Shown here piece after piece: positions 1-56,274 of a DNA stretch of 56,274 nt (within the stretch, counting starts at the first letter, position 1; every line of letters begins with the position of its first letter). This DNA comes from Mesotaenium endlicherianum (taxonomy: Eukaryota). The stretch covers positions 62,733 to 119,006 of the forward strand of contig WELA01002181.1 of assembly GCA_009602735.1 (NCBI GenBank), written 5' to 3'. The position numbers were made by a program, and so were the translations under genes. The notes under the pieces were generated by a model, which saw only the letters and a program-made list of their open reading frames with translations, had not been told where the DNA came from and did not search any database.

Positions 1-1410
1 GCCCCTCCTCTCCCCTCCCCCTCCTTCCTGCCCCATCCACCTCCTGCTCCTCCTCCCGCTCCCCCTCCTGTCTCATCCTTCTCCTCCATCCTCGTCTCCC
101 TTCTTCCCGCCCCGTCCTCCTCCTGCTCCCGTTCCTCCTGATGCCTCCTCCTCCCCCTTTTTCAAGAACCTCGTTTCTCCCGCCTCAGCGCCTCCAAGGC
201 CCTCGTCTACCTCCTTCCTCCTCTGCCCCGCTGCCTCACATTGTCCCAGCCCTTTTTTCCCCCAGCTGGTCGGCGTCTGGTGGCGCCCAGTCCCGGTCCC
301 AGGCTTGTAGCTCAGTGAGAGCAGCACCAGGAGGAGGAGGAGGAACAGGGGCTAGTCTTAAATCCCGGATTTCGGATCCCGCCACATCTGTCGGCATTTG
401 GGAGCACTGGATGACCTATCGCGGTTTCAGCTTAGCTCGGGTTGTGCTGCTGCTGCTGCTGCTCATGCCCCCTGCTGGCAGGCAGCCGTGCGCTGCTGCT
501 GCCTCTGCTGCTTCTTACGGTGGTTGCTCCCATGCGCTTGTCTGCTTTCTTTTGGCGGGGGGGAGGGGTGGGGGTGGGCCGGNNNNNNNNNNNNNNNNNN
601 NNNNNNNNNNNNNNNNNNNNNNNNNNNNNNNNNNNNNNNNNNNNNNNNNNNNNNNNNNNNNNNNNNNNNNNNNNNNNNNNNNNNNNNNNNNNNNNNNNNN
701 NNNNNNNNNNNNNNNNNNNNNNNNNNNNNNNNNNNNNNNNNNNNNNNNNNNNNNNNNNNNNNNNNNNNNNNNNNNNNNNNNNNNNNNNNNNNNNNNNNNN
801 NNNNNNNNNNNNNNNNNNNNNNNNNNNNNNNNNNNNNNNNNNNNNNNNNNNNNNNNNNNNNNNNNNNNNNNNNNNNNNNNNNNNNNNNNNNNNNNNNNNN
901 NNNNNNNNNNNNNNNNNNNNNNNNNNCCCCCCCTTTTCCCCGGGGTCTGCCGTATCGGCATCCCCCTCTGCGCCTCTGGGTCTGCCAGATGAAAGGGCAC
1001 TGCAGGCACGCCTGCCTGCCCGACAGTGGTCTCTCACGCAGGCACGCACGCACGCATGCATGCGGCGCTCTGAGCCTCAGTGCACAAGATTGGAGCCTGG
1101 GAGCAGCCCTGCCGATTGGGCTCTGGGAGCTCGCGGCTCTGAATGAGTGGGAGTGGCATTGGCACGCTCCTACTCCTACGCGAGGAGCGGAGCTTGGAGC
1201 TGGGGCGCGGAGGGCACAGGCGGGACATACGCGGGAGGCTTAAGAAGAGGCTAGCCTCCTCTGTGGGGGCGAGCTGCTCTGCGCCAGGGTGGTGGGGTTG
1301 GGGGGTTGGGGGGGTCGTAGGGTGCCTGTGACGGACAGCGTGGAAGATTGCTGATGAGCGGAGCTGTGTCACTGGTGGTGGTGGTTTTTCTGGGGGGGGG
1401 GGATTTGCAG

Positions 1411-4400
1411 TCGGTGAGGATGGCGACGCTGGCGGTGGTGGCGTCGCACACCATCAATGGCGTGTCCACCATCCACACCAACCTCACCAAGACGCGCATG
1501 TTCACCGTCAGTCCCCCTCCCCCCCTCTTCCTCTTTCTCTCTCCCCTTCTCCCCATCCCTCTCTCGTGTGCTTGCGTGTGCACGCGCGTGCTCCCTCGCT
1601 CTCTCTCAGGAGTAAAGAGAGATTGCTCGGTGTGTTGACCCTCCTCCTGGCCAGAGCCGGCTCCACAACTGGCCACACCCTGCACCGCTCTCTTCCCCTT
1701 AGAAGTGACTATTGTAACCAGCCTTGAGCGAGGGGACAGCCTTCTTCTACAGGCCAGCGGTCGACCCTGGCGGCCTCTGCGGGCCTGTGTGCTCTCCCTC
1801 TCTTCTTTCCCCCGCCCTATCGCTCCCCCCTTCTCTCCCTCTCTCTCCTCCCCCCTCTTTGTATCTCTCCCTCTCTCTCCTCCCCCCTCTTTGTATCTCT
1901 CTCTCTCTCTCTNNNNNNNNNNNNNNNNNNNNNNNNNNNNNNNNNNNNNNNNNNNNNNNNNNNNNNNNNNNNNNNNNNNNNNNNNNNNNNNNNNNNNNNN
2001 NNNNNNNNNNNNNNNNNNNNNNNNNNNNNNNNNNNNNNNNNNNNNNNNNNNNNNNNNNNNNNNNNNNNNNNNNNNNNNNNNNNNNNNNNNNNNNNNNNNN
2101 NNNNNNNNNNNNNNNNNNNNNNNNNNNNNNNNNNNNNNNNNNNNNNNNNNNNNNNNNNNNNNNNNNNNNNNNNNNNNNNNNNNNNNNNNNNNNNNNNNNN
2201 NNNNNNNNNNNNNNNNNNNNNNNNNNNNNNNNNNNNNNNNNNNNNNNNNNNNNNNNNNNNNNNNNNNNNNNNNNNNNNNNNNNNNNNNNNNNNNNNNNNN
2301 NNNNNNNNNNNNNNNNNNNNNNNNNNNNNNNNNNNNNNNNNNNNNNNNNNNNNNNNNNNNNNNNNNNNNCCCCTTCTTTTCCCTGGGCCCCCGAATCGTG
2401 CGCAATCAATGCGCTGCACGTCCCCGTGCAGAACAGGGTCCTTGATTTGTTGACCGGCCAGCTGGCAAAGCCACGTGTCTCTCCCTCCCTCTCTGTCTTG
2501 CTAATCTCTTCTATCCTCCTCCCTCCCCCGCTCCCTCTCTTTCCCTCCCTCTCGGTGTGCTGCGCGCTGGCCTTCCCTCTTCAGCTGCACCGCACCCCGC
2601 CTTCACACTACCCACTCGACAGCCCTGCTGTTTGAACATCGGGGGGGAAGCGCAGCTTGTTGCGCACATATCCACCCCCGTGTGCACCTGTGCCTGTGCG
2701 CGTGTGCGTGTTTGGCCCGGAGATGCCTCTAAGCGTGTGGGCTGGAGTGTGTGCGTGGGCGTGGGCGTGGGCATGCTGGCTGGGGAGAGGGGAGCAGAGG
2801 CGGTGGCTGGCCTTCTGCAACCCGGGACTGGGCGACGTCATCACGCAGCGCCTGGGCACGGAGGCCTGGCTCACGGACCTGGACCTGCTGGCCGGCCTGC
2901 GCCAGCACGCCGACGACCCTCTGCTGCACCGCCAGTGGAACCTCGTGCGCTATCTCCCCTTTCCCCCCCTCCCCCCCCNNNNNNNNNNNNNNNNNNNNNN
3001 NNNNNNNNNNNNNNNNNNNNNNNNNNNNNNNNNNNNNNNNNNNNNNNNNNNNNNNNNNNNNNNNNNNNNNNNNNNNNNNNNNNNNNNNNNNNNNNNNNNN
3101 NNNNNNNNNNNNNNNNNNNNNNNNNNNNNNNNNNNNNNNNNNNNNNNNNNNNNNNNNNNNNNNNNNNNNNNNNNNNNNNNNNNNNNNNNNNNNNNNNNNN
3201 NNNNNNNNNNNNNNNNNNNNNNNNNNNNNNNNNNNNNNNNNNNNNNNNNNNNNNNNNNNNNNNNNNNNNNNNNNNNNNNNNNNNNNNNNNNNNNNNNNNN
3301 NNNNNNNNNNNNNNNNNNNNNNNNNNNNNNNNNNNNNNNNNGGGGGGGGGGCGGGGGGGCAGGCCCCTCAACGCTTAAAACCCAGAAGTGGGGGGGCTGT
3401 CGGGGTCAAGGGACCAACAAAGCGCTGACGGGCGAGCGGGGGCTGGGGAGGCGGCAGGTGAGCATCGACGCCATGTACGACATCCAGGTGAAGCGCATCC
3501 ACGAGTACAAGCGCCAGCTGCTCAACATGCTGGCCATCATCCACCGCTACGACTGCATCAAGGTCCTCTCCCTCTCCCCCTCGCCCCTGCTCCTGCCCCT
3601 GCTCCTGCTCCCGTTGTTGGACCTCCCCTTTTTCCCTCCATTGTGGCTGCTGCTTCTTCTCTTCCTGCTGGTCTCTGAATCCTTCCTGCTTCCTGCACGC
3701 CTCGTACTTAATGTGACACGCGTAGGCACATATGGATGGCCATGAGCACAGGCTGGTGTGCTTGCCTGCGTGGGTGCGTATGCACCACCACGACTCTGTG
3801 CGCGCTGCACGGGCGCAGTCCTCCTCTCTGCACAAAGGGTCGTGTCTCGAGAGAGCTGACGTGAGAACACCCCCTCGCGGCGCCTGGCGGCGGTGCTGGG
3901 GGCTGGGGCTGGGGCTGGGGCTGGGGCAGAACATGACGGCGGAGGAACGCAAGCACGTGGTGCCGCGCGTGTGCATCATCGGCGGCAAGGCCGCGCCCGG
4001 CTACGAGATGGCCAAGTGCATCATCAAGCTGGTGGACGCCGTGGGCCAGAAGATCAACAACGACCCCGACGTCGGCCACCTCCTCAAGCTCGTCGGCCAC
4101 CTTCCCTTGCCCCCCCTCCCCCTCCCCCTCCTCCNNNNNNNNNNNNNNNNNNNNNNNNNNNNNNNNNNNNNNNNNNNNNNNNNNNNNNNNNNNNNNNNNN
4201 NNNNNNNNNNNNNNNNNNNNNNNNNNNNNNNNNNNNNNNNNNNNNNNNNNNNNNNNNNNNNNNNNNNNNNNNNNNNNNNNNNNNNNNNNNNNNNNNNNNN
4301 NNNNNNNNNNNNNNNNNNNNNNNNNNNNNNNNNNNNNNNNNNNNNNNNNNNNNNNNNNNNNNNNNNNNNNNNNNNNNNNNNNNNNNNNNNNNNNNNNNNN

Positions 4401-7400
4401 NNNNNNNNNNNNNNNNNNNNNNNNNNNNNNNNNNNNNNNNNNNNNNNNNNNNNNNNNNNNNNNNNNNNNNNNNNNNNNNNNNNNNNNCTCCCCCTCCTCC
4501 TCCTCCCTCCCCCCAGGGCCGAATTAATCAGGAACAGAGTTGGTGTTGGAGAGTGTGTTCCAAAGCGTTCCCAAACTTCTGCTCTCCCCTCTTCTCTCCG
4601 AGACGATGAGCAGATAGGGTACTACAGGGTACTATATTACCATAAGCCAACCCTCTCCTCCCTCATCCCCTCCCCACAGATGAAAGCCTCGCCGTTCTGC
4701 TTTTGGGTAGAAGCATGTACCTTTGAGTGTCAGCCATGCCAGGAGCGGGCCTCACTGGGGACAGGCCGGGAGCCAGGCTTGCAGCATGCAGGAGTCTGGT
4801 TGCAGTAGCAGGCACGGGTTCTGGGGGAGGCGTGTGAGTGCACGTGGCCTTTCCCCAACCTTGTGGCGACAGCTGACCCATTGGGGAGGGCGAGTTGTGC
4901 CCTGCCAGGTGGCGCTCGTCCTCTGACCGCCTGGTGTAGCCCCTGCTGATCTTGTTGTGCTACAGAGAGAGCACTTGAGTATGCGTACATACGTCCGATG
5001 GCATCTGTGCAAGCCCTGTGCGTGTGACACCTGGCACGTGCATGTCTGTGTGCGACACGTGGCAGGTCTTTATTCCCGACTACAACGTGTCTGTCGCGGA
5101 GCTCATCATCCCGGCCAGCGACCTGTCCCAGCACATCAGGTGGGGACCTGACACGTGGCGCATGCAGCTCTTTATTTGGATACATACACACAGACACACA
5201 CACACACACACACACACAGTCATGCACTTTGCTTGTACTCACTTCAATGCAACTTCACATGCATACGCACTCCCTTCCACTGCTGTTCTTATTCTGTTGA
5301 CGGAGTATGAAGTAGCTTCCACCCCCTCCTTATGCAGCGCAGCCTTAGTGTTCTTCGGGCTGAGGTGAGATGAAAGGGCAGAGACAGGGCTGCCGCAAAT
5401 TGCGCTCTTAGTCAGTCAGTCAACCCTTGGCCTCGTCACCAGCACCGTGTCTTCAGCGGGACTCCCTGCCTCTCCCTGTGTCTGTGTGCGGTCGTCATGC
5501 ACGGCCTTTGTCAGGTGCAAGCTCCAGTTGGCAGTTGCGCAATTTGTTTTCCCCCTGGTGGCATGGGAGGCGCTTTCCCCCGCTACTGACGTATGATGGT
5601 GTCCGCAACAGATACAGACACAGAGGCGGAGGCAGAGGGGGAAGAAGAAGAGAGGCGCCTAACCACAGAATCTCAGTAGCTGCAGCAGCAGTAGCGCTAG
5701 CTCGCCGGACGATGTGCGCACGCGCTTATGTGTGTGCGCGTGTGTGAGTGAGTCTTCAGGCACCACCTGCCTGCCTGCCTGCCCTGCCTGCCTGCCTGCC
5801 TCCTCTGATTTGGAGCCGACTGTGTGGCTGGCTGTGGGGGAGCAGCCTGGCGGGCAACGAGGCGTCGGGAACGAGCAACATGAAGTTTGCGATGAACGGC
5901 TGCCTCATCCTGGGCACCCACGACGGCTCGACCGTCGAGATCCGCGAGGAGATAGGAGCCGAGAACATTGTACACACCTTCCCAGAGACACGCCCTCTCT
6001 GTTCCCCTTGTTCCAGTGTGCCCCCCGTCCGTCAGCTCTTCGCACCTGCATTGTGCTGTTAGTGTTGGGATACGTTGGTGCACACACACACACACACACA
6101 TGTTCCACACACAACACACACGCACACACGCAGACAGGCACACGCGCATGTATGCACGCGCACGCACGCTTACACACACGCACGCACATACACAGAGAGA
6201 GACAGGAATAAGTGGAAGAGAGGGAGTGGGAGAGATATTGTAAGTGCTCATTCTGCCCGAACTAGAGCCTGCAGCAATACGACTCTCGACCTGCATTTGC
6301 ATTTTTGTGAGGTGGAGGTACTTGCCCCTTTTATGCCCGCCTCTCTGCCATCACCCCATGGTCAAGAATCTGCCACTTGTCACGACTACCACTGGGGTAT
6401 TGCTGCATCTCTCATTGCGGACAGCAGCAGCAGCACCACAAGTGACCAGGCGGTTGCCCTTCAGACACTGAGAAAGGAGAGAAAAGCACGCTAAAGCCTG
6501 GTGCCATACGTTATCTGCATATCTTCGCTGCTGAACTCTCTCCCTCCTGAGCTCTCTCCCTCTGGACCTAATGCTTGCGTTGCCCCCCTGCTGCTCCTGG
6601 TGCTTGCTGCTGCGCAGTTCATCTTCGGCGTGAAGGCAGAGGCGGTCGCGGCCCTGAGGGAGGCCAGGCCTGGGCTTGTGCCCAGCCGCCGCTTCACCCG
6701 CGTCGTTGGGTACGTGCATGCGCCTGCGTTACTGCCGCGCTTCTCTCTGCCGGCAGCGGCGCGGCGGCACACCCCGTCTCCTGTCTCCTTCTGCATCTGC
6801 GTGTGCATGTTCATGCGCACCAAGCTTCTGCTACTGCTGCAGCAGCCGTGGGCACGAGCTCTCCAAGTCGGGCTCTCCGAAGCGTCCGCCTGCTCCTTTT
6901 CTCTCATCATCGCCTCAGCGGTGATTTCTTCTTCGCCCAGAGACTAAGCGCGCTCGGCTCAGAGCGAGGAAGCAAGGCAGAAGGTCCTGCTCGCTGAGGC
7001 GCTTCGCTGCTAAGGAGTCATAGTTAGCTAGCCAAGGGGCAGGGAAGTTTACGTTGCTCCTTTACTCTTCGTCGCGTCTCGTCTCGCCTCGTCTTGTTCC
7101 TGTCGCCTCCCTCATCCCTCTCATCCCTCTTCATCGCCTCTTGCCTGTCTTTGCCTCTCTCTGCAGCATGATAAGGAGCGGCTACTTCGGGTGGTCCGAG
7201 TACTTTGCCCAGCTGTGTGACGCGATCGACGGGCCAGGTGGCGACTTCTACCTGCTCGCCAACGACTTTCCCAGTTACCTGGAAGCCCAGGTATGCTTTC
7301 GCGCCCGCCCCTGCGCCCTTGCCTCTGACTCTGTCACTGCCAATGCTGCAGATGCGGGTATCACGGACGTGCTCGATGCTGGGACGTGCTTGGTGCTGCA

Positions 7401-7723
7401 AACGGAAAACGGCACTCGCAACTTTTGGCGTTCGCATGACAAGGCCCACATCATCGAATACGTTCATCGCCGCAAAGCCTACATGACGTGGTCTGGGCTT
7501 GTGCTCTGGTTGACATTCTTAGTTGGCATTGTCGAGGGTTGTTCTGTGGTGGCCGGCTGCGCTCCAACAGGCTGAGGTGGACAAGGCGTACGCTGACCGC
7601 ACGCGCTGGACGCGCTCGTCCATCATGAGCACGGCCGGTTCTGGAAAGTTTAGCAGTGACCGCACCATCAACCAGTACGCCACCGAGATCTGGGGCATCG
7701 AGCCGTGCACCCGCCCATTCTAA
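1411..7723 (+). CDS. Alpha-glucan (starch/glycogen) phosphorylase, 3' portion; 5' exons upstream of window or in gaps
   Basis: Exons 1411-1506, 2798-2944, 3458-3562, 3930-4091, 5066-5139, 5846-5969, 6618-6709, 7167-7290, 7571-7723(TAA), all GT-AG and phase-consistent. GT35 motifs: [51 protein letters not shown]-site [23 protein letters not shown]. At least two small exons are missing and probably lie in N gaps. Confidence 0.95.
3563..3929 (+). repeat. Phosphorylase intron with 5' (CCCTGC/TCCTGC)n tract and 3' (GGGGCT)n hexamer tract abutting the acceptor
   Basis: Hexamer repeats read directly at about 3583-3610 and 3895-3929. Confidence 0.85.
5183..5218. repeat. (AC)n microsatellite in phosphorylase intron
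   Basis: acacacagacacacacac... seen directly. Confidence 0.9.
6081..6195. repeat. Imperfect (AC)n/(ACGC)n microsatellite in phosphorylase intron
   Basis: Seen directly. Confidence 0.85.
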
Positions 7724-9663
7724 GATCACGTGGGACGACCTTTCTACTTGGTCTTACTCCTTTCCCACTGTTCTGCTTGCGGAGGGGCTCCGAAGGAACG
7801 AAGAACGTCCATTAAGTTGCGAAACTTTGCCCCTCATTATTGTTGTTGAACGTATATTTTTGCGCTGTAGTATCACTGCCGAACTTTTTACGGCATCAAG
7901 CTTGCACGAACAATATGCATATGTAGTTTTCTTTTGTACAGGAAGTTGATAAGCATTTCGGAATGCAATTTGCCGCTTTGAGCTTGGTGCCGAAGGCAAT
8001 CGGATATAGAGCATCTATGCGTCGCTATCATATGAGTCTCAATGTTGCTTGCAATTTCTGTATCCTGAGTGCCAGCATATGTAGTTGCTATTGCTGTTGA
8101 CTAAAAGAATGTTAGCATCAAGATCTTGCACAATATATCTTGCACATCGAGCTTGCACAATATACTCCAACCCACTGTCCGTACTAGCTCATCATGATTT
8201 GACTTGTAGAGTCATAAGAATAAGAAAAGTAGCGGGAAATTAGTTGGGCTTTTCCTGGATTTTCGCACTATATTTATGTCTCGGTAGCTTTCACAATTTT
8301 GTGCATGCTCACTAAATCGAGCACCTTCATATGACTTGTGGGACTACTTACTTGCAAAGCTCGCTACTACAGGGGCAGATCAGGTCATTATATGTCATGA
8401 ACAATTTTCAGAGGATTATTGACTTCGGTTTTTAAATGAATAAACACCTTAGTTAGTGAATTTGAATAACAGCTTCTTGAAATGGTGGGGGGGAAAATTG
8501 CAAGAACTTCACTTTTTGCGCTTTCATTGCGTCACTCCTGTAAAAGCTCCAAGTATGCTGTAGTTAGCACAAGAAAAGTCTTAAAGCATATTATATGGTT
8601 TAAATAAGCATAAAACACATCATCAAGGCACATTGCATAGTAAATTTGGTGAACGCATGTCTCTCAAGAAAGAGCAACAAGAAATAAAGACTGGCGTTGA
8701 AGGTCATAGACTACTTGTCGGTGTCTTCCGGCATAACCGACGTTCCACGGGAGGCAGTCCAGTTCGTATGTCTAGCAAATATGGTGTTGAAGAACGAGAG
8801 AAGGCATAGGGAAACATCTCACAGACACCCTGAATCTGTTTTAATACGCTCTTGCGTTGTACATTGCATGAGCGTCGAAAAGCCTTCGCTCACGTCAGAT
8901 ATGTGTTGTCATGACTCATGACGACAACGCCGAATCTCGAGTCTTGAAAGTTGAGTCTTGACTCTCAGTGACAACAGAATAGTCGTCACCAGCAGTTGTC
9001 GCTAGGTAGAGTCGTCATTACCAAAAGGCAGTAATGAACGGTAATGAGAAAAGTTTCACGACTTCACGTTTACTGATGTGTGCGAGTAGACCCGGGCGGA
9101 CCAGGGGCAGGCCGGGAGCTGCCGGAAAAAGAGCTTGTACTTCATTTTGCTTCTATATAGTGGAATTCACATGCAGTGAAATCGGAAATTTGGAGCAACA
9201 TGGAGCAACATGCATGGAGTGCTGAAGCCTTGGGGGTAAAGATTGGGTGAGGTAAAATTGGATGCAGATTGGAGGTCAAATGTGAACCCAAGTGTCGACA
9301 GCTTGATGTGCTCATATGGTTGTCGCCGCTGCCACAGGACCAGGACACAATCGGGCCTTAGGACGCAGCTACGTAGACGCTTTATACGATTAGCACGTGA
9401 AGTGTTATGAAAGAAACAACCCGTCAGACCGTCGAACTTTTGCAGGAGCTACCCATGTGGCGACCGGGTAAGGTACATTCTACTGCTTTCTGCTCCTCGC
9501 ACTTTATGCTGGTCGCAACATGTTGCACCATCGAGGGCCTCCTATACCATCCCGCACCATCGCCAGCCTCCCGCCTCGTCGCTGTCGAGGTAGGCCTGCT
9601 TACTTGGCGCTTAGAGTAGCTTTTTGATCAAGAAGCCCGTCGAACTTCACTTCGGCTTGCCGG

Positions 9664-9671
9664 TATATAAA
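9664..9671 (+). promoter_or_regulatory. Probable TATA box of the ELIP gene
   Basis: TATATAAA about 120 nt upstream of ATG 9791; a CACGTG G-box lies near 9394. Confidence 0.55.
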
Positions 9672-9790
9672 CCAGCTCAATCTGTGGAAGGTCATAAGCG
9701 GTTCTTTACGTTACAGCATTTGCATCATCCAAAACTCTCACAGCATCTGTACAATATACATTTTTGCTTCTATACGAACAACAAATTAGA

Positions 9791-11538
9791 ATGGCGTCCA
9801 CAATGGCAGCCCTTTGCAACCAGACCATTGTAGCGTCAAGCTTGAGTGCATTGCCGCACACCAGCAACTGCAACTCTTTGAGGTGGGCATTTTATGAAGC
9901 TAGATAGGATTCTTGATCTCTTAAACTGGACTTTTTTGAGGTTTAGTGGATCCATCATTCCGGTATACAACTTCATTGGATTTGCAGTTCCAGGCTTTTT
10001 TGGGCTAAGCTAATGCTGGTGGTAGAATGTATCGTCATGAAAGTTCTGCGCGTTGCTGAGGTTTGGTCGTGGCAAATCGTTCATTGAGAATGTGAAATAA
10101 ATGCTTTGCCAACGCTTCACATATTCACCGAGCTTCGAAGTTTCTGCTCTGAGCAGGCAATCAGTGAAGTTTGCTCCTCTACGTCAACGCAACGCCGGCG
10201 TTATGTGCAAGGCTGAGAACGACCCCATTGGAGCTGTAAGTTCGTCAAAATGGCCCCAGGATCTCTTTAAGATAGAGAAGACCTTATGACACTAAGGAGT
10301 GTGAAGTAGTATGTAGCTCAGTAAATATAAGATTGATCTACTGCCTTCAAAGTTAATTGTGTAGAAAGTTGGTTGTGAGGACAGTTATCGTTTACATCAT
10401 GTTTTTTGACTTTTATGTGTCAAACTAAGTCGGAAAAAGAATGTACATGGGGGGGGGGGGAGACGTTTACATGAAAGTGAAGGGGCAATGAAGTGTCATA
10501 GTAGCAGGAGAAAAATTTCTTGAAAGGGACATCTGAGTCTTCAGTGTGTGCCATGATACAGGCAAAGGATCTAGTGTCTGGAACGAAGAACACTATTACG
10601 GAGGAGAGTGTTCGGAAGAACATGGAGCAGAACGAATCAGAGAAGCAGTCCGTTTTTGGTACAAAGCCAGTCAGCGGTTCATTTTACCCCCGCCCTGAGA
10701 ACGAGCGCCGTCCTGAGTTGGGTAACAAAAATTTTGGCAGCATCATGGCCTTCGATGGCCCTGGTCCAGAGACCATGAACGGCAGACTTGTAAGTGATCA
10801 TCAGCTTCAACATGTTGGTGTGCTTTTCCCTGTTGATTAAAGGTTTCTCAGAGGTAACACTTGTGAAATGTATTTGTTGGAGGAGCTGAATACTCTCAAA
10901 AAATTGGTTTTTGCTCTTTTCCTCGATACGCACAAAATAGCTGACTAGGCTTTCAATCTTTATTCAATACTGAACATTTGTGTGCAAACTCTGTAAAACT
11001 TTGCAGGCTATGCTTGGATTTGTCTGGGCCTTCTTTGCTGAGAAGTTGTCGGGAAAGCCTATCTTTGAGCAAGTGTTTGAGCCAGGCAGCCCAGGCCTCT
11101 TCTGGCTAATTGTTGCCACAAACTTGACCATCTTCGCCACCCTTGTGCCCATCTTTAATGGAGAGTCCCCAGACAGCAGGAGGTATGTCGCATCAACTCT
11201 GACTGGTACTTTCCAAGTATATTATGAATAGTCTTTCGACTCTAATTGAAGATATAGTTGTAGGAGGTATTGCTTAATTCACACTCTGGTAAATGGTGGA
11301 AAAAATTTTACATGTGAAATAATGAAAAGGGGTGAAATCTTTTGTGATTTTATATACTCGATCAGGAGCTAACTTGATTTAATGAATATGGAGCTAATGG
11401 GATGTGATGCATTCTTTTATGAGCAGCAATGGACCTTTCACCGCTCGTGCAGAGCGCTGGAATGGACGTATTGCAATGGTTGGCTTTGCTGGCCTCCTGG
11501 CTTTTGAGTACTTCACAGGCCGCGGATTCTTTGCTTAA
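9791..11538 (+). CDS. ELIP: Early light-induced protein (three-helix LHC-like protein) with plastid transit peptide
   Basis: Exons 9791-9882, 10157-10235, 10562-10789, 11007-11182, 11427-11538(TAA). Motifs IMAFDGPGPETMNGRL|AMLGF and FTARAERWNGRIAMVGF; Ser/Ala-rich N-terminus MASTMAAL. Confidence 0.92.
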
Positions 11539-12606
11539 AGCAAGAAACTCCTTTGTACCATAGCTGAAAAGTTGTACTACTAGAAATTCATTTTGGTGTA
11601 CAAATAGCTAGTTTAGTGTACCCTGTTACTTTTCTGAGCTGTTTGAAAGTGGAAGAGATTTTACAGTGAGATTTTGCAGTAAGTTTGTATTTGTACGTTG
11701 GAAGGTTTTCATATGAGAGTATTTTTCATTATCATCTTGTATGTAATTACCATTGACTTTTGTGACTGTCAGTTCCTAAAAGGCAACAAATAAGGGTTAC
11801 TACATGATTGCACTACAAATAAATTTTGCAAGTAGAAGTTTGCCCCTAAAAGGGGAAATAATTTTATAACTTGTGCATTTGGGTCATATAGAAAAAACTT
11901 ATTTTTTTCCTATGCACGTAGAAAACGCATGCATTTATATGCCATATGAATATTGTAATATAGAAATCGGCTTTTTATGGGGAATCAAAATCAAACTTGT
12001 GCATATTGTACAGTAAGTTGTGTATATATCCGGTAATACATTCGAATGTAGTGTGCAACTCTTACTTTTACATTGAAGTGGGTGACTAGTATAAGATTTG
12101 TCCCATACATCCCTACTTGAAATCTTGCACATTATCTAAATGCGAACCATTGCAGATTTTTCTTAGGATCCTCCTTCGCCACTATTTGCCACTGAGATAT
12201 GAGATGCATAAATAACATTTGCGTGAATTGCAGCGTATGTCTATTGGGTGTATTGAGCAGAACAGCTACTTTTGTGTTGCATAATTTGGATAATTACATG
12301 TCAATTCCGTACAATCATCATCCCTCATCACTTCAAATCTGGCCTATTATTAATAATACTTGAAAACCATGTTCCACTTTCTGCTGTGCCACAAGCTCAA
12401 ATTACATGAAAAGCAAAACTATGTACATGTGGTACAGTCTATATATAATAATACTAAATCGCCATCAACAATATTTAGAGTACATACATACACAAACCTT
12501 TTAGCCCTACTTTTATAATTATATCATACATTACAAAGAAATTTTCACTCCTGCTCTGCCATCTAAATGTCAGAAAGACATGTTCTAAAATGCTATATTG
12601 CCCTAG

Positions 12607-13339
12607 CTACACTTCAATTTCTTTCTCAATCTGTAAGTAGACGTTTTTGGCTTCACTCATTTCAATACTACCCCTCGATGTTGCATTCCCTTCTGCATCT
12701 TCCTGCATAGTGCACTCAAAGAGGAGACTGATGAGTATAATGGGTGGCCTGAAAATTACTGGCAGCACAAAGAAGTGTTTGCGTACAAAGAAGTGCTGGG
12801 CAAAGGCCCGGTAATGACAGAACCAACTGGTGAAGTATCTATCAGCAGAACAAGTGGCAGACATGGCAGAGAAGGAAGAGTATATACCAAAGCAGCCTGA
12901 AGATCCTCCATAGCTCGCTCAAGTCGCTTTCGGCAATCAGGAATCATCATGCGTGTCTCTTCAACAACAGAATCCTGTCAGCAATGCAAGGAAATTGACT
13001 CATAAGTTTTTAGTTGGTACAAGTGTTAACGAGCTATGCTGAAAGACCCAACAGTAGAAAACATCTCTACCACTTTAAGATCTCGTCATGGCTCGTATGG
13101 TGGTATCACTGCTAAGACTAACAATAATAGTCAGCCGACCTTGAGGAGCCTGATTACAAACATTATAAGCCCAATGTGTTACCAACCTGTTGCTTCAAGT
13201 CATGAGCCTCACGCCCTGCAGCTTTCATGGTCTCTGCCCTAGCCTGCTCCTGCTCGAGCTCTTTCTCATAAGTATGTAGCTCTTTAAGAATACGCTTACA
13301 AACACTCGCCTTTACCTTAAGCGCCTTACTAATATCCAT
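12607..13339 (-). CDS. TBCA: Tubulin-specific chaperone A (tubulin folding cofactor A), 111 aa
   Basis: Exons 13339-13187, 12974-12888, 12702-12607. Sequence LKVKASVCKRILKELHTYEKE...DLKQQ|DSVVEETRMMIPDCRKRLE. Confidence 0.93.
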
Positions 13340-13870
13340 TGTTGTGAATCAATCAAACTCTCATAAGTGTTCGTTTAAGTGCTTAAGAAGACACGGCAAT
13401 GCTTTCATCACAGTGGGGAAGAAGCAAAATGTAGGACAGGCGTATGTACATGTGACCACTGACCACATGGGACGATGATGAGGTCATAATATTTTTCTCA
13501 ACGCAAAACCCTCCTTGAGCCTTCTTCGCCCCCCTCGCCTCATTAAATCTCGCGTATTGACTTAAACCCTTGCATGGTCCCATGAAACTTCGAAATCGAG
13601 GAAGTCCCGGAAACCTGAAAACGAGGGGCGCGGGAGGGGGGAGGAGAAAGGGCCTTCCTGTAGCTAAACCCTGGCCCTCTCTAACCAACACCACTGCATG
13701 CCCCGTGATCGTACCATACATATAACAACGACAACGGAGCGGCATAATTGCAACTCCAGAGCTCGTCATAATCTTCTTCTTATTCTAGTCGTTTAGTGTG
13801 ACACTTAAGGTCGTGTCCACTAAAATATTTGGAAAACAAATTCAGGCGATAGTCAAGTTCCGGAGCGAAT
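13340..13870. promoter_or_regulatory. Bidirectional promoter region TBCA/eIF3h with two telo-box-like TAAACCCT motifs (13563-13570, 13665-13672)
   Basis: Head-to-head start codons about 530 bp apart. The motifs match telo-box AAACCCT(A) without the last A. Confidence 0.5.
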
Positions 13871-16800
13871 ATGGCAGAAAATGGAGGTGAATAAATGGAA
13901 GTGATCTACATTTGTGCGGTATACTTGCTCGGTTTGTGGTTGTGGCCGGTTTGTTGGCCAGATTACCCCTGATGGTGGCTTTGTCGGATATCTTGCAGGG
14001 CCTCCTGCTATGAAATCGTTTGCACAAGCTGCATCACATGAAGAAGCCTCACAGCTTCTTCGCTCTGTCCAGATAGATGGCCTGGTAAATACAGTTGATC
14101 CATATGTTTCACGCTTGCTCTTATTCCTTTTAAGATGTTGCTCTCCCTGATCAAAGGTTGTTCGCAAGACCTGACAGAGGTTGTAGCTATAAGGCGAGGG
14201 GCATGTTAGCTTGGGATATATCTTAGAGTCACAATGATAGCCCCATGTGTTGGTGTTCCACAGTCCAATTACATGCCCGTTGTTCGAGTGTGCGCACGCG
14301 TTACATGATATGGACGGATATTTTTGCAAGGGTACTTAGAGCATCATGTAGTATACAATAAGTTTCCAATTCTTTTTCAACTAGCTTCCCAACCTACATA
14401 GATATAGAGGACAGCAGGAAGTGGACGAGTGGCAAGTGTGGGTAACTTAGAGCGAGCTCGCTGTCTCTCTTAGAGACTCTACAGCATGAAACTCAGTGAG
14501 CACAAACATGAACTTTCAGACTCTTTTAAAACATTCACCATCATTCTATCACCTTCAAGGGTTGAACGTCTTTGCAAGCATCGTATGGTTGTGGTCTGCT
14601 TGGTTCGCAGGCGGTGCTAAAGATAGTGAAGCACTGCAAGGAATGCAGCCCCGCACTTGTTACGGGACTGCTGCTGGGTCTCGACATCGGAAGCACCCTC
14701 GAAGTCACCAACTGCTTCCCCTTCCCGGTATGCTGGTCAGCCTGCCCTTGCTTCTCTCTGGAGGAGGCCAGGGGGGAGCTTTCTGCATTCAGATGCTTTT
14801 ATATAGAATATCGGAAAAGAGAAGCCACACTGCCAGGCCCCTCTTTTGGGCCCCTCTTCTGGACATCCCAGAATTGCTTAACTTGTAGCTTCCGGTTGTC
14901 TTGTGGGTCTTCTCATGGTCCTTGGTTGCTATGCTACATGTTACATGTTGTGGTACCTGGTGGAGATCTTACTGGACGTAAGCTAGGGCAGGGGCCTTTC
15001 TCTCACATAGCGCACTTCCACCAGATAGTCTCAGGAGTGTGGATTCCAAGGGGCACCTTGGCAAGTCACACATCTTCGGCTGAGATGGTGCCCTGATAGA
15101 TTGGTCATATGCTGCTTGGGCACAGAGCCAAGGCGGGGAAGAGGAGGAGGAGGGGGCAGACGGCGCGCTGTACCAGCTGGAAATGATGCGGTGCTTGAGA
15201 GAAGTCAATGTGGACAACAACACTGTCGGCTGGTCAGTCCTTCGACGCAGAACCCCCGTCTCCTTGTGTTCGGGATATACACTCCAGGAACTGATGGGAG
15301 GGAGATGGGGATTACCCTGTCTATAGAGGGTAGATGTGTCGTGGGTAGAGGTGAATGGAATATGAAAGGCTGCTAGTTGGTTCTTTTGAGCAAGTGCGGT
15401 ACAGCCCTGCTGAAGAAAGTCTGCTTGTTTCTTATGCATGGCTGCGCAAGCTGGGGCCTTGCTCGGAGCTGTATGCGGTACCGGTTTTTGTGTATCCGGT
15501 GTGCTGGAGGGTGAAGATGGAAAGCAGTCAGGATATTTGCTTCCTGGGGGGAAGTAGAGGGCATTTTTTGGACCAGGATCTTGTGGGCTGCAGCAGCCTT
15601 GGTAGATGCCCGATTAGGGAACCCTAGAGGAAGGCGTAGTGCAGGAAGGGGCGTAGGAGGTTGAAGGTGGAGGCAATGCTGGTGGTGCCCACTTTGTGGG
15701 GCTGAGTATTTGCTCCTTTGACAGGTGTCAGGTGTTGGAGCTGGGTTGGGCGGCAGGTACCAGTCAACATACCTCGGCTCGTATCAGACCGTTGACCTAA
15801 TCGACACGTTTCTGAACTACCAGGTGAGCATGGAGGGTTGCCTGTGCCTGGAGGCCTGGGCTACCTGTTGCCTGTTGCTTCCTGGCTTCACCTTTCGTGC
15901 ACACGTGCGGACTTGCATATTCCGGCCACTTGGCCTGCTCCTGGCCCACCAGGGCAGAGCCACCTTGTCCTCGTATCGAACATGGACGATGACGTTGCTC
16001 CCACGGGCCACTCGTCGAGTACAGTGCTGTGCATGCGCGAGGGCTTCTGCCAGTTCTGCTACTGCTGCCGCTGCAGCCGCTGCTGCTGCTGCCGCTGCCG
16101 CCGCCGCTGTTGCTGCTGCTGGTCCGGGTGCTGGGTGAGCCTGCCACAGAGCTGCCGCTGGTCCAAACGGTGTCTGACGTGCCTCTGTGCCTCGCCTCCC
16201 TGCTCTGGCGGGTGGCGGTGGCGATGGTGGTGCTGGCATGTGTGCAGGAGAACATAAAGAGGTGCGTGTGCATCGTGTACGACCCGCAGCGGTCGGGGCA
16301 GGGCTCCCTGGCACTCAAGGCGCTCAAGCTCAAGGACGAGTTCATGGAGCTGCACCGCGCCAACCAGTTCACTGGCGAGAAGTAAGCACCACTTCTCACC
16401 TAGCTCGCCTTGCCTCGCCTCTTCCCCCCCTCGCTCGCCTCCCCTCATGTCGCCTCCCCATCCTAGCCTTCCTCGTCTTCTCCTCTCCCCTTTTAACGCC
16501 CCCCCTCGCATTTCATCTCCTGCCCGTCTCCCGCCCCTCTTACCTTACCACCCTCATTTAGTCACTTGTGCCTGTTGCTGGTCATCGTGTGCCCATACTG
16601 GGAGGAATAGCCGGGAGGTGGAATGAGGGAGTAGAGGTGTGCACACTTAGAGGGGCTGCACTTGGTGGCTTCTGGTGACGGTCTGGAGGTACATATGGCC
16701 TTTCCACTCTGCCAGGCCTCGGAGAAGAGGCTGCTGCATGGTCGACCGGCTGCCTGTCTCTTTAGTGCTGCCGCGAGTTTCTGAGGTCGTGCTGGCGGGA

Positions 16801-17844
16801 CGTGGTCGTAGATCTAAATTGGCTCACAAGGTCTCACCCCGCCTCTCCCGGTGTGTCCCGCTCTCCCTCTGTGTGCGTGCGAGCAGGTTGAGGGAGAAGA
16901 ACCTGACATGGCAAGATCTGTTCGAGGAGATCCCGGTATGGTCTCTCTCCTTGCCTTCCTCTTGTTGGCCCTTGAGGCGCCATGTGGGTTCAAAGCACAA
17001 ATTAGGCCCGCACATGCACGCACACAAGAAACACACTTTCTCATTCCTCAGCACACACTGTGCATGTGTCTGTGCTTCATCTGCTCTTCCTCACATCCAG
17101 TCCCGCATGCAGTCTCCATCTCTCCCCCCTCTCGCGACACGCCTTGACGCCTTGACGGGTTCCGGGGATATCGTGAACGTCAGTGCCATGTGGCTTCTCT
17201 AGGCTGGAGGCTCTTATCGGCAGCCATAATTGGCTGGCCACAGGCGGCCTCACTGTAGAGCAGCAGCAGCAGCAGCAGCAGCACGACAACTAGGGAGCTG
17301 GCGAGGGGGGTATTCTGGCTCTCTCCTGCCCTCTGCGGCCAGCTCTCCTCCGCTGCTATCAGCCACAGGAGCTGGCCTTGGTGGGTGTCAAGACTAGAAT
17401 CGCAGGACGGGCTGGTTCAGTAGTGGCTGAGCCCAACATCAGAGGGAGCCTGAGGCACTTCTGCTAAGCAAGGGTGTATGAGTGATCGCTCCCTCATGGG
17501 CCTTTGTTACCAGAAGAAGTAGAATAAGAAGAAGAAGAAGATAGAAGCAGAAGAGCAGCAAGGGGCCTGGAAGAGCATCCTGCCGTCGCAAGGTGCCTTT
17601 TGGTGGTGCTGCACCAAGGCCATGCGGGCGGCTGCTCAATGTGATGTAGCAGGGGGTTCTTACAGGACTGGGCTTTGACCGCACCGCCAGGCGGCACGTG
17701 CAGTGGCACGGCTGCCACCGGGAGCAGAAGGCACAGGAGCAGGCTAGGTTGCAGTGGCATATGTAGAGGGGCACTGCACATCAACACGAACGCTTGGCAC
17801 GGGGAAAAGCGGGCCAGGCTACGGCGCCACCAGCAGGCGTACGC

Positions 17845-17891
<47 letters not shown>

Positions 17892-18156
17892 CGCGCGCGC
17901 AAGTGAGGGCTGACTGAGTGACAGCTGCTTGGCATGGGCGTGTGTGGTGCATGGCGAGTGGCAGGTCAAGGTGGCTAACTCGTCGCTGGTGAGCGCCATG
18001 ATGGCCGACCTCGAGCCCCAAGCGCCCGTCAACCAGGTCAGCTGCTTTCCCCTGGCAGTCAGCCCCTCTTATCACCCCTCCCTTCTCGTCTCTTCCTATT
18101 TGCTCCCCTCTCCTGTGTTCCCCACCCTCGCTGCCTTCCCTCTATGGCTGCAACTC

Positions 18157-18249
<93 letters not shown>

Positions 18250-19818
18250 NTTTGATCAGAGGTCTTCCAGCCATGCATCTGCCCCTTATTTCACGAAATG
18301 GTCCTGGAATGCTAGGGCAGGGCACGGCACAAGACCTTCTTGTTGGGCGCATGGCAGAGCCTCACGCAGGCTAGGGCTTGTTTCAATGAGAGTGCCTGCA
18401 TGCTGTAGCTGTATCGTTGGGCATTACCTCGCCCTCGGTTGTACGCCAACCCCATGTCGTGCCTGGGTTGTGCCTGCTGTACAGCTGTCGGCCCTATTGG
18501 GCTCATTTGCACACTCAGCAGCGCTTCTTCCCCGTGCTTGTGCTGGCTTCTCCGCCCTCCTGCGTCCCTGGTGAAGCTACCGTGTGCTGCTGCTGCTTGC
18601 TGTTGCTTGCTGTTGCTTAGGCTCGGCACATCCCAGGCTGCGCTGAAGTGCTTTTGGCGCCTGCGGGCATCTGTGTGTGTCGCACGCCTGCGTGTGGGGT
18701 CGTCGGGCTGCAGGGAGACTACGACAGGCTGGTGCTGTCCACCAATCCGTTCCTGGAGAAGAACCTGGAGTTCCTCATCGAGTGCATGGACGACCTGGGC
18801 ATGGAGAACCAGAAGGTGCCCCAAGCCTCCCCCCCCCCCCGGCGGCCCCTCTACCCTTCATCGCATTCCTTCCTTGCTCCTGCTGCTGCGCCTGCGCCGG
18901 GGCCTGCTCCTCCTCCAGTCAGTGCTTGCTCGCAGCAGTGTGCTGTCGGCTTTGGTGCGCTGCTGCTGACCATGCCTTGGACGGCAATGGTGCATGCGCA
19001 TGCGGAGCGATACTTCGCTTTGTGCCCTCCACCCTGGCCTGGCTCTGCCCTCCCCACCGGCTCAAACACCTTCTGTTACTGTCTTTATGTGAGCTTGTGT
19101 GTGCTCGTCCCCTGCTGGGCTCTGTCATTTGCTATAATCGCACAGCAGCAACAGGCTCTTGCCGCTCCTTTCTGGTGTGAACCAGAGCCCCGCCTGGTGC
19201 TGATACTGCGGAGAAGCGCTGGTGCGTGTGGCTGGGTGACTGGGGGGGGTTGACAGTTCCACCACTACTATAGACAGGTGTCGCGGCAGCAGGCCCAGCA
19301 AGCAGCATGGCTCCAGAAGCGAAGGTGACGAGATCCCCCGCTGCTTGTGCTCTGTTGCTCGTTATTTTGTGGCTGCTGCCCGTGATTTACTTTCTCTCAC
19401 CTCTGCCCCTATTAGTTCATGAAATTCGTATTATGCAGTGTCTCTCCTTTGGTTTTGCGGCTGAACTGAGTCATCCTCCCGCGCGCCAGCGCACGCTTCT
19501 CTTTTCCCGACGCTTTCCACGCTGCGCTATTGAACTCCTTCCGCGGGGGNCACTCTGCATAGTCTCTGAGCGTGTGCAACATGCCTGAGAGGGCCTCCCT
19601 GAGCGACGCATTGCCTGGAGGCTGAGTCTCTAGCGGCCCTTAGCCTGGCTGTGTGGTCACCAAGGTACCAAGGCAACATGCCAGTTGAGTAGGTGGTAGA
19701 ATAGAGCCCTAGCTTGGGGAGCACCGCGTGCAAAGCTCAGGGTCTAGGGACTGCTGTGCAGCTCCCCCCCCCCCCNNNNNNNNNNNNNNNNNNNNNNNNN
19801 NNNNNNNNNNNNNNNNNN

Positions 19819-19905
<87 letters not shown>

Positions 19906-20602
19906 AGCAAAGCAGAGGCCAGGAGGGCACATGCAGGCTGCCGGACGGCATAGGGCTTGCTGTTTCGTAGTCCTGCCTCCACATAGAGTAGGCTGCTTGC
20001 TGATTGCTCACTTGCTGCGATGCGCGTGGTGTTGTGAGGCGCGAGCAGGGCTGAGAATGCGGCTCGCAGAAGTGCCGGGGAAGAGCCCCTGCCAGAGGAG
20101 GAGCCCAGCAACCCCATCTTCAAGCCTCTGCCTGAGCCTGCTCGCCTTGACACATACCTCATCACGAACCAAGTTTCTAACTACTGCCAACAAATCAACT
20201 CGTACGCGCTCGCCCCCTGCTCGCCCCTGCCGTGACTCTCTTCCTGCTCCTTTTGCAAAGTTGTCCTAGTCTGATGGCCGTCTATGTGATGCAAGTTGGT
20301 GCGGCCCGTAGTATACACATTATTTCTACTGGGTCGCTCAGTGTGTTGCCTTTTGTTTCCTACTCTGCCCTTTGGAAGTAAGTGAATGGTGTGGCTTCTA
20401 CTGCCAAGCTCGAGGTGGTGGTGATCAACTTTATGAGGTGTTCACCTCTTGCTCGTGTCAAGTATTCACTTTCTTGGAGCCTCACGTCGAGTTTTTGTTG
20501 GCTCTTGGCCGTGTCTTCGTGTGCGGCGCCACCTTGTTGTGCAGGTTCTCTGGACCAAGTTTTGGCAAAATGTACCTTATGGATGCCTTTCATGCGCAAT
20601 AG
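13871..20602 (+). CDS. eIF3h: Eukaryotic translation initiation factor 3 subunit H (MPN domain)
   Basis: Exons 13871-13886, 13999-14084, 14611-14727, 15126-15232, 15757-15823, 16248-16381, 16887-16935, 17965-18036, 18714-18815, 19257-19324, 20049-20201, 20545-20602(TAG). Motifs VQIDGL|AVLKIVKHC, LLGLDIGSTLEVTNCFPFP, YQLEMMRCLREVNVDNNTVGWYQS, CVCIVYDP. The first 16-nt exon is less certain; ATG 14010 is an alternative start. Confidence 0.95.
17837..17901. repeat. (GC)n(GT)n(GC)n perfect alternating purine-pyrimidine tract
   Basis: About 65 nt of uninterrupted RY alternation in an eIF3h intron. Confidence 0.9.
18158..18249. repeat. Poly-C homopolymer (~92 nt) ending at an N; length may be artefactual
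   Basis: Seen directly, adjacent to a scaffold N. Confidence 0.7.
19819..19905. repeat. Compound (TC)n(AC)n microsatellite
   Basis: Seen directly next to a gap in an eIF3h intron. Confidence 0.9.
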
Positions 20603-21406
20603 GCTGCAGTCTAGTGACGTGCGTGTGCTATCCGAGCATGCACAACACAAACATGTTGGCAGCAATGCCTTCAAGAATATAATACTTATTGCCTTCGGTG
20701 TACATAACCTGTAGTATGATTCTTTGAGAGCTTGCTGACTGCAAATGCATGGTCAGTGGCTGCACAAGCCATGTGGCGTACTTCGCTGATATCTACATCT
20801 GCCGGGTCTACTGCTTGTTTGCGTGCACGTCATTATGTTCCATGATTGCGAAAAGGTTCAGAATGTCACTATTGAGGCCTACTTGCATGGGTCGATGTTG
20901 TTGACATGCTCAATCTTCATGTCGGTGGTTGCTGCCAATGTACACTCTTCGGACCCTGATGTGTGCTATCCAAGTCCAAAACTGCAGCATGCCGCACTTC
21001 ACTTGGATGCCCAACTGAGAAGCGTCCATACTTTTGATATGCCCAACTAGGAGAATCATACATTCTGATAGCTGGTGAAGACAACCAGTAGCAGATCGTT
21101 CAGGAACAGACACCACACAGAAAGAAAAACAACCATAAAAGCTTTATTGTACGTTGTCATCTAATCGCAACTTGGCATCACTCAGGACTTCCCTAGAGCT
21201 GCGCATTTAATTAGCTAGTGGAGGCAGACCACATCAAGCTGTCTACAAGTGAAAAGGCAAGGCTAAGAGACAATTGAAGGTGATACTCTCACATGTTAAC
21301 GGACAACTACACATCACTCACCTGCCACCAAGCCACTGTCGAGTAAAGTAGACACTTGCCTTCCTACTCCTGATTAAACCCTAGTGCTCGCCCTGATGCT
21401 CAGGGC

Positions 21407-24400
21407 CTACGTTGGTTTTGTAACCAGGGTCTGCACCTGCTCTAGCAACTTGAGAAAATCCCCGCCTACGTCGGCACCTCCTCCTCCTCCAGCAGCAGCA
21501 GCAGCAGGGGCGCTGGTACCAGCCGGCGAGAGGCTGGCGAGCAGCCCCCCTAGACCGGTCAAATTTAGAGGCCCGGGCGGAAGAGCAGGCGAAGGTGTAA
21601 GAGACGGCTGCGGGACTGCTCCCAGCGGGCCAGCCGCAGGAGCTCCCAAGTGCGGAGCAAAGCCACTGTGCCCGTGCACATCACTTGCTGGACCTGCAGA
21701 GGGCCCCGCTGGCATGGGCTGCAGCAGCTGCTCAGCTGGAGCTCCCGGCAGCCCAAGCGCAGGCCCCGCCACCGCCGCTGCATCCCCCATCCTAGAGAGC
21801 GGTGGTGGCACAACTAAGCCCGGCCCATAGTGGGGAGGCATGGGCTGGGATTGGACAGGGGCGGCAGCAGCGCCAGCTGGCGGCGGCCGCCACACAGCTC
21901 CCCCCAAGCTCTGGCCGGGGCCAGCAGGCCCGAACCCAAACCCCGGTGGCCGCTGCTGCTGCTGCTGCTGCTGCCAGGTGCCACGCGGGGGTGCGCCGGC
22001 AAACTGCTCGCGCTCCTTGGCAGCGTGCTCCAGCTGGCGCTGGTAGGCCTCGCGGCCGGCCTGCGGGCGGTCGGCGTCGTGCGCCTGCAGCTCCTTGAGG
22101 CGGAAGTGCACCTTGGCGGACCCGAACGGGCGCGTCTTGTTGGCCTTGACGTCGCGCATGGCCGCCGCCGCGTCGTGCGGGTTGCGGAACGCCACCTGCG
22201 CCGTCTTCGACTGCCGGTACACGCGCATGTGCTCCACTAGCAGGGGCCCGTAGCGCGCAAAGTTGGCCTTCAGCTGCCCCTCCGACGGCAGCGCCAGCGA
22301 GTCCGGAAACCGCATGAACAGCACCTGGGAGCCCCTCCCCTCGCGCTCCTGCTCCGGATGGTACCCCCGAGGCGGCGCGGACGTGGCGGGCTGCGCAAAC
22401 TGCCGGCCGCCGCCCGATGACCTGCCCTCCAGCGCCATCCGGGTGCCGCTGACAGGAGGCCCCCCCACAGGCGGCCCAGCAGCAGCAGCAGGAGCAGCTG
22501 CAGCAGCAGCAACTGCACCCGCCCTCTCTTCTTTCTTACTTCTCTCTGCACGGCTGTAAACCTTCTCCTTCTCCGGCATCTCGTCGCTCCAAGCCCAAGG
22601 GGAGGATGGCCTCCCAGAGGGCGACAGAGGCTCCTCAGCTGCTCTGCCAGGGGGGCGCTCCACAGGTGACAGCTCTTCGCTTTCAGAAGCCGAGTTTTCT
22701 GCTGCCGCCGCCGCCACCACAACTGGAGGCGGCAGCGTGGTGGCGATTGCCATGGCTTTCTTCTTCTTCACTTTCCTCTTCTCCTGCTTCTCCTTCGCCT
22801 GTGGCGCATCACTCTTGGCTCTCTTGGCTCCCTTGTCGGCCCTGGACTTCTTCAAAGCTGCAGCTCCTGCAGCAGGGGCAGGGGCAGAGGCAGAGGCAGA
22901 GGCAGGGGCAGGGGCATCCAGTGCAGAAGCTACCGAGGGCTTCGTCTCAAACTCGTCTCCCTGCGTGCCGTTTCTCTTCTCCTCCTTCACCACGGCAGCT
23001 TCTTGCTTCACGGGGCCATGGCCATCCCCCAGCTCCTCCTTCGCCTCCTTCTCCTCCACGCCCTTCACCTCAGCTGCCCTAGCTTGCGCCTCCATCTTCG
23101 CTTTCTTCGCCACATGCCCCCACGAGTATGTGGCCTCTCTGAGGCGCTTGATCTGCTCCGCAAACTCCTCCACGTTCTCACTCTTCCTCGCCCACGACGA
23201 CTTGGGGCATCTAGCCAGGCGCCGGACATTGCCCAGGAGGTGCTTCAGCCAAACCTTGCCCTTCCTCTTCTTTGCAGTCGCCGTCTCAGACGCTCCTTGT
23301 GCTTGTGCTGGCACGGGCGCATCACCGGCCAGCTTCTCCTGCCCCTGTGCCCCCCCTTCCTCCTCAGATTCCCCTTTAACCACCTCACCAGCCTCTGCAA
23401 TTGCCTCTGCAGCAGGAGAGGGTCCTGCTCCTGCTGTTTCTTCACCTGCTCCAGTCTTCTCCACTGCCCCCTGTGTGAGCAATGTTGCGTCTATTGTGAC
23501 GGGGGAAGGACTTGCAGCCTCAAGGTCGTCAGGCTCTGAGGCTGCTTGACTAGGCGTGTTCTTTTCCGCTGTTTCTGACTCTTTTAGAGCCTCACTGGTC
23601 TTTGCCTTCTTGTGAGAGGGTTTCTCCTTCGCTTTCTTTTCCTTCAATGGTTTTTCTTTAGATGGCTTTTTGGGTGTGCCTCTTTCCCTCTTCTGAGCTC
23701 GAGGCTTGCCCCCCAAGCTCTTTTGTGCTGAATTTGAATGAGTCCCATCTACGCCTTTCCCAGTCTCTTCTGCAAGCTCGTCAAGCCCCTCACCAAATGC
23801 ATGGTCTTCCAATCTGTTCTTCCTTTTACCCAGAAGGTCACTTATTACAGCATCCTCAGATGAGCTACTCTCCCTCACTGACCTATCGCCTTCAGCAGTC
23901 TTTGCATCCTCCTTTTCAAGACCCGTACCTTCAGCTGGCGGCTTATTCAGAAGAAAATCTAGCAAAGAAACATTAGGAGGTGCAATTGCTGATGCTGACC
24001 GTGCAGCGAGAAGCCGAGCTCGAGACGACGCAGCCTCAGTCACGTCACCGAGAAGTATGTTCTGATAAGGAGCCTTCGCTAACTGCTGAACGTATTCAGA
24101 CAGGGTAGGGACCAGACTAGCATGTAGCTCACGTAACTCCTCATGGCCGCTGTCCCTTAAACTCTGAGTGAGAAATTCCTCTGCAAGACGGTCATACTGC
24201 ACCAAGGCCTGCGCACAAGCTGTTCTAAATAACTGTGTGCTGCTCGCCGATGCCCTCTCAATGAAGCAATCCGAGAAGGGCCTGAGGTCGCTTACGCGAA
24301 GCCAATTAAACGTGTTGTCACCGAAAAACGCTATGAGAATGTGATCAGGACGGGCCTTAGCACGAGCTTTTCTGGAAGCTTTGGAGGGGTCAAACAACAT

Positions 24401-24472
24401 GGCGGGCCACCATGGATGAGAACGAATATGGGCCCACACCACTTCCCCCATTTCAGGCTTCCAGTTTTCCAT
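21407..24472 (-). CDS. PWWP-domain chromatin protein of the plant PDP type with C-terminal RRM-like domain, intronless, ~1021 aa
   Basis: Single ORF. N-terminal GEVVWAHIRSHPWWPAMLFD...LIAFFGDNTFNW (PWWP); C-terminal LFMRFPDSLALPSEGQLKANFARYGPL...RVYRQSKTAQVAF and terminal helix DFLKLLEQVQTLV, as in plant PDP proteins. First ATG at 24472 (the ORF track starts at an upstream non-ATG codon). Confidence 0.88.
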   Translation of the reverse strand: MENWKPEMGEVVWAHIRSHPWWPAMLFDPSKASRKARAKARPDHILIAFFGDNTFNWLRVSDLRPFSDCFIERASASSTQLFRTACAQALVQYDRLAEEFLTQSLRDSGHEELRELHASLVPTLSEYVQQLAKAPYQNILLGDVTEAASSRARLLAARSASAIAPPNVSLLDFLLNKPPAEGTGLEKEDAKTAEGDRSVRESSSSEDAVISDLLGKRKNRLEDHAFGEGLDELAEETGKGVDGTHSNSAQKSLGGKPRAQKRERGTPKKPSKEKPLKEKKAKEKPSHKKAKTSEALKESETAEKNTPSQAASEPDDLEAASPSPVTIDATLLTQGAVEKTGAGEETAGAGPSPAAEAIAEAGEVVKGESEEEGGAQGQEKLAGDAPVPAQAQGASETATAKKRKGKVWLKHLLGNVRRLARCPKSSWARKSENVEEFAEQIKRLREATYSWGHVAKKAKMEAQARAAEVKGVEEKEAKEELGDGHGPVKQEAAVVKEEKRNGTQGDEFETKPSVASALDAPAPASASASAPAPAAGAAALKKSRADKGAKRAKSDAPQAKEKQEKRKVKKKKAMAIATTLPPPVVVAAAAAENSASESEELSPVERPPGRAAEEPLSPSGRPSSPWAWSDEMPEKEKVYSRAERSKKEERAGAVAAAAAAPAAAAGPPVGGPPVSGTRMALEGRSSGGGRQFAQPATSAPPRGYHPEQEREGRGSQVLFMRFPDSLALPSEGQLKANFARYGPLLVEHMRVYRQSKTAQVAFRNPHDAAAAMRDVKANKTRPFGSAKVHFRLKELQAHDADRPQAGREAYQRQLEHAAKEREQFAGAPPRGTWQQQQQQQRPPGFGFGPAGPGQSLGGAVWRPPPAGAAAAPVQSQPMPPHYGPGLVVPPPLSRMGDAAAVAGPALGLPGAPAEQLLQPMPAGPSAGPASDVHGHSGFAPHLGAPAAGPLGAVPQPSLTPSPALPPGPLNLTGLGGLLASLSPAGTSAPAAAAAGGGGGADVGGDFLKLLEQVQTLVTKPT

Positions 24473-25329
24473 ACTGATAGTAAGCTGGCACAAGGTATCG
24501 ACGTTGGTACTTTGCTTACAAGAGGGTCACGAAGACCATCCTGCTCAAGCCTCACACACGTCCTATCAGCTCCTCAAGGTCGCATCTCGAGCATTGTGTG
24601 CTTCATTGCGTTTAGCCTGGAAGTGCTCTCGCCAAGTTGCCCTCTCTTGCCCATGGTTGCCTGGAGCTGATATATCAGGCAATTGTATATTCAGTTCTAA
24701 AAATGTACCAGGTCTACAACCGCAATATCTTGCCGGTTCCACGTGCTGCCACGAGGTTGAACAGGGTAATTGCGCAGGATTAGTAACCGAAAACAGAACG
24801 CGGAAATACAATATAAAACGCCATGAAAAAATTGTACAGATCTGGTCTAAAAGTAAAGCTTGGACAATCTTGACGCGTTTACGCGCAATTGTCCCAATTT
24901 GTCCCAGTTCATCCAATATTGCTCGGGTCAGCGCGGGTACCAACTCCATGGTATTAACCGGGGCAGAACTGGGGTGTCGAAAGTGCCTGGCAAGTGATGC
25001 GTGCGGTGTCAACCTTCATGCCATCACGACCTTTTGCTGCAAGACACTCGAGTTCCATATTCTGCATGTTTGTGTTGTCTTATTGCTTGTGTCTTTGGCC
25101 GGTTGTCATCCTTCCTTCTTCGTAACACATATCTTATCAGTGTAGAGTACTTTAAATATTTTCAATTTTCCGTGTCTTACCCTGAAACTCCAGACGAGCG
25201 TTATCGCTAGCAGATAATACGTCCAGTCAAACGTCTATTGCCATCTATATAGTCTGACATTACTCTGTGTGCTTGTCTTGATAACGGCACTTTGACGTCT
25301 AGCACCAACGGTTCTGGAAGGTCATAGCC

Positions 25330-28265
25330 ATGTTCGGAAGGTTGTTCGGAAAACCGAAAGATGAGATTAGCACGAGGGAGCAGCTTGACAAAATAGTTGA
25401 GGTATGAAGTTATATAGACACGCGCGCTTATTCTGTAGAGTTAAGATGTGATTCTCCTAGTGATTATTAACTTGTAGCCATATTATGCCGGCATGTGTAT
25501 AGTATGTGAACCGGTGAAGGCAATCGAGCAGGCACGAGTGGCATTTGGAGATTGATACACCTATCCAGATCCGACTTTTCAAGTTATTTTATTTCTCCCT
25601 TTTTCTGTGTGGGTATAGACTCGGGAGATGCTGGAGAAAAAGGAGAATGTTCTGCAGAAGAAAATTGCTCAGGAAGTAGAAAAAGCACGAGAATTTTCTC
25701 GCCTAAAAAATAAGAGAGGTGCGTGCCTTGTAATTCAATCCCTTCTTTCAACCCATGCTTAATCTATGAGCGTTATTGTTTGAACGGTGATACTAAGGAG
25801 AACGCGTTACAGAAAGTATCAGTCACTGCACTAGTGTCTTTCTTTGAATATGCAGACTGCATACTTTGGGGACGACAAAATGTGAGTGGGTCAGTTTGCG
25901 TTCACCCATGTAATTTATAAGGTCATGGCCATGTACGACATTCATTGGATATCTGGGCATGGCTGTTGCAGCTGCGATACAATGCTTGAAGAAAAAGAAA
26001 CTGTACGAGAGCCAAGTAGAAGCGCTGGTAAACTATCAGTTCAGGCTTCATGACCAGGTGGGCCCAATGAAACGAGATTCCACTCCTATCTCCAGTTTTA
26101 TCCTGGTGTTAAGTTAGTGTATACTTTTAGCCCGGCTTGCAAAGGACCGTGGATATCCTACGCCTTTGCAGTGATGTATAAGTCATTTGTTGATACTTTT
26201 CAGCACTTTGTGGTTTCCAAATATGTCTCTGGTCGTAGTTCTGGTTTTAGTCAACGTCTCCTGATCAAGTGCTGGGGTCCATTTGATATGAGGGTGGTTA
26301 CCGGATACCTCAGCGGCACCTCCCCCAGTTGCACCAGCGTAAAATCACTTGGGAGACCACCCCGTTTGCTCCTCCAACAACTCACATGGCCTTGTTCTGC
26401 TGCGCCGGGTGTACAGGAGGTGATGCTAGAGAGCGCAAATGCGACTGTAGAGGTGGTTGGAGTCATGAGAGACTCGTCGCAAGTCCTCAAGGGTGTACAG
26501 AAGAGAATGTAAGCCTGTCGGCCCGCGCTGCACCTGCATTTAAATAGCTCAAGCACGCCGGATGCCGTGCCAGTGACTCTTAGAGGGCCTCTCTCGTTCG
26601 GAACCGAGTTTGTGATAATGACTAGTTGCAATGTGATTGCGATGTGGGTTTTTGCATGCAACACTGGGAGGAGAGATTAAATGCATAACATGGAGGCTGA
26701 TTTGGTTTCATGGTGCTTGTGTTGAGAGGCGCAGGAATATTGACGATGTGGATAAGACAATGGACGACATCAATGAGCAGACAGAGAACATGAAGCAAAT
26801 ACAGGATGCTCTGTCGCAACCGGTCGGGGCAGCTGCTGACTTTGACGAGGTACGTCATCACGTCCTTCCCTTGCTCCTACAGCCTCCTATACGAATCTAT
26901 CGGTCTTCTCCGAGACACCCTTTGTGTATCTGGCCAGATCAAAACCACAATGCCTGCTTTTTGGTACTCCTTCAGCATAAGCTCTGAAAGCCTAAGAAGG
27001 CTCAGCAGATATCCTGGGGATAAAGATGAGTTCTGAGATTGTTTTTTGATGGATATACACAGTTGTTGCGTATCATTAGTACCCTTGTGAATGGGTGGCA
27101 GTCGGCGTCATGCATGCATAGCCCTACTTTGTCCATCCTCTTAACCCTTTTCCTTAGGCTTGTGTGAAAAAGAACAAGAAGTGGGGTCAAAAGGGCATTA
27201 CTCAAGACTGGATATCAAATACTGGGAGTTTTCTGGTTGCAATGCGCTTCTGTAGACTCAGTGGTCCATGTGTGCACGGGAATGAGGAAGATTTGTATCG
27301 AGCAAGTATGATCCAGGATCATGCTCGTTGTGGGGTGCTCATTGGAGAGGTCGGCATGGCTTTGGGACGGGGCCTTGGCTTTGACGCTTTGAGCTTCATC
27401 CTGCTCATGATCTGAAGCTGTGGGTCGCCATTGCGGTTCCGTCGGGGTTGTGGCCGGGTTAAGCACCAACTCAATACCTGGCTTACCGTGGAACACTTTT
27501 GCAAGTGCAACGGGAGGTGTTTATAAGATATGATGGAGTCTGAGCTCTACAGCCTCTGTGCGAGGATTCTGTCTGGCCATGTGCTAGGGCTGCATCTTTC
27601 AAACTTCAAACTTCCACCTTCAAACTTCGATTAAACTGGTTACGACTTGAAATATCTGCTCAAGAATACTAGCCAGTGGCCACTAGTGACTACATGCAAG
27701 CTTCTGTGTTTGCTTGTATTATCGCTCTGAGTCACGTGGTAACAGCAACACGAGTAGGAAAGTCTGACCCGTCAGAAAGGGCTTGACGAGGCGTCAGCTG
27801 TTGCTGCTTCGGTGGTGCACTAGTACTCGTGTTGCACTGTAGGGCCCCACTCGGTGCAGTGGTGACCTGCTGCTCTTTTCGTGGCCTGATGAGACCTTGT
27901 GCTGCACTGGACAGCTCTCGCTCCTGCAGGCACTCTGCGCCCCCCTTGCAGCAGCCCTTTGAGCATATTTTTGTGATGGCGTGTCATATGTGTAGCATGC
28001 CATGTCATGTGCCTGCTGACTGAACGTTCACTCTTCTTCCGATGCTTTGCAGGATGAGCTATTGGCAGAGCTGGAGGACCTGGAGGGGCTGGAGCTGGAC
28101 GAGCAGCTACTACAGCCAGCAGCTGCCGAGCCGCAGCACGAGAGGCTTCCCTCTGTCCCCACCACTGCTGTTCCCTCCTCGGCTGGCCCAGCCAGAGCCA
28201 AAGTGCCTCAGAGGGCTGACCCTGACGACGAGCTCGAAGCTCTGAAGGCCGAGATGGCTCTGTAA
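25330..28265 (+). CDS. SNF7: ESCRT-III subunit SNF7/VPS32 (CHMP4)
   Basis: Exons 25330-25401, 25619-25718, 25972-26057, 26417-26508, 26735-26849, 28053-28265(TAA). Motifs MFGRLFGKPK, EMLEKKE, KNKRAAIQCLKKKKLYE, NIDDVDKTMDDINEQ, FDE|DELLAELEDLE, ELEALKAEMAL. Confidence 0.95.
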
Positions 28266-29749
28266 ATATGATAGTGGGGCTTGTATGTAGAGTGAGAGAA
28301 GAAGGTTTTAGGTGAAAATGCTGTCAAGTTTGCCTTTCCCAGTGGGGATTGTTTGAGGCTCATGTAGGTAGCTTCATATGGTATATGACAGGCTTCTTCA
28401 GGTTTCGTAGAAATGATTCAAGCCGATGTGTTTATACATCAATTCCGAGTTGCTGATGACTATGTGTTCATCAACTAACTTCTTGTGACAAGGCACTGTT
28501 GTAGACCCAGTTCGGGCTCGTTCACTAATATGAAGAGAGCATGGTAAAATCTCAAGTGGGGGTTTGTGACTTCGGGTCTGGGCTCGTCAATCCTGTCCTG
28601 ACTTGAGGATGTATTCTGAAATATTCCAGAGCCAATCTGCTCTGCCTGCACTGTGTTTCGCCTTGAGATAATTTTTGAAAGGACGGGCTTTCTTACAAAC
28701 AGCATGTGGGTGGTAATAAGCAGTCCTATTCCAGGACGTGGTGTAAATCAAGTGCACCAAGATGCACTGATTGCGTTCGTGAGTAGATGCGCAGCTGGCT
28801 ACAAACATGTCACGTGCATTTTTTCAGGTAGGAATAGACGTGCGCAGTACCTACTCGGGAAAAATAGCAAGATGCTCATGCCACAAATGAGCAAAAAATG
28901 AGTAACGCTAGAGCACATCCATGCGACAACCGAGGTGAAGTGATGGATATAAGAGTTCGCTATAACCAAAAATGTAGACGGTGTTACATTGGCTGACGGC
29001 TTTGTACAATGTTCTCTTCGTATCCAACGTACACGTATTACAGTATCGGTGGTGAAAAAGCTAGGCCTAACTTTCAAATAGCACCGCTTTACACAAATGT
29101 CAGATAATCAATTCCTGCTTCACAAAACTAGCCTACTGCCAGGTTGCCCTGCATTGTATGATACATTTTTGTCGCCTGTTGCAGTTCATGAGCTTGGAAG
29201 TCCACTAAGAATGTTCCTGAGGTTCAGAACAAGAGCTGCCCTCCTTGCATTGCGCCTCACTCGATGGAAGCCCATACGTTTGTCAAACTGGCTGCATTTC
29301 ACATGAAGCAGCATAATTGGTCAGGAGGAAGCAGAGGGATTTCAAAGAGCTGCCCCGCAACAGGACTGGCCATGCAAAGAGCAGCCCAGGTCCAACAAAC
29401 AAAGCCAGTTGCACAGGCCACCAGCAAGAAGAGCACCCTGCGCAATGCACGCGCCTCATCGCGCCAGCGCAATTCGTCAACAACATCTATCGTGCAGACC
29501 AGATGCACCCAAAACAGGCAGCACGCCACACACCACCTGGTCAACCACGCAGTCTGCTCCCCCGTCCATGCAAGCCAGCGAATGACATGAAGAAGCAAAA
29601 GGTTAGGTGGTAGAATGGAAGAGATGGTCCCGGCCGTACCATGATGGAGCAGAACCCAAACCTTGGGTGCACTTGGCCATTAGCCGCCTGTCTGTAGGTG
29701 GGCATGCTACTCCCGGTGCCATTGACAAAAGCGGCACGCAGTACTGTCT

Positions 29750-32700
29750 CTACTGGCTGAGCGCGTGCACATCAGCCTCCGACATGAGGGTGCCGTTCTT
29801 CGTGCTCAGCTTGTCGTACGGCTGCGCCATCCGCCTCAGGAACTGCGGCAGCGGCAGCTCAACGGGTCAAATTCATCACGTCAGAACGAGCTCACTATTG
29901 AAAAAAGGCAATCACCCATCAAAGTCCGCAAGCTGACACCCAGTGGCATGAGTAGAGGCAGCTGCAACCCTAGATCAGCCTGCCCACCCCAACGCAAGCA
30001 AGAAGGGGGCGGGCTGCTAGTGCCCCCTCGCCCTCTTGTCCCTCCCCATCTGATGCCCTTGAGCACAATTGGGGTCATATGATGCCACGTGTCAGCAAGT
30101 GAAGAGTGGCACGGGTGTGCAAGGGCGTCAGTCATCCCATCGCCAAGCACAGCTCGGTATCTTCTGGTGCGAGTGCGTGGGCGGGGCGCTTGACGCGGGC
30201 AGAGCGGGAGGGAAGTCTCGCACCTCGCGAGCAATGTGCAGCGCCATGTCAGTGCTGAGGTTGAGGTGCGCGTCCTTGAGGAACGACAGGATCCACCCCG
30301 GCAGCTTCGACCGCTTGTCGTGCCGGTTGTACCTGCTCAATCTCACCCTCGCATCACGCACGCCCGCACGCCCGCACGCGCGCACCCTCAGATGACAGAG
30401 GTGGCAACGGCGAATCCAAAAGAACAAGCCGGAGTTGAACCAACACAGCGCGCAATTGCCGCCGGAGAGGCGGGGAAGGTGATGCATGCACACACACTCT
30501 ATCATCACCCAGGACACGTGGTGGCCGTGAAGAGTGCATGTGGCAGCAGACGTGGATACCATGTCAAGGTCGCCTCCGGAGTTCATTCAAGCGGGACTCA
30601 AGCGGCACACTTGCAGAGGACAGCAGCAGAGGAGTGCAGGGCTGCCCTCGCAGCGATGGTGGCCCGCCTGGCTTAAAAATGCACGCAGAAGGGAAGAGTG
30701 CTGGCTTCCCGGCTGCACGACCACATGGAGCTCCTCGCAGCCGCTGTCACCAGCTGGCGACAGCCGCTGTGCTGGAAGTCCCCACCAGCAGCACATGCTC
30801 TCCTTCCACACAGGCTCAGGCTCCACTTAACCATCGCCTCTCCTGGGCCTCATCCCGCTGCTGCTGCTGCCGCCGCAACAGCTACTGCTGCTGCTGTTCC
30901 TTGTGCTGGTCTGATATGCCACGATTGGGACTCAACGTTGCTCCTCTAAGATTGACAGGCGGTGAAGAGGGAGAAAAGCATTCAGGGAGGAAGGAGCAGG
31001 GGGGAGTGCGGGGCAGAGGAGTGGGGCGAGGCGTGGGCATGGCAGAGCGCGCACCTCTTGTCGGCGAAGATCATCATGCCGTAGTCGGACTTGGAGCGGA
31101 TGACGCGCCCCACACACTGCGCCGCCTGCCTCTGCTCTCCTCCCACCCATCTCCCCCAAAACACACATACACGCGTGCATCCACGTGGATGATGGAGCAC
31201 AGGGAAAGTGTGTGAGTTGTGTGGGTATGAAAGAGTGGGAGGGAGAGAAGAGGACAGGGACGAGGTTGCGACAAGCACCACGCCCGTGTGCAAGTTTCGC
31301 TCCCCAGGGTCAATGTAGAGGGAAGGGAGAACATGCCGCCTTGATTCTGACATCATAGCGATTGTCCCGGCCATGACTACCTCTTTGATAAGGGGAGGCA
31401 ATCTGTGAGCACACATGCACCACTGGGAGAAGGAAAGGCAGGAGCGGCAGCAGCGGCAGCGGCAGCAGTTTCGGGGGCAAAAGGAGGAAGTCGATTGTAG
31501 GAGGGAGGAGGGAGGAAGGAGGAGGGAGGGGAGGAGACAGACCACGGCGTCAAAGGTGAGGAAGTCGCCCTCCTTGATCTGGAAGGTGTCGCGCAAATAC
31601 TCCAGGCGCGCCCTCAGGATCCTGCTGAGGGTGTACTGGAAGGGCACGCCGTACATGATCACCAGCCGCCCATAGTGCCGGTCAAAGTCGATGCCCTCCG
31701 CCACCTTCCCCCTGCGACAGCCCCAGCTGCCATGGCCCATGAGGCGCCTTCTCTCCCCCAGCAGCTCGTGCCTTGCGCGCGGCGGCGCTTCACGCCAGCC
31801 AGGCACGCGTCTGGCAACTTGCAAGGGAGGCGCACCGTAGCAACATGCAGGACATAAGGGGGAGGGAAGAGGCTGGCCAGGGGGATGGGGGGGGGAGCGG
31901 GTGGGCAGAGAGGGGCGGGGAGAGCCAGAACGAGGTGGAGGAGGAGTGCTCAGGAGCCAGGGGGGGGCGGGGCGGGGCGGGCCGCCACCTTGCAACGGAG
32001 AGGAAGACGGCGCCGCGGCCGCAGTCGCAGGCGCGGCGGTAGTTGTCGAGCGCCAGCGTGGTCTCCACCACGTCTTGCGTCTCGATGAACAGCAGCTTGT
32101 GCCGCATCACGTCCTGCCGCCCCCCTCAGGTGCCCCCGCCCCATCCCCCTCCCCCCCGCGCATGCTCCCCACGGCCCCGATCAGCCCTAGTTGACCCAGC
32201 ACACGCAGCAACTGCAGCAACCGCAGCAGCCGTAGCAGCAGCAGAAGAAAAGAACGAGAAACAGGCAGGTTCCCTCAGTCGGTCTGTCGTTCGAGAGCAT
32301 TTTCCCCTACCTCATCCTGTCTTTCTTCCGCATGAAGGGAGAAGAGAGGCCGTGGTGTTTGCAACTGGGTTAATCTGCTGCAGAGCAGCAATCTCTTCCC
32401 CGTCCCCCTCCCCCCCTCTCTGCGTGCCACCCAGCACATTCAGATACGCATGAGACACGCGTCCGAGACACCTGGCAGGGAAGGCAAGGTATGCGCATGT
32501 GCATGTGCACGTGCACGTGCGCGTGAGACTGTGAATTGCCTTGCCCCCTCACTCTCCCATCCGTCAGCTCTCACAAGCGACGGTGCAACCAGGCCTCTCT
32601 GGGGCACGCCCTGACCTTGTAGTAAGACAGTGAGGTCATCCATTTACTGCTCTTCTGCACGCGCCCCTTAAGAGACATGAGCAGGGAGAGCATGGCGCCT

Positions 32701-35700
32701 TCTGGGTTCATGGGGAAAAGTAAACCACTGGCCAACAGCTTAAGGGGGGCGGAGGTGGGGGTTTTGAAGGGGGTGNNNNNNNNNNNNNNNNNNNNNNNNN
32801 NNNNNNNNNNNNNNNNNNNNNNNNNNNNNNNNNNNNNNNNNNNNNNNNNNNNNNNNNNNNNNNNNNNNNNNNNNNNNNNNNNNNNNNNNNNNNNNNNNNN
32901 NNNNNNNNNNNNNNNNNNNNNNNNNNNNNNNNNNNNNNNNNNNNNNNNNNNNNNNNNNNNNNNNNNNNNNNNNNNNNNNNNNNNNNNNNNNNNNNNNNNN
33001 NNNNNNNNNNNNNNNNNNNNNNNNNNNNNNNNNNNNNNNNNNNNNGGGTTTTGAAGGGGGTGGGGGGTGGGGGTGGGGAAGGGTTGAGGTTTGAGGGGGG
33101 GCACTAGCAAGCTGGCAAGACAGATGGCAGACCAACGCGCAGCAGTGCTATAGATGGACAGGCGGCGCGCGGCACAGCTGGGGCAGCACAAGTGGCGGAA
33201 CACGGCGAGCATGCGTGCGTGCATGCGTGCGCTCTACCTTGAGGATGCCCATCTCGTTCCAGCTGTTGACGATACCGTCCATGTACGAGTAGCTGACGAA
33301 GAAGCACACGATGCCATCTGGCACCGTGGCGGCCATGTCCGTCAGCAGCCGCCCGTAGTTGCGGACGACGCCGGGGTCCGAGCGCATGTCGAACTTGGTG
33401 CTCACCGCCAGCTGGTCGCTGCAGCACCAGCGGCAGCACCACCACCACCACCAGCAGCAGCAGCAGGAGGAGCAGCAGGAGCAGCAGGAGCACCACCCAC
33501 CATGAAGACGAAAGAATTTGTCAATAATATCACCAAAAGCCCAGTCACCCCCCCCCAAGTGCCCAAGAAGAATTACAGTACACCACCACTGACGAAGAAC
33601 AAGAAGCACAACGAGAGCGAGCCCTCAGCACAGCAAGCCTCACGAGGAGGAGAGACGCGATCCTCCCCACTGCTTTGCAGGCTGGTGCTGGGTGCCCTGC
33701 CTGGGGCTGGCTCGAAAAAACTGCCTTGTGAGGCAAGCCACCTGGCAGCTGCCTCTGGCACCAGCACGAGGAGGAGGCGTGCAGGGTGTGCCTCTCATCA
33801 CTCTTCCTCCCTCGCTCGCAAGCAATGGGGCCCCACATGAAGGCAGAGAGCAGCCAGGGCTGGTCACTTGCAGGGCGAGCATGGCACGGCACGGCAGCTA
33901 GAGGAGAAAGGCCGAAGATAAGAGGGCAACCAATGATGCCACACGTTGCGTGCATGATTGTGGCTTGCTCTGGGCCAAGCACCCCTCCGGCAGTTCTGAA
34001 GGCATTTACACGCTCGCACGTCCGCCCTCAGAGAGTTCCTGCTTGCCGGTGCTTCTTGATTAAGGAGCGCCGTCTGAAGAGACTGCGTATTCAACATGGG
34101 GAGCAGAGGAGGAGCAGAGCCCGAGAGATGAAGGAGGAGCGGCATAGACACCACCCGCGCTGCCATTGCCGTCGCCTTCAACCCCCCCTCCCCCCCCCCC
34201 CACAGGAGNNNNNNNNNNNNNNNNNNNNNNNNNNNNNNNNNNNNNNNNNNNNNNNNNNNNNNNNNNNNNNNNNNNNNNNNNNNNNNNNNNNNNNNNNNNN
34301 NNNNNNNNNNNNNNNNNNNNNNNNNNNNNNNNNNNNNNNNNNNNNNNNNNNNNNNNNNNNNNNNNNNNNNNNNNNNNNNNNNNNNNNNNNNNNNNNNNNN
34401 NNNNNNNNNNNNNNNNNNNNNNNNNNNNNNNNNNNNNNNNNNNNNNNNNNNNNNNNNNNNNNNNNNNNNNNNNNNNNNNNNNNNNNNNNNNNNNNNNNNN
34501 NNNNNNNNNNNNNNNNNNNNNNNNNNNNNGGGGGGGGGAAGGGAGGGGGGGGCTGTGTACCTGCCGCGGGTGAGCACCATGGGGCAGAGGCAGTCGCGCG
34601 CGAGCGACATGGCGAAGGAGCGGATGGTGACGGGGCTGAAATTGAGCAGGCGCGGGTACAGCTCGATGGGGCTCAGCGTGCCGCTGGTGATGACGACGCT
34701 CTGGAAGCGCTCGAACACGGGGCGCACCGCCAGCGAGGCGTCCAGGCAGCACAGCTGCAGCACGGGGTCGCGCACGTGCGGCATGCGCTCGTCAAACGGC
34801 TCGATGATGAGCGCAAAGCCGCGCTCGTACGTGCCCACCAGCGTCGCCAGGTCGCACACGCCCGCCAGCGGCGCGAGCTCCTCCGTGTCCGCCACCTCCA
34901 GCGTGAGCATGAGGGAGCCCAGGCGGTCGTAGCAGAAGCGCAGCGAGCGAGCGTCGATGGCGGTGGCGCCGGCGAGCGCCGCCAGGAACGCCGCAGGGCC
35001 CTCGGACTCGACCTGCGTGGTGGCCATGCGCGTGCGCAGGTACTGCACGAAGCGGCGCAGGAAGGCCACAAAGTGCTCCGCCTTGCGGATGTTGCCCGGC
35101 ACCGCCTCGCGCAGGATGTCGTCCGGCAGCGCCGGGTTCGCCAGCCACGAGTCCGTCGCTGCTCCTCTCCCCCCCACACCCCTCACCCGCACGAAAAGAG
35201 CGTGAGAATGGAACAGAGCGAGAGAGACAGGACGCCTACAGCGCTCGACTACACTGAGAGAGAGAGACAACGAGGGGAAGACATAGGCTCACAAGGAGCC
35301 CAGCAGCAGGCATGACAGGAGGCAAGGATACAGGACTAGGTGAGAGAGAGAGAGAGGGGGGGGGTGCAGAGAAAGACAGCGGCAGGGGAGAGAGAAGGGG
35401 CAGACCTGGGAGGTTGCCTCGCTGCGCCAAGCCCTCCACAAGGCGGTTGTACTCCTCCCTCAGCCGGCTGGCGTCTGTGGCCTTGAACCTGCTCCTCTTC
35501 CCCACCAACACAAACCGCGCGCACACGCCCGGATAGTCATACACCCTGATTGGGCACTGCAGACTTCCGATACAACTGTAAAGAAAGAGTCTGAGAGAGG
35601 GGGGGAGGGGGGGGAAGGGTGGGGTGGAAGGGTATAGGGAAGTTATCTTGGGCACGAGGAGGGTGGGGATGAGCAGCGAGGGAGGAAAGGGCAAGGGGGG

Positions 35701-36549
35701 CGGGAAGGGGGGGAGTGTACGCGCGCCGGGAGCTCACTTCTCGATGGTGGTGGAGAGCTTGGTGAGGTTGCGGGAGGCCCCGTCGAGCGTCTGCTGGCGG
35801 ATGTTGACGGAGAGCGCCTCGATGCACACGTTGTCGATGTTGTGCGCCTCGTCGAACACGACCACACACTCCTTCTCGACGTCGCGCGAGATGATGCCCG
35901 ACACCTTGGGGTCCAGCAGGTACTGGTAGTTGTACACCACCACGTTGGCAAACTGGATCATGTGGCGCGCCAAAAAGTAGGGGCACCAGCCTTTCTCCCG
36001 CCCGAACGCGCGCAGCTCGTGCAGCGTGTAGACACCTGGCGGCAGCAGGGCCTCCGGGCCCTTCTTCTCGTATTGCTCGTAGAAGGAGCACAGCTCGATG
36101 TTGGGGTTGTCGACGGCAGCCGCCCGCACCCAGCTGGCGGTGCGCTTGCGGCAGCCCGAGTCTACGCTCTCCCTGGAGCCCTCCCCGGAGACTCTGGGGT
36201 GGATGCAGAGGTTCTTGCGCGAGCTTAAACCCAGGGCCAGGATCTGAGCGTCCTTCCCCACCATCTTCTCCTGGTATGCCTGCAGCTGCCTCAGCTCTGT
36301 CAGGACCTTCTCCATCTCGTGCACTGTGCGCGTGCAGTATATGAGCTTTCCCATGTCCCTGTGGGCGAGCTGATAGCTGGTGATGAGGGAGAGGAGAGTG
36401 ATGGTCTTGCCCGTGCCGGTGGGCATTTCCAGCAGGCAGTGCCCCTTCGCGTCCAGGGCGCGCTTCAGCTCCGTCATGTACTGGTACTGCTCTGGGTAGA
36501 TGAATTCGTACGGAAAGTACACGGTCAAGCCTTCTAGATTGAACTTCAT
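29750..36549 (-). CDS. XPD: TFIIH DNA helicase XPD/ERCC2 (UVH6), ~748 aa
   Basis: Exons 36549-35738, 35488-35406, 35158-34561, 33418-33238, 32113-31989, 31711-31543, 31131-31055, 30332-30224, 29842-29750(TAG). Motifs MPTGTGKT, Fe-S cysteines (NLCIHP, WCPYF), [29 protein letters not shown]. Confidence 0.97.
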
Positions 36550-37600
36550 GGTTGCCTAGCTGCTGAAAGGAACACAGTCCTGGTGTGGTTTTCTTGACGC
36601 ACGCTAGGTTGTAAGAACGAAGCTCAGGTTGATCGGACACACGAACCAACTACACATTACGGGCTCGCCTTTCATGAGAATGCGCCGAGTAGGGCCTCCA
36701 AGTAATATGCTGAGTAGAGCAGCAGGCTTCTAACAACGTTTCCAGCTCACTCAGGTGAAGTATGTGTTGAACTAGTCATGCTGAGGTCTCTTCCTCAGGA
36801 ACCATCTTTCTGGCGCGTGGCATTTGCATGCACTCTATATATATGCAAGTAGCACATGATGTCCAGACTCCAGACGATCAGAAATTGTCTTCACGAAGTG
36901 AACAAATGCTTTCGACGTGCAGCGTACAGACCCCGTCGACGGGCGCTCTAACTGCACGAGCGCGAGCAACAGACGTAGGGCACACTCCCGTCAAAAAAAA
37001 TGGGAGAAAATGTGAGAAAAGTAGTCGCAGCAAGTACCTAGAAATGCTGAAAAATACACCTTAAATCTGGTTGCAAAGTGTCGGTGCACTTTCGTCACGG
37101 GCCGAAGGGCAAGACTGGACCACACTGGACAGGACGTAGCAAATGGCAGCAAAGCGAAGCAGAAAAGAAACTGGCAGGGCCTGCAGAGACCGAGTTGGAC
37201 CGAGGAGCGGAAGGATCAGCCATGGACTTGACTAGACTCGACAACTCTATCAAACAACTCGAGCTCTGGTTGGAAGCTAGGCATGAAAGTAACGCAGTGC
37301 CATGCAGCTTTTAGTTGCTTCCTGCCCCACTTGGTTATGAAGCCATAATATCGTCTGATCCGCCACTTCTAAACGCAAACATTCAGACTTCTAAGTATCC
37401 CAGGGTGTGATCTCGGTCGCTTCCGTATAAGAGCCACATCCACTTAGAACATCAAATCGGCGAATTCTTGGAGATTTCTTTCTCAGGATTGATTTTGTAC
37501 TTGCCGTTCATTTGAGGGTGCTTACCCCCTGATTACTCAGGGGCACTGGTGCTTGAAGCCCCCATATTTGTGCTAGTTTGCTCGCTGGGTGGTGATCTTG

Positions 37601-40034
37601 ATGGCTCACAACGGCGATGGTGCAGTGGGAGAATATAATCCGAGAGACGTGCACGATTGTCCTCATGGTCCAGAGCCAACTGCACCTTTAATTCCTCAAA
37701 CTTCGAAGCAACCAAAATTATCGTCAACCATGAAGACGTTTGGGAATATTATAGTCTCTATCGTTGGTTCGGGCGTCCTTGGGCTGCCATATACCTTCAT
37801 GAGAAGCGGATGGCTCTTCTCTTTAGTCGCTTTGACAGTCGTGGCTATGATATCATATTATGGCATGATCCTTCTTGTAAAATGCCGGAAGAGAGTAGTC
37901 CAGGAAGTAGGGGGGCCTTCCATCAAAACTTATGGGGACTTAGGTCAGCACGTCTATGGTAGTCTAGGCCGCCTTGCAGTGGACGTGATGATTCTGTGCA
38001 GTCAGGGTGGCTTCTGTGTTGCTTACTTGATCTTTATTGGGACAAACGTATCGAGTGTCATTGGTGGCGGATTGAAGCAGAAGGCCTTGTGCATCATGAT
38101 TGTCGGTACAAGCTCTCTCCTTACACAAACAAAAGCTCAGCGCGTAGTCAGTGTCTTGCTCGACAGACCACCTTCTGCACGCACGTGCTAGTCATGCATG
38201 GCCTGAACATTTTCGAACCTGAGTGCTTGCTTTACAACAAGTGGCACTAACTCGATGCGGCATCTCAAATGAACACTAGCGCACTTGCAAGCAGCAGTAG
38301 CAGCTGACAATGGGATATACCATGGGGGCGGGTTCACCACGCATGCTTGCCTCAAGCAAGATCCAGGCGGTGGTGTGTCAGGTCCACAAGCTTCATGCAG
38401 CTTGGCCCAGCATGTGCTCCCAAACAAAGGACATGTGTAATGTAAACCGCCACGAATTATCATAACATCGAGTGCCGTTCACCAGTGCTGTTTGTGTCAA
38501 CAACCATGACAACACCCTTTCCTGCCCCTGAAGGTGCCCGGAATACCAACTTTGGCCCCGTGACATGCAGTGCGGGTGTTCAACGGAGAATGGACGTCTG
38601 GTAGAGTTTTCCTGTCAGAGGAGCATCTGCTCCTCCAAAAAGCTCCAAGCTCAGTTCAGGGTCAGTCGGAGCTCTGCTCTTATTTCTTAGAGTTGACTCG
38701 GCAGTGCTGACGTTACCTGTTGGTTGACTGGCTTGGGCAGCTCCAATGCAAATGCTCCTCTCCTGGATGAACTCTCTCACCCGCCTTGCTCCCCTCAGGT
38801 GCCCTCTCCCTTGCCAATCTCATCTGCTTCCGCCACGCAGAGCTTGTTGGTTGCAGCATACCGTCCATGACCAACTTTGTGCCAAGCAAGAGAGCCTCTC
38901 AGCTTCTCCCGCCTGTCTCCAAAATATTGTCCTGCGCAAACTGGGGGACTAAGAAACCGAATATCGGGGCAACGGCAGACTTGCATCCTTAGCGGATAGG
39001 CGGGAATAGCAAGCTAGAGCTCATTGGGCTCGGATCTGCCTCAAGAGTTGAGCCGTCAAAATACAATGCGTCTACGATTTAGTATCAGCATGAGCTAGCT
39101 CCTCAGCATGTACATCATCCTCTGTGATTGCCGCCCTGCTATGGATCCTGTATGCCAGACTGGATATTTTGAGAAGCTACTACATCGCCTCAGATGCCGA
39201 AACACCATCTCCTTGTACCGGCTGGCACCGGCGCACATTCTTGCGACCGGCATCTGACATGCGCCCGGCCTGCCTGGCAGCATATTCGCCGACGTAGTCA
39301 ACCTTGTGGCATACGCCATCATCATCGGGGACGACTTCAGCACCTTCAAGGGCTATGCGGACGCGCACCTCTTCACCGGCGTGTCCAACATGACGCTCAT
39401 CCTGGGCGTAGCCGTCTATGCCTACGAGGGCGTCGGCGTCACCCTCTCCCTCGAGCGCAACATGAAGGACCCCGCCAAGTTCGCCCCCATCCTCGGGCTC
39501 GCCCTCTCGACCATCACCGTTGTCTACGGGCTGTTTGGGACCTTCGGTTACTTTGGGTTCGGCACGGCCACCGAGGAGATCATTACGCTCAACCTGCCGG
39601 TTCACTGGACGACGGACTTCGTCAAGCTGGGCATCAGCACCGCGCTCTTCTTCACCTTCCCCGTCATGATGCACCCCGTCTACGAGGTCTACGAGAGGAG
39701 GATAGCCGCCACCGAGTGGTTCGAAACCAAGGTGGCCCCCCACCGCCGCTACTGCCGGGGGCTCATCAACCTCCTGAGGTCGCTGGTGGTGCTCCTGGTG
39801 GTGTACATTGCGATAGCAGTGCCCAGCTTCGCAGTGTTCATCTCCCTGGTGGGCAGTAGCTTCTGCTCCCTGCTGGGGTTCGTCTTCCCCGCCCTCTTCC
39901 ATCTCCACATCCTCGGCGGCAACAACTTGTCGTGGCCGGAGCTCGCTGCGGATTACTTCCTTATGATTTTTGGCGTCTGCTTTGGCGTGTGGGGCACCTA
40001 CACTTGTCTCCACGACATATTTTTCACAAGGTAG
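37601..40034 (+). CDS. Amino acid/auxin permease family transporter, ANT1/AVT3-like
   Basis: Exons 37601-38105, 38741-38798, 39281-40034(TAG). Motifs KTFGNIIVSIVGSGVLGLPYTF, TYGDLG, AVYAYEG, FGTFGYFGFG, FTFPVMMHPV; many hydrophobic helices. Confidence 0.92.
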
Positions 40035-42910
40035 GTAGTTTACTACATTCTTAAGATACAACCTTTTGGCTTTAGATGAAGTAACCTAATTGTAGCTAGT
40101 ATGAGCTAATATCGGAGGTGTTCTTAGCCATCCAATGCGTCAATGATTCTTTGTGGCCCTGTGCGGTTGGTCACTAATCTCTTAGTGTTGAGGTCTCTAT
40201 TTTTTGATTGCTAGTGAAAATCCTGTGATTGGCTACACTGGACCTATCACCGGGGGCTTCCTCGGGCTCTAGCTGCCCCACCAATGTACAAATACTGTAG
40301 TTGTTTCATTCTTGTGAGCATAATGTCTAGTATTCGTAAGAGTAATCTTTGGCTTTAAGGAGCATATCTAGGGTGTGCAACTATTCAAGGTATTGGTTGA
40401 GAAAGACGTGGCATCCTGTGGATGTTATAGTACGTCACCTCTTATATTTTGCATGTCTTGCAGCTGCTATTTTTTACTACTTTGGAGGTCACGTGGCAAC
40501 GGCCTAGCAAGACTGAATAGTCAATGTGCTTTTTCTGCATGGTAAAATATAATGACAGGTATTTCCATCGATATACAAACTGATGGTACAACACATCCTT
40601 CACTCTTAGCATCATGTAACAACAAGAGTGTGCATCACTTGAAAATGCTTTTATTTATAGGATACGCTTTACTCTGACACAACTTACACGCAAGCAGTTT
40701 TTTTCCTCTTGTGGTGGTGTGCACGAATTTGCTGTCTAACGAGTGGCTTCCATACAAGAAGTCAGCTAAGAGGACATGGCCCTACTTATACTATGTTTGA
40801 ATCCACTACTATCACCTACACAGGTCCAGGCCAGGGTAGAAATCTAGATCGATATGATACAGCTCTCATGCAACGCACAGTGATATGTAACCAGTCCAGT
40901 TCTAGCTTGGCTGGGCGGACCATGTAGTCACTGCCAAATGTTTCGTTGAACATGTGCCAGCTTACTGGCCAACTTGGACCCATGTCTGCATCACCATGTC
41001 TCAATATGTTGGCCGTGCTATCTATTACTCTGCCGGCATGCTAAGCTTGCAGAAAGCCCGCAGCAAGGTATGCCACGTGTCAAAAGCATGCAATAGGCAG
41101 GGGCCTTCCAGAATTTGTCCTGTTCCGAAGGCTAATAGCAGAGGATTTAAAGAAGAGGGTACAAACATTGAATTTTGGCTGAAGGCTTCGGGGTTTCACT
41201 TGGCACGGAGCTTTGCATTACAGCAGCTCATGGTGCAGGCCCTATTGCTAGCCCCTAAAAAGGAATGTTCACCCATTGCCAGACCAGGCCCCCATTTACT
41301 GTGCTGACCCCATTGATATCCTTCAGCAGACACTACGCCAATGGCAGTCCTGGCCACGACCTTGCGAGCAGGCCTGAGCATGACCTCACAGGACACGAAG
41401 GGGGAACAGGAGGGCCTGGCCATAGGCACCCCGTTGTACCTGTCACCTTTTAAACAAGCACCTGAATTAAGAGGCCAATCCTCTTCCACCTCACACTCGT
41501 CCCCCTGTCTTCCACTTCTAAAACAAAGAGCTTCACTGCAGCTCAATTATATACCCTAAGCCAAAGCTCAACCCCCCTTCAAGCCTGACCTCTGCACGCT
41601 AACATATTGGCCTCTGATCTCAACGCGGTGGTAAAAGGGCCCAGCGCTCATTATTAATTACGTTCCCGTCACTAAGCATGGAAGATATGAGTGGCGAATC
41701 ACCCCCAGAGGATTGATTGCAATAGCCACCAACTTTCAATGTTCCTCTGCCATGTCAGGCATGTGCGGCTGAAAGGACAGCAGGTCCTAGTGGCGTAAGA
41801 ATTCCTATTTTGTATCTTTAAGGCCCCTCCTACTGGGGCTTTCCCTCATGATGTTTCTTGGGTGGGGCGCGGGCAGCAGCAGAGGTGGAGGAAGAGGGAA
41901 AGACAGGAGTTTGAGGGGGAGGGGAGGGGCAGAAGGAGGGAGAGGGAGAGGAAACAGGTGCCAGGGGGAGGTTAAGGATAAGAGGATTGGACATATATCT
42001 CAACAGTGGTAAGACTCGTGATCAAAGTACATCAAAACATGACGTGATTCTTGCTGCTGAGCAGAACTTGTTTGCATTTGGACAGTTGAGGCTCTTCAAG
42101 CGGCACGTTGCAGTGCTGTCTCCAGTCAACTGACCCCTCACACATGTACCAAGAGCCATGCAGCAGCTGCCCCTGTAGAAGCAGCAGGAGGAGGGGCGTA
42201 GGCAGTGGGGTGAAGGAATTGTGAGGCGTAAGTGTTCCAGCAGGAAGGCCTCGATACTTATAGCCTGCACATTCCCCCCCCTACGTGGCGACACACAAAC
42301 CATGCTGCCCTCAGCCAAAGGCCCCCAGCTGCAACCAGGAGCAGATTAGAGTAAATGCTCACAATTAATACATGTACATAACAAAGGGATGTAGTCCTGC
42401 TCGATTTATTCAAATATCTCTCGCGTTCCACTAACTTCTGCTATGTTGTACATACTCTTTAGCCCTATTCGCTGTTAAGGCTATGTTCGAGTGCAAGGAA
42501 AAGCTTCAACATGAAAGTACCTCCAGCCACAACAGGGATTAATTCAAAAATCTCTCGGCACCAAAACTAGCTGCACGTCAGAGACTTAGCTCGTGAATGT
42601 GCAGTATTCAGACGTTTAAGCCTCTACTTATGTTCAAGACATGAACCACATGCACTTGAGCTGTGATATCCAAAGACCTGTCCGCAGGTCCATCTTATAC
42701 TCACAAATGGGTGGCTCTCGTCGACTATCTGGCTTCTTGGCTTAAGCTATGCGATGCTCGGCCATGGTGTTCATGCATAAAACCGGACAGAGCTTATGAA
42801 CGTGCACGGCGATACATGAATAGTGCATACAAAATAGTGGCATTTTTCCCGTGCAAGATTTGGCATGCATCTGAAGCTCTCGAAGGTTATACGTAGGAGG
42901 TGGATCACTC

Positions 42911-44890
42911 ATGCTTCCATCAAGATGCTTAGCGTATTTGATGGTCGTGTTTACGTCTATACACGCAGTCACTGCAGTTACAGTGAAGAAGGGCCAAGGC
43001 AGTACCCAGTTCACCCAAGATGTAATGTTCTGGCTCATCAATAGTATCACTGTGGATCGGTCGTGTTTCAGAACAGAGCAGGACCCTGCTCGGTGGTGTG
43101 TGAATAGGAATACTGGAAGATGGCAGCGCATGTTTCAGTGTCATAGTGCACTTGAGTATTCTACACCATGACACCATAATGGTGTAGCACACCCAGGCAT
43201 TATTTGAAATATTAGTCGTGATGCATTTCCTGGAAATGCACATAGTTACATACTGCCACCCGTGATGCATATTTTCCTTGGGATGTGTGCAGTTTGCTCA
43301 ATGTAGCAGGACATGCGTTGCCAAAGACTGCAATAGTAAGTCATTTCATATCTCAGAAGGAACTACTTGCATATGTGCAGTGGACTTATTAATAGCAGCT
43401 ACTGGAAGCTGTCATTTTGGTGATGCCCTGATGATGTACCGCTTTGGCTCTTAAATGCGTTGCTGTGTGTGCGCAGAACACCCTTCAGTCCACTAACCTT
43501 TATAGTGTCTCCATCAAGTTACTCTACTACTGTGCGTGCGTTGAGCTGATTTCAACGTGGCGGTTGGTCCTAAAACAGATTGTTGTGGGAGCTCTAGCAG
43601 GACTGTTGTGCAAAGCATGGTTTGAGCCAGAAGTATGAAACCTGTTCAGAAAGTGCTCTAGTTAAACTAAGGATTTAGACCTGAGTACGCTGGCGAAGGT
43701 CGACATCCACCTCCGCTCCTTCAGTCACAGACGGACATGCTAGCCGAAGTCACATACTCGGGTGCTTTTCTGAGGCTGGAGATGGGAGCTACTAGTTTAG
43801 CTGAGCAACAACAATTGTTGCAATGTACTTGTTGAGCTGATTGTAAATGAACATATGAAACGAAATTGGTGTGTTGCAGCATTCACGTTGAGGTATGGGA
43901 AGTACTGTGGTGTAGGCCACGGTGGCTGCATAGGAGAGGAGCCATGCGATGACCTCGACAGCTGTTGCAAAGGTCACGATGACTGCGTGATGGAGTATGG
44001 TATGTTTCATTTGACTACTACATCTGCAACCTTCCACATCATGTCTCACCTTCATTGGAGTTCTTCTTAGGACTAGAGGTTGCTGATCCCGTTGAGAGTG
44101 CATCAGTGATGAAGTTTGGTCTCATCCTTGACTCAGGCCATCACATCATCGTGCTAGAATCATGTAGTGAGCACACATCACAAAGAGTCTGCTTGACAGA
44201 GGTCTAGTCTCACGGCTCTCAGCTCGGGGCTTTGGTGACTTACACGGCGACCTGGCAGCAACAGCTGGCAAAGAGTTTCTAGCGGTTGTGACAGCATGGC
44301 CAGAGCTACAGCCCCAGTGAGGGGGAATTCAGTGGGATTGTGCGTCTTGTAAGTTGCGCAATGTGCATATACTCTTGCAATATTCACACATGCAATCACA
44401 TTCACCAGCCAACTCTGTTTTCTTATTCATACATATGGCTCTCTTAGGGCACTAGGTTTCAAATTTATGGTAAGAGAACCAGGCCTACGCTATATAGACC
44501 TGAATATAAGGAAATGTGCGACAGGAGCTGTTACTTTCTGCTTACCGTACTCAACAAGGTCATTGTGGACAGGGAGATTGTGCAAGAAGCTGAACGGCCT
44601 TCAGCCTCTAGACAATCAAAATTGTCCCCACATGTGGTCAATGTGTCTGGAAGAAGACTCTTGTGACTTGTCAAAATTTGCCGAACCTTGAAGAGTGTGC
44701 CTTGTGCCTCTTGTGCTATTTCACAGGTATGAACAATGTGGAGTGCCATCTGGATTTCAAGGAGTGCATGCAGAGAGTGGCAAAGAGCAAGAAGAAAGGC
44801 TTCTCCAAAACCTGCCCTTATTCCGTTGTTATCCCCACAATGATGCAAGGGATGGACCTATCAATCATGTTATCACAAGCCATGCAGTAG
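42911..44890 (+). CDS. Secretory phospholipase A2 (plant group XI), ~145 aa
   Basis: Exons 42911-43021 (signal peptide), 43293-43335 (CSRTCVAKDCN), 43880-43999 (Ca loop RYGKYCG, catalytic DSCCKGHDDC), 44727-44890(TAG); phases are consistent. Confidence 0.9.
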
Positions 44891-47374
44891 GCCTGCAAGG
44901 TAGGCATTGGTTGCGCAGCTTAAACCTGCTGGTGTGCTACTTACTAGTCATCGTTGTATCTACACTCCTGGCAAGTAGATGGACATGCAACACTAACATC
45001 TCACATTTGGGCTCACCATGGTTATTCTTCAAACAAAGTGCCGGTATAGTTGCCTTGAGCAAGATATTTGGGCAATAGTGTGTCTCAACAGGGCTTGATG
45101 TATGCGTAGAATTGCACAATTTTTCCCAAATACTGCCACTTTGCCGATAGTGGACTTTGATGTCCTCACGCTGACATACGGTTGGACTCCTCCAACAGCA
45201 AGTGTCTTCATGGTCCATCCTGATGACAACATACATGTTTTGGGCTAGGGAATCTATATTTGAAATAGGAACTTCAAGTATGAGAAGGCTGGTTTCAATT
45301 TGGACAGGAGCATATTGCTTGCCCTTGCTACCGCAGTTGCCATCTCAATACATACTTATTGGTGAATTGAAATATTGAACATACAACGCTTATACTTCAA
45401 CACGCCAACGCATGTGGATGTGTATGTATTATAATGAAGCAATTAAAACCATAACGAGCATCCTAACCCGTGCCAAATTATTAGAGAGAGGCTGTCGGAT
45501 TATAACTCTACTACTTTATACATATGAGTCGCTAAAATCCACAGTACTGTGACACACGAGCTTTGCTAAGGGATCAAGAAATGTATGTCATTTACATCAA
45601 CCTAGAACCAGCTACTACTTTTTGAGTGTCTTTTACTCTCGCGTTTCACAAGAAAAATATGCACATCAATGGCATCTCGGCACCAGCAATCACTTCCATT
45701 ATTAACCCAATCTGCATAATAGTAATAGTACGAGAAGACATATATCACAAGGAGACCTCTCATGCTACATCAAACATGAAGTCAATGCAAAAGACGTTCA
45801 AATGAAAGGAAAGTTTATCAAGCAATAGTTTGAATGATTGCTATCAATGTCTAGGCGGATGCAACATCGCGCATAATCATTTTTTGTTGATCTGTTTTGA
45901 AGTATTGGTGTCTATGCCTCTCATATAACAACAAAATTAAGAAACGACTTGGTGCCTCACGGCAAACTATACGGGGAAGCTTGTTCACAAGAGGCACTTT
46001 ATCGCAAGAAAACTATACATTATACAACTTAAAAAAAGAACAAGTTTGAGGTGACGCACTTTTTGTATCTATGAACTTGCATAAAACATTACATGGTACT
46101 TTTTCACAAACATAATAAGAGCAAGGTCTATTGTTCGCATTTTTACAAATCACACTTGTTTCATTCTCATACTACGACCCAAATTGCTTGGCAACGATAG
46201 CAGTCAAATAAACATACCCCTGTATGACGAAAGTGGACGGTTCCCGACAGTGTACACAACTTACTCTGAGACATCTTATCACTCATAAGACGTATCCTGA
46301 ACTTGTGGCGTGACGGGCGTCGGTACTTTTCTTGGCTCATGTTCATGATGCCCCATAAGCCATTATGTGGCAGCACAATCACATAATTAATTCTTTCCAT
46401 TGTGTACAACAGATCTGTTCTCCTTGAATCTCATGGTCAAATTTTCTCAATTCGTGATAGGCTTGAATGACATGGTTTAAAAGGTAAAAGTGAGTATAAT
46501 CATGAAAGAAGTCAAAATGTGTAGACCAATGATGGGACCTTTTGCTTGTTGTATTATTGACAATTAGTCTCCTTCTCCTAATTCAATTAATGTCATTGAA
46601 CTGCACCATAATTGGTAGTTGTTTTAATTTAATTACACCTATTTCTTCCTTTACCTTCCCTCTATGGTATGTACTCTTCGATGCCCATATATGCTATCAT
46701 GTCCAAGGTGCTATAGAGAGGAATAGATGAAGAAGTTCTAGAGGTACGAAGAAAGTGATTTAGTGAGTACTTAAAAGGAGGACGTGAGATCGTGGATATA
46801 TTCTACGCGTGTGAATAGAGTGAGAAACAACGTGCATAGAGAATAATGACACATGTGAAGCTACCGACTGTGTAAAGTGTGGAAGGTCATTGTTACGAAC
46901 ATCGACAATGTTATTTTCAGTGTTTAGTGACTTGGCGCTGACACTTTGTACTCAAACTGACTCAAACATAATGACGTCTCGCATTTGATCACGTCCAAAC
47001 CGTATAAGCGTTGGTGTCGGCCATCTGTCCGCCTTCAGGCAGCCCAAATCAGCAAAATTGTCCGGGCAATTCTGAAGTCCACGTCGGAAATGTGAGAGCC
47101 TACGCAAGCATCTCTTGTTCAGTCCATAAGATTCATACGGATCGAGCTCTTAGAAGACCACCGACAGTTCGTTATCATAGTGTAAAACGCAGGAGCATGC
47201 AGGAGTTGCTCGTTAGGAACCGGACTAAATTAATCTCTGATGGATCAAGGCTTTAACATAAAGAGGTTTTGAGTGTAAAGCAGCAAACACCACTCCCTTC
47301 ACTCCGAGGAATGGACGCACTTTCGCGCATTGCACTGTGAACCACGCTAGGCCCCATTGTTCATCGACGGCAAA

Positions 47375-50300
47375 ATGACACGCCAAGGACATCTTTCTGC
47401 TGTCCTTCATGCAGTTCTAGCTCAGGTGGATGCCTGGTAGCTTTATAATATCGCAGCCATACCTCTACTTTCAGCTTGGGTGTCTTTCATGAGCTCATGC
47501 ACGAGTGCTATTTGTTTTGGCAGGCCCTCATATGTTGGACAATTTCGAGCACCATCATCCCATCAGCGGCATGGGAGCTGTCTTTTTCCGAACCTCTCAT
47601 GTATAAGTGATGCACTTACTTCTAACACTCGTCATTTCATCCTGACTTGCAAGTCATACTTTGCCTCACTGACTTTGCTTGAAGCCTTAAATTGTGGACT
47701 CCCTCCTTGTGTTTTTCTCGTCTTTTATGCTCTGCCTTGTCCGCACATATGCAATTGAGACGTAATTCGATGATTTGACCTTGGCTGCCGCGCATATGCA
47801 GGCCGGTCATCCATGAGAGCGGGTACTGCTCCATGTACGACACTTGTGGGCAGCGCGAGGATGGCAAGTATCTGAACTGCCCTCTCAACGTGCCAGCTGT
47901 CCAGGTACGACCAATGCTCAACCAGTCGTAACAGTAACCATTTCATGCATGCATATTCTTTCTCCCTCCCTCCTGCTGCAGGACCCCGCAACTGTCTCCT
48001 GGGATCCCTTCCCCCATTCCAACCCTTCCTTCTTTCCTAGACGGAGAGAAGCTTGTTTATCAAGGGTGCAGCAGGACAGGTGGGATAGCATCCGGCAGCC
48101 CTCTGTGTAGCTTCTGAGCTCTGATGGATGGTGTGGTTGTGGGTGAGTGACACGTGGCGGGTGCAGCCCACTCGTCAGCTGTCAGCCAAGATCCAGAGCC
48201 TCTGCCCGACAATCACGGGCAGCATCTGCTGCACGGAGCAGCAATTTGACATCCTCCATGACCAGGTCAAGCAGGTGCTGCATCGCCGCCCTCGCCTCGC
48301 CCTGCCCTTGATCTCTTTCCCCAGTTGGCCCGTTCCCTCGCTATAACGACTCCGGACCTCACTGGCTTGAGCCTTCTAAAATGACAGTTCTTTCCAACAA
48401 CCCTCCCCCGTACCGGGGTGAGGAGGAGGGGGGGAGGGGGAGGGGGGATGGGAGACATTAATTAGTGTCGGCATTGTCTCCTTCACTAAGCAAATTCATT
48501 GTCCACGGACAGAATTCAACAGTGTCTCTCAGCCTTGCACAAAGAGGAGGTCAAGCATTTCGGTAGATGCGGTGCGTGCGTCAGCAATAGGCAGCTCGCC
48601 TTTGAGTTTGACCTTTCACTCTCGCTTTTGCTCCCTCGTTCCACCGTGTGAGGTTGCTTCCAGTCCAGTACTAGCAGTTGCTTGTATGGTCCTTCAGATT
48701 ACGCACTGTACTTTGTGTTGCTATAAACTTTCCCTTGTATTGGGAGGGAGGCAGGGAGGGAGGGAGAGAGAGAGTGATGGCTTCAGTTTCCTGCCTGCAT
48801 GAGCTCGCCGTGACGTCAATCATGCGCACTCCGCAACGCGAGTGCCGAGCGTGTTTGCGCTTGACGGCCACGCACGACTGGTTAGGAGTGACCCGCAACT
48901 CGNGGGGTGTAGGGGGGAAGGGCGGGGGGTGGTTGTGCAAGGTGCGGCGTGCTGGCTGCTTGCTGGCAAGTTGGCTAAGACAGCACCTCCAAAAGGGGGG
49001 CGAGGGAAGAGAGGGTGCAGATGACACCAGCAGGGACACGCCCATTCTTCCTTCACGTTCGCATATGAGCTGTGCCTCGTAGGCGGGCGTGCTTCGTTCG
49101 AAGGAATTCTTGGACATGGTCGATCCGGGCTCCCGAAGAGGAAGCTCTGCGCAATCGATGAAGATTCCAATCCTGCTTGCAAATTGAACGAGGGAAGGAG
49201 TTAGTTCGTCATGTTTTGCGGGAGGAGTGTGCGCTGAAGTTGGGCTTGAGGGTCCTGTCTGCTCGCCGGCTCTGCATGCTCACGCCTGAGTGCCGCCGAG
49301 AGCACGCCTAAGGCTTGCCGCTTGGTCTGTGCTTGGCCGGCTGACTGGCCGGCCAGTCCGCTGGCCGACTTGACTGACCGACGAGACGACAGATGGGAGC
49401 GTGATGGACAGGCAAAGTGGCGCACAGTCGAATGGAGGGGTATGCTTACTGACCAATTGACAGACAGGAGAGCGTCTGTTCTTTGTATTTTCTTAAATTT
49501 TCCTATTTTATTTGGGGGGGGGGGGCTTGCGGCGGGCGCAGGCGGTGCCCTTTCTGGTGGGGTGCCCCGCGTGCCTGAGGAACTTCCTGACATTCTTCTG
49601 CACGCTGGCGTGCTCGCCCTCGCAAAGCTTGTTCGTCAATGTCACCGCCACTGCCCCGGTCCGCCACTCACCCATCCTCCCTCTCCTCTCTGTTCGTCCC
49701 CGCTCACTCCCTTTCTCTCCCCCCCCCCTCTTCCCCTCCCTCTCTCCCTCCCACGTTCCCACCCGCCCCGTTCCCCCCCTCCCCTCTTCCTCAGCGTCCC
49801 CGCCTGATCTTGAGCTGAGAACCATTGAGCTTGTTGTCGCAGGGGGGTGTCATCACAGCGTGCGTGCGCGCGCGCGTGTCCCTTTTCTTGACGTCTGAGT
49901 CCCTCTGTCTGGGTCCTCCTGGTGGCGGCGGCACCCCCCCTCCAGCTGTCTCAAGGTCGGATATCAGCAGGCCAACTCGTGACTGGGCAGGAGATACGCC
50001 GGTTGAAGAGCGCATGTGTGGGAGGCCACTTGCAAAGCCAGAGAGAGAGAGAGAGTGGGAGGGCGGAGAGTGGGAGGGCAGGAGGGAGGGAGGGAGGAAG
50101 GGAGAACTTCTGGATCTCTGCATGAGCCAGTGGGCCTTCTCGGAAAGACGGAGGCGGGAAGGGTGCTGCCGCTGCACACTCTCAGGCAGGAGGACTCTGA
50201 GCAGCCGCACACAGCCTCCCGCGGAAAGAGCGGACGGCCATTCCTCTCACTCATCCGACCTCTCCCCAGACCTCTTCTCCTCCCCCCTCCCTCCCCCCCT

Positions 50301-53300
50301 TTCCCCTCCTCTTCTTCCGGCTGCTTCTTGTGCTCCTGCTCCTTTGCATGCGGCCATCGCTTGCAGAGCCCTTGCCGCACATACTTTAAAGTCGGGAGAG
50401 GGGAGCGAGAGGTGATGGGGTCTCTATCTCTGCTGTTTTCTGCTCACCTCCACACTGTGGCAGGCGCAGGTGCAGGTTCAAAGCGCATGCTGGTCCTTCC
50501 CCATGCCCCTCCCCCTGCCCCTGAACCTGCCTCTGCCTGCATTTAGTCATGCTTGGGAGCCCTCCACGTGTCATGCCACTGTTGCGAGAGCGAGCGAGAC
50601 GTGCTCGAGACGGCTCTGGTGTCCGGTCCACTCCCGCTGACTGCACTTGCGAGCAGCCCCCCTGTGTGCCACTGTCAGAAAGAGCAACGCGGAGGTAGAG
50701 AGAGAGAGGAATGCAGGCAGGCGCAGGGCTCTCTCATGATGCTTAATCTCTCCCTCTCCCTCTCGTCCTGGCCCTCCGTCCGCGCCTGCCCCCCCCCCCC
50801 CCCCCCCCCNNNNNNNNNNNNNNNNNNNNNNNNNNNNNNNNNNNNNNNNNNNNNNNNNNNNNNNNNNNNNNNNNNNNNNNNNNNNNNNNNNNNNNNNNNN
50901 NNNNNNNNNNNNNNNNNNNNNCCCTCCCCTCCCCCCGCCCCTACGCCCTCAAATGTAAGCGTTGCTCAAGAGGGGCAGCTTCCTCCTCGAATCTCCTGCC
51001 ACTCCATACCGTGCGCTGTGAGCCATGCACGGTGTGGGTCCATGCAAAACACGCCCCGTTTCTTCTCCTCGGTTTGTTCCTCGGTTCCCTTGAAGCCCGG
51101 AAACAACACTGGATCTACCTCCCTCGAGCATCTTCTCTCCTCGCCACCTTCTGCCCTTCATGACTCGGGTACGGCTCTGGCCTCTCATATGCTGACACGT
51201 GGCGTCCAAGTATTGCTTACTGGAGCCTCGGGCAGGGGTGCGGCTCCTGGCTGTAATCCTGGGCGTGGGATTTAGGGCTTCGGGCTCTAGAGGGAAGAGG
51301 GAATCAAATGTGGGGAGTCCTAAATTCTAGAGGAATCTCGAATCTGTACACACACGCGCATGCACCCTGCAGGAGGGAGAGGAAGAGCAATGCCAGACGC
51401 GCTCGCACGCTCACACATTCGCGCGCCCTTCTCGTCACGCGCATGCGCGCACCGCCCGGGGGGGGGGGGGGTACAGACTGGTTCAAATTCATGGGGCAGA
51501 AGGCGGACCCCTACATGCTGGGCTCGCCCTACGCCATCTCCTTCCCCGACGCCAGCAGCCTGCCACCTGGCAGCCCCATGGAGCCCGTCGACTTCCCCGT
51601 CGCCTCGTGCTCTGACGCGGCGCTCGTGTGCTCGTGCGGCGACTGCCCCTCGGCCAACGGCTGCGAGGAGCCCGTGCCGCCGCCACCTGGCAATCCCCAA
51701 GGCTGCCAGCTCCACTTCCTGGGATATTCTGTGAGCGGGCTCCCACCACCCCTCCTTGTGCCAGGTGTCAATGGCAGGCAGCGCACCGTGTGGTGGCCGC
51801 TCGAGTCCTGTCGGGTCTACGACGTAGTCTTGCTGTGTCTCTCTGTCTGCGTGGAGAAGGTTGTGAGGTTTCCAGAGGTGGAAGACTGGTTCCAACTCAC
51901 AATGCCCCACCACAAGCGTGTGGAATGTGATGTCTATGTGGTGGCCTCACTGTGCAAGGCTGGTGTGACGTGGTGGTAAGCTATGACAACTTCTTGTTGC
52001 TTATGTGTTTCAAGTGGCTATGAAAGCGCTTCATAGACTTGAGATGTGTTTAAGCATGTGTGGTAGTAAGCAAACAGGGAGCACCGCACAACCTGCAGAG
52101 GCGGGCAGAGGGGCGTGCTTCTCATGTGCTCTCCTGTGCATGATGGGGGCTGCTGATCAGGCGTATTGACAACGAGGCTCTTTCTTTCCTTTTGAGTGAT
52201 CGGTATGTGTGCACAAGGGTGTGGCAGCGGCCACGAGTGAGCGCCACATATATAGTCTGTGACATTGCCGCTCTAAAAGAGAAATAGAGTGCAAGCCAGT
52301 CAGAAGCGCATCGAAGGTGTCACTTTGGAAGTCGTGTGACGATTGGAAGGAGCCAATGACGTGTATCAGGCAGTTCACAAGGCAAAAAAAAGATGGCTTG
52401 AATGGGCACAATGAGTTCCGTATTATGAGAAACGAGGGGTCACAGAAAGGGAGGGGGGCATTGCAGGCCGCAGGACAGTGGGAGGACTCACGGCTGTCAC
52501 TGTCCCAATATAGGTCGGTCTCGTATCTCAGAGGGCATCGTTCATATGGGGGCATGCACGGGCGGTTGGTGAGCGGGCGGCAGGCACGGTGCGGTGACGT
52601 GGCGCTATACGTCATCTTCATCGCCTACGTGGCGGCGGTGGTGGCGGTGTACAGCAGGTGGGCAGCCGCCCAGCAGAAGGAGGACCCCACCGCCGAAGCA
52701 GCAGAGCCGCTTCTGGCATCCTCAGAGGGCGCCAGGGAGGCGCATGCCACCACTCCTGATGCTGCTGCGGGTGGTGGGGCTGCCAGGGCAACATCTTCAA
52801 GTGAGAGGGTAGGTGTTGCCGTCCCTGTGCGTGCAGGGCTCCCTGGAACGGCTTGGCTGGTCGCTGCCGGCAGCTGCTTGTCTCCTGGTGGGGGGGGTGT
52901 TGGGAGCGCTCTCACAGAGGCCTCAATGTCTGTATTCCATGACTTACCTGCACTCCTTGCTAGATATTGTCAGGCATGGGGGCTCCTGTCGAAGATGTTT
53001 GATTGAAGGGAGGAGCAGGAGGGAATGGAAGGAGGAGAGAGGTGTTTGGGGGGAGGAGTACAAGACGGTTGAGAGATCCTGTCGGGACGGGGGGAGAAGA
53101 GCGAGAGAGATGTTTGGAGAGAGGGTGGAGGGAGAAGAGGGAGAGCGACATCTGGCGCATGAGGGGGGGATGTAGCAAAATCGGTGACTCCCTTAGCCCA
53201 AGTGCCGCATCTGGGTCACGGGCAGCTGTTGGACTGCTGGGAAGCAGCAGAGTGCAGGTCCTGTTATGCGTGTGCTCAAAGGGAAGTGCTGCAAGCATCA

Positions 53301-55149
53301 GCTAGGGGCTGAAGGGATGGGTGGTGGCGGCTCACGGCCTTGAGCAGGAGGGGCGCGAGGGCGACGAGGTCGAGGCTGGCGCGCAGAAGGCCGCCCCAAC
53401 CTCTGGGCTGCAGCAGCTCCCGCCCTTCCAGCTGCACCTCCGCCGGTGGTTCATGTGCGCTGCGCTCTCCCCCTCATACGCTCAACTCCCCTCCCTTGCT
53501 GCCTCTTCCTCTCATATACACATGCTGCTGCCCAGAAGGTGAGCCAGATCTCGTGTGGAGCATGTCCGCACACATATCCGCCTTGTGGGGTGGTGCCAGC
53601 TGTTGACTGGCTGGAGAAGGTACTAATCCCCTGATGACTTACCAACTCTGCTGCCAGCGTGTGTCTCTCCTACTCCTTGCCTTTCCCTTCCTCTCTCCTC
53701 CCTCCCTCCCTTCCTCCACGGCTTCCCAGTGACCAAGCTGTGTTGGCAGCCCTCACAGCTGGCGCACTCCAGGCCAGCTGTGCGGCGCCACCTGTCCGGC
53801 CGTGACTCAGGGGCGCGGCTGAGGCTGAGGGGGACGCAGGTGGCAGGGCAAGTGGGTTGCCACACATCGCGGCTTGGTGCTTGTCGCGGCAGTGGTGGTG
53901 GTGCTGCTGCTCAGCCTGGGCATGACGCGCTTCCGCGTGGAGACCAGCCCCGCCAAAGTACGGCCTCCTCTTTCCCCATGCCCACGCACACCTGCAAAGA
54001 TTTAGTTGCGCTTATATTCGTCTCTATTTCTTGTGTGTGCATACGCGCGTGTCTTCTCTCCCTCCATCTGTGCTGCTGTGTCTCCGTGTTGCAGGTGCTT
54101 TTTGCAATGCCTCCCTCCCAACGAGGCTACATGAAGAAGGATCAGAACGCACCATTCGTGCGCTTGGGACCTCTGGAAGAGTACAGGCAGAGAGAGAGGG
54201 AGGGGAGAGAGAAAGTTGCCCAAGCGGCGTCGTTTGAGTGCTGCACACGCTTGGCAAAGGAAGACAGACGCCGGATAAATGCTTCGCATCAGCACAAGGC
54301 AGTGCCCCTGCCCCTCGCCCGCCTCTCCCCGCACCTCGACCTCCTCCCCGTGGCTGACAAGCGGCGCTGCCCACTGGGCTCCCTTGTGATGGGTGAATGT
54401 GAGTGCAGCTGTGGGTGGGCGCCGCAAGCCAGGCGGCGAGGGAGAAGGCTATCTACGACGCCCACCTGGGCCCCTTCTACCGCATCGAGCAGGCTCGTTG
54501 CTGCCAGCCCCCTTGCCCCTCCGCCCCCCCGCCCCCCCAATTTGCATGAAAGGCGAAGCAAGAAGAAGCATGTACTTAAGCTCCTAGCTCTAGGCTGGCT
54601 CAATGATGACGATGATGATGACGATGATGATGCACAGGTGTTGGGGCCGTGCCAGCTCATGTGACTTGTTTCTTCTCCTTCCTGCCCGCCGACCCTAGGC
54701 TCTCAGATGGCATATTGTGTTGCCAGCGTGTCGCACGTAAATCTCCACATACATTTGCCCCTCTGTCCTCGAGGGGGATTGAAGCCCGGCCATCAAGTTG
54801 CACCTCTCTCTGTAGGTCGTGTCTCCTCTCGTACTTTTGCACGCACGCGCGTGCGTCTGTGCGTGTTTTTTGTGTGCGCGTGCGCGTGCGTGTGTGTCTC
54901 TGTGCGTGTGTGCGTGTGCGCCTTTACATGGGCATCAATCGGTGATATAGGCCAGCTTGGCCTTGCGCCCTCCCACTACCCTCCTCTGCCAGCACTCTCC
55001 TGCATTGCACCATGGTGACGCTCATGGGGCATGGGGAGGGAGTGGGGGCGCAGCTGATCATCGGGACAAAGCCCGCGGGGCCAGGGCAGGCAGCGCCCGC
55101 CATCGTGACGGACGACAACCTGCAGCTCCTCTTCACTCTGCAGGCCAAG
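47375..55149 (+). CDS. NPC1: Niemann-Pick C1-like sterol transporter, 5' part (incomplete at window end)
   Basis: Exons 47375-47425, 47524-47606, 47802-47904, 48167-48274, 49542-49658, [missing exon], 51477-51730, 52584-52808, 53348-53454, 53840-53957, 54409-54492, 55054-55149. Motifs GYCSMYDTCGQR, CCTEQQF, GCPACLRNF, CSCGDC, FRVETSP.|LWV, PFYRIEQ|LII. The first two exons and the 53348 acceptor are less certain. Confidence 0.92.
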
Positions 55150-56274
55150 GTGGCTATGCGCCCCTCCTCTCTTTCTCCCCCTCCCCACCCGCCCCCCCCC
55201 CCAATGAAAGCCATTCCNGCTTGGGACCTCTGGAAGAGTACAGGCAGAGAGAGAGGGAGGGGAGAGAGAAAGTTGCCCAAGCGGCGTCGTTTGAGTGCTG
55301 CACACGCTTGGCAAAGGAAGACAGACGCCGGATAAATGCTTCGCATCAGCACAAGGCAGTGCCCCTGCCCCTCGCCCGCCTCTCCCCGCACCTCGACCTC
55401 CTCCCCGTGGCTGACAAGCGGCGCTGCCCACTGGGCTCCCTTGTGATGGGTGAATGTGAGTGCAGCTGTGGGTGGGCGCCGCAAGCCAGGCGGCGAGGGA
55501 GAAGGCTATCTACGACGCCCACCTGGGCCCCTTCTACCGCATCGAGCAGGCTCGTTGCTGCCAGCCCCCTTGCCCCTCCGCCCCCCCGCCCCCCCAATTT
55601 GCATGAAAGGCGAAGCAAGAAGAAGCATGTACTTAAGCTCCTAGCTCTAGGCTGGCTCAATGATGACGATGATGATGACGATGATGATGCACAGGTGTTG
55701 GGGCCGTGCCAGCTCATGTGACTTGTTTCTTCTCCTTCCTGCCCGCCGACCCTAGGCTCTCAGATGGCATATTGTGTTGCCAGCGTGTCGCACGTAAATC
55801 TCCACATACATTTGCCCCTCTGTCCTCGAGGGGGATTGAAGCCCGGCCATCAAGTTGCACCTCTCTCTGTAGGTCGTGTCTCCTCTCGTACTTTTGCACG
55901 CACGCGCGTGCGTCTGTGCGTGTTTTTTGTGTGCGCGTGCGCGTGCGTGTGTGTCTCTGTGCGTGTGTGCGTGTGCGCCTTTACATGGGCATCAATCGGT
56001 GATATAGGCCAGCTTGGCCTTGCGCCCTCCCACTACCCTCCTCTGCCAGCACTCTCCTGCATTGCACCATGGTGACGCTCATGGGGCATGGGGAGGGAGT
56101 GGGGGCGCAGCTGATCATCGGGACAAAGCCCGCGGGGCCAGGGCAGGCAGCGCCCGCCATCGTGACGGACGACAACCTGCAGCTCCTCTTCACTCTGCAG
56201 GCCAAGGTGGCTATGCGCCCCTCCTCTCTTTCTCCCCCTCCCCACCCGCCCCCCCCCCCAATGAAAGCCATTCC
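54162..56274. repeat. Apparently identical 1056-bp tandem duplication (54162-55217 = 55219-56274) split by one N; probable assembly artefact
   Basis: ORF tracks repeat at offset 1057, there is a single N at 55218, and the window ends exactly at the end of copy 2. Confidence 0.9.

What the first reader, a model, noticed from the sequence alone, without database searches (positions are those of the whole stretch)
1380..55217. Inverted-polarity introns: C/pyrimidine tract after the donor, G/purine tract before the acceptor
Seen: in phosphorylase, XPD, NPC1 and the middle of eIF3h, most introns start with C/CT-rich runs (e.g. after 1507, 2945, 3563, 4092, 18816, 49659, 55150; minus strand below 35737, 35405, 34560, 31988, 31542). 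They end G-rich with no polypyrimidine tract (e.g. tggggggggggatttgcag 1410, ggggctggggcag 3929, ggggggggttgacag 19256, G-run+tacag 51476). The skew follows transcription direction and flips strand in XPD, so it is not a replication skew. Established: canonical U2 introns use a 3' pyrimidine/U-rich tract bound by U2AF65, and fish introns with complementary repeats at their ends can splice via RNA structure with less need for U2AF2. Inference: this lineage may use C-tract:G-tract pairing (or tract-binding proteins) to bring splice sites together, a distinct splicing code.
Basis: partly seen in the sequence, partly recalled or inferred. Interest (0 to 1): 0.9.

Follow-up and report, generated by a model that had tools for sequence, protein, structure and literature searches.

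The report
C/G halos around algal splice sites
In GC-rich genes of the alga Mesotaenium, the bases on both sides of each intron start are C-rich and those on both sides of each intron end are G-rich, silent codon positions included, in place of the usual pyrimidine tract; this likely marks each splice site for an ordinary spliceosome rather than zipping an intron's two ends together.

Summary
The window is Mesotaenium endlicherianum. All 16 cited coordinates are splice sites in my gene models. In 29 GC-rich introns, 27 start C>G and 24 end G>C, and 1 has a pyrimidine tract at the acceptor. Corrections: the 3' tract is G-rich and A-poor, and C...G is its own reverse complement, so the 'flip' in XPD says nothing about direction. 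New: the skew crosses into exons. At four-fold silent sites C/(C+G) is 0.30 after acceptors, 0.77 before donors and 0.51 mid-exon (p 2e-17). Acceptors are strict RCAG, with CTRAY branch-like motifs upstream; GAG is tolerated and other AGs are excluded. Native intron ends pair no better than GC-matched swaps (P 0.28-0.37), while flanks of the same exon do (P 0.003-0.011). Best reading: a site-by-site composition signal read by a U2-type spliceosome. Intron bridging is not supported. Partial precedents exist (Ectocarpus, fungi, REPA G tracts); ten searches found no description for this alga. The scan noted a different U/A 'inverted polarity' in Bonamia. One window only.

The parts
1411..7723 (+). 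Alpha-glucan phosphorylase, 3' part: exons 1411-1506, 2798-2944, 3458-3562, 3930-4091, 5066-5139, 5846-5969, 6618-6709, 7167-7290, 7571-7723. Two exons are missing and likely lie in gaps 1913-2369 and 2979-3341. 8 of 8 donors C>G, 7 of 9 acceptors G>C; 6617 and 7166 keep pyrimidine tracts.
13871..20602 (+). eIF3h, 12 exons and 11 introns; intron GC rises from 0.44-0.47 to 0.65 mid-gene and the skew rises with it
   Evidence: no RNA laid here
29292..36549 (-). XPD/Rad3 helicase, 9 introns; 9 of 9 donors C>G, 7 of 9 acceptors G>C; silent sites 7C/36G at exon starts and 36C/5G at exon ends
47802..55149 (+). NPC1, 5' part; one exon missing, likely in gap 50810-50921; GC donor at 54493; exons 52584-52808 and 53348-53454 have the weakest support
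35489..35737 (-). RNA-confirmed polar intron: C-rich after the donor, G-rich before the acceptor, with upstream AAG and GAG skipped
   Evidence: (joint in 4 of 4 runs)
30333..31054 (-). Second RNA-confirmed polar intron of XPD
3894..3965 (+). Example acceptor halo: GGGGCT repeats before CAG at 3929, then the first 36 bases of the exon
4056..4134 (+). Example donor halo: C-ending codons before the donor at 4092, C runs after it
25330..28265 (+). Snf7 gene; 5 RNA-confirmed introns of 41-51% GC with weak skew (comparison set)
37730..40034 (+). Amino-acid transporter; 2 RNA-confirmed introns
43022..44726 (+). Three RNA-confirmed AT-rich introns of a small Cys-rich gene (secretory phospholipase A2-like; label recalled, Pfam did not confirm it)
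9791..13339 (.). LHC-like gene (+, 4 introns) and TBCA (-, 2 introns): AT-rich comparison introns, modelled from open frames

Best explanation
In this alga's GC-rich genes each donor sits in a C-rich zone and each acceptor in a G-rich zone that reach about 35 bases into the exon as well as the intron, and these zones likely act as site-by-site recognition signals for an ordinary U2-type spliceosome rather than as paired arms. Shown: introns are GT/GC-AG; acceptors are RCAG; CTRAY motifs are enriched 27-74 bases upstream; the G zone fills the position of the pyrimidine tract; GAG is tolerated there while CAG, AAG and TAG are excluded. Shown: as intron GC rises, G stays near 17% after donors and C near 20% before acceptors, and the whole gain goes to the other base. 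Inferred: selection caps G around donors and C around acceptors, and local GC pressure fills in the permitted base. Inferred: the acceptor is found from the branch point and a strict RCAG with little need for a pyrimidine tract. Predicted: at donors the C skew weakens local folding and removes GT decoys. Inferred, and the weakest step: at acceptors a G/U-preferring factor (an altered U2AF large subunit, or SR or hnRNP proteins) favours G.
For: Silent four-fold sites: 53C/121G after acceptors, 115C/34G before donors, 233C/225G mid-exon. Odds ratio 16 after stratifying by codon family and next base; same direction in 8 of 8 codon families and 26 of 29 exons; fades by 36-59 bases. It holds where no GT, CAG or CpG is at stake (17C/40G against 40C/13G, p 1.7e-6). 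Acceptor: C at -3 in 53 of 54, purine at -4 in 54 of 54; CTRAY in 23 of 54 against 36 of 398 interior windows. Skew is -0.01 upstream of the CTRAY and -0.35 between it and the AG (n 23, p 0.0004); in the last 30 bases GAG 43, CAG 5, AAG 2, TAG 1, against about 32, 32, 23, 15 expected. Slopes on interior GC: after donors C 1.35, G 0.06; before acceptors G 1.18, C 0.07. Skew alone separates true from decoy sites, AUC 0.90 for donors and 0.77 for acceptors. Donor windows fold at -19.2 against -28.9 kcal/mol when C and G are equalised (31 of 33). The 5' and 3' profiles are not mirror images: C skew lasts beyond +100, G skew stops near -36.
Against: No reader protein was examined and no U2AF sequence was obtained. 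Simple decoy bans do not reproduce the skew: banning GT gives +0.17 of the observed +0.49, and banning CAG/AAG/TAG gives +0.09, the wrong sign. The G zone does not clearly weaken folding (-28.9 against -30.1, p 0.054), and a C-rich acceptor would fold much less (-21.7); the donor 9-mer is not more unpaired (0.40 against 0.41). Intron-side and exon-side skews of the same site do not covary. Flanks of one exon pair better than GC-matched swaps, which a purely site-by-site signal explains only through shared local GC. 31 of 54 acceptors have no CTRAY, and branch points are not mapped. One 56-kb window, picked because it stood out.
Confidence: 0.5

Rival explanations
1. DNA-level origin: exon-centred chromatin or a strand-symmetric mutation or repair bias lays down G upstream and C downstream of each exon, with no role in splicing.
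For: The pattern is its own reverse complement. It is antisymmetric around the exon, silent sites included. Tract strengths covary more across exons (rho 0.38-0.48) than across introns (0.12-0.16). Within 26 bases the two skews mirror each other (sum 0.01).
Against: The zones track each splice site whatever the exon length (43-812 bases), with neutral interiors. Mirror symmetry fails at 47-106 bases (p 0.01). The G zone begins downstream of CTRAY motifs, though the far-versus-near test was inconclusive. No nucleosome or polymorphism data were available.
Confidence: 0.18
2. Exon definition by pairing: the G zone at an acceptor pairs with the C zone at the next donor and folds the exon into a hairpin that brings its two splice sites together.
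For: Upstream intron end and downstream intron start of the same exon pair better than GC-matched swaps (n 44, P 0.003-0.011). Last acceptors lack G skew (8 sites, p 0.019) and first coding donors lack C skew (7 sites, p 0.007) after a GC fit.
Against: Covariation is not significant after removing distal GC (r 0.16, p 0.29), and the difference from the cross-intron value includes zero. Not better than dinucleotide shuffles over all 44 exons (p 0.28; p 0.033 in 26 GC-rich ones). Several geometries were tried. The first XPD donor is strongly C-rich after an 812-base coding exon. Flank GC correlates across exons in human as a known confound (PMC2945786, passages). Such a stem would be expected to hide both sites (inference).
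Confidence: 0.15
3. One reading: generic C-tract:G-tract pairing across the intron bridges the splice sites and lowers the need for U2AF, as AC/GT repeats do in fish.
For: By composition the two ends pair better than interior windows (-27.5 against -19.1 kcal/mol, n 27, p 0.003). The acceptor tract is missing in 28 of 29 GC-rich introns. A swap test cannot exclude generic pairing.
Against: No native advantage in GC class, gene or GC bins; no advantage over shuffles; no covariation across the intron (49 introns can only detect a fairly large correlation). It does not by itself predict the exon-side skew, and exon end with next exon start shows no native advantage either (P 0.37).
Confidence: 0.12
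4. Artefact of assembly, sequencing or my annotation.
For: Many C and G runs abut N gaps, and 1056 bases are duplicated exactly at the end of the window. 36 of 49 introns lack RNA support here.
Against: Gap-free introns show the same skew, silent coding sites show it, and two polar introns are RNA-confirmed.
Confidence: 0.02

Closest known systems
[quoted passage not shown] 2016, PMC4691745; first 10,000 characters and passages read)
   Same: Complementary compositions at the two intron ends; the acceptor tract is replaced by a G/U-rich stretch.
   Different: Fish repeats co-occur across introns and not exons, and fold better than shuffles; neither holds here. The human arrangement has the opposite polarity: 0 of 49 introns have it, and 5 of 49 have the CCC...GGG mirror.
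Antisymmetric C/G use at exon ends in Ectocarpus (Wu et al. 2013, PMC3787667; passages)
   Same: At four-fold sites C is avoided at exon 5' ends and G at 3' ends, the same direction as here.
   Different: Described as 'somewhat' antisymmetric, and Ectocarpus keeps a classical 3' pyrimidine tract. Here the skew is strong and continues into the intron.
REPA G tracts before the 3' AG (Nguyen and Xie 2019, PMC6339879; passages and Table S3 rows)
   Same: GGG close to the AG, linked to distant branch points and CTGAC.
   Different: A minority class tied to alternative exons, with a pyrimidine tract upstream: 1.0% of acceptors in Arabidopsis, 1.7% Chlamydomonas, 3.1% Physcomitrella, 5.9% Ostreococcus. 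In this window 18 of 54 fit (my reading of their definition), in core coding exons and with no tract upstream.
Fungal introns with 5'-located pyrimidine tracts (Fusarium, PMC5677156, passages; S. pombe, PMC8624252, passages)
   Same: Pyrimidine tract near the donor rather than between branch point and AG; U2AF recruitment without a recognisable tract is described.
   Different: Those tracts are defined by U content; the passages read report no G zone at the acceptor and no exon-side skew.
Weak folding at splice sites in fungi (Zafrir and Tuller 2015, PMC4574748; passages)
   Same: The donor-side C skew lowers predicted folding.
   Different: There it goes with lower GC near the sites; here GC stays high and is skewed, and the acceptor side gains little.

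Membership tests
U2-type spliceosomal introns | GT-AG or GC-AG ends with a U1-type donor | tested here: met
   52 GT and 1 GC of 53 donors, G at +5 in 38; AG in 54 of 54; 13 joints in RNA
U2-type spliceosomal introns | Branch-point motif upstream of the acceptor | tested here: met
   CTRAY in 23 of 54 against 9% of interior windows, p 7e-11; motif enrichment only, no lariats
U2-type spliceosomal introns | Pyrimidine tract between branch point and AG (typical, not universal) | tested here: not met
   1 of 29 GC-rich introns reaches 70% pyrimidine; mean 41%
Structured bridging introns (Lin et al. 2016) | [quoted passage not shown] | tested here: not met
   Cross-intron partial r about 0.0-0.05; cross-exon higher but not significant after GC; small sample
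Structured bridging introns (Lin et al. 2016) | Native sequence folds better than dinucleotide shuffles | tested here: not met
   End duplexes only, not whole introns: p 0.23 and 0.46
Structured bridging introns (Lin et al. 2016) | Compensatory rescue and U2AF2 independence | not testable with these tools
   Needs minigenes and knock-down
REPA G-tract acceptors | At least 5 purines at -10..-3 and GGG at -15..-3 | tested here: met
   18 of 54 acceptors
REPA G-tract acceptors | Pyrimidine tract upstream, separated from the AG by the G tract | tested here: not met
   At -37 to -86, C 0.29-0.32 and T 0.25-0.27, like the interior
REPA G-tract acceptors | Association with alternative exons | tested here: inconclusive
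   RNA depth on XPD was low and 14 joints were not shown
Introner-type repeat introns | Introns share sequence as copies of one element | tested here: not met
   Self-BLAST at E 1e-20 finds only the terminal duplication and a poly-C run; no Rfam match

The most novel reading that the evidence does not exclude
The algal sisters of land plants read splice sites in GC-rich genes by an exon-bracketing code, G around the acceptor and C around the donor, that is strong enough to set synonymous codon choice. It would be read by a G/U-specific 3' splice-site factor or by the exon folding on itself, with no pyrimidine tract at all.
Probability: 0.25. Interest if true: 0.8.

Novelty: new variant of a known kind. 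Interest (0 to 1): 0.58.

Why it matters
How spliceosomes find acceptors without a pyrimidine tract, and how plant-lineage genes mark introns when intron and exon GC are nearly level (0.60 against 0.63 here), are open questions. This genome offers a strong, testable signal that also governs silent codon choice near exon ends (odds ratio 16). That would bias codon-usage studies, gene prediction and transgene design in Zygnematophyceae. A weaker skew in the same direction in land-plant-like XPD loci hints at a latent streptophyte trait amplified by high GC.

Tried and rejected
No whole genome is held, so no genome-wide test was possible. No RNA holder was listed as such; raw-read runs of the same species label were laid on 25001-45000 only, so Pho, eIF3h and NPC1 boundaries lack RNA support. 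One search used a wrong frame and found nothing; one search found no solved-structure match for a short eIF3h exon. Intron-specific end pairing: rejected. Accessibility as the cause of the G zone: rejected. Plain decoy avoidance as the whole cause: rejected. Constant pyrimidine or G+U fraction with U simply swapped: rejected, both rise with GC. Repeat-element origin: no shared intron sequence. Comparators: of 80 loci, 15 had three or more matched segments. I modelled L001, L004 and L067 and tried 13 more, of which 11 gave 1-3 introns; these were too few and mostly AT-rich, and the L040 'introns' scored poorly. The L067 model contains stops and is unreliable. U2AF65, U2AF35 and SF1 were not examined because no tool gave their sequences; a plant U2AF65B survey does not mention Mesotaenium (PMC12027700, passages).
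Full report
Source. XPD exon 1 and a phosphorylase exon are 100% identical to proteins labelled jgi/Mesen1. I recall that label as Mesotaenium endlicherianum, a Zygnematophyceae alga (lineage). No genome is held, so everything rests on this window.

Gene models. Nine spliced genes were modelled with open frames: 53 donors, 54 acceptors and 49 complete introns, median 424 bases. Pfam supports eIF3h, Snf7, TBCA, the LHC-like gene, the transporter and NPC1; the PLA2 label is recalled. RNA-seq laid on 25001-45000 confirms 13 introns exactly, two of them strongly polar XPD introns (15 rows shown, 14 not shown). Three exons are missing between modelled ones and most likely lie in N gaps, so those donors and acceptors were not paired.

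Observation. All 16 cited sites are splice sites in the models. Over 49 introns, 40 start C>G and 35 end G>C; the polarity of 0.59 is reached by 0 of 5000 random draws. In the 29 introns of 54% GC or more (cut chosen after seeing the data) the skew is about +0.5 at +7 to +46 and decays slowly past +100. It is about -0.45 at -26 to -5 and flat beyond -37. The 3' zone is G-rich and A-poor. The pattern does not flip with XPD on the + strand, because C...G is its own reverse complement; only T>A follows transcription.

The skew straddles the splice sites. At four-fold silent sites in Pho, XPD, eIF3h and NPC1, C/(C+G) is 0.30 in the first 36 bases after an acceptor, 0.77 in the last 36 before a donor and 0.51 mid-exon (p 2e-17). 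It holds in 8 of 8 codon families and 26 of 29 exons, with an odds ratio of 16 after stratifying by next base, and in contexts where no GT, CAG or CpG is at stake. As GC rises, G after donors and C before acceptors stay flat and the other base takes the gain.

Acceptor anatomy. C at -3 in 53 of 54 and a purine at -4 in 54 of 54; CTRAY in 23 of 54 at -27 to -74, against 9% of interior windows. The G skew lies between that motif and the AG, and GAG is tolerated there while CAG, AAG and TAG are nearly absent. This fits selection of the first usable AG after the branch point (inference from established splicing knowledge). AG avoidance is reported as a general force on this zone (PMC10946897, abstract and section 3.6), but my simulation shows it cannot make the zone G-rich.

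Pairing. Intron ends pair better than interior windows by composition. Native ends beat swaps only when GC classes are mixed (P 0.002; 47 of 49 introns, two with N dropped). They do not within GC class (P 0.21), gene (P 0.145) or GC bin (P 0.28-0.37), nor against shuffles, and tract strengths do not covary across introns. Across exons native flanks do beat GC-matched swaps (P 0.003-0.011), and terminal sites lack the skew. But the covariation is not significant once distal GC is removed, several geometries were tried, and shared local GC can explain it. In zebrafish the repeats co-occur across introns and not exons (PMC4691745), so these are not members of that class on the tests I could run.

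Folding. Equalising C and G at equal GC strengthens folding around donors (-19.2 to -28.9 kcal/mol, 31 of 33) but hardly around acceptors (-28.9 to -30.1, n 36), and a C-rich acceptor would be more open. Accessibility can therefore help explain the C zone but not the G zone, which remains the unexplained step.

Other genomes. Land-plant-like XPD loci L001 (10 introns) and L004 (9; nearly the same sequence, so not independent) have about 42% intron GC and a weaker skew in the same direction: +0.25 at the 5' end, -0.23 and -0.30 at the 3' end. Silent sites lean the same way (p 0.039 and 0.3). By the REPA definition 25 of 54 acceptors here are purine-rich and 18 also hold GGG, against 6.0% and 1.7% in Chlamydomonas and 13.6% and 3.1% in Physcomitrella (PMC6339879 Table S3). 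The window was selected for standing out, so these shares are not genome values.

Mechanism. Most likely (0.5) a site-by-site composition signal for a U2-type spliceosome: selection caps G around donors and C around acceptors, GC pressure fills in the permitted base, and a branch point plus strict RCAG stand in for the pyrimidine tract. The caps and motifs are shown; selection and the reading proteins are inferred. A G-preferring U2AF derivative has a precedent in Drosophila LS2 (named in a passage of PMC6339879; its specificity is recalled). Rivals: DNA-level origin 0.18, cross-exon pairing 0.15, intron bridging 0.12, artefact 0.02.

Novelty. Ten searches found no description of this pattern in Mesotaenium or Zygnematophyceae. 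The main text of a 2023 Mesotaenium annotation paper mentions 'intron' once, in methods (PMC10505561, passages; supplements not seen). A plant intron-composition paper has no occurrence of 'skew' (PMC4684703, passages). The original genome paper (recalled as Cell 2019) was not read, and subscription journals are largely outside the library. The parts have precedents: exon-end antisymmetry in Ectocarpus, 5' tracts in fungi, G tracts at acceptors, and the opposite polarity in human. Their union at this strength appears undescribed. Earlier notes of this scan hold nothing on this genome and a different U-rich/A-rich case in Bonamia (unchecked). Verdict: real, a new variant of a known kind, interest 0.58.

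Noticed in passing
window 29292-29639 (-): RNA-confirmed intron in the XPD 3' UTR, with its donor 110 bases after the stop codon; such transcripts are often nonsense-mediated-decay targets (recalled).
   Followed up: partly
window 43257-43373 (+): Intron flanks of the 43-base exon 43293-43335 are complementary (-20.7 kcal/mol against -9.5 for shuffles) and are predicted to close a hairpin over the exon; both flanking introns are spliced in RNA.
   Followed up: partly
window 54162-55217 and 55219-56274: Exact 1056-base tandem duplication split by one N, covering two NPC1 exons; likely an assembly artefact.
   Followed up: partly
window 54493: GC-AG intron donor in NPC1, inferred from homologue alignment.
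   Followed up: partly
window 13871-20602: Intron GC peaks mid-gene in eIF3h (0.44-0.47 to 0.65 to 0.52), while intergenic DNA and short genes are AT-rich; not the 5'-high gradient described for rice.
   Followed up: no
window 33394-33418 and 34561-34577 (-): The public model P0001 lacks 14 XPD residues that the homologue P0003 has and that the GT-AG junction 34560/33419 restores.
   Followed up: partly
window acceptors 2797, 3457, 3929, 32114, 35159, 55053 and nine donors: Five acceptors (3457, 3929, 35159, 32114, 55053) carry G-quadruplex-type motifs and nine donors carry the C-run mirror; 10 of the 12 N gaps abut C/G runs or CT repeats, so such exons may often be lost from short-read assemblies.
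   Followed up: no
window 21407-24451 (-): Intronless 1014-residue PWWP-domain gene with no C excess at silent sites along its length (C/(C+G) 0.34-0.49).
   Followed up: partly
window 41009-43009: Stranded RNA reads show minus-strand transcription just upstream of the PLA2-like gene; no gene was modelled there.
   Followed up: no

What the first reader, a model, noticed from the sequence alone, without database searches (positions are those of the whole stretch)
53455..53839. NPC1 intron whose last 14 nt are complementary to its 5' end
The 5' end reads gtgcg-CTGCG-ctc-TCCCCCTCA (53460-53464, 53468-53476). The 3' end reads TGAGGGGGA-CGCAG (53826-53839), whose reverse complement is CTGCGTCCCCCTCA. 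That gives 14 Watson-Crick pairs with a 3-nt bulge, including the acceptor CAG and the branch-point-like CTGAG. It is the best single example of intron-specific end pairing, loosely reminiscent of end-paired euglenid nonconventional introns while keeping GT-AG.
Basis: seen in the sequence. Interest (0 to 1): 0.75.

Follow-up and report, generated by a model that had tools for sequence, protein, structure and literature searches.

The report
Reversed intron-end polarity in Mesotaenium alga
This is a real intron of the alga Mesotaenium whose two ends are complementary, but the match is likely a best-case by-product of a wider habit: most introns in this stretch of DNA start C-rich and end G-rich, the reverse of the textbook layout, which suggests an unusual way of marking splice sites in a close algal relative of land plants.

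Summary
The window is Mesotaenium endlicherianum. Intron 53455-53839 of NPC1 is real: 55 RNA reads in one run join its exons. The 14 Watson-Crick pairs are there as described.

For the last 14-16 nt the match is the best of 49 introns in the window (window-wide p 0.03-0.065, on a statistic fitted afterwards). With 25-40-nt ends, 5-9 of 47-48 foreign 5' ends pair as well or better. The predicted helix disappears when 10 nt of downstream exon are added.

The larger feature is a polarity. 41 of 49 introns are C-rich after the donor and 36 of 49 are G-rich before an [A/G]YAG acceptor, where a pyrimidine tract would normally be. Own ends pair no better than ends across an exon, and the edge over foreign ends is not significant once gene or GC content is matched (p 0.05-0.25). 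A moss-like locus shows the same polarity weakly; a chlorophyte-like locus shows the opposite.

Best reading: an ordinary spliceosomal intron whose helix is a by-product of the polarity. Zebrafish-like bridging remains the main rival. The euglenid register is not met.

The parts
53455..53839 (+). GT-AG intron (385 nt, phase 2) of the NPC1 gene
   Evidence: Read joint 53454->53840, 55 reads in X24; open frame across the joint aligns without a gap to a plant NPC1, P0121; PF16414 NPC1_N on upstream exons
53452..53460 (+). Donor CAT|GTGCGC, the weakest predicted U1 pairing of the 49 introns
   Evidence: Duplex energy -0.2 against a median of -5.3 kcal/mol, with a recalled 9-nt U1 motif
53460..53476 (+). 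5' arm of the terminal duplex (53460-53464 and 53468-53476), inside a C-rich tract (C 0.53, G 0.10 at +7..+46)
53826..53839 (+). 3' arm of the duplex with the acceptor GCAG; G-rich end without a pyrimidine tract (5 of 20 pyrimidines at -23..-4)
53802..53829 (+). Three branch-point-like motifs (A at 53805, 53822, 53828); only the last is inside the duplex; none is mapped
   Evidence: Motif scan; inference only
53671..53720 (+). Internal C/T tract, the predicted competing partner of the G-rich 3' end once flanks are present
   Evidence: Pair probabilities 0.70-0.78 in two flanked folds; duplex -20.9 kcal/mol
53787..53844 (+). Competing 8-bp inverted repeat (53787-53794 with 53837-53844) that spans the acceptor
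   Evidence: the terminal duplex falls to p 0.02 when 10 nt of downstream exon are added
53348..53454 (+). Upstream exon; its purine-rich part is a predicted competing partner of the intron's 5' arm
   Evidence: duplex -29.1 kcal/mol
53840..53957 (+). Downstream exon
   Evidence: Read joints on both sides
31132..31542 (-). XPD intron 6: second case of terminal complementarity (12 anchored Watson-Crick pairs), strongly polarised, at a position shared with a moss-like gene
   Evidence: folding z -4.4 on 20 shuffles; borders from homology, no read joint listed
3563..3929 (+). Phosphorylase intron with C-rich and G-rich repeat ends; the only one of 35 whose end bridge survives folding with 60-nt flanks
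   Evidence: borders from reading-frame continuity
54493..55053 (+). GC-AG intron of NPC1 with the same polarity (C 0.70 at the 5' end, G 0.55 at the 3' end; 10 anchored pairs)
   Evidence: 79 reads in X24

Best explanation
This is a GT-AG intron of Mesotaenium NPC1 with a C-rich start and a G-rich end, like most GC-rich introns in the window, and its 14-pair end match is likely the best-case by-product of that polarity rather than a helix selected for this intron. Shown: the intron is spliced at these borders; the polarity is window-wide and confined to about 45-65 nt at each end; acceptors are [A/G]YAG (48 of 49 CAG) with little pyrimidine tract; ends pair about equally well with own, neighbouring and GC-matched foreign partners. 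Inferred: the major spliceosome removes the intron, and the two ends are read separately by proteins. A C/U-rich tract behind the donor would help U1 onto weak donors such as this one, and a G-rich tract plus GCAG would stand in for the pyrimidine tract. Any C:G pairing would be loose, interchangeable and short-lived.
For: Polarity: C>G at +7..+46 in 41 of 49 introns, G>C at -43..-4 in 36 of 49, Wilcoxon p 6e-9; 29 and 26 of the 31 introns with GC >= 0.52; intron interiors have skew 0.02; 8 of 8 further half-introns agree. No sequence-specific own match: mean z -0.03 and 0.05 for own ends against 0.05 and -0.04 for foreign pairs. Across-exon pairs are as stable as own pairs (p 0.47-0.93, n 37-39); 5' and 3' skew of one intron are uncorrelated after GC control (r 0.05). 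Predicted probability of this helix is 0.9-1.0 alone, 0.00-0.02 with 10 nt or more of downstream exon or 60 nt or more of upstream exon. End bridges of 5 or more pairs appear in 18 of 35 introns folded alone and 1 of 35 folded with flanks. Polarised introns are only 4% more stable than shuffles (n 9). Weaker U1 pairing goes with a more C-rich 5' tract (partial r 0.39, p 0.006, n 48). All 8 coding XPD introns sit at positions shared with the moss-like locus L068, which shows the same polarity weakly (9 of 10 introns, p 0.004).
Against: The narrow terminal match is rarer than composition predicts: window-wide p 0.028-0.065. Two own pairs of 49 reach 12 or more anchored pairs against 0 of 2352 foreign pairs. 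Own ends are slightly more stable than permuted ends in nearly every test (0.3-1.5 kcal/mol; p 0.05-0.25 after matching; one test went the other way). CCC-rich starts and GGG-rich ends co-occur in 5 of 49 introns against 2.0 expected (p 0.015), but 5 against 3.1 within GC-rich introns. CTGC, the complement of the acceptor, is in +3..+30 of 17 introns against 7.8 in shuffles, though it is also common inside introns. The U1 correlation may partly reflect C bias reaching into donor positions +4 and +6. Equilibrium folding ignores proteins and co-transcriptional order. No binding protein was identified.
Confidence: 0.5

Rival explanations
1. Class-level bridging as in zebrafish (AC)m-(GT)n introns: C-rich starts and G-rich ends pair in any register, bring the splice sites together and replace pyrimidine-tract recognition by U2AF65. 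This intron would be one good example, and partner specificity would not be expected.
For: The ends are complementary by composition; acceptors lack a pyrimidine tract (0.5 or less pyrimidine in 30 of 49); 7 of 9 strongly polarised introns bridge when folded alone, against 11 of 26 others; the helix survives with 10-20 nt of upstream exon and no downstream exon, close to the state when the acceptor has just been transcribed; XPD intron 6 has z -4.4.
Against: Zebrafish repeats co-occur across introns and not exons (PMC4691745); here 3' G skew correlates at least as well with the next intron's 5' C skew (rho 0.49, n 39) as with its own (0.26, n 49). Native/shuffled stability is 1.04 here against about 1.33 there. 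Bridges vanish with flanks in all but 1 of 35 introns.
Confidence: 0.22
2. One reading: this particular 14-pair helix was selected. It would hold a very weak donor next to its acceptor, or hide the AG until it is unwound, and a minority of introns (this one, XPD intron 6) would work this way.
For: Best partner for its last 16 nt among 49 5' ends; window-wide p 0.03-0.065; weakest donor of 49; a second case in XPD intron 6.
Against: The statistic was shaped on this example; longer windows remove the signal; three competing pairings of similar or greater strength exist; burying the AG would be expected to hinder acceptor recognition (own knowledge); no orthologous intron was available.
Confidence: 0.12
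3. The polarity itself is nearly neutral: simple C- and G-runs expand next to splice sites through mutational bias or weak selection against cryptic sites, and neither the tracts nor the helix do work.
For: Polarity rises with intron GC (rho 0.62 and 0.50); the tracts are low-complexity and vary in motif; AT-rich genes nearby splice with weak polarity.
Against: The skew is strand-specific, flips sign between the two ends, is flat inside introns and holds on both strands of the window, which a uniform transcription-linked bias would not give; the sign is shared with a moss-like locus and reversed in chlorophyte-like loci.
Confidence: 0.12
4. The intron came from a small DNA transposon: 53460-53839 would be the element with decayed terminal inverted repeats, and GTGCG before it a decayed 5-nt target duplication of GTGGC, giving the donor.
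For: The geometry fits: the inverted match starts at +6 and ends at the last base; GTG is repeated at both junctions.
Against: Only 3 of 5 letters of the supposed duplication match, and GT is expected there anyway; no second copy of the 9-nt 5' arm on this strand of the window; the similar XPD intron 6 sits at an old position shared with L068. The age of this NPC1 intron position was not tested.
Confidence: 0.04

Closest known systems
Zebrafish/teleost (AC)m-(GT)n bridged introns (Lin et al. 2016, PMC4691745; parts 1-2 of 7 of the text, section 10 and passages read)
   Same: GT-AG introns with complementary low-complexity tracts at opposite ends, a 3' end that lacks a normal pyrimidine tract, and the G-containing tract at the 3' end
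   Different: Tracts here are C/CT-rich and G/GA/GT-rich, not AC and GT dimers (0 of 49 meet the hexamer rule); no preference for pairing across introns over exons; stability over shuffles 1.04 against about 1.33; U2AF independence untested
Human GGG...CCC introns (same paper, section 10)
   Same: G:C triplet complementarity between the first and last 40 nt, with a small stability gain
   Different: Opposite polarity: 5 of 49 introns here are CCC...GGG and 0 of 49 are GGG...CCC
Euglenid nonconventional and intermediate introns (PMC4770533, PMC11170887; passages read)
   Same: Ends can base-pair; intermediate introns may carry GT or GC-AG borders
   Different: The defining +4..+6 / -8..-6 pairing is absent (1 of 3 pairs); here +6 pairs with -1 and buries the AG; all 49 introns have GT-AG or GC-AG borders
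Exon-flanking intronic motif pairs in humans (Ke and Chasin 2010, PMC2945786; abstract and outline only)
   Same: Motifs within about 100 nt of the exon, linked to weak sites and read across the exon, probably by hnRNP-like proteins
   Different: Described in humans with an intact pyrimidine tract; nothing here identifies the proteins

Membership tests
Major (U2-type) spliceosomal intron | GT-AG borders, precise removal from mRNA | tested here: met
   Read joint 53454->53840
Major (U2-type) spliceosomal intron | Donor pairs with U1 | tested here: inconclusive
   GT and +5 G present, but weakest predicted pairing of 49, using a recalled U1 motif, not the alga's own U1
Major (U2-type) spliceosomal intron | Branch point and lariat | not testable with these tools
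   Three candidate As by motif only
Major (U2-type) spliceosomal intron | Pyrimidine tract before AG (weak in plants per PMC12027700 and PMC10946897, passages) | tested here: not met
   5 of 20 pyrimidines at -23..-4; not strictly required in plants, so membership stands
Zebrafish-type (AC)m-(GT)n bridged intron | ACACAC within 50 nt of the donor and GTGTGT within 50 nt of the acceptor | tested here: not met
   0 of 49 introns have both; this intron has neither
Zebrafish-type (AC)m-(GT)n bridged intron | [quoted passage not shown] | tested here: inconclusive
   Energies and skew correlations show no intron preference; triplet counts lean to introns, 5 of 49 against 3 of 39, confounded by GC
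Zebrafish-type (AC)m-(GT)n bridged intron | About a third more stable than dinucleotide shuffles | tested here: not met
   This intron 1.03, z -0.75 to -1.16; polarised class 1.04
Zebrafish-type (AC)m-(GT)n bridged intron | Splicing needs the pairing and not U2AF2 | not testable with these tools
   Needs minigenes and knock-down
Euglenid nonconventional intron | Pairs +4/-6, +5/-7, +6/-8 (mostly CAG/CTG) | tested here: not met
   C/A, G/G, C/G: 1 of 3 (sequence; rule from PMC4770533)
Euglenid nonconventional intron | Non-canonical borders, pyrimidine at the intron's 3' end | tested here: not met
   GT-AG, ends in G
Euglenid nonconventional intron | Compensatory changes in homologous introns | not testable with these tools
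   No orthologous NPC1 intron was obtained
Introner / transposon-derived intron (features recalled) | Family of similar copies | tested here: inconclusive
   None in the window; the whole genome is not held
Introner / transposon-derived intron (features recalled) | Position unique to the lineage | not tested
   No genomic NPC1 orthologue; the XPD introns are at old positions

The most novel reading that the evidence does not exclude
Mesotaenium defines its GC-rich introns by pairing a C-rich start with a G-rich end in place of pyrimidine-tract recognition. This would be a plant-lineage counterpart of zebrafish intron bridging, grown out of a weak polarity also seen in a moss-like gene. In some introns with very weak donors, such as this one, the pairing would be refined into an exact helix that delivers the acceptor AG to the donor.
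Probability: 0.22. Interest if true: 0.72.

Novelty: new variant of a known kind. Interest (0 to 1): 0.4.

Why it matters
The single helix matters little. The polarity behind it means that many acceptors in a close algal relative of land plants (relationship from own knowledge) are preceded by G-rich sequence, while the pyrimidine-rich tract sits behind the donor. How plants recognise 3' splice sites without a strong pyrimidine tract is unsettled. An alga with an exaggerated, reversed signal offers a direct test between RNA bridging and protein reading. It also bears on gene annotation: the JGI model of XPD in this window lacks 14 residues at one such intron, and several assembly gaps sit on these C- and G-runs.

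Tried and rejected
No whole genome is held, so statistics rest on 49 complete introns of this window. Of these, 20 are read-supported and 29 are set from reading-frame continuity or homology; the two TBCA introns were picked from candidate sites without a full frame check. Eight half-introns beside gaps or the window end were left out of pairing tests. Folding tests used 35 of 49 introns (up to 560 nt, no N) and 29 of 49 (up to 460 nt, no N).

The unmatched own-versus-foreign test looked significant (p 0.002-0.012) and was set aside because it falls to p 0.08-0.25 within genes or GC quartiles.

The index listed no RNA holder; RNA runs came by species label. Rfam gave no match at E <= 1 over 53300-54000.

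Two moss papers (PMC1079823, PMC8361020; passages) and PMC4684703 (passages) gave nothing on end polarity in the passages seen. Touchon et al. 2004 on splicing-coupled strand asymmetries (PMC521644) is not held; I saw only its reference entry. It includes skews at intron borders as I recall and may already describe a weak plant version. No supplements were read. The alga's U2AF65 and U1 were not examined.

Full report
Source. The first XPD exon of the window is 100% identical to P0001, labelled jgi/Mesen1. I read that label, from own knowledge, as Mesotaenium endlicherianum, a zygnematophyte alga. No whole genome is held. The gene is NPC1: PF16414 on two exons, and 294 residues from six exons align at 37.5% to a hazel NPC1 with no gap at this junction.

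The observation. The intron runs 53455-53839, GT-AG, and is spliced as read: 55 reads from 30 starts in X24, 1 in X23, none in X21 or X22 (only the 15 best of 22 joints were shown, so minor alternative joints could be hidden). The 14 pairs and the 3-nt bulge are exact. Folded alone, the intron forms them with probability 0.88-1.0, but its overall stability is ordinary (z -1.16). The helix includes the acceptor CAG and the TGAG of one CTGAG, whose A is at -12. Two other branch-like As (-18, -35) lie outside it.

Is it more than chance? I mapped 49 complete introns in eight genes: 20 by read joints and 29 by frame or homology. The answer depends on the window used. Against the last 16 nt, the intron's own start is the best of 49 and beats 999 of 1000 shuffles. 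An anchored Watson-Crick count gives 14 here, 12 for XPD intron 6 and 10 for the next-but-one NPC1 intron, while none of 2352 foreign pairings exceeds 11. Corrected for picking the best of 49, p is 0.028, or 0.065 with a freer anchor, where 1 of 2352 foreign pairings reaches 14. That statistic was built on this example. With 25-40 nt of each end the intron is unremarkable: 5 of 48, 9 of 48 and 8 of 47 foreign starts do as well, and 21-49% of shuffles do. The match is real and marginally rare, not decisive.

Context removes it. Adding 10 nt of downstream exon drops the predicted helix to 0.02. Adding 60 nt of upstream exon does the same; 10-20 nt upstream alone leave it at 0.91-0.98. The competitors are an 8-bp repeat across the acceptor, an internal C/T tract (-20.9 kcal/mol) and the upstream exon (-29.1), against -23.9 for the helix. 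This is general: 18 of 35 introns bridge their ends when folded alone and 1 of 35 with 60-nt flanks. These are equilibrium predictions without proteins.

What is really there. The ends of these introns are polarised. Over all 49, C is 0.43 and G 0.17 at +7..+26, while G is 0.47 and C 0.16 at -13..-4; interiors are balanced. C>G at the start holds in 41 of 49 and G>C at the end in 36 of 49 (p 6e-9); among the 31 GC-rich introns the counts are 29 and 26. Position -4 is G in 42 and A in 7; -3 is C in 48. Pyrimidines average 0.46 at -23..-4 and 0.68 at +7..+26. All 8 half-introns agree. Any start will therefore pair fairly well with any end.

Is the polarity for pairing? Own ends beat random foreign ends (p 0.002-0.012). 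Within genes or GC quartiles p is 0.08-0.25, and 0.05-0.24 without this intron. The direction almost always favours own ends by 0.3-1.5 kcal/mol, so a small effect is not excluded. Against shuffles that keep composition there is no class signal (summed statistic p 0.33 and 0.44). An end pairs as well with the next intron's start across the exon, and skews correlate at least as well across exons (rho 0.49) as across introns (0.26). Polarised introns are 1.04 times as stable as shuffles (9 of the 29 folded), with XPD intron 6 the exception at 1.18. Weak donors go with C-richer starts (partial r 0.39, p 0.006), and this intron has the weakest donor of the 49. That fits a tract that helps its own splice site, although C bias reaching into the donor could produce part of it.

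Relatives. The XPD scan gave 69 loci; I modelled introns in 23 of them. L068 groups with the moss Ceratodon in a quick tree (SH-aLRT 96). It shares all 8 coding intron positions with Mesotaenium and shows the same polarity weakly: C 0.24 and G 0.14 at starts, C 0.14 and G 0.26 at ends; 9 of 10 introns, p 0.004. The chlorophyte-like L066 is reversed in 16 of 16, as are L020, L058 and L053; L048 and L049 have C>G at both ends; AT-rich plant-like loci mostly show G>C at the 3' end with little 5' skew. Borders in these loci are from homology only. The polarised XPD introns are therefore old, and the polarity looks like an exaggerated streptophyte trait. That rests on one gene and few lineages.

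Mechanism. Shown: precise splicing, polarity, lack of a pyrimidine tract, interchangeable ends. Inferred: removal by the major spliceosome with each tract read at its own splice site, and the 14-pair match as a by-product (0.5). Rivals: interchangeable bridging as in zebrafish (0.22), a helix selected for this intron (0.12), neutral skew (0.12), transposon origin (0.04).

Comparison. Lin et al. 2016 (PMC4691745) showed that AC and GT repeats at opposite intron ends pair, are needed for 3' site choice and, per abstract and heading, free the intron from U2AF2; they also noted human GGG...CCC introns. The Mesotaenium ends could work like that, but fail the hexamer and stability criteria and have the opposite polarity to the human class. 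Euglenid nonconventional introns pair +4..+6 with -8..-6 (PMC4770533); this intron makes 1 of those 3 pairs and is not a member.

Novelty. Ten searches listed no paper on this polarity in Mesotaenium or Zygnematophyceae. I judged most hits from listings only, subscription papers are missing, and Touchon et al. 2004 could not be read. The scan has no note on this genome and one loosely similar case in an unrelated parasite.

Verdict. Observation confirmed, interpretation partly supported. The single helix is of low interest. The reversed polarity is a new variant of a known kind and worth a genome-wide test. Interest 0.4.

Noticed in passing
window 54169-55217 and 55226-56274: Exact 1049-nt duplicate (0 mismatches) with a single N between the copies; likely an assembly artefact.
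   Followed up: partly
window 54493-55053: GC-AG intron with donor CAG|GCTCGT, supported by 79 reads in X24.
   Followed up: partly
window 49659-51476: Reads leave the assembly at 49659 (48 reads) and re-enter at 51476 (41 reads) with sequence not in the window, so at least one NPC1 exon is missing, probably in the gap 50810-50921.
   Followed up: no
window 47200-55200: NPC1 is well covered in run X24 (mean depth about 14-26 in exon-bearing bins) and below about 1 in X21-X23, while neighbouring genes are covered in all four; possibly condition-dependent expression.
   Followed up: no
window 29292-29639 (-): Read-supported intron in the XPD 3' UTR, starting about 110 nt after the stop codon at 29752-29750; such introns can trigger nonsense-mediated decay (own knowledge).
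   Followed up: no
window 33419-34560 (-): The JGI protein P0001 lacks 14 residues around this XPD intron that the window encodes and homologues have; likely an annotation error.
   Followed up: partly
window, eight N gaps of 20 nt or more: Nearly all are flanked by C- or G-runs, several right at intron ends, so the most extreme tracts are under-represented in this assembly.
   Followed up: partly
window 5048-5065 and 5140-5170: The same 10-letter word with a CACGTG core stands on both sides of a 74-nt phosphorylase exon; best across-exon duplex against shuffles (z -2.6).
   Followed up: no
L068:8910-13298: Moss-like XPD gene whose 10 introns show a weak version of the same C-start, G-end polarity.
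   Followed up: yes
window 9790-13400 and 25329-28265: AT-richer genes (TBCA by Pfam; ELIP-like and SNF7-like by recall, no Pfam hit on the exons given) have weaker polarity than GC-rich neighbours.
   Followed up: partly
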